Counted from the whole stretch's first letter, positions 1 to 63,473 are shown. The stretch: DNA of 63,473 nucleotides, filler included, from an uncultured Methanosarcinales archaeon (GCA_964535955.1; 7 parts of 6 records of this genome joined end to end with filler, not necessarily neighbours in it), one strand, 5' to 3'. A program made the numbers and translations. The notes: a model not told the origin generated them from the letters alone.

Positions 1-2
1 GT

Positions 3-425
3 GCTAAGATTGCTAAGTATATTTTGTCAGAGATTAATGAGTTTCCTAAAGATAAAATTCCAATGATCATCAATGCAATCAAAGAGCACAGATTTAGTAA
101 AAGAATTAAACCTAAAGAATTAGAATCAAAGATTATTCAAGATGCTGATAGACTAGATTCAGTAGGTGCAATATCTATTATGAGAACATTTTGTTCTGCC
201 GGACAAATGGGAAAAGTATTTTATCATGAAAATGATCCTTTTTGTAAAAATAGGATTCCTGAAAGAAATAAATATGGATTAGATCTATTCTTTTATAGAT
301 TGTTAAAGATAAAAGAAACAATGAATACAAAAATTGGTAAAAAGATTGCTGATGCAAGAACTAATTTTCTACAGAGATTCTTGGAACAGTTTAAAGAGGA
401 AATAGAGATTGTTGTAAGTGGTTGA
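3..425 (+). CDS. HD-domain phosphohydrolase, 5'-truncated by window edge
   Basis: HRFS...IIQDADRLDSVGA motif and C-terminal T..GK.IA..R helix typical of small HD hydrolases; frame is open to the window start. Confidence 0.85.
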   Translation, partial: AKIAKYILSEINEFPKDKIPMIINAIKEHRFSKRIKPKELESKIIQDADRLDSVGAISIMRTFCSAGQMGKVFYHENDPFCKNRIPERNKYGLDLFFYRLLKIKETMNTKIGKKIADARTNFLQRFLEQFKEEIEIVVSG

Positions 426-431
426 ATGTGA

Positions 432-1532
432 ATGAAAATGGATAATGAAAAAATAATAAATGTATATGATATGGACATTGGAAAAGATCCTGATGATACA
501 TGTGTGGCTGTGATGGTTGCACTTGCACCTCGAAGATTTAAGCCTGGACTTTTGATCACTAATGATGAAGCTGAATCATTTGGGAGGGCCAGGTTCTTAG
601 CACAGGTTGTTAATAATATTAATGCATGGGACAGAATTCCTGTTGCAGCTGGTCTGCCAAGTACAAAAAAGAGGAAAGATGTTTTAGTTGAAAGAAAAGG
701 TTTGATTACAGAAAATTATCCTTTTATCAAAGATGGAATTGATTATCTTACACAAGTATTAGATAGTTATGGTCGTATAAAATATTATGGATTAGGTGCA
801 TTAACTAATCTTGCAACTGTGTTAAAAAGATATCCTGAGTTTTCTGATAAGATAAGATTATATCAGATGGGTATGGCTTTTAAAGATATATACAGAAGAA
901 ATGCTCCACAATATAATGTTAGACTTGACATTGATAGTTTTAGATACATATTGGAAAATGTTGAACATAAGAAGTTCTTGATGAGCCATACTAGTTGGGG
1001 TAATTATGAGAATAAAAAAGATAATAGACAAGAATTAGGAATATATGTTAATGATCCTGTATATTCTTCATTACAATACCATATGAATAGTGGTATGAAA
1101 TTATTTGCAAAACATCTTAAATTATGGAATGATACTGGAAAAGATTGTTCTGTTATGCATGACCCATTAACTGTCTTAAGTGGAAGAGACACAAGATATC
1201 CTTTAGTTGAATATGTTAAAGGTGATATTATATTTAGTGATGATGGATTTGTTGAACTTACACCTGAAACCAAAGAAAAATTTTTAGAAATGGACAGAAA
1301 TTCAAATAAAAACCTTGATAAAATAATCAGGCATCTGTATAATGAGAATAATTTAGATGGTAAAATTATTAAAGATGTTGAGTTTAGTCTTAGAACAGAT
1401 TATAATTATGTACGAAGAAAAATACTAGAATGTCTTTTTGGAAAACAGACCATCTATTATAGAAATAATAGTGGTTATCTTATAAGATTAGCAGAAGAAT
1501 GGAAAAAATATAATATAAATAGATGGACCTAA
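432..1532 (+). CDS. Nucleoside hydrolase-like protein (IU-NH family), divergent
   Basis: N-terminal DMDIGKDPDD, GALTNLA, YNVRLD and MHDPL motifs. Confidence 0.75.
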   Translation: MKMDNEKIINVYDMDIGKDPDDTCVAVMVALAPRRFKPGLLITNDEAESFGRARFLAQVVNNINAWDRIPVAAGLPSTKKRKDVLVERKGLITENYPFIKDGIDYLTQVLDSYGRIKYYGLGALTNLATVLKRYPEFSDKIRLYQMGMAFKDIYRRNAPQYNVRLDIDSFRYILENVEHKKFLMSHTSWGNYENKKDNRQELGIYVNDPVYSSLQYHMNSGMKLFAKHLKLWNDTGKDCSVMHDPLTVLSGRDTRYPLVEYVKGDIIFSDDGFVELTPETKEKFLEMDRNSNKNLDKIIRHLYNENNLDGKIIKDVEFSLRTDYNYVRRKILECLFGKQTIYYRNNSGYLIRLAEEWKKYNINRWT

Positions 1533-1580
1533 TTAAAAAAATCTCAACATTTATATATTAATTATAATTTTCTTTTATTT

Positions 1581-3301
1581 ATGGCAAAGAAAGGTGGTAA
1601 ATTTGAAACAAAAGCGCATGAAATGGCTGCGCAGCAAAAAGAAATATCTGTAGCTGAGTTTTTTGAAAAAAACAGACATCTTTTAGGTTTTGATAATAAA
1701 AGAAAAGCTTTAATGACAACTATAAAAGAAGCTGTTGACAATGCATTAGATGCTACAGAAGAAGCAAAGATTCTTCCAGAGATTATGGTAGAAGTAATTG
1801 ATATGGGTAATGATAGGTTTAAAGTTATTATTGAAGATAATGGACCTGGAATTCTTAAAAAAACAATTCCAAAGATTTTTGCAAAATTACTTTATGGAAG
1901 TAAGTTTCATAGATTGAGGCAATCAAGAGGTCAACAAGGTATAGGAATTTCAGCTTCTGTCATGTATGGACAATTAACAACTGGACGTGCTGCTAAGATT
2001 ATGTCAAAAATTCATCCTAGCAAACCTTCGCATTATTATGAGCTTAGGATTGATACAAGAACTAATAAACCTGTTATTGTTAAAGAAGAAGATATTGAAT
2101 GGAAAAAAGATCACGGTACAAGAGTTGAAATTGATCTTGAAGGAAGTTATCTTGGAGGATCACAATCTATTGACCAATATCTAAAACAAACTGCTATTAC
2201 TAACCCCCATGTTACAATTATTTATACTAATCCTAAAGCTCAACAACTGATTTTTCCAAGAGCTACAGAAGAATTACCAAAAGAATCAAAAGAAATAAAA
2301 CCTCATCCTTATGGTGTTGAGCTTGGTATTCTTATAAAGATGGTAAGGTCTACTGAAAGTAGAACTTTGCAAAGTTTTTTATCAAATGATTTTTCAAGAG
2401 TTGGTTCAGGAACTGCAAAAGAAATATGTAAAAATGCTGCTCTGCTTCCTAATACTAAACCAAAAGCTATGACAAGAGAGATGTCTGAAAAATTAATGAA
2501 TGGAATTAAACAAACAAGAATAATTAATCCTCCTACTGATTGTTTAAGTCCTATTGGAGAAGCTTTACTTGAAAAAGGTTTACGTAAGGAAATAAATGCT
2601 GAGTTTTATTGTGCAGCATCTAGACCACCAAATGTTTACAGAGGAAATCCTTTTCAAATGGAGGTTGCAATTGCATATGGAGGAGAACAAAGAGGTGATA
2701 ATTCTATAAATGTTTTTAGATATGCAAATAAAGTTCCTTTATTATATCAACAAGGTGCGTGTGCATCGTTTAAATCAATTACTCAAACTAATTGGAGACC
2801 TTATGGATTATCACAATCTCAAGGTTCATTACCAATTGGGCCTTGCACTGTTGTTGTTCATATGGCATCTGTATGGGTGCCTTTTACTTCTGAATCAAAA
2901 GAAGCAATTGCTCATTATCCTGCTATCTTAAAAGAAATGAGGCTGGCTCTTCAGGAGTGCGGTCGTAAGCTTTCATCTTATATACATAAGAAAAAAAGGA
3001 TACATGCTGAAGTACAAAAAAGAAGTTATATTGAAAAATACATTCCTCATGTTGCTCTTGGTCTTCGTGAACTGCTTCAACTTAAAAAAGCAGAAGAATT
3101 AAGAATCAGAGAAAAATTAAAAAAATTATTAGAACAAAAAAGAGGTAAATTAGCTAAGATTGGGCAAATTATAAATCCTGAATATGATAAAGAATTTGCA
3201 AATATTGGGAAGATTGTTGAGCAAGAGGTAAAAGAAAAACAAAAACAAGAAGCTGAAGAAGATAAAAAAAGAAATTTTGAAAAACAAGTTTCTGGCAAAT
3301 C
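1581..3301 (+). CDS. top6B: DNA topoisomerase VI subunit B (3' end at contig break)
   Basis: [42 protein letters not shown] motifs; [10 protein letters not shown]. Confidence 0.97.
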
Positions 3302-3401
3302 NNNNNNNNNNNNNNNNNNNNNNNNNNNNNNNNNNNNNNNNNNNNTTAATTAATTAANNNNNNNNNNNNNNNNNNNNNNNNNNNNNNNNNNNNNNNNNNN
3401 N
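3302..3401. other. Artificial contig spacer (N-run with TTAATTAATTAA)
   Basis: Identical 100-nt N/stop linker recurs six times. Confidence 0.98.
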
Positions 3402-3404
3402 ATA

Positions 3405-3518
3405 GGTATGTGCATGGTGTCTGTAAGACCAGTGAGAACATATCAGATTGTACAACTATCAGGGCTTTCTATTAAATAATATTACACTTAGAAAGTTCGA
3501 ACGAACCATGCACATACT
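3405..3518 (+). repeat. Family A structured dispersed element, copy 1
   Basis: gtatgtgcatggt-gtctGTAagac-caGTGAgaac...ctttcta..tagaaag-ttcGAACga-accatgcacatac. Confidence 0.85.
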
Positions 3519-3526
3519 AAAAAACT

Positions 3527-4102
3527 TCACCTTTTCTTAACATCAACTTCTTTACCATCTAGATAAACAAGTGTAGAAGCATTGCCAGACAATTTACCAG
3601 CATCAATCACAAAATCAACTTTTTCTTTCATAGACTCATCCATATCATCTAAACAAGTCATATTTTTCTGTCCAAAGATATTAGCACTTGTTGTAACAAT
3701 CGGCTTACCAATTTCAGCACAAACTTGAGATATGAAATGATCAGGTATCCTAACACCAATTGTATCAGAACTAAAATTAATATTCTTTGCAATAATTGTT
3801 TTATTTTTTAACTTAAGTATAAGAGTATAAGCACCTGGCAATTTCTCCAGATACTCTCTAACATTATCATTTATAACACAATTATCAAGTATCCATTGCT
3901 TGCTAGGAGCAATCACTGAAACAGGTTTTTCACCTGGTAAACCTTTAATCAACCGAAGCTTAGCAACAGCATCAAAATTAGTAGCATCACACCCAATACC
4001 ATAGATTGTATCTGTTGGATATATGAATACAGCACCTTCTAATATCTTGCCAATAACACCTACTTTATAATCCTCGAATTCAGACGCTTTTATTATCTTC
4101 AT
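3527..4102 (-). CDS. Sua5/YrdC/TsaC threonylcarbamoyl-AMP synthase
   Basis: YPTDTIYGIGCDA, PGAYTLIL, IGVRIP, TTSAN, STLV motifs; start moved to ATG 4102 because the ORF extension runs through a repeat element and a TATA-like box lies ~25 nt upstream. Confidence 0.93.
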   Translation of the reverse strand: MKIIKASEFEDYKVGVIGKILEGAVFIYPTDTIYGIGCDATNFDAVAKLRLIKGLPGEKPVSVIAPSKQWILDNCVINDNVREYLEKLPGAYTLILKLKNKTIIAKNINFSSDTIGVRIPDHFISQVCAEIGKPIVTTSANIFGQKNMTCLDDMDESMKEKVDFVIDAGKLSGNASTLVYLDGKEVDVKKR

Positions 4103-4144
4103 ATGATATAGGAAGTGATTAGTGTTTTTAAACTTTGTTAAAAA

Positions 4145-4316
4145 AAGTATGTGTATGGTGCCTGTAAGGCCTGTCATAAATCGAAGATTTATGATCATGC
4201 TCAGAAATGTTCCACATTTCTGACAAGTGAGCAATTATTAGGATTGTAAAACCTAACTAGTGATCAATTAGTCATAATAAAAACATTGAGCATGCGAACG
4301 AATCATGCACATACTT
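4145..4316 (+). repeat. Family A element, copy 2 (interrupted by a family B insertion)
   Basis: agtatgtgtatggt-gcctGTAaggc-c[54-nt insert]aGTGAgca...attgagca-tgcGAACga-atcatgcacatact. Confidence 0.85.
4172..4225. mobile_element. Family B twin-hairpin miniature insertion, copy 1
   Basis: tgTCATAAATC-gaa-GATTTATGA-tcatgc-TCAGAAATG-ttcca-CATTTCTGAca; removing it restores CAGTGA of family A. Confidence 0.75.
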
Positions 4317-4527
4317 AAAGATGACCAATACAATATATATATTAAAAAACATATATTAAATATACCAAAGTAATATATCTCTAAACAACTACCTATATAT
4401 AGATAATTATATCGTAAATATCGCGATTACATATAATAAACACTTATTAAGCAGTTAGGTTAATAAATGTATAATAGTGAAGGGGGATGAAATATTTGAT
4501 TATAGAGATTAATAAAAAGATACTCAA

Positions 4528-5907
4528 GTGGTTAAAATCTTTAAAAAAAAACAAATCCAAATATTAGCAATATTTATTATTCTGCTTATCTTAGGTATAC
4601 CTCTATCATCTGCACAAACAATAGATAAAGGATCTATGAATTTTAAATATGATGAAAATGGCAATTTAATTCGAGGTGTAGATGAATACTATGTTTACAA
4701 TTCTTTGAATCAATTAACAGAAATAAAAGAAAAGAATGCAAATGGTAGAACATTAGCAAAATACTTTTATGATGAAACAGGTCAAAGAATTAAAAAAATA
4801 TCTTATGATGAACAAGAAAATTCTAAAACAACATATTACATTGATAAAAATTATGTAAAAGAAAAAGATTCTAATGGAGAAACAGACACAACTTATTATT
4901 ATGGACCATTAGGCTTAGCAGCTGAAAAAGATCAAGATGAAAATTACAAATATTATCATCCTAATCATCTTGGTAGCACACATATAACCACAGATGAAAA
5001 TGCAGAAGTAATTGAAGAAACAGCTTACAAACCATTTGGTCTTTCTTTAGAAGGAGGAAAATCAAGATACACATACACTGGCCAAGAAGATGACAAAGAA
5101 TCTTCTCTAATGTATTACAATGCTCGTTACTATTCTCCTTTACTAAGACATTTTACACAACCTGATACAATTCTTCCTAATGTTTATGATCCGCAGCAAT
5201 TGAATAAATATGGTTACGTAAGCAATAATCCTGTAAAGAATACTGATCCGAGTGGCAATTATGCTTGCGCAGGACCATGCGAAGTTGCAACTGGTACTTA
5301 CCTTCTCTATTTAGGTCTTGCATATCTTGGAGGATTATTATTATCAACAACAAATTCTAATGATTATAAGGATTATTATATGCCTACAAATTATCCATAC
5401 CAGTATCCAAATGTAGAGATAGAATTTCCTGTTGCACCAGGAACAGAGCTCCCCACATACTTTCCTCCTCCAAATCCCACATTGGAAGGAACAATAAATT
5501 TTCCAGGCGCTCCAGGATTTGATACTCCTTATTCATTTCCGCCAGCTTATGATACTGATTTACCTTTATTATTTCCAACACCCAATCTTAACGAAGAAAT
5601 GGAGCTTCAAGTTAAAAATCCGCTCGGAAGAAGATTTGAAGATGGAACAGAATCTTATTGGTCAGAACCATACCTTCCTTATTATATTGAACCAACAGGA
5701 GAAGAAGTAGCTTTGACAAGGGTAAATGAATTAGGAAGAATAACACAAGTACGTTGGTATGATGAATTTGGAAGAGCTACTAAAGATTTAGATCTAACAG
5801 ACCATGGAAGAGGGGATCATAAACCAGGACACACCCATAAAATCGATCCTGTTGATCCTAAGAATCCCAAAGCAGGAATAAAGAGGTTTCCACCAAATGT
5901 TGATTAA
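4528..5907 (+). CDS. Short secreted RHS-core protein with C-terminal putative nuclease toxin (Ntox24-like)
   Basis: Signal peptide, YD repeats, HPNHLGS, YTGQE, YYNARYY, QPD...NNPVKNTDPSG core, Pro-rich linker, tip RWYDEFGRATKDLDLTDHG..DH..GHTH. Confidence 0.85.
   Translation: MVKIFKKKQIQILAIFIILLILGIPLSSAQTIDKGSMNFKYDENGNLIRGVDEYYVYNSLNQLTEIKEKNANGRTLAKYFYDETGQRIKKISYDEQENSKTTYYIDKNYVKEKDSNGETDTTYYYGPLGLAAEKDQDENYKYYHPNHLGSTHITTDENAEVIEETAYKPFGLSLEGGKSRYTYTGQEDDKESSLMYYNARYYSPLLRHFTQPDTILPNVYDPQQLNKYGYVSNNPVKNTDPSGNYACAGPCEVATGTYLLYLGLAYLGGLLLSTTNSNDYKDYYMPTNYPYQYPNVEIEFPVAPGTELPTYFPPPNPTLEGTINFPGAPGFDTPYSFPPAYDTDLPLLFPTPNLNEEMELQVKNPLGRRFEDGTESYWSEPYLPYYIEPTGEEVALTRVNELGRITQVRWYDEFGRATKDLDLTDHGRGDHKPGHTHKIDPVDPKNPKAGIKRFPPNVD
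4639..5259 (+). repeat. Duplicated RHS core-coding segment (colinear with 6484-7104)
   Basis: Two highly similar 621-bp segments ending just after the DPSG codons. Confidence 0.85.
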
Positions 5908-6370
5908 ACTAAAAATAAGAAAAATAGAAGAAAATTGTTTAGTGAATTTCAAAAATTTATTAGACGTAATTAAAAATTTAAAAGATATAGAAAAAACAAA
6001 ATGGACATTATCTAATTTAGAAGGAGGGGGCAGTCAAAATACTGAAAAGATAAAAAAGATGATTGAAAACAGTGACAGCAAAATTTATTTGTGTTCATTC
6101 AATACATTTTATGATTTATTTAGTTACAATGATTTCATAGTTTGGGGAAATTTTATTGGTTTTAATTTAAACAATTGTCAAATTTCAGATGTTATGCCCA
6201 GTGAAGATGATTTAACAAATAATTTACAGATAAAAAATATCAAAATAGAAATAAGAGTAGTTGATAGCAGTTTTTATGAAATATTATCAAAAGATGAAGA
6301 ACTTATCAAAAAAATAGAAGAAGAATTTGAAAATAACCAATGGACAATTGAAAAAGAGATAATAAAATGA
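5897..6370 (+). CDS. Putative cognate immunity protein
   Basis: Small acidic ORF overlapping the stop of the RHS toxin gene; no signal peptide; function inferred from position. Confidence 0.6.
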   Translation: MLIKLKIRKIEENCLVNFKNLLDVIKNLKDIEKTKWTLSNLEGGGSQNTEKIKKMIENSDSKIYLCSFNTFYDLFSYNDFIVWGNFIGFNLNNCQISDVMPSEDDLTNNLQIKNIKIEIRVVDSSFYEILSKDEELIKKIEEEFENNQWTIEKEIIK

Positions 6371-7908
6371 ACAATAAACAAAAAACAAAATCAATTCAAC
6401 TCATTGCAATAGTTTTAGCACTAATCATATTATGTATGCCTTTTTCATTTGCAGATTCTGCTTCTAATAATCAAGGAACAATAAATTTTGAATATGATGA
6501 AAATGGAAATCTTGTTAAAGGCATTGATGAATATTATGTATATAATTCGCTTAATCAATTAATAGAAATAAAAGAAAATAATGCCAATGGCAGAACATTG
6601 GCAAAATACTTTTATGATGAAACAAGTCAAAGGATTAAAAAAATAACATATGATCAAGATGGAAATTCTAAAATAACTTATTATATTGACAAAAATTATG
6701 TAAAAGAAAAAGATTCTAATGGAGAAAAAGACACAACTTATTATTATGACTCTATGTCATTAGTTGCTGAAAAAGACCAAGATGAAAATTATAAATATTA
6801 TCATCCAAATCATCTAGGAAGCACACACATAATCACAGATGAAAATGGTGAACTAATTGAAGAAACAACTTACAAACCTTTTGGTCTTTCTTTAGATGGC
6901 GGAGAATCAAGATATACATACACTGGCCAAGAAGATGATAAAGAATCACAATTAATGTATTACAATGCTCGTTATTATTCTCCTTTGTTAAGACATTTTA
7001 CACAACCTGATATTATGATTCAAGACACTTTTAATCCTCAATCTTTGAATAGATATAGTTATGCCCAAAATAATCCTGTAAAAAATTCAGATCCTAGTGG
7101 AAATTTTGTTTGTGGAGGATTATGTATCGCAGGAGCAGTAATATTGATTGGTGTTGTTGGAGGAGCAACAATTGGTGGAGGGGGTGAAGCAATAAGACAA
7201 GTCTGGACAGGAGAAGGCAGTTTATTTGAAGGCACTCTTAATTGGAAATCGATTGGTAAATCTGCTGCAATAGGTGGAGTAGCAGGAGGAGTAGGAGCTG
7301 GAACATTTGGAGTAGGAACAGCAATAGGTGGTGCTGCAGGTGTATCAGCTTCTGGAATGATTGCTGTTGAAGGTGTTAGTTCTGCAGTCGCAGGTATTAC
7401 AGCAGGACAAGCAGCAAGAGCAACAGAAAATACATTGTATGATAGACCTGTAACAGAAGGACTTGGAGATCTTGAGGATATGGGCTATTCAGCACTCATA
7501 GGAGTATTTACTTGGGGGGCACTTAGGACAGTAAGTACTGTAGCTAGACAATTTTCTAAACCAACACCTAAAGTTAATCTTCAAAGCAGCAAACCACAAA
7601 ATATACCAATAAAAGATCTACAAGGAATCCATAAATTAGATTCACCTAAAACAATATTTTCTGAACAAAGAATAGCAGGAGCAGCAACAAAAGGGCCTAT
7701 AGATGTTTACAATGTAAAAGGAAAATTAGTTATTGGTGATGGTCATGGAAGAACTGCAAGAGCAGCTATATTAGGAGGAAAATCTTCAGTTACAGGAGTT
7801 ATTCAAAATGCAGACCCTGCAAATGTAGCAGCACAAGAAACCGCAAATGCATTGCAAGGTTATCCAAAATATGATATGGAAACATTGATCCAAAATATAA
7901 AAAAATGA
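6367..7908 (+). CDS. Short secreted RHS-core protein with Gly/Ala-rich linker and ParB/Srx-like C-terminal domain
   Basis: Signal peptide, same RHS core ending NNPVKNSDPSG, glycine-rich hydrophobic region, tip IPIKDL...PIDVY...LVIGDGHGR. Confidence 0.85.
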   Translation: MNNKQKTKSIQLIAIVLALIILCMPFSFADSASNNQGTINFEYDENGNLVKGIDEYYVYNSLNQLIEIKENNANGRTLAKYFYDETSQRIKKITYDQDGNSKITYYIDKNYVKEKDSNGEKDTTYYYDSMSLVAEKDQDENYKYYHPNHLGSTHIITDENGELIEETTYKPFGLSLDGGESRYTYTGQEDDKESQLMYYNARYYSPLLRHFTQPDIMIQDTFNPQSLNRYSYAQNNPVKNSDPSGNFVCGGLCIAGAVILIGVVGGATIGGGGEAIRQVWTGEGSLFEGTLNWKSIGKSAAIGGVAGGVGAGTFGVGTAIGGAAGVSASGMIAVEGVSSAVAGITAGQAARATENTLYDRPVTEGLGDLEDMGYSALIGVFTWGALRTVSTVARQFSKPTPKVNLQSSKPQNIPIKDLQGIHKLDSPKTIFSEQRIAGAATKGPIDVYNVKGKLVIGDGHGRTARAAILGGKSSVTGVIQNADPANVAAQETANALQGYPKYDMETLIQNIKK

Positions 7909-7941
7909 AAAAATCAAATAATCAAAAGGTGCAAAAAAAAA

Positions 7942-10900
7942 ATGAATGAAAAAACCAATAAAATAAAAATGCTTGCAATCTTTTTCATAGTTTTGATTGT
8001 ATTTAGCCAATTAAGCTTAGCTGCAAGTGAACAAAAAATAGAAAAATTGGAGGTCAAAAGAGATTCTAAGGAAAACCCTAAATCTGATGGTAGACAAGTA
8101 AAGACTAAAAGCTCAACTAATGCTTTGTCAGCGAGCATGCCTACAGAAACACCACCTGCAATGCTTAACACAGGGGCAAAAGATTCATTTACAAATGTTC
8201 TCAGCAATCTTGATAAGGGTTCGTTCCATAATGATCTATTTTCAGGATCAGCAACTTATTCATATTCATTCAAAGTCCCACCAGCACCAAACAATTTTAT
8301 ACCGAAAGCATCAATTAACTATAACCATCACCAAGCAACACTAAGAACAGAACTAGGTAATGCATGGAGCTTAAGTAAAAGTTATATCTATAGAAATACA
8401 GAAGGAACAAGAACCCAAACAGATGATGACACTTATTACCTGGTCTTAAACGGAGCAACAGCAAAACTTGTTTATGTTCCAAATGAAGATAGATATCACA
8501 CAGAACAAGAAAGTTATTCACACATTAAACAAGATGGAGAAACCTGGACAGTAAAAACAAAAGAGGGAACAATATTTAGGTTTGGTATTAACCAGGAAAC
8601 AAGTCTAGAATCAAGTTTAGAATCATACACAAGCCTTTGGTATCTAGAAGAGGTTGAAGATACACATTCAAACAAGATAAATTATCATTATCTAAAAAAC
8701 CCAGAACAAGACAAATCAATGTACCTAGACAAGATAATTTACAGCACAAATGAGATCAAGTTTAACTACAATTTTAATGCACACAATGGATTCTATGGTT
8801 ATATCTATGGAACAAAGATTGAACAGACAGCATTACTAGACAATATAGAAATAAAAACAAACAATGTCTTGCAAAGAAAATATAAACTAGATTATAAGAC
8901 AATTGATGATAAAAAATTCTTAAACAAGATAAGAAAGATTGGAAATGATGGTACTTCTGAATTACCTCCTGTTGAGTTCAGATATTATGAAAATAGTAAA
9001 GGATGGACAATAGATAATAATTGGGTGCTTCCTGATGATGCCAACACAGGATGGGATAAAGATCTTGGAACCAGATTATTAGACTTTAATAGTGATGGTC
9101 TCACAGATATTATAAAATCAAGAGGCAATATTCACAATATATGGTATAATACAGGCAATGGTTTTACAGAAAAAAAGACACTTGACAATTTTATTCCTGG
9201 AGGAATAGCTAGCGGAAGTGTTGACAAAGGAGTAAGATTTGGGAATATTAATGAAGATGCAAAAATTGATGTAATAAAATCTGTCAAAGGAACAAACACA
9301 GTTAAAGAACTCAGGATTAACAAACAAGATCATCTTATTGAAGAGGAATCAAATTTTCCAGCAGAAGCTGCTTTTGTAGATATTAAAATTAATGATTGTA
9401 CTCCTGACCCTTGCGATCCTGGAGGAGAAGATCATGGAATAAAATGTTATGATACTAGTTGTAGAAGGAAATGTTATTATGAGAATAAAGTTTGTAGTAA
9501 CAATTGGGTATCTGTTCATGAAAGTCAAGGTAATGGATATGATGAAATGTATGATAGTGAGAATAGAGATATAACTAATGGTTATTATGTAAGTGGTAAT
9601 GATAAATGTTATAAATTTGAAGTAGATACACCAAATTCAGCTTATATAGGAATATATGAAGATGAATGTGATATAGGAGCAGAAGATGATGGAGATGTTG
9701 TATTTATAGCAGGTCTTTTTACAAATAGAGGTAGTAATTCATGGCTTCAAAAAGTCCCTGCAATAGACCAATACAGAAGTTGGTATGGAAATTTAGAAAA
9801 ACCATACAATGACGCAGATTTCGAAGGCAGCTACCTTACATCATATGAATGGACAGAAGAAAGTTTTGAATTTGGTGCTGAACCAAGATTTGCAGCTGAT
9901 AACAGAGAGGTATATTGTGCTCCTAATTATAAAAATGATTATGATACTTGTATTGCTTCAAACCTATATCCATGTGCATTTGGATGTGATAACGAGAGAA
10001 TTTATGCATATGTGCAATCCGGATATTATTATGATCCTGGACACGACTTCATTTCAACAATAGCACTTGATGATAATTGTGATAGACACCAAGTATGGAA
10101 CCATGCTGGTAAATATATTAAAATGAAAGTTTATGCTTCTGATACATCTATAGAAACTGATTGGATAGATAAAGTGTGTATGAAAACCACTGAGGTTAGG
10201 GATTTGGGTGTAAGATTAGCAGATGTAAATGGTGATGGAAAGACAGATATAGTAAAAGCCCCATATTTTGATAATTTAAAGAAAATATGGCTCAAAACAG
10301 ACAATGGTTGGGAAGAAAATGAAGAATGGAAACCAGAAATCAATATTCATTTTACATATCATTATGGTGAAAGCGATGGAACAATACTCATAGACATTAA
10401 TGGAGACAATTTACCAGATTTTATTAAAGGAAATGGTGGAGTGAGAAAGTTCTGGATTAATACTGGAAAAAATTGGATTGAAGATTCCACATGGAAACTA
10501 CCATATGAAGCAACAATAATTAAGGACAAAGAAAACCAAGGTGTTCAGATAACTGACATTAATTCTGATGGTCTACCAGATTTAATAAGAGCATACGATG
10601 ATATTAAAAAAATATGGATCAATAATGGAAGGGGTTGGACAGAAGATACAGAATGGATTTTACCTGACAAAACCAATTTCAGACTTTATGCATGGAGTTT
10701 AACAGACATTGAAGGAGATGCTTCACCTGACATAATATATGCAGCAGTTATGGATTCTAGTTGGGGTAAAGCTTATATAAACAAATATTCAAAACAATAC
10801 TTACTTAAAGAAATCAAAAACAATGTTGGTGGAACTACAAAGATAGATTATAAAAAAATAACTTCATTAGATAATACAGGAAATGATGCTTTAAGTGATT

Positions 10901-11522
10901 TACCATTCAATGGATGGGTAGTTCATTCAATAGAAATTGATAATGGAATGACTAATGACCATGGTATAAAATCAAGTTATACAATAGATTATTCTGATGG
11001 ACTTTTTGATGACAGTAATGGAGATGAAAAAGAATTCAGAGGCTTTGGTTATGTAGAAGAAACAAAAATAGATGGAAGCAAAATTAAACATTGGTTCCAC
11101 CAAGATAAAAAGAAAAAAGGTTTAGAATACGAAACAAAAATAATGAATGAAAACAATAAATTATTCAAAAAATCAGAAAAACATTTTGTATCTCAAACTA
11201 CAGACCCATATTATGTAGTACAATTAGCTGCTTCAAAAGATTTCACTTATGATGGTGTCAATAATAATCCAACCATAAAACAAGTGGATTTGGACTATGA
11301 TGATTTTGGAAATGTTGTAAAAATTTCTTCGTTAGGAGATAAATCTATTGAGGGTGATGAGAAATATTCATATACTACATACTTGAATGATGTAGACAAA
11401 TGGATAATTGGCAAACCAACAAGAACCTATTTATTGGATTCTGATGATTTAACTAAAATCTCTGAGTCATTTTTCGAGTATGATCAATATGGTGGTTTAA
11501 TCAAATCAGAGTCTTGGTTAAA
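7942..11522 (+). CDS. Large secreted SpvB/TcdB-like (Rhs shell N-terminal) protein with FG-GAP repeats, 3'-truncated
   Basis: Signal peptide; DLFSGSATYSY...LGNAWSL SpvB-like start; DxNxDGxxD repeats; KEFRGFGYVEE TcdB mid-N-like motif; YD repeats before the gap. Confidence 0.85.
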
Positions 11523-11622
11523 NNNNNNNNNNNNNNNNNNNNNNNNNNNNNNNNNNNNNNNNNNNNTTAATTAATTAANNNNNNNNNNNNNNNNNNNNNN
11601 NNNNNNNNNNNNNNNNNNNNNN
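11523..11622. other. Artificial contig spacer
   Basis: N-run with TTAATTAATTAA. Confidence 0.98.
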
Positions 11623-11623
11623 C

Positions 11624-11683
11624 AAGGTTGCTGATGATAATGGTTTTACTGATTCAGAATTGTTAAAGGTGGTGGTTATATGA
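11624..11683 (+). CDS. C-terminal end (KVADDNGFTDSELLKVVVI*) of the gene at 54853-55917(-)
   Basis: 11623-11677 is the exact reverse complement of 54853-54907; its TGA overlaps the ATG at 11680. Confidence 0.85.
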   Translation, partial: KVADDNGFTDSELLKVVVI

Positions 11684-14600
11684 GATCCAGCACACTGAGA
11701 TGGATGATGGTGTTGGTGATGGTTTTGGTAGTTTTGAGTAGTTTTGGTGTGCTGGGTGATGGTGGTTGTGAACCTGAGGATGATATTGACGAAAATGCAA
11801 AAATTAATTTTTATTTAGAAAAAGCTAAAGCAAAAACATGTCAAGATGATATTAGACTTTATTTATTCAAGAACAAACCATTCATTAAAGAAGGTACAAT
11901 AAAACAAAACTTAAGAAACTTATTAGATGAATATTTAAAAGACATTTTAGGAGATAATCCAGAAAAAGGATATAACTCTTTAAATGGGAATACTCCTAAG
12001 TCTGATTATAAAAAAATAGCAAAAAATTATTTCACAGCAATCACAACAGTAGGTGATAAAGTAGATGATAAAAACCAAAAATATTTACAAGGTTATCTTT
12101 TATTTGTATGTAAACAAAAGCTAGGAGATGAAAGAAAAACTGAATTTAAAACAATAGAAATCGAGAAAGGAATAAAAATGTTTGCTAATACCATTGAATT
12201 AATTAATTCTCAAAGACAAACTATAGAAATAACAGAAGACAAATTATTTGAAATTTTAGAATTTGATAGCACTGTTTATGGTTTTAAGATTTTAAACTCT
12301 GATTCCAATAAACCAGACAAAGCTTCAGGTTTAATTGTCTTAAGAAAAGACAAAGAACCTTTAGCATTCTCAAGTGGTTTTGATATTAGCAATGGAAACT
12401 TAGTAATTAAAGGTGGCGATAATGGAGGCACTTACAAAATAGGCAATAATATATATGAAATCCCTAAAGGTTCTAGTATAACTCATAAAAAAAATGGAGA
12501 GGTAACTTCATCAGGAAGTGTTACATTAAACATTGATAATGATGATAAAATAGAAGGTATGTTTACAGCAACATTTGGAAATCATGATGAATTATCTAGT
12601 ATTGTTTGTGCTAATTCCAATTGTAATTATAATAATGGACAAATGTTAGGTGTTTCTTCTTATAATATAGATACTAAGGGAGTTCATGTTACTGGTAAAT
12701 ATTTAAATTTCAATAATAAAGAAACTTATGGAAATAAGAATTCTGGTTCTAATAATCCTGTAATTATATATGATAAAATAGGTGATACAGAAAAAATAAA
12801 TATTAAACCAAAAACTAATGGAAGAAAACAAGATGTTTCTGCACAAGGGCTTTATATTGGTGGTCAAAACTTAGATGTTCTTGAAGGACAATCCTTAACA
12901 GTGACAAGAGTTAAGGGAACTATAAAAGACATAGGTGGAACTGATGTTAGAATAGTTTCACCAGAAGCAATGGGTTATGGAACCACAACAATACGTAAAT
13001 TAGATATCAATGGAAACTGTGAATTAGCTCCTTATAGTGGTTTTGGTCAAACCGGTTTACGAGTTAGGTTAAAAGAACCCCCCAAACTTCTAACAGAAGG
13101 AACAACAGCAATGTATTTAGGTTTAAAAACAACAAGAATAAAAGGTAGTGAAGAGGATGATACAACTGGAATAAAAGACATTGATTTATTTATTTCAAAT
13201 ACTAATAATGTTCCTGTTAATAATATAGAAGGCATTAAAAAATATATGGCTCAAGCAGCCAATGAGAAAAACCCTGTATCAGTTGTTTTTAGAAGTCAAG
13301 ATGGTAAAAAAGTTATGTTAGGTGGTGCAGGATCTAATTCCAAAGTTGAAAAAAGCCAAGGGGGGACTGTTGTAGATTTTTTAAGAGGTGTTTTTTCTGA
13401 TGTGGGAAAATCTGGAACAGGAGTTGAAGATCTTCCTTTAGATGTTCATGATGATAATACTTTTATGTCTGTTGATTTTTCAACAGAAAAAACCCAATTT
13501 AGTGTTTTTTCTAATGACAAAGGAGCAGGAAATGAATTACCTGTTGCTAATTTTGGTAATATTGTTATTAAAAAAACTTCTGGTGGAACATTAAAAATAC
13601 CTTCAGCTACCACATATTTATCATATAATAAAATGCCAGAAGTACTTTTAGTCCAAGGCGAGGATTTTTCTAATAAAGATGATGTTTCTGTTGCACTTTG
13701 CAACTGGAATGAAGATGAAAGAGAATATGGTGTTGATACAACTCAAGGAGCAGCTCAGGAAGCATTAGCAGCATCTGGTTTTAGAAATGCTGAAAAAGCA
13801 AAGGCAGCTGAAAAACCTGCTAGTGGTGGAAGTGCTGTTGCAGGAACTGAAGAAAAATTAGGTGATGCAGAGCCTAAAGCAGCAGCACAAGCTGTCCGGC
13901 CAGCTGAAGATTATGAATTAACTGAAAAACAAGCTTATTATAAACTTAAAGAAGCATTCCCTATTTCAAAATTTAAGGCACCAGCTGATGCAGATACACT
14001 AGCAAAGGTTGAACAAGCATACAAAGATACAATTACAGCATATGCAAATTCTTATGTTGGTTTATCTGAGGAAGAAAAAAAATTTATTACCCCTTCTGCA
14101 TTTATGAATTATTATGTTGCAACAAGACCTGGTTCGAATAATAAAAAAGAACTTGCTTTCAAAGATTCTGTAGAAGCTGGAAAAGCAATCAGGCAACATA
14201 TTCAACAAGCAAAAGCAAAAGCTCAAGCAAAAAAAACTCAAGAAGAATTACAAAGAATAATTGCAGACTTAACTCTGTCTAAAAATAATAAGGCAACTAT
14301 AAGTGCTATAACTCCTACGTTACCAACAGAAGCATTACAAAGATACCAAGCAGCTATAAAAAAAGCACAACAACAAGCAGAAAAAGCAGCACAAGAAAAG
14401 AAAAAGAGATCACCAAAATCATACAGACCATCCACACCAACAGCAGACACCAGACAACAACAACAAGAAAACATCTGGGAAAAAGTAGGTTTAATGTTTT
14501 TGATGAATTCAATGACAAATGACAAAAAAGATAGACCACAATACTATCAACAACCATCATCACAAACAACAATCATAACAACAGCAGCAAGAATAGAAGA

Positions 14601-15057
14601 TAATCAAAAGAAAGCACAAGGCCTTAGCCAAAAACTAATTGATAATTCAATCTATTTTAGAGTACCAAGATCAAAATTCACAACATTAAGAAGAACAATA
14701 ACACAAATAAAACACAAACCAATAAGGATTGCTAATTTTGACAAGACACAGATGAGATTAACTCTGAACTTTAGAAAATCAACACAAAAACAAGAAATAA
14801 CAATCTCAGCAGCACAATTTGATGAATTTACAAAACAAGGAATCTTTGTACCAGACCTGAAAAAAGAAGAAAAAAGACCAGCAGAAGAACCTACTGAGAC
14901 AGAACCAACAGAAGGTGAAGCAGAAGACGAAGGAGAACTAGCAACAGAAGGTGAAGCAGAAGGTGAAGGTGAACAACCATCAGAAGCAGAAGCAGAAGGC
15001 GAAGGTGAACAACCATCAGAAGCAGAAGCAGAAGGCGAAGCAGAAGCAACAACCTAA
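11680..15057 (+). CDS. Large secreted/surface hypothetical protein with acidic repeat tail
   Basis: 1125-aa ORF, N-terminal signal peptide, beta-rich middle, Ala/Gln/Lys-rich helical region, EGE-rich C-terminus. Confidence 0.8.
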   Translation: MRSSTLRWMMVLVMVLVVLSSFGVLGDGGCEPEDDIDENAKINFYLEKAKAKTCQDDIRLYLFKNKPFIKEGTIKQNLRNLLDEYLKDILGDNPEKGYNSLNGNTPKSDYKKIAKNYFTAITTVGDKVDDKNQKYLQGYLLFVCKQKLGDERKTEFKTIEIEKGIKMFANTIELINSQRQTIEITEDKLFEILEFDSTVYGFKILNSDSNKPDKASGLIVLRKDKEPLAFSSGFDISNGNLVIKGGDNGGTYKIGNNIYEIPKGSSITHKKNGEVTSSGSVTLNIDNDDKIEGMFTATFGNHDELSSIVCANSNCNYNNGQMLGVSSYNIDTKGVHVTGKYLNFNNKETYGNKNSGSNNPVIIYDKIGDTEKINIKPKTNGRKQDVSAQGLYIGGQNLDVLEGQSLTVTRVKGTIKDIGGTDVRIVSPEAMGYGTTTIRKLDINGNCELAPYSGFGQTGLRVRLKEPPKLLTEGTTAMYLGLKTTRIKGSEEDDTTGIKDIDLFISNTNNVPVNNIEGIKKYMAQAANEKNPVSVVFRSQDGKKVMLGGAGSNSKVEKSQGGTVVDFLRGVFSDVGKSGTGVEDLPLDVHDDNTFMSVDFSTEKTQFSVFSNDKGAGNELPVANFGNIVIKKTSGGTLKIPSATTYLSYNKMPEVLLVQGEDFSNKDDVSVALCNWNEDEREYGVDTTQGAAQEALAASGFRNAEKAKAAEKPASGGSAVAGTEEKLGDAEPKAAAQAVRPAEDYELTEKQAYYKLKEAFPISKFKAPADADTLAKVEQAYKDTITAYANSYVGLSEEEKKFITPSAFMNYYVATRPGSNNKKELAFKDSVEAGKAIRQHIQQAKAKAQAKKTQEELQRIIADLTLSKNNKATISAITPTLPTEALQRYQAAIKKAQQQAEKAAQEKKKRSPKSYRPSTPTADTRQQQQENIWEKVGLMFLMNSMTNDKKDRPQYYQQPSSQTTIITTAARIEDNQKKAQGLSQKLIDNSIYFRVPRSKFTTLRRTITQIKHKPIRIANFDKTQMRLTLNFRKSTQKQEITISAAQFDEFTKQGIFVPDLKKEEKRPAEEPTETEPTEGEAEDEGELATEGEAEGEGEQPSEAEAEGEGEQPSEAEAEGEAEATT
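14953..15040 (+). repeat. 36-nt coding tandem repeat (EAEGEGEQPSEA, ~2.4 copies)
   Basis: Directly visible in DNA and translation. Confidence 0.85.
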
Positions 15058-15098
15058 TTCTAACAAACTTTATAAACAAACACAACCAACCTTAATCA

Positions 15099-15677
15099 AT
15101 GAAATTCATTATAGAACATATGGAAAAAGAAATCTATGAATGGTGTTTGCTAGAATATACACACATCTCTAAAATAGTAAAAAAAGAAAACCTAATCTTT
15201 ACAAATGTTAAGAAAGATAAACACAAACTAGAACAACTCGGCAAGGTTTATGAAAAAAGCATTTCAAAGATGATTAAAGACTTTGGCGACAATATCTGTT
15301 TATTAGACATGGATGCAAAACAAACATTAAAGACAAAAGACAAACACAATTTCCAATACTTCTTATTTGGTGGCATCTTAGGCGACAATCCAAGAAAACA
15401 CAGAACACAAACACTAAAAAGCCAAGTCAAGACTCCAACAAGAAACTTAGGCGAGATACAGATGTCAACAGACACAGCTGTTTATGTAACAAAACAAATC
15501 TTAGATGGAAACAAACTAACAGACTTAAGATATGCAGATGAAGTAGAGATAATTCTAGAAGGGGACCAAAATGAAGGAGAATCAGTCATCTTACCATTCA
15601 GATATGTAATAGAAAACAACAAAGTAGTCTTACCAGATGGATTCATAGAATACTTAAAAAAAAAGAAAACAATTTAG
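15099..15677 (+). CDS. SPOUT-class SAM-dependent methyltransferase (Sfm1/DUF431-like)
   Basis: IIEHME..W..LEY, FGGILGD.P, RNLG..QMSTDTAV, LPFRYV motifs. Confidence 0.85.
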   Translation: MKFIIEHMEKEIYEWCLLEYTHISKIVKKENLIFTNVKKDKHKLEQLGKVYEKSISKMIKDFGDNICLLDMDAKQTLKTKDKHNFQYFLFGGILGDNPRKHRTQTLKSQVKTPTRNLGEIQMSTDTAVYVTKQILDGNKLTDLRYADEVEIILEGDQNEGESVILPFRYVIENNKVVLPDGFIEYLKKKKTI

Positions 15678-16474
15678 GATTTCATTATCCTAAACTTGTC
15701 ACCAACTTTCTCAAACTCATACCTGCTAAGATCACACTTAGTCTGCCTCATCTTAACAATACGCAAACTTCTTACAATCTTTCCAGCTTTCTCCATCCTA
15801 GAAACATGGATAATAGCATCAGACAAAAAGTCTTCAACATTAAACTCACCAAAATCATTATCCCCGTGCATTTCAGATATTAAAAAAGTTGTTATAGCTC
15901 GTTCACGAAAAAACTCAAACAAATTATACAACTCTGTCCTAGGATGATCCATCTTAGCAAGTGAATATAGAGCAGCCAGAGAATCCAAGACAAGCACTTT
16001 ACACTCTTCTGTCTCATCAATCTTTAGAGTCAGATTAATCAAAGCATTCATCCAATTTTCATTAGGAGAAGTACGCTGCACATCACCTAACTGTTTACGG
16101 ATTGCTCCTACATCAGTAACAATCAACACACCTTCATCAGTTGCTAACATTGTTTGAATTGCTTCATCTAGTTTACCAATATCAGACAAGATAACCAAAT
16201 TAATCTTACTAATATCATATCCTAGAGCCACTAAATGATTAAGCAATGAAGTAGAAGACTGTTCCAAAGATATATACATACCATTAGAATTATTATTCAA
16301 CACTTCATGATACAATGTGTTAAACGCAAGTGACGACTTCATTGTACCTGATTTTCCAGCCATCAGAGTAACAGTTGACTCAGGAAATCCTCCTTCTGTT
16401 ATTTCATCAAACCCTTCTATTCCAGACTTTATTCTTTTTATTTCTTTTTTATCTTTTATTAATGCTTTTGGCAT
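15674..16474 (-). CDS. KaiC/RAD55-like RecA-superfamily ATPase
   Basis: SGIEGFD..GG.P, variant Walker A GKSGTMKS, LVLDS, IVKMR motifs. Confidence 0.88.
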   Translation of the reverse strand: MPKALIKDKKEIKRIKSGIEGFDEITEGGFPESTVTLMAGKSGTMKSSLAFNTLYHEVLNNNSNGMYISLEQSSTSLLNHLVALGYDISKINLVILSDIGKLDEAIQTMLATDEGVLIVTDVGAIRKQLGDVQRTSPNENWMNALINLTLKIDETEECKVLVLDSLAALYSLAKMDHPRTELYNLFEFFRERAITTFLISEMHGDNDFGEFNVEDFLSDAIIHVSRMEKAGKIVRSLRIVKMRQTKCDLSRYEFEKVGDKFRIMKS

Positions 16475-16583
16475 ATTTAATCACCTCTTTGTTTATTTAA
16501 TTATGATCCCTCCTTCCAAACCCCCGACCACCCACCCCTGTTCTTCTAAGGGACTTATGATCTATGAGATTTTCTGTGGAAAG

Positions 16584-17837
16584 TTATTCATCTGAATGAA
16601 CAAAACATTTAACCAAACCTTTTTTACCACATACAATTATATCTTTTTCATCTTTACTAACATCCATCAAACCAATACCAGTTATAGTTGTTTCTGTATT
16701 ATATTTCCAGATTTTTTTACCTCTTAACTTACCAGCTGGCTTTGTCATTGCACCATAATCATTATTTTGTTTAACCAGTCCAAACATCCCTGGCATAAAT
16801 TCTAGGATAAAAGAAGGTTTAGCATCTAATATATATAAAGATTTGTCATATGATCCAACAATCACTTCTTTTCGATTATCATTATCAATATCAGCTAATT
16901 TTATTTCAGCACCTACCCAAAAATCTGTTTCAAACCTCCAGATCTTTTGAGTAATACCAGACAAAGCATACACATTATCATCACAACTACCAACAAAGAT
17001 TTCACATTCACCATCATCATCAATATCATGCACAGTTGGTTTTGATATGATTTGTGCTTTTGTCTTGAACTTGCTCACAACAACTCCCTCTTCATTAAGT
17101 ACATAAAGATGATGGTCAGTTGATGTAACCAATATATACAATTTTTTATCTTTGTGTATAGCAGAAACAACAGGCTGTGTAACTATTTTATTCCCTGTCT
17201 TATATTTCCATTTTTGATTACCTTTTTCATCTATTGAATATACATAGCCGTCATTACATCCAAATATCACATGAATATTTTTATTTTCTCTGTACACAAC
17301 AGGTGCAGACTCTATTGCATCTTGCGCATGAAACTTTAAAACAACCTTTCCATTATGATCAAGAATGTATAAATGTTTATCCATTGAACCAAACATAATT
17401 TCTTTTTTCTTATCGCCTAATATGTGTTCAGCAATCACAGAATTTCGTATTGCTCCTCCTGTCTTAAATGTCCATTTTAATTTTCCATCATGTGTCATAC
17501 AATACACATTTCCACTTTCTGTTCCAAACACAATCTCCATTTTTCCATCATTATCAATATCTTCAACAACAGGCTTGCCATATATAGAATTAACAGTTCC
17601 TCTTTTTCTGAACAATTCCTGAACTTTATCTAATTTAATACCAGCTTTATAATGCCACAATGGTTTACCTTCATTATTAAGAACATACAAAGTACCATCT
17701 TTAGTACCAAATATTATTTCTTGTTTACCATCTTTATTAATATCACATATACAAGGATCAATAAAAATACCAGACTTAGCATCAAACTCCCATTTTAATT
17801 TAATCCTGCCTGTCTTTTTACCAAGAAACTTCTTCAT
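16584..17837 (-). CDS. FG-GAP/PQQ-like beta-propeller repeat protein
   Basis: Repeated DI[DN]xDGxxEI.FG..DG.Y....G...W.F/Y units. Confidence 0.85.
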   Translation of the reverse strand: MKKFLGKKTGRIKLKWEFDAKSGIFIDPCICDINKDGKQEIIFGTKDGTLYVLNNEGKPLWHYKAGIKLDKVQELFRKRGTVNSIYGKPVVEDIDNDGKMEIVFGTESGNVYCMTHDGKLKWTFKTGGAIRNSVIAEHILGDKKKEIMFGSMDKHLYILDHNGKVVLKFHAQDAIESAPVVYRENKNIHVIFGCNDGYVYSIDEKGNQKWKYKTGNKIVTQPVVSAIHKDKKLYILVTSTDHHLYVLNEEGVVVSKFKTKAQIISKPTVHDIDDDGECEIFVGSCDDNVYALSGITQKIWRFETDFWVGAEIKLADIDNDNRKEVIVGSYDKSLYILDAKPSFILEFMPGMFGLVKQNNDYGAMTKPAGKLRGKKIWKYNTETTITGIGLMDVSKDEKDIIVCGKKGLVKCFVHSDE

Positions 17838-17843
17838 AATTGT

Positions 17844-17943
17844 NNNNNNNNNNNNNNNNNNNNNNNNNNNNNNNNNNNNNNNNNNNNTTAATTAATTAAN
17901 NNNNNNNNNNNNNNNNNNNNNNNNNNNNNNNNNNNNNNNNNNN
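17844..17943. other. Artificial contig spacer
   Basis: N-run with TTAATTAATTAA. Confidence 0.98.
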
Positions 17944-18241
17944 TAACCCCTTATAAACTTAAAACCCCAGTTTTAATGTTTATAGGGATTATACTTGTAT
18001 AATCCCAAACTCTATTAGGGGTTATGGATGATTTTAATGAATTTTGGGTTTAGAGGGGCTGAATTAAGGGGATTATATGTTTTATGATGTTAAACTGCTA
18101 ATTAATTAACCTTGATTTTAAATTTGGGAGAGAGTAGGCGAAGCTACGAATAAGACTGCCAAAGAAAGTAATAAAAGGAATCCAAGAAAATAGAAAACCT
18201 TATATATGAGTATTACCTCAGGTAGTATTAAGGTGGTATAA

Positions 18242-18529
18242 ATGGAATTTAAGAAAATAACAATATCTTTACCAAAAAGCTTGTATAAAGAAGGAATGAA
18301 CCTAGTTAATAGGGGTTTATTTTCTAATTTTAGTGATCTTGTTAGAAGTGGAATTAGAGAAGAATTCAAAGAATTAAGACCCATAATAAGAGATTTTGAT
18401 GAAAGATTTATTTATAGTGATAAGAAATTAATTGCTGGAGTAAAGCAAAGTATGAAAGAAGCTAAAGCTGGAAAAGGCAAGATTTTAAAGTCTGATAAAG
18501 AAATGGATAAGTATTTTGAGGAATTATAA
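18242..18529 (+). CDS. Ribbon-helix-helix (CopG-like) antitoxin
   Basis: KITISLP...G.FSNFSDLVR.GIR RHH pattern; directly upstream of a RelE-like toxin. Confidence 0.8.
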   Translation: MEFKKITISLPKSLYKEGMNLVNRGLFSNFSDLVRSGIREEFKELRPIIRDFDERFIYSDKKLIAGVKQSMKEAKAGKGKILKSDKEMDKYFEEL

Positions 18530-18531
18530 AA

Positions 18532-18786
18532 ATGGAGTATAGGATAAAGTTTACTCCATTTTTTGAGAAGCAGTTAAAGAAATTAAAAAAGAAAGATAGA
18601 GTTATGTTTAGAAGATTAACAAATAAACTAAAAGAAATAAGACATAATCCTGAACATTATAAACCATTAGGTAATGTGTTAAAAGGTAATAGACGAGCAC
18701 ATGTTGGTTCATTTATAATTGTTTTTGATATCAAAGGAGATCTGATTACAGTATATTATTTTAAACATCATGATTATGCATATTGA
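18532..18786 (+). CDS. RelE/ParE-family toxin
   Basis: Y.I.FT..F.KQLKKL, NPEHYKPL, RRAHVG, HHD.AY. Confidence 0.85.
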   Translation: MEYRIKFTPFFEKQLKKLKKKDRVMFRRLTNKLKEIRHNPEHYKPLGNVLKGNRRAHVGSFIIVFDIKGDLITVYYFKHHDYAY

Positions 18787-18849
18787 TTTTCTGGGGTTCC
18801 AACTGAATTAATTAACCCTTTTTACAATTTTTTTATAAATTTAGTTAAT

Positions 18850-19125
18850 TTATTTAACTATTTTAATGAATTTAGACTTCCTGGGCTTTCTCTTGGCTTT
18901 TTTGCTTTTTTTGGCTTTTCCTGGGTGGTGGTCTGATAATAATTTTTCAATATCTTTATCTCTTTCACGCATCATATGAATCAGATCATTGAATTCTCTG
19001 TCCAGAATCATATTTTTGAACCAAAGATCTCTTCTGGCATTCACAATAAATTTCATTGTTCTGTGAAGCCTTAATATTAATAAAAAATCTGTACCTAACA
19101 ATTCCATTATTTTTTCTTTATTCAT
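18850..19125 (-). CDS. Hypothetical basic protein
   Basis: 91-aa ORF preceded by GAGGTG RBS. Confidence 0.6.
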   Translation of the reverse strand: MNKEKIMELLGTDFLLILRLHRTMKFIVNARRDLWFKNMILDREFNDLIHMMRERDKDIEKLLSDHHPGKAKKSKKAKRKPRKSKFIKIVK

Positions 19126-19192
19126 ATTTATTCACCTCGAATGATTTTACACTACCTAATGAAGGTTTTATGATTATTATTTTGTATTGTAA

Positions 19193-19307
19193 AGTGTTTG
19201 ATGGTGTCTGTAAGACCAGTGAGAACACAGATTATTCGTTAGACGATCAGGGCTTTCCATGTGATTCTACTGAAAATTGGAAAGTTCGAACGAACCATTC
19301 AAACACT
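19193..19307 (+). repeat. Family A element, copy 3
   Basis: agtgtttgatggt-gtctGTAagac-caGTGAgaac...agggctttcca..tggaaag-ttcGAACga-accattcaaacact; outer stem compensated relative to copy 1. Confidence 0.85.
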
Positions 19308-19425
19308 AATGGAAAGGATTAACAAGAAAAACTGATAAAAAAAAGAATCATAAAGAGGCGATTAGAATAAAGTGCAAAAAGATAGTAAAGTTAATAGATT
19401 TTTATTATATATGACATTTCTGGGA

Positions 19426-19539
19426 CACTGGACATTTGAAAAAAGGGTGTCCAGTGACTTTAAATGCTTGATTTTAGTAGGCAGAAGGTCTGTTCTCATT
19501 CTCACTGGTCACTGGACACGTGCGTGTGAAACTTATAAA
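19426..19539 (+). repeat. Family C 114-bp element with three CACTGGACA-type motifs and a terminal BRE/TATA-like AAACTTATAAA
   Basis: Gap-free similarity to 60262-60375 on the minus strand. Confidence 0.8.
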
Positions 19540-19561
19540 GGAGAATTACTATTGTATATAT

Positions 19562-20647
19562 ATGGCACAAAAAAAAGAAAAAGGCTATAATGTCCTTGTC
19601 AAAGACATTGGAAGTATATTAGAACAAGGAAGGAAACAAGCTTATATTGCTGTTAACCAGATTCTTGTTAAAACATACTGGGAAATTGGTAGACAGATTA
19701 TTGAATATGAGCAAAAAGGTGCTAAAAGGGCAGATTTCGGATCAAAACTCTTGAAAAAGCTTTCCAAGGATTTTAAATTCAAGTATGGAAAAGGATTTAG
19801 TAGAAGTAATTTACAATATATGAGGCTTTTTTATCTTAAATATTCAAAATGCCAGACAGTGTCTGGCAAATTGACTAACAATAATGAATACCCAAAATTC
19901 CAGACAGTGTCTGGAAAATTGAGCTGGAGTCATTATGTTAGACTTTTAATGATTGATGATGATTTAGAAAGATCATTTTACGAAAAACAATGTATAAATG
20001 AAAATTGGTCAATTAGAGAATTAAAAAGACAGAAAAATTCTGGATTATTTTATAGAATTGCTTTAAGTAAAAATAAAAAAGGAGTATTAGAATTATCTAA
20101 AAAAGGACAAATTATAAAACAAGCTAAAGATATAATTAAAGAACCATATATCCTAGAATTTTTAAATATAGCAGAAAATTATAAACTTTCTGAAAAAGAA
20201 TTAGAACAAAAAATAATTGATAATTTGCATAAATTTTTGTTAGAATTAGGCAAAGGATTTACATTTGTATCAAGACAATTTAGAATAACATTAGGAAATA
20301 AACATTTTTATGTTGATTTAGTTTTTTATCATAGAATATTAAAATGTTTTGTTCTTATTGATTTGAAGATTGGCAAAGTTAATCATGGTGATGTTGGGCA
20401 AATGAATATGTATCTTAATTATTTTAAAGCAGAAGAAGATTCTCAAAAAGATAATGAACCAATAGGTATTATTTTATCTGCTGAAAAGGATCATATTGAA
20501 ATTAAATATGCTTTAGGTGGAATTTCCAATAAATTATTTGTTTCTAAATACAAATTATATCTTCCTAGTAAAAAAGAACTAGAAAATGAATTGATAAAAG
20601 AAAGACAATTTATTGAATTGAAAGGCGATCAAAAATGCAACCTTTAG
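19562..20647 (+). CDS. DUF1016/YhcG family PD-(D/E)XK nuclease
   Basis: YWEIG, GFSRSNL..MR.FY, LSWSHY, K.PYILEFL, LELGKGF.FV.RQ, YVDLVFYH, IDLK, GQMNMYLNY. Confidence 0.95.
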   Translation: MAQKKEKGYNVLVKDIGSILEQGRKQAYIAVNQILVKTYWEIGRQIIEYEQKGAKRADFGSKLLKKLSKDFKFKYGKGFSRSNLQYMRLFYLKYSKCQTVSGKLTNNNEYPKFQTVSGKLSWSHYVRLLMIDDDLERSFYEKQCINENWSIRELKRQKNSGLFYRIALSKNKKGVLELSKKGQIIKQAKDIIKEPYILEFLNIAENYKLSEKELEQKIIDNLHKFLLELGKGFTFVSRQFRITLGNKHFYVDLVFYHRILKCFVLIDLKIGKVNHGDVGQMNMYLNYFKAEEDSQKDNEPIGIILSAEKDHIEIKYALGGISNKLFVSKYKLYLPSKKELENELIKERQFIELKGDQKCNL

Positions 20648-21462
20648 AATTAATAAAAAAAGAATGCAAAAGAAGAGGTTTTAGTAATAAAACTTCTGAA
20701 GCTTATTGCTTTTACACAGACAAATTTCTACATTTCTGTGATAAAAGAGAATGTGTAAAAAGAATTACTAAGAAAGATGTTAAGGTTTTTATTGATTATT
20801 TATGTAGCAAGAATAAATCAAGTTCTACACTTAATGTTGCTCTGTCTTCTGTAAAATTCTTCATGTTTGATATTTTAAAGAAAAACTGGAAACTTGATAT
20901 GAAATTTTCAAAACTTGCTAAGAGAAAACCTATTTATTTGACCAAATTAGAGGTTAAGAAGATAATTAATAGTATTAGTAATAAAAAACACAAACTCATG
21001 ATTAAGTTATTGTACTCAGCAGGGCTTCGTGTTAGTGAACTTGTTCAGTTGAAAGTAAGTGACCTTGATATTGATGACAGTATTGGCTGGGTTAGACTTG
21101 GTAAAGGTTCTAAGGACAGGATGTTTATTATTGCAAAAAGATTAAGAGAAGAATTACGTGATTTTGTTTTATTTAAGGAATTAGGTTATAATGATTATGT
21201 ATTTAATGGCAGGAATGGACACATTAGTATTGAAACTGTTTATAGAATTGTTAAAAAAGCTACTAAAAAAGCAGAAATCAGAAAAAATGTCCATCCACAC
21301 ACATTCAGACACAGTTTTGCTCGACACTTGGTTGATAATAAAACTAATATTTATGATGTGCAGTTTTTGTTAGGTCATAAAGATGTGGATACTACTAGAG
21401 TCTACACACACATGTCAAAGAAAAGGATTGCTCATGTTGATAGTCCCTATGATGGGTTGTGA
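20635..21462 (+). CDS. Tyrosine recombinase (XerD/XerA-like with SAM-like N-terminal domain)
   Basis: GLRVSE, GKGSKDR, HTFRHSFA, LGH, TRVY catalytic motifs. Confidence 0.93.
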   Translation: MQPLELIKKECKRRGFSNKTSEAYCFYTDKFLHFCDKRECVKRITKKDVKVFIDYLCSKNKSSSTLNVALSSVKFFMFDILKKNWKLDMKFSKLAKRKPIYLTKLEVKKIINSISNKKHKLMIKLLYSAGLRVSELVQLKVSDLDIDDSIGWVRLGKGSKDRMFIIAKRLREELRDFVLFKELGYNDYVFNGRNGHISIETVYRIVKKATKKAEIRKNVHPHTFRHSFARHLVDNKTNIYDVQFLLGHKDVDTTRVYTHMSKKRIAHVDSPYDGL

Positions 21463-21543
21463 AAAAAACCAAAAACCTTATATATTATAACAATTTATAA
21501 CATTATATAATAAAACATTATAAAACATAACAAAGGTGATAAT

Positions 21544-21777
21544 ATGCCACAAGCTATAATAAGTTTAGGAGAACATGAGGATAGAGTAATTAATGTACTA
21601 AAAGGGAAATTTGGTCTAAAGAATAAGTCAGATGTTATAAATATGATAATTGATAGGTATGAGGAGGAATTTCTAGAACCAGAATTAAGACCAGAATATG
21701 TTGAAAAAGCTAAAAAAATAATGAAACAGAAAACTATTCCTATTAAAGATTTTGCTAAAAGGTATGGTTTAAAATAA
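21544..21777 (+). CDS. Antitoxin (DUF2683-like)
   Basis: GLKNKS..I, EPELRPEY motif; upstream of a RelE-like toxin; TATAACA-like repeats in the promoter. Confidence 0.75.
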   Translation: MPQAIISLGEHEDRVINVLKGKFGLKNKSDVINMIIDRYEEEFLEPELRPEYVEKAKKIMKQKTIPIKDFAKRYGLK

Positions 21778-21778
21778 A

Positions 21779-22045
21779 ATGTATAATATTAAAATAAGAG
21801 AAGGTCTTGATAAGAAATTTAGTAAATTATCAAAGAAAAATCCTACTCAGTTGAGAATAATAAATAAAAAAATACTTGAAATAAGGGAAAATCCTCACAG
21901 ATATAAAAATTTAAGGGCACCATTAAATAATTGGAAAAGAGTTCATATAGATAAACATTTTGTATTAATTTTTTCCATAGATTATAAAACAAAAACAGTA
22001 ACTCTTGAAGATTATGATCATCATGATAAAATATATAAAAACTAA
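21779..22045 (+). CDS. RelE/YafQ-family toxin
   Basis: NPHRYKNLR.PL...KRVHI..FVL.F, DHHD.IY. Confidence 0.85.
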   Translation: MYNIKIREGLDKKFSKLSKKNPTQLRIINKKILEIRENPHRYKNLRAPLNNWKRVHIDKHFVLIFSIDYKTKTVTLEDYDHHDKIYKN

Positions 22046-22060
22046 TTTTGAAATTCTCAA

Positions 22061-22160
22061 NNNNNNNNNNNNNNNNNNNNNNNNNNNNNNNNNNNNNNNN
22101 NNNNTTAATTAATTAANNNNNNNNNNNNNNNNNNNNNNNNNNNNNNNNNNNNNNNNNNNN
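22061..22160. other. Artificial contig spacer
   Basis: N-run with TTAATTAATTAA. Confidence 0.98.
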
Positions 22161-22763
22161 AAAGCTCAAGTAATGGTCTCAGAAGTTGATCCAATATGTG
22201 CTTTGCAAGCTTGCATGGCTGGAATTAAAGTTACAACTGTTGAAAATGCATTACCTTATGCAGATATTTATGTAACTACCACTGGAAATAAAGATATAAT
22301 TACAGCAGAGCATATGAGTAAAATGAAAGATCAAGCTATTGTATGTAACATTGGTCATTTTGATAATGAAATTCAAGTGGCTAAGCTTGAATCATGGCCA
22401 GGAATTGTAAAACAAGAAATCAAAGGAAGTGAGTGTCCTGTTCATAGATACACTTTTCCAGACGGACATTCTATTTATTTACTAGCTGAAGGAAGACTAA
22501 TTAATCTAGGATGTGCAACTGGCCATCCTAGTTTTGTTATGAGCAATTCTTTTACTAACCAAACAATTGCACAGATTGATATTGCAAAGAATACTGATAG
22601 AAAAATAGGTGTTTATATGCTTAGCAAAGAACTTGATGAAGAAGTTGCAAGACTGCATCTTGATAAACTTGGTGCTAAATTAACTAAATTAACACCTGAA
22701 CAAGCTGCTTATATTGGTGTAAAAGTAGAAGGTCCATATAAACCAGAACATTATAGGTATTAA
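22161..22763 (+). CDS. ahcY: S-adenosylhomocysteine hydrolase, C-terminal part
   Basis: [47 protein letters not shown]. Confidence 0.97.
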
Positions 22764-22928
22764 AAAAAATTGGAAAATTTAGTTTAGAATTCTTAAAAAA
22801 ACCAACCCCACCCCATTGCTGGGGTAGAGGTGTAAAGGTTTTTAGTCCTTGCCTAAGTGTTGGAGTTTGTAGGGGGTTTGAAAGAAACAGAAAGGCAAAA
22901 ACCATTTATGAGTATAAATGTAATAAAA

Positions 22929-22954
22929 CTGCAGTGAAACAAAGTTCACTGCAG
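22929..22954. terminator. Hairpin between convergent ahcY and ftsZ
   Basis: ctgcagtgaa-acaaag-ttcactgcag. Confidence 0.5.
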
Positions 22955-22967
22955 CTTTAATAATAAT

Positions 22968-24038
22968 CTACCTAACTATCTCTATACCTAATTCGCGGCT
23001 AATTTGTTCTGATTCACGATTAGGTCTTCTGTGGTCTGCTTTTCCAAGTATCCATGGTGATTTAACACCAGTGATTATTGTCATTACTGTTAATTTGCCT
23101 TTCATACTGTCAAGGATTCTTGCTCCCCAGATAACATTTGCATCATCGTCTAATGACTCTGTTACTAGTTCTCCTACTCTGCTTACTTCGTCTAAAGTCA
23201 TGTCTGGTCCACCGCATACATGAATTAATGCACCTGTTGCACCTTCATAACTAATGTCTAATAAAGGATTACTTAAAGCACCTTTAACAGACTCTTCTAC
23301 TCTGTTATTTGTATCTGAGCATCCTACTCCGATTGCAGCTACTCCGCCTTGTGTCATAATTGCTTTTACATCTGCATAATCTAGGTTTACAAGACTAGGT
23401 ACAGCGATTGTTTCTACAATTCCTTTAATCATTGTAGAAATTAGTTCATTTGCAACAGCAAAAGCTTGCTGTATTGGTAAGTTTCCAGCAATTTGAACTA
23501 ACCTATTATTATCAATAACAATAACAGTATCTGAGACTTGTCTTAATTGTTGCAGACCGAATTCAGCTTTATCTACTCTTGCTCTCTCAATGTTAAATGG
23601 CATTGTTACTGTGCCAATTACAATTGCACCTGCATCTTTAGCAGTCTGAGCAATCACACTAGCTGAACCAGTTCCTGTGCCACCTCCCATTCCTGCACAA
23701 ACAAAGACCATGTCAGAACCTTTGACAGCTTCTTTAATCTCTGAAATACTTTCTTTTGCAGCTTCATTTCCTTTTTCAGGAAAACCACCACATCCTAATC
23801 CACGTGTTAAATCACGTCCAATTAGGAACTTTCTATCAGCATCACTTATATTAATATGCTGCTGATCAGTGTTACAAGCAACAATCTCAGCTCCTTTAAC
23901 ACCTTTTCTATATAACCAGCTAACCATATTATTACCAGCACCACCAGTACCAATAACTTTTATATTTGCTTGGCCAATCTGCATGCCATCTAATTGTTTG
24001 CCTGCATTATTCATTGCGTTTTCTACGATAAAATCCAT
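22968..24038 (-). CDS. ftsZ: Cell division protein FtsZ
   Basis: [16 protein letters not shown] tubulin signature, NLDYAD, IWGAR. Confidence 0.98.
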
Positions 24039-24161
24039 ATCGTTTCACCCCTCATGTTTTTTTTATTTGATCTTTCGAATTTACTTAACCAATGTTTTTT
24101 TGTTGTTATTTTGTGCTTATTATATTTTTGAAAGTATATTTTAAAGCACCACAACACTTAT

Positions 24162-24306
24162 ATATTAGTTCGTAGTTAATTCTACTTAGAATTCGCCAAA
24201 ATTCGATAAATATTTTCGCCAAATATTTAATTGTTCGCCAAAACAATTAATAAGTGGTTTTCCGCCAAAACCCTTAATTCTATATATTTTTATGTTGAAC
24301 TAATAT
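24162..24306. repeat. Four TYCGCCAAA direct repeats enclosed by a 10-bp inverted repeat
   Basis: Repeats at 24192, 24215, 24234, 24261; atattagttc (24162) / gaactaatat (24297). Confidence 0.7.
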
Positions 24307-24533
24307 TTAAATCTTTTGTTTATTGAACATATGCTTCTTTGCTTAAAACTTTTAAATTTCTAATTTTATCGTCGACAAAATTAATTTTTCATTTTAGATT
24401 TTTCATCTGAAATTAAGTTTTCACTATAAAATGAAGAACAAAAAGAGGTGTTTTTAAAATACTTTTTATATATGAAAATAATGTTTTTAAGGGTTTTTTT
24501 GATTAAAGGTTTTTAGCTGAAATTTGTATTCTC

Positions 24534-25847
24534 ATGAATATAAATGTTTATAATAAAACACAGGCTAGTGATATTACTGGAATGAGTAAAAAAGCTTTTG
24601 ACATAAGAGATCATACATTAGGTAGAAGATATTTGAACTTCTTGACAACAACAATTGGCAGATCTGAGAACACAAAAATAAGTTATATGACTCATGTTTA
24701 TGATTATTTTGCTCATTATTTTATTGAGTCTTTTGAAGCTCCGCTTTATTATGCTCCGATAATACTCTTTATAACTGATAAATTCTATGCAAATGATTCT
24801 AAAAAATTAGAAATTGCAGATATTGTTAGAATTGAGTATCAAAAATATAAACAAGATAATCAAATAACTAATGGTTTTGAACAAGAGAAAGCAATAGTAT
24901 TATACCATGGTCCAAAATTTTTTAATGTTGTGAAAAAAGGGGATGTAATTTGTGTTAATTTAAACAAACATGGAGTGTTTGAACATAGAAAGAAAAAATA
25001 TATTGAAATAAGGAAATTATACAAAAATATTGTAAATGATGTTTTATTTGAATTTGATCATATAATACAAAAGCCTTTTTTGGACATTATTTTTAGTTTT
25101 GATAAAATCAATGAGATAATGAACCATTGGGCATATGATCATGGTAACAGTACAAGAACCTTATGTAGTAAAATTTGGGCATTGCGTAATTTTCTTGGTT
25201 TTTTAGAAGATTCTAATTTGTTGTCTACACATGTTGATAAATTATTAGGTAAGATTCCTAAATATAAAAAAACTCATAAACCTTTTCTTGACTTTGTTCT
25301 TTTTAATGGTTTACTGAATATTGTTAATACAAAGAATAGTATTTATGAAATTAGAGATGAAGCAATCATGAGGCTTGTATCTGTTGCACCATTAAGAGTA
25401 AGTGAGATGGATATTTTATTACAACATATTGATCATAGAACAAATGAAATATATGTCCCTAGGATAAAAGGTGATAGAGATAGGACAATTTGGTTAAGTG
25501 ATAAGGCAATGAATTATCTTAATAAATATCTAGAAGTAAGGCCAAGATTTAATCCTAAACCAGGTCATGAGCAATTTTTATTTATTAATTACCGAGGTAA
25601 GAGATTAAATCAAAAATCATATAATAGACTTTACCAAGAGTTACAAGAAAAAGCAGGTTATAATACTAGGCACAGTTTTCATACTATAAGAAAAACACTA
25701 TCAACAGAGTTAGCTGTTAAGGGTGCAAGTAATATTTATGTAACTCTTTTCTTAGGTCACAAATTATCAGAAGATATAAGAGACTATGTTGATATTTCAG
25801 CAATTCCACACAAACTAATCGTAGAAAGTTATTTAAGTGAATTATAA
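24534..25847 (+). CDS. Tyrosine recombinase with extended N-terminus
   Basis: PLRVSE, RIKG, HTIRK, LGH, DY catalytic pattern in the C-terminal half. Confidence 0.85.
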   Translation: MNINVYNKTQASDITGMSKKAFDIRDHTLGRRYLNFLTTTIGRSENTKISYMTHVYDYFAHYFIESFEAPLYYAPIILFITDKFYANDSKKLEIADIVRIEYQKYKQDNQITNGFEQEKAIVLYHGPKFFNVVKKGDVICVNLNKHGVFEHRKKKYIEIRKLYKNIVNDVLFEFDHIIQKPFLDIIFSFDKINEIMNHWAYDHGNSTRTLCSKIWALRNFLGFLEDSNLLSTHVDKLLGKIPKYKKTHKPFLDFVLFNGLLNIVNTKNSIYEIRDEAIMRLVSVAPLRVSEMDILLQHIDHRTNEIYVPRIKGDRDRTIWLSDKAMNYLNKYLEVRPRFNPKPGHEQFLFINYRGKRLNQKSYNRLYQELQEKAGYNTRHSFHTIRKTLSTELAVKGASNIYVTLFLGHKLSEDIRDYVDISAIPHKLIVESYLSEL

Positions 25848-25860
25848 TTATTATATTTCT

Positions 25861-26592
25861 ATGACACTAAACATCATAGGAATCGGACTAAACAATCACA
25901 AAGACATAAGTCTGCGTGGCTTAGAATTAATAAAAGAAAGTGATTTTGTATACTTAGAATTCTACACATCTAAGCTAAGCTGCAGCATAGAACAATTAGA
26001 AAATCTGTATGGAAAAAAGATAATAGTCGCAAATCGTGAATTGGTAGAAACAAAACAGCCATTTTTAGAACAAGCAAAAACAAAAAAAGTGAGCTTACTC
26101 ATTATAGGTGATGTGTTTTCAGCAACAACTCATATGACAATCATGATGGATGCTAAAAAACAAGGAATCAAAGTAAATATAATTAATAATGCGTCTGTAT
26201 TAAATGCAATTGGGATAATTGGCTTGGAATTATACAAATTCGGAAGAATAACAAGCATCCCATTTCATAATGAAAATGTAAAAGCTCCAATCAAAGCTCT
26301 AAAAGATAATCAATCAATAAACCTTCACACATTATTCTTGCTCGACCTAGATCCTCTTAATAATGCTTATTTATCTATAAAACAAGCCTCAGACTACTTA
26401 ATAAACAACAAAGTCTCAAAAAACACCTTAACAATTGCCTGTGCAAGGCTTGGTGGAGATGACTTTGTGATTAGAGTTAATACTCTAGAAAAGATTAGTG
26501 ATTATATCTATGGTTCTTCACCATATTGTTTAATAATTCCATCAAAGACAATGCATTTTATTGAAGAAGAAGCATTGGAACAATGGAGATAA
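25861..26592 (+). CDS. dph5: Diphthine synthase
   Basis: IGIGL, YLEFYTS, GDVFSATTH, GLELYKFG, HTLFLLD. Confidence 0.95.
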   Translation: MTLNIIGIGLNNHKDISLRGLELIKESDFVYLEFYTSKLSCSIEQLENLYGKKIIVANRELVETKQPFLEQAKTKKVSLLIIGDVFSATTHMTIMMDAKKQGIKVNIINNASVLNAIGIIGLELYKFGRITSIPFHNENVKAPIKALKDNQSINLHTLFLLDLDPLNNAYLSIKQASDYLINNKVSKNTLTIACARLGGDDFVIRVNTLEKISDYIYGSSPYCLIIPSKTMHFIEEEALEQWR

Positions 26593-26648
26593 TATAACAA
26601 AATTTTTAGTTAAATTTATAAAGAATTTACATCTTTTCTTATTTACAT

Positions 26649-26783
26649 AGCCCGGTGGTGTAGCTGGCCAATTTCCTGATAAAGGAAGGTCATTCATCGT
26701 GCCCTTTGGAGGCATGGACCGCGGTTCGAATATCACTAAATTCATGTTTGGTGGAAAGAAAATCGAAAATCCGCGTCGGGCTA
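26649..26783 (+). tRNA. tRNA-Gln(TTG) with two BHB introns (26672-26693 D-loop; 26731-26769 T-loop)
   Basis: Spliced product AGCCCGG..GTGCC-CTTTGGA-GGCAT..CGCGG-TTCGAAT-CCGCG-TCGGGCT-A folds as an archaeal tRNA-Gln; BHB central helices GGCC/GGTC and TTCG/CGAA. Confidence 0.9.
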
Positions 26784-26810
26784 TATTTTATTTTCTTTAT
26801 ACATTAATTT

Positions 26811-28967
26811 CTAACTAACACTAACACCTAACTCATCAACATTATCACTCTCATCCTTCTCCTTAACCAAATTATCAGGATCAATTGTCAAGACCATTGT
26901 ATAAGAACCAGAGTTTTCATAATTACCCATAGAATATACAACAGCAGATTCATCAACACGTAATGTCAAGTCTTCTGAACTTTGAGGATTAGACAGACCA
27001 CCGCCAGTGTCCAATTGCCACTTAACATTCTCTGCAATTGTATCACCACTGTTCTTTATCTTAAACTTAACAACAACAATTTTGTTAAAATAAGTTTGAA
27101 CATTAAAATCTTCAATAACTAAGTCAGGCTTTAGATTAGGTATTGAAATAAACTCACACACAGCTTGACATGTTCTTGCTCTTCTACAAAGATTATATGT
27201 ATCGTCACGACCATCATCACAATCATCATTACTCATGCATTCCATGTTACATGATGTGGGTTTATGTTTGCAATATGAATTGCAAGTCTTTGGTAAAAAG
27301 CAAATATCTTTAGTACTTGCATTATTATCATCACACCCTGAATTACTCTTACATTCCACATTGCATGGTTCATTCTCACACCTTGCATTGCACTTGCCAG
27401 GATAAATACAAAAGTCTTTGGTGTCAGGCTTATTATCATTGCAATTAGCATCTGTTATACATGCAACACTGCACTTTCTTAGTTTTTCTGATAATAAAAA
27501 TTCTTCTGTAGGCGGCACATAAACATAATCAAAATTATTTCCACCTACAGAACATTCACACCTAAATTGGAAATTATCTTTATCACATTGTGTTGTATAT
27601 CCATTAGTTGTAAAACTGCATGAATCTGTACAACTTGTTACTTGCTCATCAAAATAATAATCGCCTTCTTTAGTTGTATAATCTTTTGATTGGACTTTAA
27701 AAGGAATTATTTGATTAAACTGCATCTTGAAATATGCAAAAGGATTTGCATATTTTTGTTTACCATCTAATTCAATTCTGGAATTTATGTGATCATTATT
27801 AATATCCTTTGCACCTATGTTTATTTTATAATCATGATCATTATCAATCTTATTAATTATGACTTTCACATTTTGTGTATCTGTTTTTCCATCAGAATCT
27901 TTCAAAGTAAGTCTTATTGTTGTTTCACCAAATTCATCCTCGATTGGATAGAATTTTAATTCATCTGTATTTGTGTTCAGTGATGTTTGTACTAGGTTTT
28001 TATTTCCACCTATTATTTTCCATCTTAAATCTCTACCACTATCTTGGTCATCAGTTTCATAGTCTGTTAAATCAATTGACCAAGGGTCTGAATTCATCTC
28101 TACTTCTTGGTCAGGGATTTCAGGTAAGATTTCTGGGGCAGCATTCTCAATAATATCATTAACAGTGATTATTATTTCTTCATAATCTTTAGCACCTCTT
28201 AAATCTGTAACAGTAAACAAAACATTATAAATTCCAGAATCTTCTGATCCAGGTCTCCATCTATATTTTCTTCTTATACTTGTATCATAATCATAGTTTT
28301 CAGCGACCTGAAAATACTCAGTAAAATTATGTGTTAATGTGAGATCATCATCTTCATCTTCATCACTTGCTTCAACCCAAATATCTAATACCTTGTTTTC
28401 ATCTATTTCTGTGTCATTAATGTGTTCAAGAACAGGTGAATTGTTAGGTATTTCACATTCTTGTTCTTCTTCAGGCTTATCATCAACAGTTCTACAATTA
28501 TTAAAATCAGCACAAGTTCTTGTTTGGATTTCATCAACACATTGTGACCATTTACTGCATGTCCAGTTTTCTATGCACGGCATTTCACATTCTTGTTCTT
28601 CATCTGGTTTATCATCTATAGTGCTGCATTGATTATCATCAATACAGATTCTTGATTGTAAACTATCATCACATTCAGTCCAATCACTACAAGTCCAATC
28701 TTCAACACATGGCATTTCACATGCTTGCTCTGTTATTGGTTTATCTTCAATAGTGTCACAATAACTAAAGTCAACACAAACTCTTGTCTGTAAACTATCA
28801 ATACAATCTGACCATACACTGCACTCCCAATCTTCAACACATGGCATTTCACATTCTTGTTGTTCTTCTGGTTTATCTTCTATTGTTCCGCATTGATTAT
28901 CATCAGTACATGTTCTTGATTGTAAACTATTATTACATTCTGACCAATTACCACATGTCCAATCTTC
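26811..28967 (-). CDS. Cys-rich surface protein (TSP1-like ~44-aa repeats, cadherin/Ig-like domains, C-terminal CARDB), 5'-truncated
   Basis: C.E.W.CS.WS.C....Q.R.C.D.N.C repeats continue in frame to the gap; PDLVIE..IKNSG..IDPDN.V.E.DE.DN CARDB motif. Confidence 0.85.
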   Translation of the reverse strand, partial: EDWTCGNWSECNNSLQSRTCTDDNQCGTIEDKPEEQQECEMPCVEDWECSVWSDCIDSLQTRVCVDFSYCDTIEDKPITEQACEMPCVEDWTCSDWTECDDSLQSRICIDDNQCSTIDDKPDEEQECEMPCIENWTCSKWSQCVDEIQTRTCADFNNCRTVDDKPEEEQECEIPNNSPVLEHINDTEIDENKVLDIWVEASDEDEDDDLTLTHNFTEYFQVAENYDYDTSIRRKYRWRPGSEDSGIYNVLFTVTDLRGAKDYEEIIITVNDIIENAAPEILPEIPDQEVEMNSDPWSIDLTDYETDDQDSGRDLRWKIIGGNKNLVQTSLNTNTDELKFYPIEDEFGETTIRLTLKDSDGKTDTQNVKVIINKIDNDHDYKINIGAKDINNDHINSRIELDGKQKYANPFAYFKMQFNQIIPFKVQSKDYTTKEGDYYFDEQVTSCTDSCSFTTNGYTTQCDKDNFQFRCECSVGGNNFDYVYVPPTEEFLLSEKLRKCSVACITDANCNDNKPDTKDFCIYPGKCNARCENEPCNVECKSNSGCDDNNASTKDICFLPKTCNSYCKHKPTSCNMECMSNDDCDDGRDDTYNLCRRARTCQAVCEFISIPNLKPDLVIEDFNVQTYFNKIVVVKFKIKNSGDTIAENVKWQLDTGGGLSNPQSSEDLTLRVDESAVVYSMGNYENSGSYTMVLTIDPDNLVKEKDESDNVDELGVSVS

Positions 28968-29067
28968 NNNNNNNNNNNNNNNNNNNNNNNNNNNNNNNNN
29001 NNNNNNNNNNNTTAATTAATTAANNNNNNNNNNNNNNNNNNNNNNNNNNNNNNNNNNNNNNNNNNNN
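28968..29067. other. Artificial contig spacer
   Basis: N-run with TTAATTAATTAA. Confidence 0.98.
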
Positions 29068-29169
29068 TATTACAAACAACAAGGAATTCTTCATGAAGTA
29101 GATGGTGAAAAAGACCCATTTGAAGTTCATAGAAATGTTAGAAAGATTGTTGATATGTCAGAAATGTAG
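29068..29169 (+). CDS. 3' end of an adenylate-kinase-like gene
   Basis: Translates YYKQQGILHEVDGEKDPFEVHRNVRKIVDMSEM*, resembling the adenylate kinase C-terminus. Confidence 0.65.
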   Translation, partial: YYKQQGILHEVDGEKDPFEVHRNVRKIVDMSEM

Positions 29170-29207
29170 CATTTCTGATCATGATCAAGAACTGATGGTT
29201 CTTGACA
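29156..29207. mobile_element. Family B twin-hairpin insertion, copy 2
   Basis: tgTCAGAAATG-tag-CATTTCTGA-tcatga-TCAAGAAC-tgatg-GTTCTTGAca. Confidence 0.75.
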
Positions 29208-29251
29208 ATTTAACATAAGATTTAAAAACTCATTCTACATAAATATAATAT

Positions 29252-29881
29252 ATGAAGATAATATTACTAGGTCCACAAGGTTCAGGAAAAGGAACACAAG
29301 CAAAAATATTAAAAAAAGAGTTCAAGATCCCACATATTTCTATTGGTGATCTGTTTAGAGAAATCACTAAAAAAAAGACAAGCATATTAGGCAGAAAACT
29401 GAAAAATTATATGAACAAAGGCGAATTAGTTCCAAATAAGATTACATTAAAAATTCTTAAACAAAGATTAAACAAAAGAGATTGTAAAAAAGGTTTTATT
29501 TTAGATGGCTTTCCAAGATCATTGATCCAAGCAAAAGAATTAGACAAAATAGAAAAGATTAACAAACTATTTTATGTTCATGTTACAGATTCATTAGCAG
29601 TAAAAAGATTAAGCAATAGATGGCAGTGTAAGAAATGCGGAGCAATATATGGTATTGATGTTAAGCCTCGCAAGAAAGGTTATTGTGATAAGTGTCATGT
29701 TAAGTTATATCAAAGAGAAGATGATAAGCCAAAAGCTATCAAAGAAAGATTAAGAGAATTTCATCAAATGATTAGGCCTATTCTTAAACATTACAAAAAG
29801 ATAACTGTAAAGATTGATGGTTCTTTGTCTATTAAAAAGATATTTGGTTTGTTAAAGAAAGAGATTAAGAAGATTAAGTAA
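29252..29881 (+). CDS. adk: Adenylate kinase with Zn-binding lid
   Basis: GPQGSGKGTQA, GFILDGFPR, CxxC...CxxC lid, QREDD. Confidence 0.95.
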   Translation: MKIILLGPQGSGKGTQAKILKKEFKIPHISIGDLFREITKKKTSILGRKLKNYMNKGELVPNKITLKILKQRLNKRDCKKGFILDGFPRSLIQAKELDKIEKINKLFYVHVTDSLAVKRLSNRWQCKKCGAIYGIDVKPRKKGYCDKCHVKLYQREDDKPKAIKERLREFHQMIRPILKHYKKITVKIDGSLSIKKIFGLLKKEIKKIK

Positions 29882-30313
29882 CTAATCAAAATAATCTTCA
29901 TAACAAAAATCCTGTTTTCTTATTATATCTTCATAAGTGCAGCTTCCCTTTTCTTCAATTAAGTTACCATACAAAAAACCTTTGAATCTGTTTATTAATT
30001 TCATGCACTCAGAACATCTTCTGAAACTAGTTCCAATTTCAACATTAAACTCATTTTCATTTATCTTTATTATCTTGAAAGGAGTCTCTGAATTTTCATT
30101 ACAATATTTGTAAACATTTGCAACAAATTGGTTGTCTGTGATTGCATCAGAAAGCTTTAGATGTAGCACACATCTTTTTGGTGCAGTATAGCTTATCACC
30201 TCTTTTGTGACAAGCAAACACTTACCTTTTTTCATTCTATATTCTTTATCTTTTTGATCTTTTATTACCTTATCAGGAAGTTTCAAGCTCCCATCTTCAT
30301 TGAATTCGAACAT
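29882..30313 (-). CDS. Hypothetical protein with CxxC
   Basis: Likely start MFEFNEDGSLKLP; FRRCSEC. Confidence 0.65.
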   Translation of the reverse strand: MFEFNEDGSLKLPDKVIKDQKDKEYRMKKGKCLLVTKEVISYTAPKRCVLHLKLSDAITDNQFVANVYKYCNENSETPFKIIKINENEFNVEIGTSFRRCSECMKLINRFKGFLYGNLIEEKGSCTYEDIIRKQDFCYEDYFD

Positions 30314-30370
30314 GAAAATAGGATTAGGGTTGTGGTTTAAAAGGTTTTTGTTAAAAACAAGAGCCTTCAC

Positions 30371-31387
30371 CTATTCAAAAATCTGCCTAACAACTTCAGT
30401 CGCATAACTTCCTTTTGGTAATTTAAACAAAATCTTTAAAATATACTTTTTCTTATTATCCCCATATTCTGTCACATGACTAATCTCAAAATCATAAGCA
30501 TTAACAAATAAATCCCTTTCAGCACCTTCTTGACTTAAGAAAGGCAAAGACCTAATTATAAAATCCCTAAACACAAGATCTTGTTGTTTCATTATTTTAT
30601 CAATAATAGATCCCAGTTTATTATTTTCAACACTAGTACCAAAGCCTAATATGGGAACCTTAATATTTTTCATATTTTTCATATTTTTAATACTTTTCTT
30701 ACCAATATATTTTGTAACAGCTTCATTCCACATCTTTGACTGATAAGCATGAACAAACAATTTCAGCAATTTCTCAGAAACTAATTTCAAAGCACCAACA
30801 TAGTCATTTTTTCTCTCACCTAGATACTCTGTAAATCTTATATTCAGTTTATCATTAGTTTCAGAGATTAGTTCAACAGCTTTTTTAAAATCATTTTTAA
30901 CAATTGCTTTTCCAACATCAGCATTATTCTTAGAAAATCTCTGCGATCCAAAATAATTAATAATTTTGATTTTACTTACATCTTTATATTTCTTCTTAAA
31001 CTCATTAATCTCTTTTTTAGTCAAATTATGAATACAAATACCAAAATGATTGCCTTTTGAATCACCTAAAAACAAAGCTTTATTAGAATATCCATAAAAA
31101 GTAATTTTTATTTTCTCAGAAGGTGTGCTAAAACGCATTAACTTATCCCTATACTTTCTAGGAACAGTGATAAACTGGCTAGTAATTGCATTTTTATCTT
31201 TGTTTCCAGCAAAACCAATAAATCTTTCCTTTATGCCTAAATAATGTGCTATTCTTTTTATCACATCCAAAGTATTGTAACCTGTTTTATCAAGAATAAA
31301 TACTGCATATATTCCATTCTCAACTAACTCAATATCCATAAGTTCAGCTACAATAAAATCAGATGATTTTTGTTTTATTTTATACAT
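30371..31387 (-). CDS. truD: tRNA pseudouridine synthase TruD
   Basis: FAGNKDKNAITSQ, GNHF, NYFGSQRF, HAYQS, LPKGSYAT. Confidence 0.95.
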   Translation of the reverse strand: MYKIKQKSSDFIVAELMDIELVENGIYAVFILDKTGYNTLDVIKRIAHYLGIKERFIGFAGNKDKNAITSQFITVPRKYRDKLMRFSTPSEKIKITFYGYSNKALFLGDSKGNHFGICIHNLTKKEINEFKKKYKDVSKIKIINYFGSQRFSKNNADVGKAIVKNDFKKAVELISETNDKLNIRFTEYLGERKNDYVGALKLVSEKLLKLFVHAYQSKMWNEAVTKYIGKKSIKNMKNMKNIKVPILGFGTSVENNKLGSIIDKIMKQQDLVFRDFIIRSLPFLSQEGAERDLFVNAYDFEISHVTEYGDNKKKYILKILFKLPKGSYATEVVRQIFE

Positions 31388-31414
31388 TATGTTACCTACC
31401 ACTACCACCTAATT

Positions 31415-32446
31415 TTACTTATACCTAATATTCAAATAAGCCAAACACAAGCCACCAACAAACAGGGAAAAGAAATAGAATATAAATCTATCTACCACAG
31501 CAACAGTTGCAGCTATAGAAGAACCAATACCAAATGAAAAATAAAGACTAATCATAACAGTTTCAATCAAACCAATTCCACCTGGAACAAAGATAATTGA
31601 CCCAATCAATAATGACAATGTAACAACAATAATAACAGCAAGAAAACTAACATCATAAGAAAATGCTTTAAACAAGAAATATGTTCCAATATAATTAAAA
31701 AACCACATAACAAAACTCAGAATAAGAGTATTTTTAAAGATCTTTTTTTGATATAAAAGTCTTTTTGATGTATTGACTATATTATCAAATCTTTCAACAA
31801 AATATCCTTCAAATTTCTTATATGTACTGAATTTTTTTCTTACAAATCTAAATAAAAAGAAATTATAAACAACTAACAATATTTTTGTTATATATCTTTT
31901 TTTGAATATTATTTTTTTCTTCAAGACTACAGAACCTAAGATAAGCACCAATATAAGCAAAAGAATTATCTCAAGAAAAACCTTTAATTTCAAACCAATA
32001 TCCACAAACAATATTACAAATAATATTGAAAAAATACTCAAAAAAGAAAATGCAACAGTATTAGCAACCTTATCAATAAGAGTTGTTGCAAAAAACCTTG
32101 ATTTCTCAACATTATAAATCTTAGAAAGATAATAAGCTCTTAATGGCTCACCACCTACTCTTGCTCCTGGTGTTGTTGAATTAACAAAAGAACCAGCTAA
32201 AAGAATAAGAAGTGTATGACGAAATTTAACATCAGTCAATTCTTTTAACAAGAGATACCATTTAAGATTCCAGGTAATGAATAGGACAAACCCAGACAAA
32301 AATGCCAACACAATATATTTCACTTTAGCAATCTTCAAATTATCATAAATCTTAATAAAACCAATCTCTTTAAGTATAAAATAAAGAACAACCAAAACTA
32401 ATACAAATACAATAAACTTTATTAAATTTTTAATGCTTTTTTCCAT
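31415..32446 (-). CDS. Lysylphosphatidylglycerol-synthase-TM/flippase-like membrane protein
   Basis: TPGARVGGEPLR and PGGIGLIE motifs; multiple TM segments. Confidence 0.88.
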   Translation of the reverse strand: MEKSIKNLIKFIVFVLVLVVLYFILKEIGFIKIYDNLKIAKVKYIVLAFLSGFVLFITWNLKWYLLLKELTDVKFRHTLLILLAGSFVNSTTPGARVGGEPLRAYYLSKIYNVEKSRFFATTLIDKVANTVAFSFLSIFSILFVILFVDIGLKLKVFLEIILLLILVLILGSVVLKKKIIFKKRYITKILLVVYNFFLFRFVRKKFSTYKKFEGYFVERFDNIVNTSKRLLYQKKIFKNTLILSFVMWFFNYIGTYFLFKAFSYDVSFLAVIIVVTLSLLIGSIIFVPGGIGLIETVMISLYFSFGIGSSIAATVAVVDRFIFYFFSLFVGGLCLAYLNIRYK

Positions 32447-32457
32447 ATTAACCTCGC

Positions 32458-33135
32458 TTAAACAACATCTCTATCAAGAACAAACTCTTTACTTTTAAAC
32501 CTATACAAAGCAGCAGGCCTATGCGCACCTTCCATCTTTGTCTGAGATGTTTTTTCTACTAAATCAAGTTGTTTAATCTTTTTTCTAAAATTCCTTTTAT
32601 CAAACTTCTTGTCAAAAATGATTTCATAAACACCTTGTAATTCTGTTAATGTAAACAATTCTGGCAATAGTTGAAATCCTGCTGTTGTGTATTCTAATTT
32701 ATATCTTAATCTTTGTAATGCATATTCTAATATTTTTTTATGATCAAAAGCTAGTTTTGGCAAAGAATACATAGAATACCACTCTGCTTTTTTAACATCT
32801 GTCTTTGCTTTTAGTTCTATTTTTTCAGAATTAATCAATGCAAAATATGCAATTGTTATGACCCTGCCCCTAGGATCTCTTTTAACATCACCAAAAGTAT
32901 ATAATTGTTCTAGATAAACATCTTTGATTCCTGTTTCTTCATAAAGCTCTCTTTGAGCAGCTTTTTCAACAGATTCATCAATATGTACAAATCCACCAGG
33001 TATTGCCCACATACCTTTGAATGGCTCTATTCCTCTACTAATGAGCAATACTTTTAGATCATTGTTTCTTACTGTGAAAATTATAAGGTCAACTGTAACA
33101 CTTGGTTTTTCATATTTATGTATATTTGTTTTCAT
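32458..33135 (-). CDS. nrtR: NrtR-family Nudix-wHTH transcriptional repressor
   Basis: Nudix box GGF...ESVEKAAQRELYEETG, RDPRGRV, LAFDH, C-terminal FTLTELQ..YE...DKRNFR...RPAALY. Confidence 0.92.
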   Translation of the reverse strand: MKTNIHKYEKPSVTVDLIIFTVRNNDLKVLLISRGIEPFKGMWAIPGGFVHIDESVEKAAQRELYEETGIKDVYLEQLYTFGDVKRDPRGRVITIAYFALINSEKIELKAKTDVKKAEWYSMYSLPKLAFDHKKILEYALQRLRYKLEYTTAGFQLLPELFTLTELQGVYEIIFDKKFDKRNFRKKIKQLDLVEKTSQTKMEGAHRPAALYRFKSKEFVLDRDVV

Positions 33136-33140
33136 CTTAA

Positions 33141-33161
33141 TTAGTGTTATTAAAACATTTA
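33141..33161. promoter_or_regulatory. Putative NrtR operator (autoregulation)
   Basis: TTAGT-GT-TATTAAA-AC-ATTTA, GT-N7-AC core between the TATA-like box and the nrtR start. Confidence 0.65.
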
Positions 33162-33201
33162 GTATTTATATGTGTTTTGGTTTGTATTTGTACTTCATAC
33201 A

Positions 33202-33359
33202 AAAAATCCGTCTGTGATGTCAGAAACCATAGGTTTCTGAGCATGCTCAGAAATGCTTTGCATTTCTGACACATCAATGCCAGAGATGCCGTAGGCATTG
33301 ATGGCATGGCCAGATGAAGTTTCGCTGAACAAAGTGAAGCGAAACGTAATAGGATTTTT
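33202..33359 (+). repeat. Composite nested-hairpin intergenic element
   Basis: Closing stem aaaaatcc/ggattttt; contains a family B insert, atgcca-GA-..tgccGTAggca..-GA-tggcat and gtttcgct-GA-ac-aaa-gt-GA-agcgaaac hairpins. Confidence 0.7.
33218..33271. mobile_element. Family B twin-hairpin insertion, copy 3
   Basis: tgTCAGAAACC-ata-GGTTTCTGA-gcatgc-TCAGAAATGC-ttt-GCATTTCTGAca. Confidence 0.75.
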
Positions 33360-33383
33360 GGATGAAGTTGATTTATATTTGTA

Positions 33384-34352
33384 CTAATATGACTTACTAA
33401 TAGCATAAAACACATTAAGAGCACTTATAACAGAATCCCTATCCATGCATATATCATCACCAAGCATAAATGTTCTATAACCCATCCTCAATAAATTATC
33501 AATTTCATTAATATCAGCACACGATGGCTCTAGACTATAAGTTAAAGAACTTAACAATCTAGAAGCAACAATTGCATTTGGATCTTTTTTAATAATATCT
33601 TCTGTAGCTTTTATAATATGATGAGGCATTCTTAATTCAACAAAAAGATCACCCCTAGCAGCCATTAACCTAGACTTACCTGACACAACATCATCACCTT
33701 TATTCCAATAATGATTTACATAATCCAATCCTTTTAATGATTCTATTTTCTCAACAATATTTGCATCAGGATCAAGCTCATACATCGTCTTAACATCTTC
33801 TGTATGTTCAACAAATGAAATCATATAATCATGAATACCTATTTTTTTTGCAGCATTTATATAATCCTTACAAACATCTGTAAAATAACCATCTATTTTC
33901 AAAGAATTATCAGGTATATTAACAGATTCACCAGGACCAATCACACGCTTAGGCCCTTCCAACATAATCAACTTATTCCCATCTACTCTAACAAGAGTTG
34001 CAACTTCTTTACCATCACTAAAATAAGCTTTTGTAGGAGTATTGACTTTGATATCATGACTAACCTCAACCTCTGTAAAAGGTGGAACCCAATAACCTTT
34101 AACACGTAGTTGTCTGCATTTTAGATCAATCCATAACTTTTTGTCAAGATGTTTGACTTCAGAATGCAATCTATCAAGTACTTCTTCAAGAGATTCTTTG
34201 ACAGGCATTACAGTGTTAAGCCGCAAACCAGACACCACAGGATGTGCTGCAACTTCTCTGATAAATGATGCATATGGTGGAATTGTGACTATGACATTTG
34301 GTTTATTTGCATTTATTTTATTTGTAATTCTTTTATCTGTATTTATTTTCAT
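33384..34352 (-). CDS. Divergent pyruvate-kinase-like barrel protein lacking the C domain
   Basis: LRLN, DLKCRQLR, EKIES, MAARGDLFVE echo PK motifs; only 322 aa. Confidence 0.75.
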   Translation of the reverse strand: MKINTDKRITNKINANKPNVIVTIPPYASFIREVAAHPVVSGLRLNTVMPVKESLEEVLDRLHSEVKHLDKKLWIDLKCRQLRVKGYWVPPFTEVEVSHDIKVNTPTKAYFSDGKEVATLVRVDGNKLIMLEGPKRVIGPGESVNIPDNSLKIDGYFTDVCKDYINAAKKIGIHDYMISFVEHTEDVKTMYELDPDANIVEKIESLKGLDYVNHYWNKGDDVVSGKSRLMAARGDLFVELRMPHHIIKATEDIIKKDPNAIVASRLLSSLTYSLEPSCADINEIDNLLRMGYRTFMLGDDICMDRDSVISALNVFYAISKSY

Positions 34353-34417
34353 TTTTTTTCACCTTGTTTCTAAAAATCAAAACAAAAAAAACAAAAAAAA
34401 TAAAAAAAAAACAAGAC

Positions 34418-34825
34418 TTACTGTGAAAGTAAATCTTCTAAAGCTTTGAAAGTCATTATTCCAATTGCTCTTTTCTCAGCTTCTGGAAATAATGCTTCAT
34501 ATGTTCTAAGGATCCTTGTTTCATCAGGTGCATCTGTTACAGATTCAACAAGTGCATTTGATAACTCGATTCTTCTGTTATCACCATACAATTTTCCTCT
34601 TATGTAACCTTTTGAAATTGCTTGTGGTTCTAATTCACCATCCCTAACTTCATAAGCAGAGTCTATAACAATTCCTTTTGAACTGTTTGAAACAATTCCA
34701 AAATACTTTGCACGTGTTGTAGTGACAATTGAATACACATCACTTACATTGTTTACAACATCACTCACACTTGCAGGCATTGTTGGACTTGTTGGTACTG
34801 TTGGTTTTATTTCTTGTTCTGACAT
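34418..34825 (-). CDS. Hypothetical protein
   Basis: 135-aa ORF with GGAGG RBS, inside the operon. Confidence 0.75.
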   Translation of the reverse strand: MSEQEIKPTVPTSPTMPASVSDVVNNVSDVYSIVTTTRAKYFGIVSNSSKGIVIDSAYEVRDGELEPQAISKGYIRGKLYGDNRRIELSNALVESVTDAPDETRILRTYEALFPEAEKRAIGIMTFKALEDLLSQ

Positions 34826-34840
34826 TTTAATTTACCTCCA

Positions 34841-35848
34841 TTACTTTGATTTTGCTTTATCATACATCTCACTAAGAGATGCTGATTTTGATTTTGCAGA
34901 TGTCCCAAAAACTACAGAATTACTAGAATCTTCAGAATCAGGAATAAATCTCAAAGATTCTTTTACTAATTCTTTTTCACTATCATCTTGTCTTGCACTC
35001 ATATTGTCATCAAAGTCACTAAACTCTCCCCAATGTTTTGCAATCAAACCAATTGCAACATCAACAGCTCTTTCACAGCTAGGCAGATCAACAATCTTTT
35101 GTTTTCCAATCACTTTTGCCCAATGTTTTTTCACTTGTTCAGTTGTTCCATCATTATAACCACCACCGTATGGTTTTTGCAGATAAAACAAATTAAACTT
35201 CTGCATAAGTGACTTCCAGACTTTTGCTGATTCTAGTTTTCCTTGCAACTTATCCCCAATGTAATGCTCTGCTTGCTCAGGACTGACTTTGTTGTAAAAC
35301 TTTTCATCCCCATAGATCAATAAAAAAGGAGACTTTGCATTAGGCAGTTTACAATGTTTGTCAATAAAATAAGCAAACAATTCATATGTTTCACTTATTT
35401 GGCCACCGCCACCTCCCTCTGCACCAAGTGCTTTGATCTTATCTTCTAATGCAACCCCTTTTTCAAAATCATTCACTTGCAAAGGATATACATCAGAGTT
35501 TGCATCACCGATTGCACAAAAACATATCTCAACATCTTGTTTATACTGAGACAATGTCTGGTACATTAATGGCAGTCTGTCAAATATTTCTCCTGGCCAA
35601 GTGTCCATTGATCCTGTTACATCGATTGCAACAATAATTGGATTCTTACTATTGCTTGAGATCTTTTTTCCAAGCGGATCAACTAAATCCATGTTTGGTG
35701 CTCTATTCAATGCATAGGATCTTCCTCCTCTTTTTGTAGATGTTGATGCAAGACTATCAAGATACGGTTTTCTTGCATCATCATACTTATACTTTGTTGG
35801 TTTTTTCCAATCAGAGGTGCTACCTCCCCACGAATACATTTTTCTCAT
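34841..35848 (-). CDS. vWA (MIDAS) domain protein
   Basis: IDVTGSM, AIGDA, EGGGGG..ETYEL, YGDE. Confidence 0.85.
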   Translation of the reverse strand: MRKMYSWGGSTSDWKKPTKYKYDDARKPYLDSLASTSTKRGGRSYALNRAPNMDLVDPLGKKISSNSKNPIIVAIDVTGSMDTWPGEIFDRLPLMYQTLSQYKQDVEICFCAIGDANSDVYPLQVNDFEKGVALEDKIKALGAEGGGGGQISETYELFAYFIDKHCKLPNAKSPFLLIYGDEKFYNKVSPEQAEHYIGDKLQGKLESAKVWKSLMQKFNLFYLQKPYGGGYNDGTTEQVKKHWAKVIGKQKIVDLPSCERAVDVAIGLIAKHWGEFSDFDDNMSARQDDSEKELVKESLRFIPDSEDSSNSVVFGTSAKSKSASLSEMYDKAKSK

Positions 35849-35961
35849 CCTCCATATATTTTTTTAGAGCTAAAGCTATGTCTATTCAAATCTTCTACAA
35901 GATATGAGAGAGCTACAGCTAGCTCTAAATCAATCTATTTACTCAATCTAGAACCCTCAAA

Positions 35962-36747
35962 CTAAAGTTTTGTCTTAGCATACACAGATGTATGCCTTCT
36001 TCCAAAGACTTTATACCTTATGTCTGAAAGTTCCTTAATCAGATTTTGTTTTTCCCAATTCGGTCTTTGAACAGGGTCAAACTTAAGCAATGCATTGCAA
36101 AAATCTGCAATTTCCTTAGGAACATCATCTGGAAATGATTTTGATTTAATATCACCACCTAATGCATAAAGCATTACCATTCCTGCTCCATAAAGGTCTG
36201 TCTCAGGTATTGGTGGTTTTTTTTGTATAATCTCAGGAGGAGCATATAATGCAGTGCATCCTTCTGGCTTTGTCAAACTAGTTGGTCTATAAACAGATAA
36301 ACCAAAATCAATTAACTTGATATCATGCTCTTTTTTTTCAACAAGAACATTACCTGGTTTTACATCACCATGTATAACACCATGATAATGACAATAAAAT
36401 AATGTTTCTAACAATCTTTCACCTATCCAACAAACATCTTCAGCATGTAGTCTTGAACCAGTTGGAATCAAGTCTTCAATTGATTTGCCATTAATATAAT
36501 CCATTATCATTATATAACTTCCATCTTTTATTTGCATGAATTCTTTTGCTTGAGGAATTGAATGATGATTAGTCCTCCATAAGATTTTTGCTTCTTGTCT
36601 CAGTAATTCAATTACATCAGGAGAATTGTCTTTGCTTTGTTTAATACATGCAAGTTCATCTAATACAATGTGCCTTGCTTGAAAGATCCTTGCAAATCCT
36701 CCTTCATTGATCATATCTAATAATTCATAATTACCTATGTTTACCAT
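35962..36747 (-). CDS. Hanks-type Ser/Thr protein kinase
   Basis: EGGFARIF, CIK, HGDVKPGN, DFG, YAPPE, DLYG; start ATG 36747 with GAGGT RBS. Confidence 0.95.
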   Translation of the reverse strand: MVNIGNYELLDMINEGGFARIFQARHIVLDELACIKQSKDNSPDVIELLRQEAKILWRTNHHSIPQAKEFMQIKDGSYIMIMDYINGKSIEDLIPTGSRLHAEDVCWIGERLLETLFYCHYHGVIHGDVKPGNVLVEKKEHDIKLIDFGLSVYRPTSLTKPEGCTALYAPPEIIQKKPPIPETDLYGAGMVMLYALGGDIKSKSFPDDVPKEIADFCNALLKFDPVQRPNWEKQNLIKELSDIRYKVFGRRHTSVYAKTKL

Positions 36748-36748
36748 T

Positions 36749-37375
36749 CTAAACCTCTGTTGTGTGAAGTTTTTCTTGCATAAAATTTTCATGTGACATA
36801 TAATCTGTACCAATTAATGTGGACAGTGTTTGTAGACCAAATTCTTTTCTAAAGCTCTCAACTAAATGATTTTTTTCAAGAAATTCAGCAACAACATTTG
36901 GTACATATTGCTTCCAATTATTTCCACCTTTTGCCATCTCCATTCTTACAACAGTTCCTTTTATCCATTCCCATTTTTCCTTTGGAATGAATTCAGAGGA
37001 ATGAATAATTTTATAATGTGGTTTTAATAATTCAACTGTATAATCATTTGCAGTTACAAAAGCATCAAGATTATTATACTGTTCTTTTATTTCTTGAACC
37101 CATCTTTGCCCATCACTATATTCTGGAATATGCCCATAATCAGGAATAAAAACAAATTCATAATTTGAAAACCTGGGTGATAAGTATGTATTAATCATTT
37201 CCTTTGTTTCATCTGGTGTTAAAAAATTTCTCAGATTATATTTATTACAGCTGCCAATCCCTATTACAACATGATCAACATTAGCACAAATACAATCAAG
37301 CATCTTTGCACTTCCATTATGCAATGGTTTGAATCTTCCAACAAGTCCTACTCTTTCCAATTTTTTTTCTAACAT
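36749..37375 (-). CDS. NMN/NaMN adenylyltransferase (NadM-like cytidylyltransferase fold)
   Basis: GRFKPLHNG, IGIGS, N.LT..E, W...VP motifs; NAD cluster context. Confidence 0.82.
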   Translation of the reverse strand: MLEKKLERVGLVGRFKPLHNGSAKMLDCICANVDHVVIGIGSCNKYNLRNFLTPDETKEMINTYLSPRFSNYEFVFIPDYGHIPEYSDGQRWVQEIKEQYNNLDAFVTANDYTVELLKPHYKIIHSSEFIPKEKWEWIKGTVVRMEMAKGGNNWKQYVPNVVAEFLEKNHLVESFRKEFGLQTLSTLIGTDYMSHENFMQEKLHTTEV

Positions 37376-37812
37376 GATTTTTTCCTCTCATACTCTAAAA
37401 AATCTCTAATTATTTTTGGATGATCAAATACAATTTTGTCTACTTCTTTTCTATCATTGGTTGCAAGCAGATATTCCAGATGATTATATCCACAAAGTAT
37501 CACTTCTTTTGCATCATCACCAGCTCTTAGCTTGCCTTTTCCTAAAGCAACATAAACAACTGATACTACATGTCCTCTTGGATCTCTCTCAGGATCAGAA
37601 TAAACACCTAACAAAGCTTGTATCTTTATATCTAAGTTAGTCTCTTCTTTTGCTTCTTTTATTGCATTTTGTTCTGTTGTTAAACCATATTCTAACATTC
37701 CACCAGGTATTGCAATTCCATGTGGATAATCTCTTCTTTTAATTAAGACTAAATTACCTTGATACTTGATCAAGATATCAGTTGCAATTAATGGTGTTTT
37801 TGGTCTTGACAT
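37369..37812 (-). CDS. Nudix hydrolase (ADP-ribose pyrophosphatase-like)
   Basis: PGG..EYG......AIKEAKEETNL, RDPRGH, AGDDA, FDH. Confidence 0.9.
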   Translation of the reverse strand: MSRPKTPLIATDILIKYQGNLVLIKRRDYPHGIAIPGGMLEYGLTTEQNAIKEAKEETNLDIKIQALLGVYSDPERDPRGHVVSVVYVALGKGKLRAGDDAKEVILCGYNHLEYLLATNDRKEVDKIVFDHPKIIRDFLEYERKKSC

Positions 37813-38141
37813 TATAATCTTCCTCCAAAGTCAGGTTCATAAGCAACTGGTTTTGTTTTTTCAGTATATTGTATATGGCCACATAATTCACAAATCCTTT
37901 TCCATTTTTCCTCTGTTTTTGCTGGAACATGTACTGGTCCTCTCCAATCAACACCCATTGTTCCAGGTGGGTCACCAGGAATTGTGTATGCTTCTGTATG
38001 AACAGGATCATAGATTGGTTTACCATACTGATGTTGACAAGTACTAACAATAGTTGAAAGTCTGTTTTTAGATTCTGTAAGTTCTTTTTGCAACTTTGCA
38101 ATTTTATCTCTCAAATTATTAGTATTATTCATTTCAATCAC
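37812..38141 (-). CDS. Hypothetical protein (coiled coil, CQH...CxxC)
   Basis: Translationally coupled to both neighbours. Confidence 0.7.
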   Translation of the reverse strand: MIEMNNTNNLRDKIAKLQKELTESKNRLSTIVSTCQHQYGKPIYDPVHTEAYTIPGDPPGTMGVDWRGPVHVPAKTEEKWKRICELCGHIQYTEKTKPVAYEPDFGGRL

Positions 38142-38992
38142 CTATATTCTAATGAAACTTTCCCAACTGGTGGCACTTTTCTTTTATGTTCAGTTGTCTT
38201 ATGTCTATGATCAACATCTGTTATGATTTTCATATCATAACTAGTTATTTTTTTAATTTGTTCAGCACTCATACCTTGATCATAACCTCTTTGGATCTTA
38301 TGAGCCTGCATATATGTGTAACCAAGTTCTCCTTCATCAGTTTGTCCTTCCCACAAACCAGCTGTTGGAATTCTGCCAACAAGATCTTTGTCTACTCCAA
38401 GATATGCTGCTAATTCTCTTACAAGATGTTTAGGAAGGTTACCTAAGATATTATTGTCAACTGCTCCATCACCACGCTTAGTAAAATAACCTAGAACATA
38501 ATCTTCATCATAATTACCAGTACCCATTACTCTACAATTCATTGCACCTGCATATCTTGACAAAACATCTGCTCTGATTTCTGCATAAAGATTTCCAATA
38601 TCAAATGAACTTTGTAATACTTCTCCTATCTGTTCAATATAAACATCAGCAATTGGCTGTATTGGTACAACATGATACTCAAGACCTAATTTTTCAGCAA
38701 CCCTTATTCCATCTTCTGCATCTTTTGGATTATTTGCATCAGAAGGCATTACCAGACCAATTAATTTTAATGGTTCTTTGTCAGGGTTTGCATTATTATA
38801 AGAATCAAATGCAAGTTTACACAAATATGCAGTAGTTGTTGAATCAATACCACCTGACAAACCAACAACACCACCTTTTGCACCTGTTCCAGGTATCCAT
38901 TTCAAGATCTGATCACATAATTCATGTGCAGCATATTCAGGATTGGTCTCAAAATATGCAATTTCTATTTTTTCTTCTAAATTTTGGTTCAT
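38138..38992 (-). CDS. nadE: NH3-dependent NAD+ synthetase
   Basis: VGLSGGIDS, GTGN..E...GYFTK.GDG, PTAGLWEGQTDE.ELG.TY, HKR. Confidence 0.95.
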   Translation of the reverse strand: MNQNLEEKIEIAYFETNPEYAAHELCDQILKWIPGTGAKGGVVGLSGGIDSTTTAYLCKLAFDSYNNANPDKEPLKLIGLVMPSDANNPKDAEDGIRVAEKLGLEYHVVPIQPIADVYIEQIGEVLQSSFDIGNLYAEIRADVLSRYAGAMNCRVMGTGNYDEDYVLGYFTKRGDGAVDNNILGNLPKHLVRELAAYLGVDKDLVGRIPTAGLWEGQTDEGELGYTYMQAHKIQRGYDQGMSAEQIKKITSYDMKIITDVDHRHKTTEHKRKVPPVGKVSLEYR

Positions 38993-39007
38993 TTTTCATC
39001 AATCCTC

Positions 39008-39742
39008 CTAAAGTCTATCCTCTAAAACATCTTGAGTTGTAACAAGTTTTGCACCTGCAGCAACCATTTCTTCTAAAGCTTTTTTACCAAAGTCAGGATC
39101 AATATTTCCTTGAAAATCAATATCAACTTCTTCAATTGCATCTGTTACAACATATATCTCCAGATTGCTTCCACATTTTTCTTTACAATCAACCATTGCT
39201 AAAACAGCTGCTTTTACACAATAATCAGTTGCAAATCCATTTACAATTATTTTTTCTAAACCATTATCAAGAAGTCTCTTAAACATTGGTTCAAAATTAG
39301 GATTTGTTGCAACATCATAAGCTTGTTTTTCAAATATTAGCTGCATACCATTATCAGCTGCATCTGCAAATGTTTCTATCTCTTGTGCAGAATAGTGTCT
39401 AATTCCTAATTTAGGTCCTTCTTTTCTTTGTATGTAGATATCTTTTTGAGGTTCTAATTCCTTTAACCTAAGCTGACCCCATGTTCCATTCATACAATGA
39501 TCATCAAACACTCCACCTTCATTCCTTATTAACTCAGCATCTTCATAAAAATGCCTATCAGATGAACCTAATCTAACCCACTTTTCTTCATCTGCATGTT
39601 TATGTATTTTATAGATTCTAGGTAATCTTTCCTCAGCTCCATAAGGCTGAGCAATTTTTTCTTTATTAGCATGTACAAATAAAGCACCTTCTCTAACAGA
39701 AAAATCATATTGTACATCTGTTTCATATATTGCAGTTTTCAT
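39008..39742 (-). CDS. pncA: Nicotinamidase (isochorismatase family)
   Basis: DVQYDF..GAL.V, DRH, HC..GT.G, FEK, GFATDYCV. Confidence 0.88.
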   Translation of the reverse strand: MKTAIYETDVQYDFSVREGALFVHANKEKIAQPYGAEERLPRIYKIHKHADEEKWVRLGSSDRHFYEDAELIRNEGGVFDDHCMNGTWGQLRLKELEPQKDIYIQRKEGPKLGIRHYSAQEIETFADAADNGMQLIFEKQAYDVATNPNFEPMFKRLLDNGLEKIIVNGFATDYCVKAAVLAMVDCKEKCGSNLEIYVVTDAIEEVDIDFQGNIDPDFGKKALEEMVAAGAKLVTTQDVLEDRL

Positions 39743-39743
39743 T

Positions 39744-40895
39744 TTAAATCACCCTCCTCAAATTCTTATTTGGTTTATATCCTCTGCCAACTTTGCTATT
39801 ATCTATCCAAACTTTGTTTTCAGAATCAAAATACTGAACAATGTCAGCAGTCGCCATCTTAGGCTTAGCAATTGAACCAGTGCCAATTGCATCAAACATT
39901 GGCCTACCGAATTTCTCTTGATAGATCTTATCTGCTTCAACAAATACAGCTGTTTTGTATTCATTAAAACCTGAAGAAACAAATATGCTAACATCTTCAA
40001 AACCAGCTTTATCTAGTTCTCTTCTTAATGTCCAAACAGAAGTAATTGTTACACCTTTACCAGACCTATATTCTGATTCAGGAACTAATTCACAAACTTC
40101 ATCAATGTATTTTTTAGAATATTGTGTTGTGTTTGAACCGCATGTATCAATTCTCACACCACTTAATCTTCCTTCTAATGCTTGTGCAGTTGCAATTGAA
40201 TCATCAATTTCTTTGTTATATGTATCAATTAAAGCAACTCTTGGAATTTTTGAATCCATATATTTATCAAAACCCAATGTTGCATTTACAGTTGGATTTC
40301 CTTCTATACAAGCTGCATATGATAATATCAATGCATGAGGAATTGTACCAAAACCTTTTTGTCCCCATGGTTCAGCACCTTTGTCTGTTGAAGCTCCATC
40401 AAATCCAGCAATTTTACACATTGCTCCAATATAAGAATCTGCAAACCAATGATAGTGTCTTGCACCAAAATACTTAACAGGTTTATCTTCAGCAGCTTGG
40501 ACAATTGCTTGTGCTTTGTAAAATATTTTTTCAAAATATTGTTGTTCATTGTTTAAATGTCCTTCTAAATCAACTTCTCTTGTCAAACCATGAGATATAA
40601 CACCAAGATAAACTGTTTCTAATTCAATTATATCTTGTATTGGTGCTTCAATAATCATCATTGCATCTTTTGCTTTGTATTCAGAACCTTCTGGTAATGC
40701 ATATAGTTTCATGTTTTCAGTGTTTGCATGATTTTTGATTATTTCAACAGCTTCATCAATCCCTTTTAGATCATCTGTATCTGTTCTTGCAAATACTTGC
40801 ATTCTTACAATTGGGTTGATTCCTTCTTGTTCTAAGATTGTTTTAGCTCTTAGAAAGTATTTGTCTGTGTATTGTTCTGGATTTGTTAGTTTCAT
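39744..40895 (-). CDS. Nicotinate phosphoribosyltransferase (type II PRTase)
   Basis: TDKYF, LETVYLG, FGARH, GTIPHALI, LIDT, GVRIDT, VSSGF. Confidence 0.9.
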   Translation of the reverse strand: MKLTNPEQYTDKYFLRAKTILEQEGINPIVRMQVFARTDTDDLKGIDEAVEIIKNHANTENMKLYALPEGSEYKAKDAMMIIEAPIQDIIELETVYLGVISHGLTREVDLEGHLNNEQQYFEKIFYKAQAIVQAAEDKPVKYFGARHYHWFADSYIGAMCKIAGFDGASTDKGAEPWGQKGFGTIPHALILSYAACIEGNPTVNATLGFDKYMDSKIPRVALIDTYNKEIDDSIATAQALEGRLSGVRIDTCGSNTTQYSKKYIDEVCELVPESEYRSGKGVTITSVWTLRRELDKAGFEDVSIFVSSGFNEYKTAVFVEADKIYQEKFGRPMFDAIGTGSIAKPKMATADIVQYFDSENKVWIDNSKVGRGYKPNKNLRRVI

Positions 40896-40913
40896 TTTGT
40901 TTACCTCCTCACC

Positions 40914-41095
40914 TTATTGTGTTTTTGACACTTACTAAGGTCAAAAAAAAGCCTTTTCACCAATATTAAGCGAAAAGCAGGCATATTTTGTCTCTTTTTA
41001 TAAGCAAAGACAGATAATTTTTATTCATCTTCACTTATTGTAAAGTATACACAAACTACTATTTAAACATTTAGATAGTGTAGAATATACATTTA
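40914..41095. promoter_or_regulatory. Three putative NrtR operators (40914-40934, 41035-41055, 41075-41095) around the operon TATA-like box (~41061-41067)
   Basis: TTATT-GT-N7-AC-ACTTA; TTATT-GT-N7-AC-ACAAA; ATAGT-GT-N7-AC-ATTTA. Confidence 0.7.
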
Positions 41096-41168
41096 TAAAG
41101 GAATTCAAAAAATAAGGAAAAATTGATAGAAAATGAGTGTTTTTTGAATAAAATTTAACAAGAAAAAC

Positions 41169-41221
41169 AAGAACCACTAATCATACCAAAGTTAGTTTGG
41201 AGGTGTGATAAAGTGGTTCTT
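41169..41221 (-). terminator. Long imperfect hairpin downstream of the MBL gene
   Basis: aagaaccact...agtggttctt closing stem. Confidence 0.4.
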
Positions 41222-41246
41222 GATTACTCAATTTTTAAAAATATAG

Positions 41247-42071
41247 TCAAATCTCCAAAACCAAACCTTCATAAGCAGCAATTGTATTTGGAAACAATTT
41301 TTGTGCTTTTACAACTATTTCATCTAATTGTTCATCTGTTCTAGCAGGATCATGATGAAACAAGACAAGTTGTTTAACACCAGCTGCTTTAGCTATTTCA
41401 ACACCTTGTTCATAAGTTGAATGTCCCCACCCTAATTTACCAGGATATTCTTCTGGTGTATATTGTGCATCATAAATCAAGATATCTGCATTTTCTGCAA
41501 TAGCTAACAAATCTCTATCAATACATGAATAATGTTCAGTATCACTTGCATAAACAAAAACACCATCCTTATTCTCAATCCTAAAACTCATTATATTATT
41601 TGGATGATTAAGTTTTCTAGTTGAAATATCATTATCACCTATTGAGAATTTATCAAAATTCCTTACCTCATTAAATGCCATTTTTGCAGGCATATCAATC
41701 AATAAAACAGGAAAATTAGGATACATCTGCTGTTTTTTTAACACATCTTCTAATGTAACATCAACTTTTCTTTCTCCATACAAATGTATTGTGTTTCCAG
41801 GAATATATGCAGGAACAAAAAAAGGAAATCCTTGGATATGATCCCAATGTGTATGACTAAACAAAATATAACCAACACCATTTCCCCCAGGTGCAAAACC
41901 TTTTCCCATCAAATACATACCTGCACTTCTTAACCCAGTACCTCCATCAATGATAATTGTCTTATCACCTCTTGTCTCTAGCATAACACAGCTAGTATTA
42001 CCACCATATTTTACTGTTTTTGGTCCAGGACTTGGTATTGATCCACGGACTCCAAAAAATTTAGCTTTCAT
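41247..42071 (-). CDS. MBL-fold metallo-hydrolase (bacterial-type phosphodiesterase-like)
   Basis: GVRGS.P, YGGNTSC, SHTHWDHIQG, DTEH, WGHS, FHHDP. Confidence 0.92.
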   Translation of the reverse strand: MKAKFFGVRGSIPSPGPKTVKYGGNTSCVMLETRGDKTIIIDGGTGLRSAGMYLMGKGFAPGGNGVGYILFSHTHWDHIQGFPFFVPAYIPGNTIHLYGERKVDVTLEDVLKKQQMYPNFPVLLIDMPAKMAFNEVRNFDKFSIGDNDISTRKLNHPNNIMSFRIENKDGVFVYASDTEHYSCIDRDLLAIAENADILIYDAQYTPEEYPGKLGWGHSTYEQGVEIAKAAGVKQLVLFHHDPARTDEQLDEIVVKAQKLFPNTIAAYEGLVLEI

Positions 42072-42086
42072 TTTTCCACCCCGCAT

Positions 42087-42530
42087 CTATATTATCTCTT
42101 CCAAACTAGGAATCTCTTTTTGTTTAACTGAATTTAAATAAGAATTTTTATGCTGTTCTTTTTTCATATATTGCATAACATCATTTATAACATATTTAAC
42201 AAAATCAGGTCTCCAATCAGGTTTATCAGGATTCCACCCCATAAAACCTCCTCTAAAAACATAATCTGCAAAAAGACCAAATTCCTCAGCACTAATTTCA
42301 TATTTTCCTATTTTAATTATTTGTGTTTCTAAATTCCAGCTTGCTTCATATTCGCCTTTATTAGTGCAAAACTTAACATTATTAACATATCCTTTTGCTA
42401 ATTTTCCAACCACATTACAAAAAACAAGTGTTTGGATATAAAGATCTTCAATTCTTATTTCTTGTGTAAAAGCACTGCAATAACCAGCTTCAACATGGCC
42501 TAAATTTTCTGTTTGTAAAATAAAAGTCAT
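42087..42530 (-). CDS. Hypothetical protein
   Basis: 147-aa ORF with GGTGG RBS. Confidence 0.6.
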   Translation of the reverse strand: MTFILQTENLGHVEAGYCSAFTQEIRIEDLYIQTLVFCNVVGKLAKGYVNNVKFCTNKGEYEASWNLETQIIKIGKYEISAEEFGLFADYVFRGGFMGWNPDKPDWRPDFVKYVINDVMQYMKKEQHKNSYLNSVKQKEIPSLEEII

Positions 42531-42731
42531 TTTCCCACCCCAAATGTATTTTCTAACAATTTATGTATTCTAAATTAGTATATAGTAAAGGTGTTTCATT
42601 AATTTATACAATTAGAGAAAACTGAAAAAACAAAAAGAAAACTGAATAAACTTTTTATTTAATAATTAGTTTTTATATAGAAAATAAAAAATATAGTCTT
42701 TTATGTATTTATTTAGAACAACAACCAAAAC

Positions 42732-43058
42732 TTATCCAATATATCTTCTAAGAACATCAATAACTTGTTTACCAACATAAGCTGGCTCTATTTCAGACAA
42801 ATCAATCACATATTTATTTTTTCGTGCATTAGCTAATTCATTAGATCTGATAAAATACAACTCAGCACTTGAATCATCATCAGACTCATCAAATGCAATT
42901 ATCTCTAAATCAGCCCATACATTTTCATCATCAATATTTCTCCAACAATAAAACATTTTTTTATCATATTTAACCAAAGAATGCAATGTCTTTGTAGCAC
43001 TAATTCTACTATTATCCAGATCATCAAAATATGATTTTTTTAATAATGATTTTATCAT
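42732..43058 (-). CDS. Hypothetical protein
   Basis: 108-aa ORF with GGTGA RBS. Confidence 0.6.
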   Translation of the reverse strand: MIKSLLKKSYFDDLDNSRISATKTLHSLVKYDKKMFYCWRNIDDENVWADLEIIAFDESDDDSSAELYFIRSNELANARKNKYVIDLSEIEPAYVGKQVIDVLRRYIG

Positions 43059-43066
43059 ATTATCAC

Positions 43067-43540
43067 CTAATTCATCACATAAGTTTCAGCTAATTTTTCA
43101 ATATCAATTGCATAAGCAATATATTTTCCTTGATGTCTTACTTTTCTTTCAACCAAACCAACATCACATAATTCATTAAGACCTTTTACAACATTATTAA
43201 GAACAGCTTTTTTAGCTTGTTCAACTAGATTCATAAGACCACCAAGATTGCCATTCTTACTTTGATTACGTGCTGCACTACTTCTACAGATATTAACAGT
43301 AATACTATCTTCTAACCCAGTAACATTAAAAAGTTCATGAGAAGTTCTACTACCTTTTGCTTGATACAAAAGATCTAAAGCACTTAAAGCAAGTGTGCTT
43401 ACATTATACATACAAGTAGAACCATTATAACCTATAGAGATTCTTACTGGTTGTTTTGTTTTTTCACCATAAAAAACTCTCTCAACACCTGTATTAATAT
43501 AGTCATTCAAAGATGTTTTTTCAGATTTATCAACAAACAT
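43067..43540 (-). CDS. Hypothetical protein with possible C-terminal wHTH
   Basis: GGAGG RBS before MFVDK; V.KGLNEL...GLVER...Y pattern. Confidence 0.55.
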   Translation of the reverse strand: MFVDKSEKTSLNDYINTGVERVFYGEKTKQPVRISIGYNGSTCMYNVSTLALSALDLLYQAKGSRTSHELFNVTGLEDSITVNICRSSAARNQSKNGNLGGLMNLVEQAKKAVLNNVVKGLNELCDVGLVERKVRHQGKYIAYAIDIEKLAETYVMN

Positions 43541-43700
43541 ATTTATAATCCTCCTTATAGAAAATATATAGTAAACCTCTTTAATTAATTTATACATTAA
43601 AAGAAGACTGAAATAAGCTTTATTCCACTAAAAAAGATTTTCGCAAGCTGAAAAAAGTTTCTAACAAAGTTTATATAGTAGTTTAACTATAAGGCTATAT

Positions 43701-44993
43701 ATGGTTACAAATACAGAAATAAACAAAATTCTAAAAAAAACAAAAAATTTCCTTATTAAAAGACAGAATAAAGAAGGTTCCTGGACTAGAAAAAGAGAAA
43801 TAGACCACAAAGGACCACAATATTACCTACAACCAGTTGTTTTAACTGCGCAGGCTATAAGGACTTTGTTTTTGGTTGGAAACAAGGAAAACTCAAAAGT
43901 CATTGACAAAGCAATTAATTTTTGTTTTAAGACACAAATAATTGAAAATGAACCAGTTGACATACTTGCATACCATCTTATGGCATTATCATATTCAAAT
44001 ACACCATTATTTATTCAAAAACAAAAACAATTAGTTAATTTAATATTCTCAAAACAATGTCAAAAAGGTTATTGGCCTTCTTTTCCACATACTTCTAATC
44101 TGGTTAATTTTAATACTGTTTTAGGTATAAAAGATTATGCTTGCAAGATTAATTTTCAAAAATTAAGACAATGGTTAAAATCAACAAAAGCAAAAGACAA
44201 TGTTGGCTGGAGTTTGGATGAAACTTATAAAGAATCTGAAATAAGTTTTACATCAAATGTTGTTTTAACATTGATCTACGCTGGGGAAGACCCTTCACAA
44301 CCTTTTCTTCAAGTTGCAAGAACATATTTAGAAAAACAGCAATTAGAAGATGGTGGATGGCCAAGCTCAAGATTAACAATTGCAAATGAATCAACGATTT
44401 ATGGAACAGCAATAACATTATTAGCATTGATGTTTTTATGTGATGATCCATTTAATGAAAAAATAGAAAAAGGAATTAATTTCTTAGTAAAACATCAACT
44501 TAAAGAAGGTTCTTGGTCTTTAAAAAAAAATGGAAAACAAGGACAATATTATACAACATATTATGCAGCAAAAGCATTAAAATATTATCAAATATTAAAA
44601 AAAGAACTTAAGAATGAATTCTACCAAAGATTAAGAGAGAATCTATCATATCCACAATTATTAACAATAATGATTGTAGAGGATTTTGAACAAAAAACAA
44701 AGAATAAATATCTTGATTCTATCTATACAAATCTCATAAATGCAAAACTTCTTGGAACAACAGCACCTGCTATTAAAAGAAGAAAGGAAATACTAAAGAT
44801 ATTAGCTGCAGAAGGTGAAAAAGATACAGCAGAATTGATTGATTCTTTGAAAATAATAAAAGGTTATGAAAAACTAAACAAAAGATATCATTTGGCACAG
44901 ATAAAGAATGATATGGTGCATCTAGAAGCTCTGAAACTTGTTAATGTTAATGAAAGAAGAAGATATTTTGTGGTTAGGAATGTTGTTTCATAA
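43701..44993 (+). CDS. Prenyltransferase/squalene-cyclase-repeat protein with C-terminal wHTH-like domain
   Basis: Repeated L...Q..[DE]G[GS]W motifs; C-terminal RRKEILKIL...T.EL...KNDM..LE.L.LV. Confidence 0.75.
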   Translation: MVTNTEINKILKKTKNFLIKRQNKEGSWTRKREIDHKGPQYYLQPVVLTAQAIRTLFLVGNKENSKVIDKAINFCFKTQIIENEPVDILAYHLMALSYSNTPLFIQKQKQLVNLIFSKQCQKGYWPSFPHTSNLVNFNTVLGIKDYACKINFQKLRQWLKSTKAKDNVGWSLDETYKESEISFTSNVVLTLIYAGEDPSQPFLQVARTYLEKQQLEDGGWPSSRLTIANESTIYGTAITLLALMFLCDDPFNEKIEKGINFLVKHQLKEGSWSLKKNGKQGQYYTTYYAAKALKYYQILKKELKNEFYQRLRENLSYPQLLTIMIVEDFEQKTKNKYLDSIYTNLINAKLLGTTAPAIKRRKEILKILAAEGEKDTAELIDSLKIIKGYEKLNKRYHLAQIKNDMVHLEALKLVNVNERRRYFVVRNVVS

Positions 44994-44994
44994 G

Positions 44995-45112
44995 TTCTGG
45001 TGAAACCCCAGCCAATTGGCCAAGTGAGGCAAAGTCATATTTGTAAAACTGCATTGATACTCTATAAGAGAATACAAAGAATAGAGTAGCCGAACGATGG
45101 GTTTCAGCAGAG
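44995..45112 (+). repeat. Family A element, copy 4 (sequence-divergent, same architecture)
   Basis: tgaaacccca-gccaattggc-caaGTGAggc...ttgtaaaac...tactctat..atagagta-gccGAACga-tgggtttca. Confidence 0.7.
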
Positions 45113-45160
45113 TTGTTTCATAAAAACATTAATAAACACTTGTTCTTTTTCTATTAATAA

Positions 45161-45315
45161 GCACCCGTAGCCTAGTCTGGAAACATAGGTTAGACAAATA
45201 GGGCAACATTAGTATGTGTAATAATACTTACAATTGCAAGCCTCCTAAGCTGTGGGTCGAGAGTTCGAAATCTTGCCGAAACAATCTCGGTGAAAGGAAA
45301 GTCTCTCCGGGTGCG
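45161..45315 (+). tRNA. tRNA-Arg(CCT) with three introns (45181-45197, 45209-45239, 45270-45301)
   Basis: Spliced product GCACCCG..ACAGC-CTCCTAA-GCTGT..GAGAG-TTCGAAT-CTCTC-CGGGTGC-G; BHB-like central helices GTCT/AGAC, GCAA/TTGC, TTCG/GGAA. Confidence 0.88.
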
Positions 45316-45345
45316 CTTTATATTCAAAACAAGAGGTGAACAAAC

Positions 45346-46017
45346 ATGATAAAAGTAATATCATTAGGTGGATCAATTATAGCTCCTGACAATATAGATG
45401 TAAAATTCTTAAAAAAGTTTAGAAAATTAATCCTTGCCTATATTAAGAAAGGCAATAAGGTTATAATTGTTACAGGCGGTGGCAAAACATGCAGAAATTA
45501 TCAAAATGCAGCAAGAAAAGTAACAAAGATAAGTGATTATGATTTAGACTGGGTTGGAACAATAGCAACAAGATTAAATGGAGAATTGGTTAGAGCAATA
45601 TTTTCTAAATATGCATATAAACAAGTCTTACCAAACCTAAAAAAAGTAAAAACAAACAAACCAATAATAGTCGGAGCAGGAGTTGAACCAGGACATTCAA
45701 GTGATTATGACACAGCAGTTCTTGCAAAACTGTACAAAGCAACAGAAATCATCAACTTATCAAATGTATATTATGTTTATGACAAAGATCCTAGAAAATA
45801 TAAAAATGCAAAAAAACTGCCAAGACTTAGTTGGAAACAGTTTTTTAACTTATTTGTAAAAGGTTTTAAACCAGGAATGCATATTCCATTTGACCAAAAA
45901 GCTAGTAAATTAGCACAAAAACATAAAATAAAAGTCGTAGTCACAAAAGGCACTGATTTAGGTAATCTTAAGAAAATACTTTATGATAAAAAGTTCAAAG
46001 GAACATTGATAGGGTGA
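45346..46017 (+). CDS. pyrH: Uridylate kinase
   Basis: SLGGS, VTGGG...R.YQ, GHSSDYD, VYDKDP, PFD. Confidence 0.95.
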   Translation: MIKVISLGGSIIAPDNIDVKFLKKFRKLILAYIKKGNKVIIVTGGGKTCRNYQNAARKVTKISDYDLDWVGTIATRLNGELVRAIFSKYAYKQVLPNLKKVKTNKPIIVGAGVEPGHSSDYDTAVLAKLYKATEIINLSNVYYVYDKDPRKYKNAKKLPRLSWKQFFNLFVKGFKPGMHIPFDQKASKLAQKHKIKVVVTKGTDLGNLKKILYDKKFKGTLIG

Positions 46018-46021
46018 TAAT

Positions 46022-46414
46022 ATGATAAACTGGAAAAAAGAAATTGCAAGAGACATATTAGCATTAGGCAGTATTCCATTCTACCTAATCGTCATAATCA
46101 GAGCAATCGTTGGAAAATATAAACCATTTGTCTATCAAATGGTGATTGCATTAATAATAATCACAATTCTAGCATATTTGTTCAAGAAAACAGATCAATA
46201 TGTTGCAAGAGCAATTCCAATCGTATTCTTCAGCTCTATATTCTACAAAGAACCTTTATACACATACTTTGCAACAATCATGTTAGTTGCATTGATAATA
46301 AGTTCATCTTATTTATTAAAATCAAAACTAAGAATACAGACAATTGTAAAAGGAATTGTGTTTGGTATAATCAGCACAGCACTGGCTTATTATTTAGTGC
46401 CTTTGTTAGTATAG
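46022..46414 (+). CDS. Small integral membrane protein
   Basis: Several hydrophobic segments; co-oriented with pyrH. Confidence 0.75.
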   Translation: MINWKKEIARDILALGSIPFYLIVIIRAIVGKYKPFVYQMVIALIIITILAYLFKKTDQYVARAIPIVFFSSIFYKEPLYTYFATIMLVALIISSSYLLKSKLRIQTIVKGIVFGIISTALAYYLVPLLV

Positions 46415-47023
46415 TTTAGGAATCTTACTCCCTTGAAACTTCACCAACTCATCAACAGAATTAACTCCCTTCTCTTTCAACTTATTCAAAAAATTAACAA
46501 AGATCTTTGCAGTAATTAAAGCATCTGACATTGCCCTATGTTCTGTTGTTTCTGAGATACCTAAATGATTTGAGACACAGGATAATCTTTTGCTTGGTAG
46601 TTCTGGTAAAAGTCTTCTTGCTAATCTACATGTACATAATTTATCATTAAGCATTGTATGATCATGATGTAATTGTGCATTATGATTAAGAAAATTATAA
46701 TCAAAAGTTGCATAATGTCCTATAAAACATCTTTCTCCTAAGAAGTTTAAAAATCTAGGTAAAACTTCATACACTTTAGATGCATTCTTAACCATATCAT
46801 TTGTTATTCCTGTTATTTTTGTTATGAATCTAGGTATTCTTTGTTCTGGGTCAACTAATGTTTCAAATCTATCTATAATTTTGTTATTTCTTATTTTTAA
46901 TGCACCTATTTCAGTAATCTTAGAAGTATAACGTGACAAACCAGTTGTTTCTATATCAACTACAACAAATTCCTGGTTATCAACATGATTCTGTGTACTA
47001 AATCTATCATCCCTTTTAAACAT
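46406..47023 (-). CDS. DEDDh 3'-5' exonuclease (DnaQ/PolC-like)
   Basis: DIETTG, GH.ATFD, HRAMSDA. Confidence 0.93.
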   Translation of the reverse strand: MFKRDDRFSTQNHVDNQEFVVVDIETTGLSRYTSKITEIGALKIRNNKIIDRFETLVDPEQRIPRFITKITGITNDMVKNASKVYEVLPRFLNFLGERCFIGHYATFDYNFLNHNAQLHHDHTMLNDKLCTCRLARRLLPELPSKRLSCVSNHLGISETTEHRAMSDALITAKIFVNFLNKLKEKGVNSVDELVKFQGSKIPKLY

Positions 47024-47077
47024 AATATCAATAAGGAGGTAGAAAGTTATTTATATATATTACCCTTATCAAACATA

Positions 47078-48160
47078 ATGCTCACAACCATGCACTTAAA
47101 AGAAGCACTACGTTTTGCAAAGAATTCATTCAAAAAACAAACAAAATTCAATGGAAATGCAAAACAAATCTGCAAACAAATTACAAAACAATGCTGGAAC
47201 AATACTTATTTCCAGACATCATTAAACAATTATCCAGGATTTTATAACAGAGACTTTGGAATATGCTGCAAAGCTCTTATCAAATTAGGTTACAAAGATG
47301 AAGTTCTAAAGACATTGATTTATGCATTAGAAATATTTAGAAAAAATGATAAGGTTTCAACTAATATTACAAAAGAGAATATACTAATTGATTGTTTTTC
47401 ACACACACCAGAATCACTAAGCTTTATGCTGAACAACTTAACATTACTAAACAATAAACAATTAATAAATGAATACCAAGATTTCTTAGAACAACAAGCA
47501 CAATACATATTTGACAATGACTTTGATACCAAACTTGGTCTATTAAGAAAAGATAAAACATTTAGTAAGATGAAAGATAACATTATAACACAAAGTTCCT
47601 GTTATAATAATTGTATGTTAGCAATGTTAAGCAATAATTTAAACAAACTAAAGCTTAACAATCCTTTCAAAAACCATGATCTAAAGAAAGTAATCAAAAA
47701 ACATTTCTGGAAAAATGGATTCATAGATGATCTGAGCAATGACGCAACATATACAGGAGATGCAAACACATTTCCATACTGGACAAATGTTTTTGATAAT
47801 AAGAAAATGTTCAAAACATCTTTAGACAAAATCAAAGAATTAGGCTTAGACCAACCATTCCCATTAAAATACACAAACACAAGAAACAAACAAAAAGAAC
47901 TAAAACCAATGCGATACTTTATTCCAGGCTGGCAATCAAACACAATCTGGTGCCACTTAGGCATGTGTTTTCTTGATATTGTAAAAAAATATGATAAGAA
48001 ATTATTAAAACAGTATCTAGACCAGTACAAAGCAGTCATTGAGACAAACCAAAACTTCTTAGAAGTCTTTAACTCAGATGGAACACCCTACAATAAACTA
48101 TTCTATAAATCAGATTCAGGTATGTTGTGGGCTTGTAAATATATGAATTTAATAAATTAA
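47078..48160 (+). CDS. Six-hairpin glycosidase-like protein
   Basis: F..RDFG, YNN.M..M, PFPLKY, EVF..DG.PY...MLWA; start approximate. Confidence 0.6.
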   Translation: MLTTMHLKEALRFAKNSFKKQTKFNGNAKQICKQITKQCWNNTYFQTSLNNYPGFYNRDFGICCKALIKLGYKDEVLKTLIYALEIFRKNDKVSTNITKENILIDCFSHTPESLSFMLNNLTLLNNKQLINEYQDFLEQQAQYIFDNDFDTKLGLLRKDKTFSKMKDNIITQSSCYNNCMLAMLSNNLNKLKLNNPFKNHDLKKVIKKHFWKNGFIDDLSNDATYTGDANTFPYWTNVFDNKKMFKTSLDKIKELGLDQPFPLKYTNTRNKQKELKPMRYFIPGWQSNTIWCHLGMCFLDIVKKYDKKLLKQYLDQYKAVIETNQNFLEVFNSDGTPYNKLFYKSDSGMLWACKYMNLIN

Positions 48161-48504
48161 AACCCATACTCTTTATTATAAAGCCCTACAACAGTATACA
48201 GGTTATTCTTTGCAATAAGTGTTGCTTCACTAGGTGGTTGAAAATCAACAACCTTGTATTTGCCGTCTTTCATAACAGTCCTAAGTCCATAATAATAGTG
48301 TCCAGATCTAAGAATTTCATCAGGATCATCACAATCAAAAAAACCCAAGATCTCACCACTCTGAAGATCAAGCATAAAATTAGCCCATCTACAAGGAAGT
48401 CCTTCCCATTTTCTATGAGACTTCTTTTCCTTAAGATGAGACCACATCTTTCCATCACCATAACCTACCATCTTTTCAAGGCTTTTGTCTAAAATTGATT
48501 TCAT
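48157..48504 (-). CDS. Hypothetical protein
   Basis: 115-aa ORF with TATA-like box ~25 nt upstream. Confidence 0.55.
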   Translation of the reverse strand: MKSILDKSLEKMVGYGDGKMWSHLKEKKSHRKWEGLPCRWANFMLDLQSGEILGFFDCDDPDEILRSGHYYYGLRTVMKDGKYKVVDFQPPSEATLIAKNNLYTVVGLYNKEYGF

Positions 48505-48618
48505 AATTAAGCAGTAATTCTATCCTATTTATAAAGTTTTATCTTGTAGAATGTATAAACAAACTAAATAAATATAATAACATTTATATATAATTACATC
48601 TAAAACATATATAAGAGG

Positions 48619-49269
48619 ATGGTAGAACACAAACTTAAAAAAATAGGTGAAATCCTAGATCATATTGAAACCAAGAATATTGGTAAATTAAAACATTTTA
48701 GTTCTGAATTAGACAAAAAACATAAATTATTAGATAAAAAACATGAAAAACTAATGCAAAAACATAAACATTTATCAAAAAGAGATGGTGGCATAAAACA
48801 AAGACATTCTAATCTTAAATTAAAAGAAAAAGAATACAAAAAGGTTCTTAATCTAAAAAAAGGCTTAGATAGAAAAAGCAAAAAATTAGCACAATTACAC
48901 AAAGATATCAAAGATAAGAGAGCAAATCTTAAAGATAGGATATTTCAAGAAAAAATAAAAATAGAACAACGTTATCTTGAAAAAGAAAACCAGTTAAATC
49001 AGTTTATGCAGAAATTAGAAGACAAAGACAAACAATTAAACAAAGAAATAATCAACTTAGAGTGTGATAAGATTAAGTTAATGCAGTCTTTAAGTAAAAA
49101 AAAGAAAAAACAAAAACTCATTCCAGCAAGTGCAGTTGATCTATGGCCTATGCATATAGGTATTGGTCTTCAACAAAAAGAATCAGAACAACATAAACAA
49201 ATTCTCAAAGATCTTCCAAACATTGAATTCATCAGAGAGATGAAAAAGCATAATGTAAAGATTATTTAG
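48619..49269 (+). CDS. Lys-rich coiled-coil hypothetical protein
   Basis: 216-aa helical low-complexity ORF. Confidence 0.65.
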   Translation: MVEHKLKKIGEILDHIETKNIGKLKHFSSELDKKHKLLDKKHEKLMQKHKHLSKRDGGIKQRHSNLKLKEKEYKKVLNLKKGLDRKSKKLAQLHKDIKDKRANLKDRIFQEKIKIEQRYLEKENQLNQFMQKLEDKDKQLNKEIINLECDKIKLMQSLSKKKKKQKLIPASAVDLWPMHIGIGLQQKESEQHKQILKDLPNIEFIREMKKHNVKII

Positions 49270-49287
49270 AAATATAAAATTTTAATT

Positions 49288-50091
49288 CTATTCACCAAAA
49301 ACCCTAGCTCTTATTCTATAATAAGAACCTTTGATAAAACTCTTTGCACAACCTAACATTCCAACAGTAGTACCAACAAACATCATCTCTCTTTGATTAA
49401 AATCACCAACATGTTCATGCATTGAATAAGAAAGATATTCTTGTATTGGTTCTATTTGTTGTAATATGTAATGACTTAATTCAAGTGTTTTTTCAATAGG
49501 ATTAATAGCAACAAGATCAACAATATTATTACCAGCATCTAATAAAAGAGAACTAGCCCAGCAAAAAGCAGTTCCTACAACAACTTTTCTTATTGTCTTT
49601 GATATAGGTTTTTTAGTTATTTCTATACAATCACAATAAAGTGATTCAGCAACATTTTTATAATAATTAGCATAATTCTTTGCATGATTTTTAAAATCAA
49701 TACCTTCTTTAGGTTCATATTCATGAAACTGGCCTATTTTTTCATAATAAGCAGCTGATTGTTTTTCATCTTTAACTTTTTCTTTAGCATCTTCACTCTT
49801 TGATTTAATCAAATTCATAAGAGGCATCAAAACACAAAACTTCAAACCAAGATAATAAACCATTGCATATTCAGCTGTCTGTGTTGCAATACTTTGATCA
49901 CCGCCTATAACATAACCAGTTAAATAACCAGCTAATCCATATTCAGCAAGACTATATAATGATTTTCCAAATCCTGTAATTTTAGATAAAATTCCATCTT
50001 TTTTAGTATCTTCAATAACATCATCAAGAATATGAGTTAAACCATTTGATTCTTTTCTTGTTCCTTCTCCTCTTACATCTTGAATTATCAT
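49288..50091 (-). CDS. Hypothetical membrane-associated protein
   Basis: Long ORF coupled to the metalloprotease gene; hydrophobic segments. Confidence 0.65.
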   Translation of the reverse strand: MIIQDVRGEGTRKESNGLTHILDDVIEDTKKDGILSKITGFGKSLYSLAEYGLAGYLTGYVIGGDQSIATQTAEYAMVYYLGLKFCVLMPLMNLIKSKSEDAKEKVKDEKQSAAYYEKIGQFHEYEPKEGIDFKNHAKNYANYYKNVAESLYCDCIEITKKPISKTIRKVVVGTAFCWASSLLLDAGNNIVDLVAINPIEKTLELSHYILQQIEPIQEYLSYSMHEHVGDFNQREMMFVGTTVGMLGCAKSFIKGSYYRIRARVFGE

Positions 50092-50092
50092 T

Positions 50093-50848
50093 TTAACCAA
50101 ACACCCCATGCAAACCATTCTCATCTAGATTATAAAGATCATTAACAGCTTGCCTTCCTTTTCTTTTATAATAATTTTCAACTATGTTTTTCCCTTTAGA
50201 ATATTGTTTAAATTTATCCATACTACCTCCTGCAATACATACAAATGCAAAAAGCACTCCAAATAATTTTGTTAAACCAGAAGTTTTATTTTCAGCATTT
50301 TGATAATATATTTTTTTTAATTGTTCTTGTACAAAACTTGCATCACCTTCAAGCAATGTCATCAAAGACTGAACATATTTCTTTGCTCTTGGATCTTCAT
50401 CACCATCAATATCATATGCATTTTTTCCATGCATTCTCCTTGACAAAGAACAATATACATCAGCAAACTCAGGATTATTAATATATTGGCACCTATGTAC
50501 TAATTCATGTCCTAATATTGCTGTTAAACCACTTTCATTAGCACTATATACAAAATTATCACCCATGACAATCAATGTTTGTGTTATTGGTTCATATTGG
50601 CCCATGACAATAAAAGGAAGAATATTCTTAACAATAAAGAGACCTGTTTTACCATCTTTTGTCTTTGGAACAGTATCAATACCCATTCCATTAAAAAGAG
50701 GATCAATACAATATTTTACATACTTTTTTCTAGGAACAATCTTAACATTTAAGCTTGATAGAACAGGATCCCAACCAGTTAATTTCTCAACCTTTGGTGC
50801 AACATCATTCAACATCCTCTCAACTGATTTTTCACTTATAATGACCAT
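50093..50848 (-). CDS. Zinc-dependent metalloprotease (zincin)
   Basis: HELVHRCQ plus downstream MTLLEGDA..V and QY..G. Confidence 0.8.
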   Translation of the reverse strand: MVIISEKSVERMLNDVAPKVEKLTGWDPVLSSLNVKIVPRKKYVKYCIDPLFNGMGIDTVPKTKDGKTGLFIVKNILPFIVMGQYEPITQTLIVMGDNFVYSANESGLTAILGHELVHRCQYINNPEFADVYCSLSRRMHGKNAYDIDGDEDPRAKKYVQSLMTLLEGDASFVQEQLKKIYYQNAENKTSGLTKLFGVLFAFVCIAGGSMDKFKQYSKGKNIVENYYKRKGRQAVNDLYNLDENGLHGVFG

Positions 50849-50951
50849 ATATAGAATAGAGATTTTTATCTATATTTAAACCTTTCTGTTTGTTACTCCT
50901 TGAAAGAGGTTACAGATTAATAAGGTGAAAACAGTAAACTTTATATATTTC

Positions 50952-51058
50952 TACATACTAAATAAGTAAAAGTATGTAATAGTATGTAAAAAACATAATT
51001 ACCAAAAACAAAACATTTATATATTACTGAGTATGTAAATATGTGTACCAGTATGTAA
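50952..51058. promoter_or_regulatory. Five AGTATGTA sites around the RHH gene promoter
   Basis: 50952 (inverted), 50971, 50981, 51030, 51050; TTTATATA at 51016. Confidence 0.6.
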
Positions 51059-51084
51059 TTTTAAACAAAAATAGAGCAAATAAT

Positions 51085-51252
51085 ATGAAAAAAGAAAGGA
51101 TTACCATTACAATCGACAAAAAACTTCTAGATTGGATAGATGAAAAAATCAAAGAAAAAGTATTTGCAAATAGGTCTCATGCTATGGAATTCCTAATCAA
51201 ACAACAAGAATTAAAAGAAAAAAAGCATAAAGGCCATCATTATATTGGTTAA
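51085..51252 (+). CDS. CopG/ribbon-helix-helix regulator
   Basis: RITITID..LL.WID.......FANRSHA.E. Confidence 0.85.
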   Translation: MKKERITITIDKKLLDWIDEKIKEKVFANRSHAMEFLIKQQELKEKKHKGHHYIG

Positions 51253-51255
51253 GAG

Positions 51256-51708
51256 GTGTTAAAATTGACAAAATCAAAAAAAACAACAAGGAGGAGCAGT
51301 CCACCAAAAACTATAGGCTTTTTCAAAAAGCTCAAGTGGATTTTTACAAGCAACCCTAAACACGAAATCAGTAAAAAACAGTTCCATCTAGACCTCAGAA
51401 AAAGAGAGATAAAAGCAATGGAAAGAGGACTAAAGACAAATGTAGACAAATTACATGACCACACCATAAAACTAGCAAAATTACAAAAACATATCTTTAC
51501 AAACCACGAACAGACATATAAAGAATTAGAAGAATTAAAAGAATTTCATCAAGAAAAAAAAGAAATAGAACATGTTTTAGTAAAACTAAACCATTTATTA
51601 GGTCACATACCAGATGAAATAGCAGAAGAATTTTCAGATTCTAAAGATTTCCAAAAATTCAAAAGAATAATGGCAAAATATATTGATGAATATAAACATA
51701 TAGAATGA
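51256..51708 (+). CDS. Hypothetical protein
   Basis: 150-aa ORF in operon with RHH and mat. Confidence 0.65.
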   Translation: MLKLTKSKKTTRRSSPPKTIGFFKKLKWIFTSNPKHEISKKQFHLDLRKREIKAMERGLKTNVDKLHDHTIKLAKLQKHIFTNHEQTYKELEELKEFHQEKKEIEHVLVKLNHLLGHIPDEIAEEFSDSKDFQKFKRIMAKYIDEYKHIE

Positions 51709-52769
51709 TCATTATAAAAAAACAAAGACAATCAATTGAAAAACAAAAAATAGAAGTAGTTGAACTAAAAGGAAGAGGACATCCAGATACTATTTGTGAT
51801 GACATATGCGAAATAGCATCTCATGAACTTTCTAAATATTATAAAAAACATTTTAAAAAGATCTTGCACCACAATGTTGATAAATGTCTATTAGTAGCAG
51901 GCCAGTCATTAGCAAAATTCAAAAAAGGAAAAATAAAATATCCAATAAAAATAATTCTTGCAGGAAGAGCAACATCAAAAACAGGAAAAAAAAGAATCCC
52001 AGTAAAAAGTGTAATAACAAAAGCAGTTAAAAAATATTTAAAACAATTTCTATTAGCAAAGTTCAAACTTGAACTAGAGATACAGCAAGGAGCTTCTAAT
52101 TTGATTTTAGTACCTAAAAAAAGAGTAGCAAATGACACAAGCATTGGCTGTGGCCATTATCCATTCTCAAGATTAGAAAAAACAGTAAAAAGAGTTCACA
52201 ACTACCTACAGAATCTAGGTAGAAAGGAAATTGGTAAGGATATAAAGATAATGGGTATAAGACATAATAATGAAATACAGTTAATAATTGCAATTGCTTT
52301 TGTTTCAAAATATATTAAAGACATGTACAATTACATAGACATTAAAGAAGAATTAATAAAAAGAATTAAAAGAAAATTCAAAGTAAAAGCAGAGATAAAC
52401 ACACTTGACAATTATAAAGATCCTGGTTCAATTTATTTAACAGTCTCAGGTTTAAGTGCTGAAAATGGTGATGATGGTGGTGCTGGCCGTGGAAACAGAT
52501 ACAATGGTTTGATAACACCTCACAGAATGATGTCAATTGAATCTGTTGCAGGAAAAAACATTTTTCATCCAGGCAAAACATATCAAATGATTGCAGAAAA
52601 AATAGCAAAAGATATTGTGAAATTAGGTGCAAAACAAGCAGAAGTAGAACTTGTTTCAGAAATAGGCAAACCATTATCAGAACCAAAACTAGTCTTTGTA
52701 AAAATAGTTGGAAGAAAAAGAACAAGAAGAATCAAGAAAATAATTAAACACAATTTAAAAAGATTGTAG
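51705..52769 (+). CDS. mat: Archaeal-type S-adenosylmethionine synthetase
   Basis: KGRGHPDTICD, HHNVDK, ANDTS, D.KIMG.R, GDDG..GRGNR, AGKN..HPGK.Y. Confidence 0.93.
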   Translation: MIIIKKQRQSIEKQKIEVVELKGRGHPDTICDDICEIASHELSKYYKKHFKKILHHNVDKCLLVAGQSLAKFKKGKIKYPIKIILAGRATSKTGKKRIPVKSVITKAVKKYLKQFLLAKFKLELEIQQGASNLILVPKKRVANDTSIGCGHYPFSRLEKTVKRVHNYLQNLGRKEIGKDIKIMGIRHNNEIQLIIAIAFVSKYIKDMYNYIDIKEELIKRIKRKFKVKAEINTLDNYKDPGSIYLTVSGLSAENGDDGGAGRGNRYNGLITPHRMMSIESVAGKNIFHPGKTYQMIAEKIAKDIVKLGAKQAEVELVSEIGKPLSEPKLVFVKIVGRKRTRRIKKIIKHNLKRL

Positions 52770-52777
52770 GGGGCATA

Positions 52778-54478
52778 ATGCTATCTAACCAAGAAATAGC
52801 AGAAATATTATTTAATATAGCTGATATTCTCGAAATACAAGGAGTTAAATTCAAGCCACAAGCATATAGAAAAGCTGGGAGGCAGATAGAATCAATAAGC
52901 AAACACCTTAGAGAGATTTACAAAAAAGATGGATTAAAAGGATTGGACAATATACCAGGTGTTGGAAAAAACATATCATTAAAGATAGAAGAACTTCTTA
53001 AAACAGGAAAACTCAAATATTTTACAAAAATAAAAAAACAATTACCAAAAGGAATCTATAAATTAATGGATATACCAGGCATTGGCCCGAAAAAAGTAGC
53101 AAAATTGTATAAAGAACTTAAGATCAAAAACACAACAGACCTAAAAAAAGCAATCAAAAAACACAAGATAGCACAACTAAAAGGTTTTGGTGAAAAAACA
53201 GAACAAGAGATTCTAGAAGGTTTGAAACTAAGAACAAAAAGACAGCAAAGAATTCTGCTTGGTGAAGCATATCCAATTGCATATAACATTTCTCAAGAAT
53301 TATTAAAACTAAAATTCATAGAAAGAGTCAATATTGTTGGATCAGTAGGCAGGATGAAAGAGACTATTGGTGATATAGACATCTTATGTATTAGTAAAAA
53401 ACCAAAACAAGTTATGAATGCATTCGCATCACTTGGTAAAAAGATATTAATGAAAGGTAAAACAAAATCATCTATAATCATAGAAGATAATATTCAAGTC
53501 GATCTACGTGTTTTACCTAAAAAACAATATGGTTCTTCATTACAATATTTTATGGGTTCAAAAGAACATGGTGTAAGAGTAAGACAGATTGCAATGAAGA
53601 AAGACTATAAATTATCAGAATATGGTTTATTCACAAGAAAAGGCAAACTCATAGAAAGCAAAGATGAAAAAAAAATTTACAATAAACTAGGTCTGCAATG
53701 GGTCCCATATGAACTAAGAGAAAATACAGGAGAGATAGAAACTGCAATGAAAAATAAGTTACCAAAACTGATTAAGTACAATGACATAAAAGCAGATCTT
53801 CACATGCATTCCAATTACAGTGATGGAAGAAATACTATAAAAGAAATGGCTGAATACTGTAAAAACCTAACATATGGATACTGCGCAATAGCAGACCATT
53901 CACAATCATTAAAGATCTCAAGAGGTTTAGAACCAAAAAGATTATTAAAACAGATAAAAGAGATAACAAAACTAAACAAATCATTCTCAAAGTTCAAGAT
54001 TTTTAAAAATTGTGAAGTAGATATCAAAGGCGATGGGAGTTTGGATTATAAAAACAATATTCTATCCAAATTAGACCTAGTGACTACTTCTATACATTCT
54101 GGCTTTAAGAAAGACAACACCCCCCGGTTGTTAAAAGCCATGGATAACCGATATACAAAAGTTATTGGTCATCCTACTGGTCGTTTAATATACACCAGAA
54201 ACCCCTACCAACTAAACATTGAAAAAGTATTTGAAAAAGCTAGGGACAATGATATTTGGATAGAGATCAATGCACACCCCCATCGCCTTGATATTAAAGA
54301 TGTTTATATTAAGAAAGCAGTTGAAATGAAAGTTAAGATGGTTATTAGCACAGACGCTCATAATGTATATGGTCTAGACAACATGATGTATGGCATTGCT
54401 CAGGCAAGAAGAGGTTGGGCTAGTAAGAAAGATATTGTTAATACATTGAGTTTGAGGAAATTTGAGAAATTATTGTAA
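52778..54478 (+). CDS. polX: Family X DNA polymerase with PHP domain
   Basis: HhH motifs, GS..R.KETIGDIDIL, VDLRV, DLHMHS..SDG, HPTGR, STDAH. Confidence 0.96.
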   Translation: MLSNQEIAEILFNIADILEIQGVKFKPQAYRKAGRQIESISKHLREIYKKDGLKGLDNIPGVGKNISLKIEELLKTGKLKYFTKIKKQLPKGIYKLMDIPGIGPKKVAKLYKELKIKNTTDLKKAIKKHKIAQLKGFGEKTEQEILEGLKLRTKRQQRILLGEAYPIAYNISQELLKLKFIERVNIVGSVGRMKETIGDIDILCISKKPKQVMNAFASLGKKILMKGKTKSSIIIEDNIQVDLRVLPKKQYGSSLQYFMGSKEHGVRVRQIAMKKDYKLSEYGLFTRKGKLIESKDEKKIYNKLGLQWVPYELRENTGEIETAMKNKLPKLIKYNDIKADLHMHSNYSDGRNTIKEMAEYCKNLTYGYCAIADHSQSLKISRGLEPKRLLKQIKEITKLNKSFSKFKIFKNCEVDIKGDGSLDYKNNILSKLDLVTTSIHSGFKKDNTPRLLKAMDNRYTKVIGHPTGRLIYTRNPYQLNIEKVFEKARDNDIWIEINAHPHRLDIKDVYIKKAVEMKVKMVISTDAHNVYGLDNMMYGIAQARRGWASKKDIVNTLSLRKFEKLL

Positions 54479-54480
54479 AG

Positions 54481-54752
54481 TTATTTACCCTTCCTAACAA
54501 TCTCCTTAACTTCTTCTTCATGAGAACCATTTCCATTCTCTGCTCTAACTAAATAATAAAGAAATTCTTTGTACACTCTGCAAGGCTTGAACTTCATCTT
54601 AAACCTTAACAAAGACTTGTCACTTCCGCCAAAATGTGCATATTCAAAACCCATTGCTTTTATTGCACTAAGATCATCAACATTACTAAATTCTCCTAAA
54701 CCATCATGCTTAAAATTAGTCACACCAAGAGATGAATAATACATATTAGAAT
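54481..54752 (-). CDS. 3' part of a GNAT/DUF2156-like protein, 5'-truncated
   Basis: GL.EF...G.EY..FGG....L..FK.KF.P pattern. Confidence 0.5.
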
Positions 54753-54852
54753 NNNNNNNNNNNNNNNNNNNNNNNNNNNNNNNNNNNNNNNNNNNNTTAA
54801 TTAATTAANNNNNNNNNNNNNNNNNNNNNNNNNNNNNNNNNNNNNNNNNNNN
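54753..54852. other. Artificial contig spacer
   Basis: N-run with TTAATTAATTAA. Confidence 0.98.
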
Positions 54853-55917
54853 AACCACCACCTTTAACAATTCTGAATCAGTAAAACCATTATCATCAGC
54901 AACCTTGATATTAAAATCATATGTGCCTGTGAAATCAGGTTTAAATGTGATTAAACCTGTTATAGAATCTATAGAAAGTAAAGTGGAGTCTGAACTAAAA
55001 GTCAACTCATCCTCGTCAAAGTCCAATGCATATGGTTGTAATTCCAGTGTTTGGCCTAACCTAACTGTTTGTGTAGGAAAACTAAACAAGTCTGGAGGAG
55101 AATTGTCCTTAAAAAGAGCAGCAAACATAAAAGAAGAATCAACACCTTTAAACTTTATCTCAGGATCTTTTAAACGATAAACAATTGTCTTTTCATCTAT
55201 GTGGATGACTTCGACATCTAAGCCAAGGGATTCTAGATAACCAATGTCTATCCAATTAGGATCTTCAACAGTGTGATCAATTATGTCTGAAGCAGTGTCT
55301 AGTAACAAACCCAAACTTATATCTTTTTTAACTGAAAAATCATTTATTATTTCTTGTTTATCACCAATTGTCAATGTTAATGGATAGTCAGCATTGACTA
55401 ATACATATTCATCACTGATCTCTGTATCAATATTTAGTACACCTAATGATATATCTTGTTTATTAAGGATTTCTGAGTCTTGTAAACATTTAGGTAGATT
55501 GTCCTTGATATAAACAGAAATTTCTTCATCTTCTATTTCTTCAAATGTTGGCATAAGATTCACACCTAAATAATAATCATAAGCAATATTATAATTTTCC
55601 TTAACCAACCCAAGTTGAGGCTTATACACATAACCACCTTGTAATGAGACAAATTCAAGTGCATTTATTAATTGTCTTTCCATACAACTTTCTACATATT
55701 GTCTGATAACAGATTGTTTATCTTCTAATAATAATAATGCGTCACCATCATTCATCTCTGTTCTTCTCATACTTAGAAAGAATAAAAAAGCAGCAATAAT
55801 AACTATAACAATACCAATTACAATAAACACTGTTAATTGTGCTTTTTTTTGCTTGCAAAAAAAGCTAGCAAATCTATTTGATTTGCTTTGTTTTCTTCCA
55901 CCCACTTTTTTATACAT
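54853..55917 (-). CDS. Class III signal-peptide (pilin-like) protein with C-terminal Ig/cadherin-like domain; continues at 11623
   Basis: KKAQ-LTVFIVIGIV, YVESC..QGGY, N.PP...D.DEDELTF. Confidence 0.8.
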
Positions 55918-55992
55918 ATATATATGTTTATGAGGTTTATATATATAAAGGTTTTTATAATTAGAATATTTTTTTAGAAATAACTAACTAGA

Positions 55993-57639
55993 TTATTTAC
56001 CACGGCCAAAAAGTATTTTGCATCCAACATTTACTCCACAATTATTATTTGAATCTATTGTAACTGCAGCAAAAAGTAAACTTCCCTGTTTACCTTTTTG
56101 TTCAATATAAGCTCCTAATCTAAGATTTCCATTTTCATCACTTATTAAAGCCCCTCTATAAGTTTTACCACCTTGTTCATGTGCATATGAAAAACCACCT
56201 GCACCTCCATGTTTGCCAAGAGAAACTGTTACACCTAAATTATCATTTAATTTTTCAGAAAATGTAGTATACCTGCTAATACCTCCTGGAAGATCTGAGC
56301 TAGTTATTGTTGCTGCACTTCTTGCCTGAGATCTTAACTGGTTAAATCTTGCTTGTCCACGTGCACGATCAAATAACATTCTTTGATTTGAATTAGGATC
56401 CATGTTTTCTAAATGCATGCTTGCATCTCCATATAAATTGCCATTAAAGTTTAGAGAAGGCATGTCTAGTCCTATATCTTTACCACCTGCATGAACATCA
56501 ACACGAGAATCTTTAAGACCAAGTCCAATTCTTGCTTCACCAGTGTTACGGTTGAAGGATCCACTTACTTTAACACCCTCAACAGTTGCTTCTGCTTTGC
56601 TAGCATAAAATCTTTCAATTTGAGACTCAGTAACTCCCCCTCTTGAATCAAAATGAATTGGTTCTGTGCCTGCTGTTAAAATAAAAGGTGATTTTTCTTC
56701 TCGCTGATCAACAGGAACATCAGGTGAATGAGAAACAATCTCAACATCACCAGACACATCATAACTTCCATCTGGTTTAACAAGAATTTGATAATTATTA
56801 CCATCAAAACGATTGTTCCATGTGCCTGCATATCCATTTAAATTACAAACAATATTACCATCTTGATCTTTTTCAACTCTTCCTGTAAATTCACTGCCAC
56901 TTATTGAACCTAATGAAAATTTTTCACCAAATGCAGTAAACCCTTTTTTATTTATCTCATATTCTGTTCCTTCAAGATCTGGGTAATAAATTCCATTTAC
57001 ACTAAAGCCTCCGTCTGCAAGTGCTCGTACATTATCTTCTTCAGTAAATTTGCTAGGATCAATTGTTACACCTTTATTTTTAAGATCTCCAAAATGATCA
57101 TATTCCAGTCCTTCAATATTTCCAACAAGGTCTACATTAGGAAATTTTTCACCAAAATCTATTTTAAATAATCCATACTTAAGAACAATCACTTTTACAT
57201 CTCCGCCTCTTAGCTTTGTCAAGTCAACCTCCCCATTGTTGTTCTTAATCTTTCCATCAGCAGTGTATTGCAAATCTTTTACACTTATCTCAAGATTGAC
57301 AATTATATCATTCTCAACCTCAAGGTCAAAACCTTTTGTTTCAAGAGGAACAATTGTTACTGTCTTTTTTAGACCACTGAGGTCAAGTGCAATGTCTTTG
57401 TTTACAAGCTGACCTTTGTTTGTGTATTCTAATGGTTTTATTTCACCATATTCAATAGAGATAATTTGACCATATGTCTCTCTAACAAAGTCTTGAAATT
57501 CTCCTTTATGTTCAGTAACATCTGCATAACCCTCTGAAAAATCTATCTCTTGTTCTGAATCGTCTTGTGCAATAGAAGTAAAACTAATTATCATAATTAG
57601 AATCAATACAAAGATTGTTAGTATTGTTTTTGTTTTCAT
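55993..57639 (-). CDS. Secreted hypothetical protein with internal ~45-aa repeats
   Basis: Signal peptide; L.Y...G.L.N....DL..L repeats; beta-rich C-terminus. Confidence 0.75.
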   Translation of the reverse strand: MKTKTILTIFVLILIMIISFTSIAQDDSEQEIDFSEGYADVTEHKGEFQDFVRETYGQIISIEYGEIKPLEYTNKGQLVNKDIALDLSGLKKTVTIVPLETKGFDLEVENDIIVNLEISVKDLQYTADGKIKNNNGEVDLTKLRGGDVKVIVLKYGLFKIDFGEKFPNVDLVGNIEGLEYDHFGDLKNKGVTIDPSKFTEEDNVRALADGGFSVNGIYYPDLEGTEYEINKKGFTAFGEKFSLGSISGSEFTGRVEKDQDGNIVCNLNGYAGTWNNRFDGNNYQILVKPDGSYDVSGDVEIVSHSPDVPVDQREEKSPFILTAGTEPIHFDSRGGVTESQIERFYASKAEATVEGVKVSGSFNRNTGEARIGLGLKDSRVDVHAGGKDIGLDMPSLNFNGNLYGDASMHLENMDPNSNQRMLFDRARGQARFNQLRSQARSAATITSSDLPGGISRYTTFSEKLNDNLGVTVSLGKHGGAGGFSYAHEQGGKTYRGALISDENGNLRLGAYIEQKGKQGSLLFAAVTIDSNNNCGVNVGCKILFGRGK

Positions 57640-57687
57640 TTTGTTTGTTTATTTTGATATTTTTTTTGTTTTTCTTTTTTTATTTTT

Positions 57688-57800
57688 AGTGTGTGCATGG
57701 TTCGTTCGTACTTTCCATTTGCAGTTACATTGCATGGAAAGCCCTTGTTGTTTTACAACTTGCATGGGTACTCTCTGGCCTTACAGGCACCATGCACACT
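57688..57800 (-). repeat. Family A element, copy 5
   Basis: Minus strand: agtgtgcatggt-gcctGTAaggc-caGAGAgtac...gttgtaaaacaac..agggctttcca..tggaaag-tacGAACga-accatgcacac. Confidence 0.85.
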
Positions 57801-57806
57801 TTTTTT

Positions 57807-58547
57807 TTACTCAAACTTCATTGCAAATATAAACATAAATGGTTCGTCTAAAACTTCTGATTCAAGGTCTTTGATAAAATATACAAGGTCGTTATCATTA
57901 TTGTCAGGAACCATTGAAATATTATAACCAGGTCTTAGATAAAAATAAATATCTAAAAGATCAGGATCTTGGGATTGTTTTTCAACAATCTCTTTTACAA
58001 GTGACTGTGTTTGTTTTAGGTTGATGTCATGTGATGATGAAAATTCATTAATTGTTGTTGTTTCGTCATTGTTCTTTATTATGATTGGCCAGTCAATGTC
58101 AACCAAAACTTTATTTGAACCTATCTGTGTTGTTGTTTTTATCTCACCCACCTTTATGTCATGGAATTCAAATATCTCTAGTGAGCATTCTGTTGGCAAT
58201 GTATTGTCCATGTAAAATGATATACTGTGTTCTAGATCATCTATAGTCGGTGAAAGGTTTTTGTCAATATAATACAAATAACTTGTATCAAAAAAATCAC
58301 CTGAATAAACATGTTCTGGCTCCATATAACCACCATGAATACCTAGTTTAAATATTGCTATGGGTAATTGTTTGTCAACACAGTCCTGGACAAATGATTG
58401 TATTGGTTTTGTGTTTGTTGTTGTTTGTACTTGTGTAAATGTTTTTGATTCTGCTGATCCTGAGGAAAGGAAAAAAAATAAGATAGAAATGATTACTAAT
58501 AATAATCCAATTATGATAAATATACTTATCTGAGCTCTTTTTTTCAT
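57807..58547 (-). CDS. Class III signal-peptide (pilin-like) protein, paralog of 54853-55917
   Basis: MKKRAQ-ISIFIIIG, FVQDC..HGGY, F.FA C-terminus. Confidence 0.8.
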   Translation of the reverse strand: MKKRAQISIFIIIGLLLVIISILFFFLSSGSAESKTFTQVQTTTNTKPIQSFVQDCVDKQLPIAIFKLGIHGGYMEPEHVYSGDFFDTSYLYYIDKNLSPTIDDLEHSISFYMDNTLPTECSLEIFEFHDIKVGEIKTTTQIGSNKVLVDIDWPIIIKNNDETTTINEFSSSHDINLKQTQSLVKEIVEKQSQDPDLLDIYFYLRPGYNISMVPDNNDNDLVYFIKDLESEVLDEPFMFIFAMKFE

Positions 58548-58601
58548 GTTATGTTTAGATTTAGGGGGTATATATATATAAATGTTATTGTATTTAGAAG
58601 T

Positions 58602-59339
58602 TTATTTCTTTGCTGCTGGTGGAGCACCACCTGGCGCTGCTACAACTTCAACAGGTAATTTCTCATCAATGATCTTTTGTGGTATCTTTGCTTCAACCAT
58701 CTTTGTCTTGATCTGGCCACGAGGTTTGCCTTCCATTGATTTCATGATTTCTTCTGCTTTCTTTTCAAATATTTCTCTTTGTTTTTCTATCTGTTCTGCT
58801 AATCTTTTCTTTTCTTCTTCTAATTCTTTCATTTCTTCTGCACTTATCTCTGTTTTTTCTTCTTTGATCTCTTGATCAAATTTGCCTTCTGAGACTAATT
58901 TTAATGCGTCTTGCGCAGGAACTCCTTCAACCAACATACCCATTGATTGACATGTGCCAATTATTTCTCTAACTTTGTTTTTAAGATCTTTGCCTAATAA
59001 TGCATCTTCTTTCATCTTTGCAATCTTGATAATCTGTTCTATCTTTAGATCTGCAACTTTTTCTGTTAATGGATTAGAAGCACCTTTTTTTATACCAGCT
59101 TCTTTTTTAATTAGTGCTGATGCAGGAGGTGTGCCTACTTCTATTTCAAATGATTTTGTTTCAGTATTAACTATAACTTTAATTGGTACTTGCATTCCTT
59201 GAAAAGAAGCTGTTTTTTTATTGATTTCTTGTACAACTTGGCCTATGTTTAATCCTAATGGACCTAGTGCAGGACCTAGTGGAGGTGCTGCTGTAGCTTT
59301 GCCACCTTGAATCAATGCTTCTACTGTTTCAGTTGCCAT
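58602..59339 (-). CDS. rpl11: 50S ribosomal protein uL11 with C-terminal extension
   Basis: GGKATAAPPLGPALGP, GTPPASALI, IGTC.SMG. Confidence 0.96.
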   Translation of the reverse strand: MATETVEALIQGGKATAAPPLGPALGPLGLNIGQVVQEINKKTASFQGMQVPIKVIVNTETKSFEIEVGTPPASALIKKEAGIKKGASNPLTEKVADLKIEQIIKIAKMKEDALLGKDLKNKVREIIGTCQSMGMLVEGVPAQDALKLVSEGKFDQEIKEEKTEISAEEMKELEEEKKRLAEQIEKQREIFEKKAEEIMKSMEGKPRGQIKTKMVEAKIPQKIIDEKLPVEVVAAPGGAPPAAKK

Positions 59340-59396
59340 GATAGTATTTGAAAACTTACTCCTATTTAAAAAGATTTCGTATTTTTTAAGCTAAAT

Positions 59397-60227
59397 CTAA
59401 TTAAATTTCTTATTTCCTAGTTGTTTAATATGTTTATTTTCAACCAAAATCTTCATCTGAGATATCGCAATTTCATTTAGCTTGATCAATCTATCATGTT
59501 GGTTTATTCCTTTTTTAATAAATAAAGAGTTAAAGTTTTCAAGATTAGATAAACAAACTAATTGAGAAACATTTGCATAATCTCTTATATTTCCCTTTTT
59601 TTTAGGATTATCAATCCTCCATTCTTTAGCAGTAATTCCAAACAAAGCAACATTTAAAACATCTGCTTCAGAAGCATAGATTTGTTTTTCTTGTTTTTTA
59701 GTAATCTTCTTAGGTATTAAATTATTCTTGATTGCATCAGTATGTATATTATAATTTATTTTTGCAAGTTCTCTTTTTACATTCCAGCCAAGATGTTTTT
59801 TTTTATTTTCTTCTAATTTTAATCTTTGAAATTCCTTGATTAAATATAACTTGAATTCAACAGAAATCCAAGATGCAAACTCAAAAGCAATGTCTTTATG
59901 AGCATAAGTGCCGCCATATCTTCCTGGTTTTGAAATAATGCCTTGAGCATTTGTTTTTTTATTCCATTGCTTTACAGTAAGAACGAAACTGTTTAGTCCT
60001 GCTTGTTTTCTAAACCCATCGAATTCGATGGGATTAAAATTAGGATTATTTATACTTTCCCAAATTCCTAGAAATTCTATTGTATTTCTGTTTCTAAGCC
60101 AATTTTGGATTATATAATCACTTCTAATAGGGTCTTTATATCTTGCAATATCTGTTAAAGAGATATAATCTTCTTGTTTTTTAGAAAATAAACAAATTTC
60201 AGTTCCTTTGACATTAATTTTAGTCAT
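59397..60227 (-). CDS. KilA-N domain protein
   Basis: DYISLTDIA, NWLRNRNTIEFLG.WE, GRYGGTYAHKDIAFEFASW, NY.IHTDAIK, ASEADVLN. Confidence 0.93.
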   Translation of the reverse strand: MTKINVKGTEICLFSKKQEDYISLTDIARYKDPIRSDYIIQNWLRNRNTIEFLGIWESINNPNFNPIEFDGFRKQAGLNSFVLTVKQWNKKTNAQGIISKPGRYGGTYAHKDIAFEFASWISVEFKLYLIKEFQRLKLEENKKKHLGWNVKRELAKINYNIHTDAIKNNLIPKKITKKQEKQIYASEADVLNVALFGITAKEWRIDNPKKKGNIRDYANVSQLVCLSNLENFNSLFIKKGINQHDRLIKLNEIAISQMKILVENKHIKQLGNKKFN

Positions 60228-60261
60228 ACATATCACCTCATATATATAATAATCATCCTCA

Positions 60262-60375
60262 TTTATAAGTTTCACACGCACATGTCCAGTGACCACTAAG
60301 AATGAGTATAGGTCTTCTAACTACAGAATTAGACTAATAGAAGTCAGTGGACATGTATTTTCAGAATGTCCACTG
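60262..60375 (-). repeat. Family C 114-bp element, copy 2
   Basis: Colinear with 19426-19539, with a compensatory change in the first inverted repeat. Confidence 0.8.
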
Positions 60376-60455
60376 ATAATTAATCATACACTTACTAATA
60401 ATCATACATTACACCACAATAATCTTTATATATATAATTTCTCACCATTATATAT

Positions 60456-60785
60456 ATGGCAATTTGGGAAGAGATTACTTGCAAGAAATGTAGACAAAAA
60501 GTTCATATTAGTAATGTAAAATGTAATCTAGATGGTGATCTTATCTGTGTTTCTTGTTTAGATAAAATAAAAACAAAGAAATTAGAAAAAAAACAACCTT
60601 CTACCAAATCAAAAGAACGTATCAATTATCAATGTCTTAGGTGCAGGTATAGGTTTTCTTTTGGCAAAGATTCAAGAGCTGCATTAAGATGTCCATATTG
60701 TGATTCTACTAATATTCAAAGAATCATGAAACAAGGTGCTCAGGCATGGGTGAAGAAGGCTGGTAATGATTTGTATGATTTTTGA
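60456..60785 (+). CDS. Zinc-ribbon protein
   Basis: Four CxxC pairs. Confidence 0.75.
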   Translation: MAIWEEITCKKCRQKVHISNVKCNLDGDLICVSCLDKIKTKKLEKKQPSTKSKERINYQCLRCRYRFSFGKDSRAALRCPYCDSTNIQRIMKQGAQAWVKKAGNDLYDF

Positions 60786-60798
60786 TTTGTAAAAATTC

Positions 60799-60910
60799 TG
60801 TGTCTGGCTCGTTCACATGCTCAATGTTTCTGTAATGGCAAATTGAGCACCAATGCATTGTCACCAATTTAACCTTTGCTCACTGGTCTTACAGACGCCA
60901 GACACATACT
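60799..60910 (-). repeat. Family A element, copy 6
   Basis: Minus strand: tgtgtctggc-gtctGTAagac-caGTGAgca...tgctcaat..attgagca-tgtGAACga-gccagacaca. Confidence 0.82.
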
Positions 60911-60920
60911 AAGAACTTAT

Positions 60921-62177
60921 TCAAACAGTCTGCTCAGTCACTTCTGCATCAGCATCAACAACTACTAATTTCTTTTTTCTTCTTTGTCTGAAGAATTCGA
61001 AAATAATGACTGCAATTGCAATGAAGATCAAACCATAGTTTACATAATTCATTGGCTCAATGCACATATTGCTTTTGTTTAATGACATTGAAACATAAAC
61101 TTCTATCAATGCTGAGATATAGACAATTGCAATTGCTATTACGATAAGAATAAGACTTTCTTTGATTGTTTTTTTAAATGATTCTGACATCAGCTTGTCA
61201 TTGATAAAAGCTGCTGGCAATAATGCGCCTGAGATTGCTGCAACAAAATATGCTGATACTTCTGGGATCATATGGATAAACATTATACCCATATTACATG
61301 CTAAGAATGAATAAAGGTAGAGAATGCCTGACCTTGGAACTTTTATCAAGATAACACTGACTAAAGCTGATGCAAAGATTGAAGCATTGAATGTTATAAG
61401 GAATAAGGCGCCTGCACCAAAGAATAATGATAGTATCCAGGCAATGATCATTACCTTGAGATTGTTTTTAAAAATCGATTTAACTTCTGACATCTTATTG
61501 ATCTTGAGCTTTGACAGATCTATCATTTCTGATTTTTTTTTACTTGTTTCTTGTTTTGGCTGCACTTCTTCTTCTTCAATAAGATCTTCTAATGAAAAAA
61601 CAGCACCCTCTGGAATTTCTAAAATTGGTATTCCTAGTTTTACTTCTATAGTATGTTCAATTGAGGATCTGCTTAGAATAGTGATCATGAAAAATGCAAT
61701 AAATACTCCAATAAAAAAATATACATAAAAATTGATAAATGGCCTGTGCCTTTTCCAAAAACCTATGTTCTTTGTTTTTATGAAATCTGCTTCTTTTTTT
61801 GTAAGGTTTGCAATTATTGGAATGCCTAGTATTACTGTAAACAAGATAGTTGACAAGCCTAAGAATGGTTTGAATAATTCATATGATGCATAGAATGCTA
61901 CAAATGTGAATAAAACACCTGCTGTTAAATAATAAGTTGCATTGCTCTTTACATTGCTTATGATAAACATCTCAAACACTTGTTTTATGTAAAGGGCTGC
62001 GATCAAGATGAATAATATTTTTGAATATTTTGGAAGAAATTTTGGTAAATAAAATAATCTATCTAACCATGCAGAGTTTGCTAATATAAATATGACAAAA
62101 GATGCAATAAAAGCTATTGTAAGATAGAAAAAAGTCTTATTTTCATTTATCCTCTTTTTTATTGAGTCTAGACTCAT
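60921..62177 (-). CDS. SpoIIM/DUF95-like multi-pass membrane protein
   Basis: IF.NNLKV, NASI, H..PE..AY..AAI.G, SALIEVY. Confidence 0.8.
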   Translation of the reverse strand: MSLDSIKKRINENKTFFYLTIAFIASFVIFILANSAWLDRLFYLPKFLPKYSKILFILIAALYIKQVFEMFIISNVKSNATYYLTAGVLFTFVAFYASYELFKPFLGLSTILFTVILGIPIIANLTKKEADFIKTKNIGFWKRHRPFINFYVYFFIGVFIAFFMITILSRSSIEHTIEVKLGIPILEIPEGAVFSLEDLIEEEEVQPKQETSKKKSEMIDLSKLKINKMSEVKSIFKNNLKVMIIAWILSLFFGAGALFLITFNASIFASALVSVILIKVPRSGILYLYSFLACNMGIMFIHMIPEVSAYFVAAISGALLPAAFINDKLMSESFKKTIKESLILIVIAIAIVYISALIEVYVSMSLNKSNMCIEPMNYVNYGLIFIAIAVIIFEFFRQRRKKKLVVVDADAEVTEQTV

Positions 62178-62201
62178 TTTATATTCTGTTAATTGAAACC
62201 C

Positions 62202-62363
62202 AGTATGTGCATGGTTCGCTCACACTTTCCATTCGCAGCAATCTCGCATGGAAAACCCTGATCTCATGAATCAGAGATTCATGATCGTGATCAAGAATCT
62301 TCGATTCTTGACATTACGAATAATCTGTGTGTTCGCTGGTCTTACAGACACCATGCCCATACT
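62202..62363 (-). repeat. Family A element, copy 7 (carries a family B insertion)
   Basis: Minus strand: agtatgggcatggt-gtctGTAagac-caGCGAacac...agggttttcca..tggaaag-tgtGAGCga-accatgcacatact. Confidence 0.85.
62262..62313. mobile_element. Family B twin-hairpin insertion, copy 4
   Basis: tcTCATGAATC-aga-GATTCATGA-tcgtga-TCAAGAATC-ttc-GATTCTTGAca. Confidence 0.72.
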
Positions 62364-62369
62364 TACTTT

Positions 62370-62849
62370 TTACTTTATGCCTTTAAAATAACGATCAATC
62401 TGTGCTGGTTTATAACCTTGGCTTATGAACTTTTGATAAATCTGTTGCTTTGGATATCCTTTGTTAAGATGTGTGTAAATATAGTCTGCAAATGCATCAC
62501 CAGGGTAAGGGTTTATGAATTGTTTTTGTTTTATTGGTAGTCTTTGTATTGGTTTTGTTGGTTGTTTTGTTATTGTTTTTGGTGTTTTTACTTTTTTCAA
62601 ATAATAGATGATTCCAATTACAATGATTAGTATTATTAATCCGATTGTTCCAATGATTAAGTAAAGGTAAAGGTTTGAATCTTCTTCAGGAGGAGGTGAT
62701 AGAGGTGATGCTCCATCTTGCTTTACATTAAATTGAGACATTGAAGGTTCTGGAGGAAGGTCTAGGTCATCATCTTGTGCAGAATTAACAAGAGGTATGA
62801 TTAATAAAGTTATTAATGCAAATATTATTATTAATATGTGTTTTTTCAT
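62370..62849 (-). CDS. Hypothetical membrane protein
   Basis: Signal peptide, Pro-rich linker, TM helix, C-terminal helical domain. Confidence 0.7.
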   Translation of the reverse strand: MKKHILIIIFALITLLIIPLVNSAQDDDLDLPPEPSMSQFNVKQDGASPLSPPPEEDSNLYLYLIIGTIGLIILIIVIGIIYYLKKVKTPKTITKQPTKPIQRLPIKQKQFINPYPGDAFADYIYTHLNKGYPKQQIYQKFISQGYKPAQIDRYFKGIK

Positions 62850-62864
62850 TTTGTTTTTTGTTTC

Positions 62865-63473
62865 TTACCTCATTGCCCTCATTGTCAAAAACACAACAGT
62901 CACCATAAAAAACATGCCTGACAAAAGTAAAAATTTAGTGAATACTTTTTTAGGTTCTAGTTCATCTACTTGTGTTTTTATCTGTGTTGGTTGTTGTAGT
63001 TCTGGTTCTAGCTGCTGGTCTAATACAGGCAATGATGTTATCTTTCTTGCTTGTGATGATTTTTTTACTTGTGACATCTTTGGTACTGGCTCTGGTTTTG
63101 GTTCTGGTTTACAGTCTTGAGGACAGTTCTGTGATGTTTCTTTGTTATTGCATATGTTGTCTGCATTGCATATGCTGACTGATTTTATTACAGCTGGCTT
63201 TTCAATGACTGCGAATTGTTCTTTTGTTGTCTGTGTTTTATAACCTTTTTTTTCTGCTGTTGATTCTATTACATATGTGCCGATTTCATCTAGTTTTACT
63301 GTTGTTGGTAATGTTAATGACCATGTTTTTTTGTCTGGTGTTGTGATTGTTGTTGTTGTGACTGGGCTGCTGACTGTTGCTTTGTAATTGATTTCTAGTT
63401 CTTGGTTTTGTGTGATTGATTTTTTTGATAATGTTATGTGGTATTCGAATGATGGTTTTGTTTTGATTTCAAA
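62865..63473 (-). CDS. C-terminal part of a membrane-anchored surface protein (5'-truncated)
   Basis: Frame open to the window end; CNADNICNNKETSQNCPQDC motif, PEPKPEP linker, C-terminal TM. Confidence 0.75.
   Translation of the reverse strand, partial: FEIKTKPSFEYHITLSKKSITQNQELEINYKATVSSPVTTTTITTPDKKTWSLTLPTTVKLDEIGTYVIESTAEKKGYKTQTTKEQFAVIEKPAVIKSVSICNADNICNNKETSQNCPQDCKPEPKPEPVPKMSQVKKSSQARKITSLPVLDQQLEPELQQPTQIKTQVDELEPKKVFTKFLLLSGMFFMVTVVFLTMRAMR

Follow-up and report, generated by a model that had tools for sequence, protein, structure and literature searches.

MITEs and structured intergenic repeats that are co-transcribed with genes, such as Correia/NEMIS, ERIC, RUP/BOX/SPRITE and the Sulfolobus SM MITEs, are the described systems closest to the element examined here. 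A review (PMC10969869) describes MITEs as AT-rich, with a preference for AT-rich intergenic DNA, transcripts that fold stably and direct repeats that fade over time. The element, which we call family A, occurs as seven copies of ~115 nt between genes of a low-GC archaeal genome, and its likeness to these repeats lies in being short, multicopy, AT-rich and intergenic and in terminal inverted repeats that form a long stem, stably folding transcripts, fading direct repeats, nested insertions and assembly breaks. Unlike those of MITEs, the terminal repeats of family A covary and are not conserved in sequence, and what is conserved is a three-way junction in which ten unpaired letters are fixed; moreover, a target duplication is found at only one of nine copies, and there is no known parent IS.

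REP/BIME sequences with their RAYTs, and the IS200/IS605-derived PATEs, are extragenic, often lie behind stop codons, function as folded single strands and, when transcribed, stabilise upstream mRNA. Family A shares with them the extragenic site, often just behind stop codons. However, REP is a single 20-40-nt hairpin with a conserved tetranucleotide head, whereas family A is a 115-nt branched fold, no RAYT, TnpA or TnpB is encoded among the 81 ORFs scanned, and a 12-nt duplication flanks one copy (c4). Integron attC sites also retain structure over sequence, lie directly behind ORFs and serve as substrate in the form of a folded single strand, but the neighbours of family A, housekeeping genes lying in both orientations, are unlike an attC cassette array. 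Hammerhead and other small self-cleaving ribozymes resemble it in their three helices, small invariant core, tandem G.A pairs extending one helix, and multiple copies by unrelated genes; unlike in the hammerhead, the junction strands of family A are C-A and G-A (G-Y:R-C being paired).

The hammerhead core carries the word CUGANGA with three helices, attC sites carry the boxes R'' (RYYYAAC) and R' (GTTRRRY), box C/D sRNAs carry box C (RUGAUGA) with box D, and a k-turn has a 3-nt bulge 5' of its tandem G.A pairs. Neither the core word nor the attC boxes (sought at the ends) occurred in any of nine copies on either strand, and box C was likewise absent from all nine. A hammerhead ribozyme was rejected on the missing core word and the lack of a hammerhead model match at E<=10, an integron attC site on the missing boxes, and a box C/D sRNA or k-turn RNA on the missing box C and the lack of a bulge beside the tandem G.A pairs. 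Rfam 15 at gathering thresholds gave no match in the whole window, and its scans by E-value (57600-62500, 29068-46000, c5 alone and c1 alone) returned chance-level matches, far below gathering, none of which was a structured match to the element. Single copies matched none of the Rfam 15 ribozyme families, hammerhead included, at E<=10. An earlier note had described family A as unlike any RNA family known to its reader, and Rfam 15 bears this out.

Copies of the element and their surroundings

The window, that is, the whole stretch of 63,473 nt analysed, consists of seven contigs joined by N44-TTAATTAATTAA-N44 spacers. The picture of a family dispersed over one 59-kb stretch therefore had to be given up, since both that span and the strand pattern across the copies are meaningless. 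All seven reported copies were recovered in place, by reading and with a covariance model (R1) built from five of them. They measure 112-172 nt, every one is intergenic, and their open frames are short and differ from copy to copy. Searching the whole window with filters off, R1 gave 25 matches at E<=10: the seven copies, four fragments or antisense matches of c1, c2, c5 and c7, and 14 others with E-values of 1.3-8.5, with no eighth copy or half-copy. The five training copies (c1, c3, c4, c5 and c6) scored 100-120 bits. Two relatives lie outside the window, each on a contig (L002 and L014) of a different low-GC archaeal MAG, and the L014 copy (1899-2015), which was not in the training set, scored 105.3 bits; the full dataset thus comprises nine copies from three MAGs.

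Copy c1 (3405..3520, +; subtype I; 120.1 bits) begins 3 nt after the start of contig B, and its 3' end is 8 nt from the stop of a convergent Sua5/YrdC gene (3527-4111, -). Copy c2 (4145..4317, +) lies in a divergent intergenic region and matches R1 over 4204-4317 (50.1 bits, E 1.3e-9); it is a mosaic, with P1 like that of c1 and an interior like those of c6 and L002, and has irregular pairs (two G.U in P1 and one A.G in P3b). Copy c3 (19193..19309, +; subtype I; 110.5 bits), with one bulged T in P1, likewise has divergent neighbours and is 212 nt upstream of the gene for a YhcG-type nuclease. The most divergent copy is c4 (44994..45111, +; 100 bits), with a different P1 and a P2 of GCC-AATT-GGC.

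As the earlier note stated, c4 to c7 each begin within about 10 nt behind a same-strand stop codon. The distance is 1-3 nt for c4 (ORF 43701-44993), 6 nt for c5 (57686..57802, -; subtype I; 118.9 bits; ORF 57807-58547), 10 nt for c6 (60799..60910, -; subtype II; 106.3 bits; SpoIIM-like ORF 60921-62177) and 6 nt for c7 (62202..62363, -; subtype I; 24.4 bits, E 0.0013; ORF 62370-62849). The end of c5 is separated by ~49 nt from the ATG of ORF 55993-57639, which follows it, and both neighbouring genes are on its own strand; between the end of c7 and the ATG (62177) of the next same-strand gene there are 25 nt, and the genes neighbouring c6 are convergent. The genes adjoining the family are unrelated to one another and include Sua5, SpoIIM-like, prenyltransferase-like, aRF1/Pelota-like and HTH regulator genes.

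A covarying fold around an invariant junction

The layout described in the earlier note (P1, P2, CA, GNGA-P3-GARC, GA, P1') is common to all nine copies. P1 is formed by pairing of the two ends of the element over 10-13 bp in every copy, with a sequence that differs between copies, and closes a three-way junction with the short hairpin P2, whose loop is usually GUA, and the branched arm P3. The latter runs from a G-Y position through tandem G.A/A.G pairs and 3 bp to the hairpins P3a and P3b; in the model the tandem G.A has Watson-Crick pairs on both sides and no bulge. The fixed junction letters are C-A, G-N-G-A, G-A-R-C and G-A, with the CA, the GA/GA tandem and the GA present in nine of nine copies. 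These junction columns are 100% conserved, and the majority fraction in the loops is 0.62-0.69. Family A is thus conserved in sequence as well as in structure, so that of the proposal that structure rather than sequence is conserved, the part concerning the covarying stems holds and the part denying sequence conservation does not. The stem variants quoted for P1 (in c1, c3 and c6), P2 (GTCT/AGAC and GCCT/AGGC), P3 (GAAC/GTTC, GTAC/GTAC, ACAC/GTGT and GGC/GCC) and the three inner hairpins were all found as described, as was the change from GT..AC to GC..GC beside the G.A pairs, which occurs in c7. The claim of a recurrent loop in the first inner hairpin stands in part: TTGTAAAAC is exact in three of the seven window copies, and P3a is only weakly supported as a common helix. 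A G-U-R-A loop is present in six of nine P3a hairpins.

Pairing is retained in 257 of 267 stem cells across the nine copies (253 Watson-Crick and four G.U). In the six insertion-free copies, 93.0% of 172 cells are paired versus 75.8% in shuffles, and 16 of 29 pairs have changed on both sides. On four of five measures the observed values were matched by none of 500 shuffles, and on the fifth, further pair types, by five of 500; because the copies are related, these shuffle controls overstate significance. Slid controls, which retain the relatedness of the copies, gave 21-42% paired. RNAalifold recovers P1, P2, P3 and P3b unaided, and each copy folds better than its own shuffles (z -2.8 to -5.0). 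Compensatory changes in family A thus exceed the controls, in nine related sequences from which the structure was itself derived and with an alignment (A4) fitted to the model, and the reported multicopy family with a covarying multi-stem fold is upheld.

The stems carry no RNA signature: G.U pairs (4/267) are no commoner than A.C (2/267), and the stems therefore pair equally on both strands. The tandem G.A and the G-U-R-A loops exist on the given strand only. This strand is the more stable in six of nine copies with RNA parameters and in nine of nine with DNA parameters, the differences being small, and comparing the folding energies of sense and antisense does not discriminate.

Signs of mobility and transcription, and possible functions

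Like MITEs, family A is short, multicopy, non-coding and intergenic, and it has terminal inverted repeats in the form of P1 in all nine copies, although variation of the P1 sequence between copies is atypical. Copy c4 lies between 12-nt direct repeats, the left one (GTTGTTTCATAA, 44982..44993, +) containing the last codons and stop of the upstream ORF and the right one (45112..45123, +) completing a candidate target-site duplication, the 12-nt length of which none of 2000 shuffles reached. Flanking repeats at seven other copies were not above chance, c1 being at a contig edge, so that a duplication was found at one of nine copies. Contig ends in this assembly are k=55 graph ends, one of which holds c1, and family A explains part of the assembly's fragmentation. 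Together, the one flanking duplication and the one contig break suggest that the family is mobile, and the unrelatedness of the neighbouring genes and the mosaic make-up of c2 point the same way. Neither an autonomous parent element nor a transposase turned up in 61 ORFs of the window and 20 of L002 and L014, and a scan of these 81 ORFs for Pfam families gave no HUH/Y1 transposase, RAYT, TnpB, TnpA or integron integrase. As to the co-occurrence with HUH/Y1 transposases or tyrosine recombinases raised in the earlier note, the only recombinases among these ORFs are two tyrosine recombinases (20635-21462 and 24534-25847), neither of which adjoins a copy. The 5' flanks of the copies share no word.

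In archaea the TATA box is located ~26 nt upstream of the point where the transcript starts. Copy c7 and the L014 copy end 25 nt and 7 nt before an ATG, which leaves no room for a promoter, and the transcripts of these genes must therefore contain the element; this spacing suggests that family A is transcribed in sense. In L014, TTTAAATA ends ~19 nt before P1. All four copies between co-directional genes (c4, c5, c7 and L002) are in sense (p = 0.06 at best), and the other five, three divergent, one convergent and one at a contig edge, are uninformative on orientation. Both of the natures proposed earlier thus receive some support, structured RNA from the c7 and L014 spacing and the sense orientation in four of four copies, and mobile DNA from the c4 repeat, the c1 break and the nested insertions.

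Our preferred reading, to which we give somewhat less than an even chance, is a MITE-like element in which selection acts on an RNA fold that works in cis at the ends of mRNAs. Family A would be a non-autonomous interspersed element of a low-GC archaeal genome in which selection keeps the single-strand fold and not the terminal sequence. Copies would land in short AT-rich spacers, mostly between a stop that they closely follow and the next promoter or start, and would be transcribed in sense together with the neighbouring genes. The fold could then form in the mRNA as an end-defining module, its long P1 and compact junction blocking 3'-5' decay or marking where the transcript is processed between cistrons; the surface that a putative protein recognises may be the invariant junction. 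A stabilising or processing role is suggested by analogy with the REP/BIME, ERIC and Correia elements of bacteria. The covariation could also stem from master copies selected for transposition, and not from host function at each locus. A bolder version, which we think decidedly unlikely, would have the mobile element carry an undescribed catalytic or protein-recognised RNA module (e.g., a new class of small self-cleaving ribozyme) that punctuates the transcripts of a reduced archaeal genome and sets mRNA 3' and 5' ends between close-packed genes.

It is possible, though unlikely, that the fold works as single-stranded DNA moved by a strand-reading enzyme, as REP/BIME are by RAYTs, IS200/IS605-derived PATEs are, and attC sites are, with transcription being incidental. 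Retention of structure while stem sequence drifts, insertion behind ORFs, the signs of mobility and the greater stability of the given strand with DNA parameters would all suit such an element, as would the rarity of G.U, which should follow if G.T pairs are poorly tolerated. In DNA hairpins, GNA loops and sheared G.A pairs are stable features, and the earlier note had pointed to both as suiting single-stranded DNA; this argument fails to separate DNA from RNA, in which such loops and G.A pairs are equally at home. Against a DNA fold stand the absence from the 81 ORFs of the enzymes listed above, the position of the two tyrosine recombinases away from every copy, and the missing attC boxes. 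In addition, insertion of IS200/IS605-type elements produces no target duplication and takes place beside a fixed short word, whereas c4 has its duplication and no word is common to the 5' flanks, and no single-stranded DNA recombinase is known to require a three-way junction with ten invariant unpaired letters. An alternative that dispenses with a selected fold, a degenerate palindromic repeat with covariation from templated palindrome repair or shared ancestry, is already disfavoured and very hard to credit. The copies are related, with shuffle controls overstating significance, and the stems are equally complementary on both strands; nevertheless, the unpaired junction letters are invariant while loops have diverged, palindrome repair would preserve neither these letters nor the asymmetric tandem G.A, pairing falls in the slid controls although these keep relatedness, and the independent MAG copy in L014 fits R1 at 105 bits.

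Two further possibilities place the function in RNA. One, which is improbable, is a new kind of small self-cleaving ribozyme, with polycistronic transcripts being cut at the element so that the neighbouring mRNAs are freed. Three helices, a roughly ten-letter invariant core and tandem G.A pairs are hammerhead-like in scale and style, hammerhead and twister ribozymes are likewise multicopy beside unrelated genes, and a cut at P1 of c7 or the L014 copy would leave a near-leaderless mRNA; however, the ribozyme searches and the hammerhead core word were negative, no cleavage site can be named, and the c2 insertion splits the conserved C-A junction. About as small a chance attaches to independent small RNA genes, multicopy trans-acting or RNP RNAs with their own promoters, that are neither parts of mRNAs nor mobile DNA. 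Termini set by P1, the invariant core and suitably spaced TATA-like words ahead of L014, c5 and c7 would fit such genes, but TATA-like words are everywhere in DNA of 30% GC, most copies lack a T-run terminator after them (only c6 has T5), and a dispersed repeat accounts better than a gene family for the variation in P1 and the inner hairpins, for the nested insertions and for the 12-nt duplication.

Should the fold act in RNA, family A would add a new family of structured RNAs to the little-known low-GC archaea. The conserved core at its three-way junction could then bind a protein or be catalytic, and the family would reveal a way in which these genomes define the ends of mRNAs where spacers are very short. 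Should the fold act in DNA, the archaea would be expected to have a recombinase, so far unrecognised, that reads structure. In both cases family A would be a clean example of a mobile repeat with selection on structure and a small core and not on terminal sequence.

A nested two-hairpin module

Nested hairpin insertions are present in three of the nine copies. Copies c2 and c7 are longer than the others owing to a ~54-nt two-hairpin insertion in each, located at 4172-4225 in c2, where it separates the C from the A of the P2-P3 junction, and at 62262-62315 in c7, within the P3a loop. The same module occurs outside family A at 33218..33271, with 80% identity to the c2 insert, and the insertions therefore represent a separate repeat family. 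Another copy outside family A, at 29156..29207, provides the final four codons and TAG stop for an ORF entering from the contig start.

Fold and covariation of family A

All seven window copies of family A, a dispersed multi-stem element of ~115 nt, were found as the earlier note described them when the sequence was read at each site: c1 (3405..3520), c2 (4145..4317), c3 (19193..19309) and c4 (44994..45111) on the plus strand, and c5 (57686..57802), c6 (60799..60910) and c7 (62202..62363) on the minus strand. Together with one copy on each of L014 and L002, contigs of two other low-GC archaeal MAGs, 9/9 copies have one common layout of P1, P2, C-A, P3, G-A, and P1'. P1 is 10-13 bp long in the nine copies, and P2 directly abuts it with no linker, consisting of 4 bp and a GUA loop in 8/9 copies and of GCC-AAUU-GGC in c4. 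The P2-P3 junction is C-A (C-A-A in c4); the 5' side of P3 reads G-Y, G-A, and 3 bp, its 3' side 3 bp, G-A, and R-C, followed by the junction G-A. Inside P3, a variable stretch holds a short hairpin, P3a, capped by G-U-R-A in 6/9 copies, and is followed by a well-defined P3b of 7-8 bp, by which two subtypes can be told apart (CUUUCCA-type and UGCUCAAU-type). Copy c2 is a mosaic of these, with a c1-like P1 and a subtype II interior. Loop-loop or pseudoknot pairings among P2, P3a, and P3b, sought by eye, were inconsistent between copies.

Across the five helices, 253 of 267 cells are Watson-Crick, the rest being 4 G.U, 2 A.C, and 8 other mismatches. For the six insertion-free copies, 93.0% of 172 cells are paired compared to 75.8% in shuffles, both sides are altered in 16 of 29 pairs, and sliding the partner by 1-3 columns leaves pairing at 21-42%. 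The observed covariation values were reached by 0/500 shuffles for four of five measures and by 5/500 for the remaining one, further pair types, in a test that draws on few, related sequences, a structure read from those same sequences, and an alignment (A4) fitted to the model. RNAalifold returned the same P1, P2, P3, and P3b; its P3a was weak, at 3 bp. Conservation is 100% in the junction and tandem G.A columns, compared to a majority fraction of 0.62-0.69 in the loops. The earlier claim that structure rather than sequence is conserved therefore needs amending: the structural half stands, but a small invariant core of sequence is also kept.

Distribution, insertions, and signs of mobility

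R1, a covariance model of family A trained on five window copies, gave 25 matches at E<=10 when the window was searched with filters off. Seven of these are c1-c7, the training copies scoring 100-120 bits and c2 and c7 only 50.1 and 24.4 bits because each carries a two-hairpin insertion of ~54 nt; another four correspond to parts of c1, c2, c5, and c7 or to their antisense, and the remaining 14 have E >= 1.3. Motif scans of the window found no half-elements. Genome contigs were scanned with a 20-mer pattern from 6/7 window copies, which is blind to c4-like variants and thus underestimates the range of family A. Two of the 14 loci returned were accepted by R1 as true relatives: the L014 copy (1899-2015), outside the training set, at 105.3 bits, and the L002 copy (8792-8960), with a two-hairpin insertion after P3a, at 51.4 bits. 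L014 and L002 are short contigs of 25% and 30% GC, from MAGs labelled Methanosarcinales, and offered no synteny with the window for comparing filled and empty sites. At the other 12 loci, similarity hardly extends past the pattern; L009 (25.7 bits, GC 0.54, 66 model positions deleted) and L001 (16.3 bits, little match outside the pattern) were set aside as chance, and in L006, a Nanoarchaeia contig, the pattern falls in a coding-looking region (14.3 bits). Searching phage and plasmid collections with c5 by blastn gave no match, and a protein search of metagenome gene calls with a spurious antisense ORF across c5 gave no candidate.

Six spacers, each N44-TTAATTAATTAA-N44, interrupt the window (3302-3401, 11523-11622, 17844-17943, 22061-22160, 28968-29067, and 54753-54852), which is thus seven concatenated contigs, not one molecule, so that ORFs across spacers (e.g., 1581-3353) are artefactual and strand relations between contigs are meaningless. 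Its overall GC is 30.7%, and its archaeal genes include topoisomerase VI B, an archaeal-type AdoMet synthetase, TruD, FtsZ, and an SFM1-like gene. The contigs starting at 11623 and 54853 have a 55-mer in common, in reverse complement, indicating that contigs break off at the ends of a k=55 assembly graph, in which these two are neighbours. Contig B begins 3 nt 5' of c1, and c1 has no exact word longer than 27 nt in common with another window copy; a k=55 branch at c1 therefore suggests a closer copy elsewhere.

Alongside this break at c1, a further sign of mobility is found at c4, which has an exact 12-nt direct repeat on both sides (44982-44993 and 45112-45123) covering the final codons and stop of the upstream ORF; a shared flanking word of 12 nt occurred in 0/2000 shuffles. 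Direct repeats at seven other copies were not above chance, and c1, at a contig edge, could not be assessed. That the genes adjoining the copies are mutually unrelated also points to mobility. Against it, there are no near-identical pairs among the copies, and the 81 ORFs scanned yielded no transposase; the only recombinases among them are two tyrosine recombinases, neither adjoining a copy.

Nested hairpin insertions, likewise a sign of mobility, are present in 3/9 copies (c2, c7, and L002). The two-hairpin module is a second repeat family, with two hairpins, each TCAnnAAnn-loop-nnTTnnTGA with nn covarying, linked by a palindromic centre within the frame TGTCA...TGACA. Two of its four copies lie inside family A, at 4172-4225 in c2, where it separates the C from the A of the P2-P3 junction, and at 62262-62315 in c7, in the first inner hairpin loop; outside family A, it occurs at 33218-33271 and at 29156-29207, where it provides the last four codons and stop of an ORF. 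The module resembles a very small MITE with a tolerance of, or a preference for, structured DNA outside coding sequence. The insertion in L002 (8866-8910, minus strand), just after P3a, has no similarity to the window's module, implying that the P3a-P3b region accepts added hairpins in independent lineages.

Signs of transcription and possible roles

The next start codon lies 25 nt past the end of c7 and 7 nt past that of the L014 copy. Given that an archaeal TATA box is located ~26 nt upstream of the transcript start, transcripts of these genes must cross the element in sense. In 4/4 cases (c4, c5, c7, and L002), a copy flanked by co-directional genes is in sense, which amounts to no better than p = 0.06; the other five are uninformative on orientation (c2, c3, and L014 divergent, c6 convergent, c1 at a contig edge). 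Tandem G.A and GNRA-like loops are found on the given strand only. The stems carry no RNA signature, G.U being as rare as A.C, and sense and antisense folding energies separate neither strands nor chemistries. Copies c4-c7 and L002 lie near stop codons; the simplest explanation is that, where spacers are very short, insertions survive if they fall after a stop and before the next promoter.

Dispersed structured repeats are already a known kind, and family A is one of them. What is new is the combination of covarying termini and an invariant three-way-junction core, together with its absence from Rfam: Rfam 15 gave no match at gathering or permissive thresholds, and a literature search found no description of the element. 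We tentatively favor, at somewhat under an even chance, a MITE-like element whose fold would form inside the mRNAs carrying it and there, in cis, either stabilise the message or mark it for processing, at its 3' end or between cistrons; the invariant junction would serve as a recognition site. The cis role is proposed by analogy with transcribed bacterial repeats (PMC10969869).

That the fold is instead read as single-stranded DNA by a recombinase not yet recognised appears unlikely. Searches of both strands with the consensus motifs found the hammerhead core word, attC R boxes, and box C in 0/9 copies. A new self-cleaving ribozyme is improbable, as are independent small-RNA genes. Both the single-stranded DNA and the ribozyme explanations are compatible with the MITE-like reading. 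An unselected palindromic repeat, to which the invariant columns are opposed, is very improbable. An intron or split-gene spacer was rejected given that the ORFs on either side are from unrelated families, as was a peptide-coding element, the frames being short and differing between copies.

Other features of the window

A strongly folded non-coding region at 33195-33375 (plus strand; MFE -67.7 kcal/mol, z -6.2) lies between two minus-strand genes and holds a two-hairpin module. Beyond this insert, it has a GCC-GUA-GGC hairpin and CCAGA-GA words that are family A-like; it matched neither R1 nor Rfam, and may be another unclassified RNA. At 45161-45315 (plus strand), the sequence resembles a tRNA gene with three interruptions: acceptor and D-arm words come first, followed by a T-arm word and an acceptor 3' end that matches. 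ARAGORN reported no tRNA over the whole window, nor did Rfam for this region at E<=1. A tRNA gene with several introns would be in keeping with a DPANN-like or Thermoproteales-like archaeon.

Three large ORFs at 4528-11520 (plus strand) have RHS-repeat, FG-GAP, and TcdB-middle/N-terminal domain matches, and two ~300-nt segments there are duplicated 1845 nt apart at 85-86% identity; the products look like surface or polymorphic-toxin-like proteins. A 132-nt tandem repeat of 3 units (28447-28967, 73-78% identity) reaches the contig end within a CARDB/Big_9 surface protein gene (26811-28847, minus strand). The 4-kb contig carrying c3 has a lower GC (27.4%), and the regions beside c3 (18242-18786 and 19520-21462) include two small co-directional ORFs in a putative toxin-antitoxin-like arrangement, the first without a Pfam match, followed by a YhcG-type PDDEXK nuclease and a XerC/D-like tyrosine recombinase; together, these could form a small islet of mobile or defence genes.
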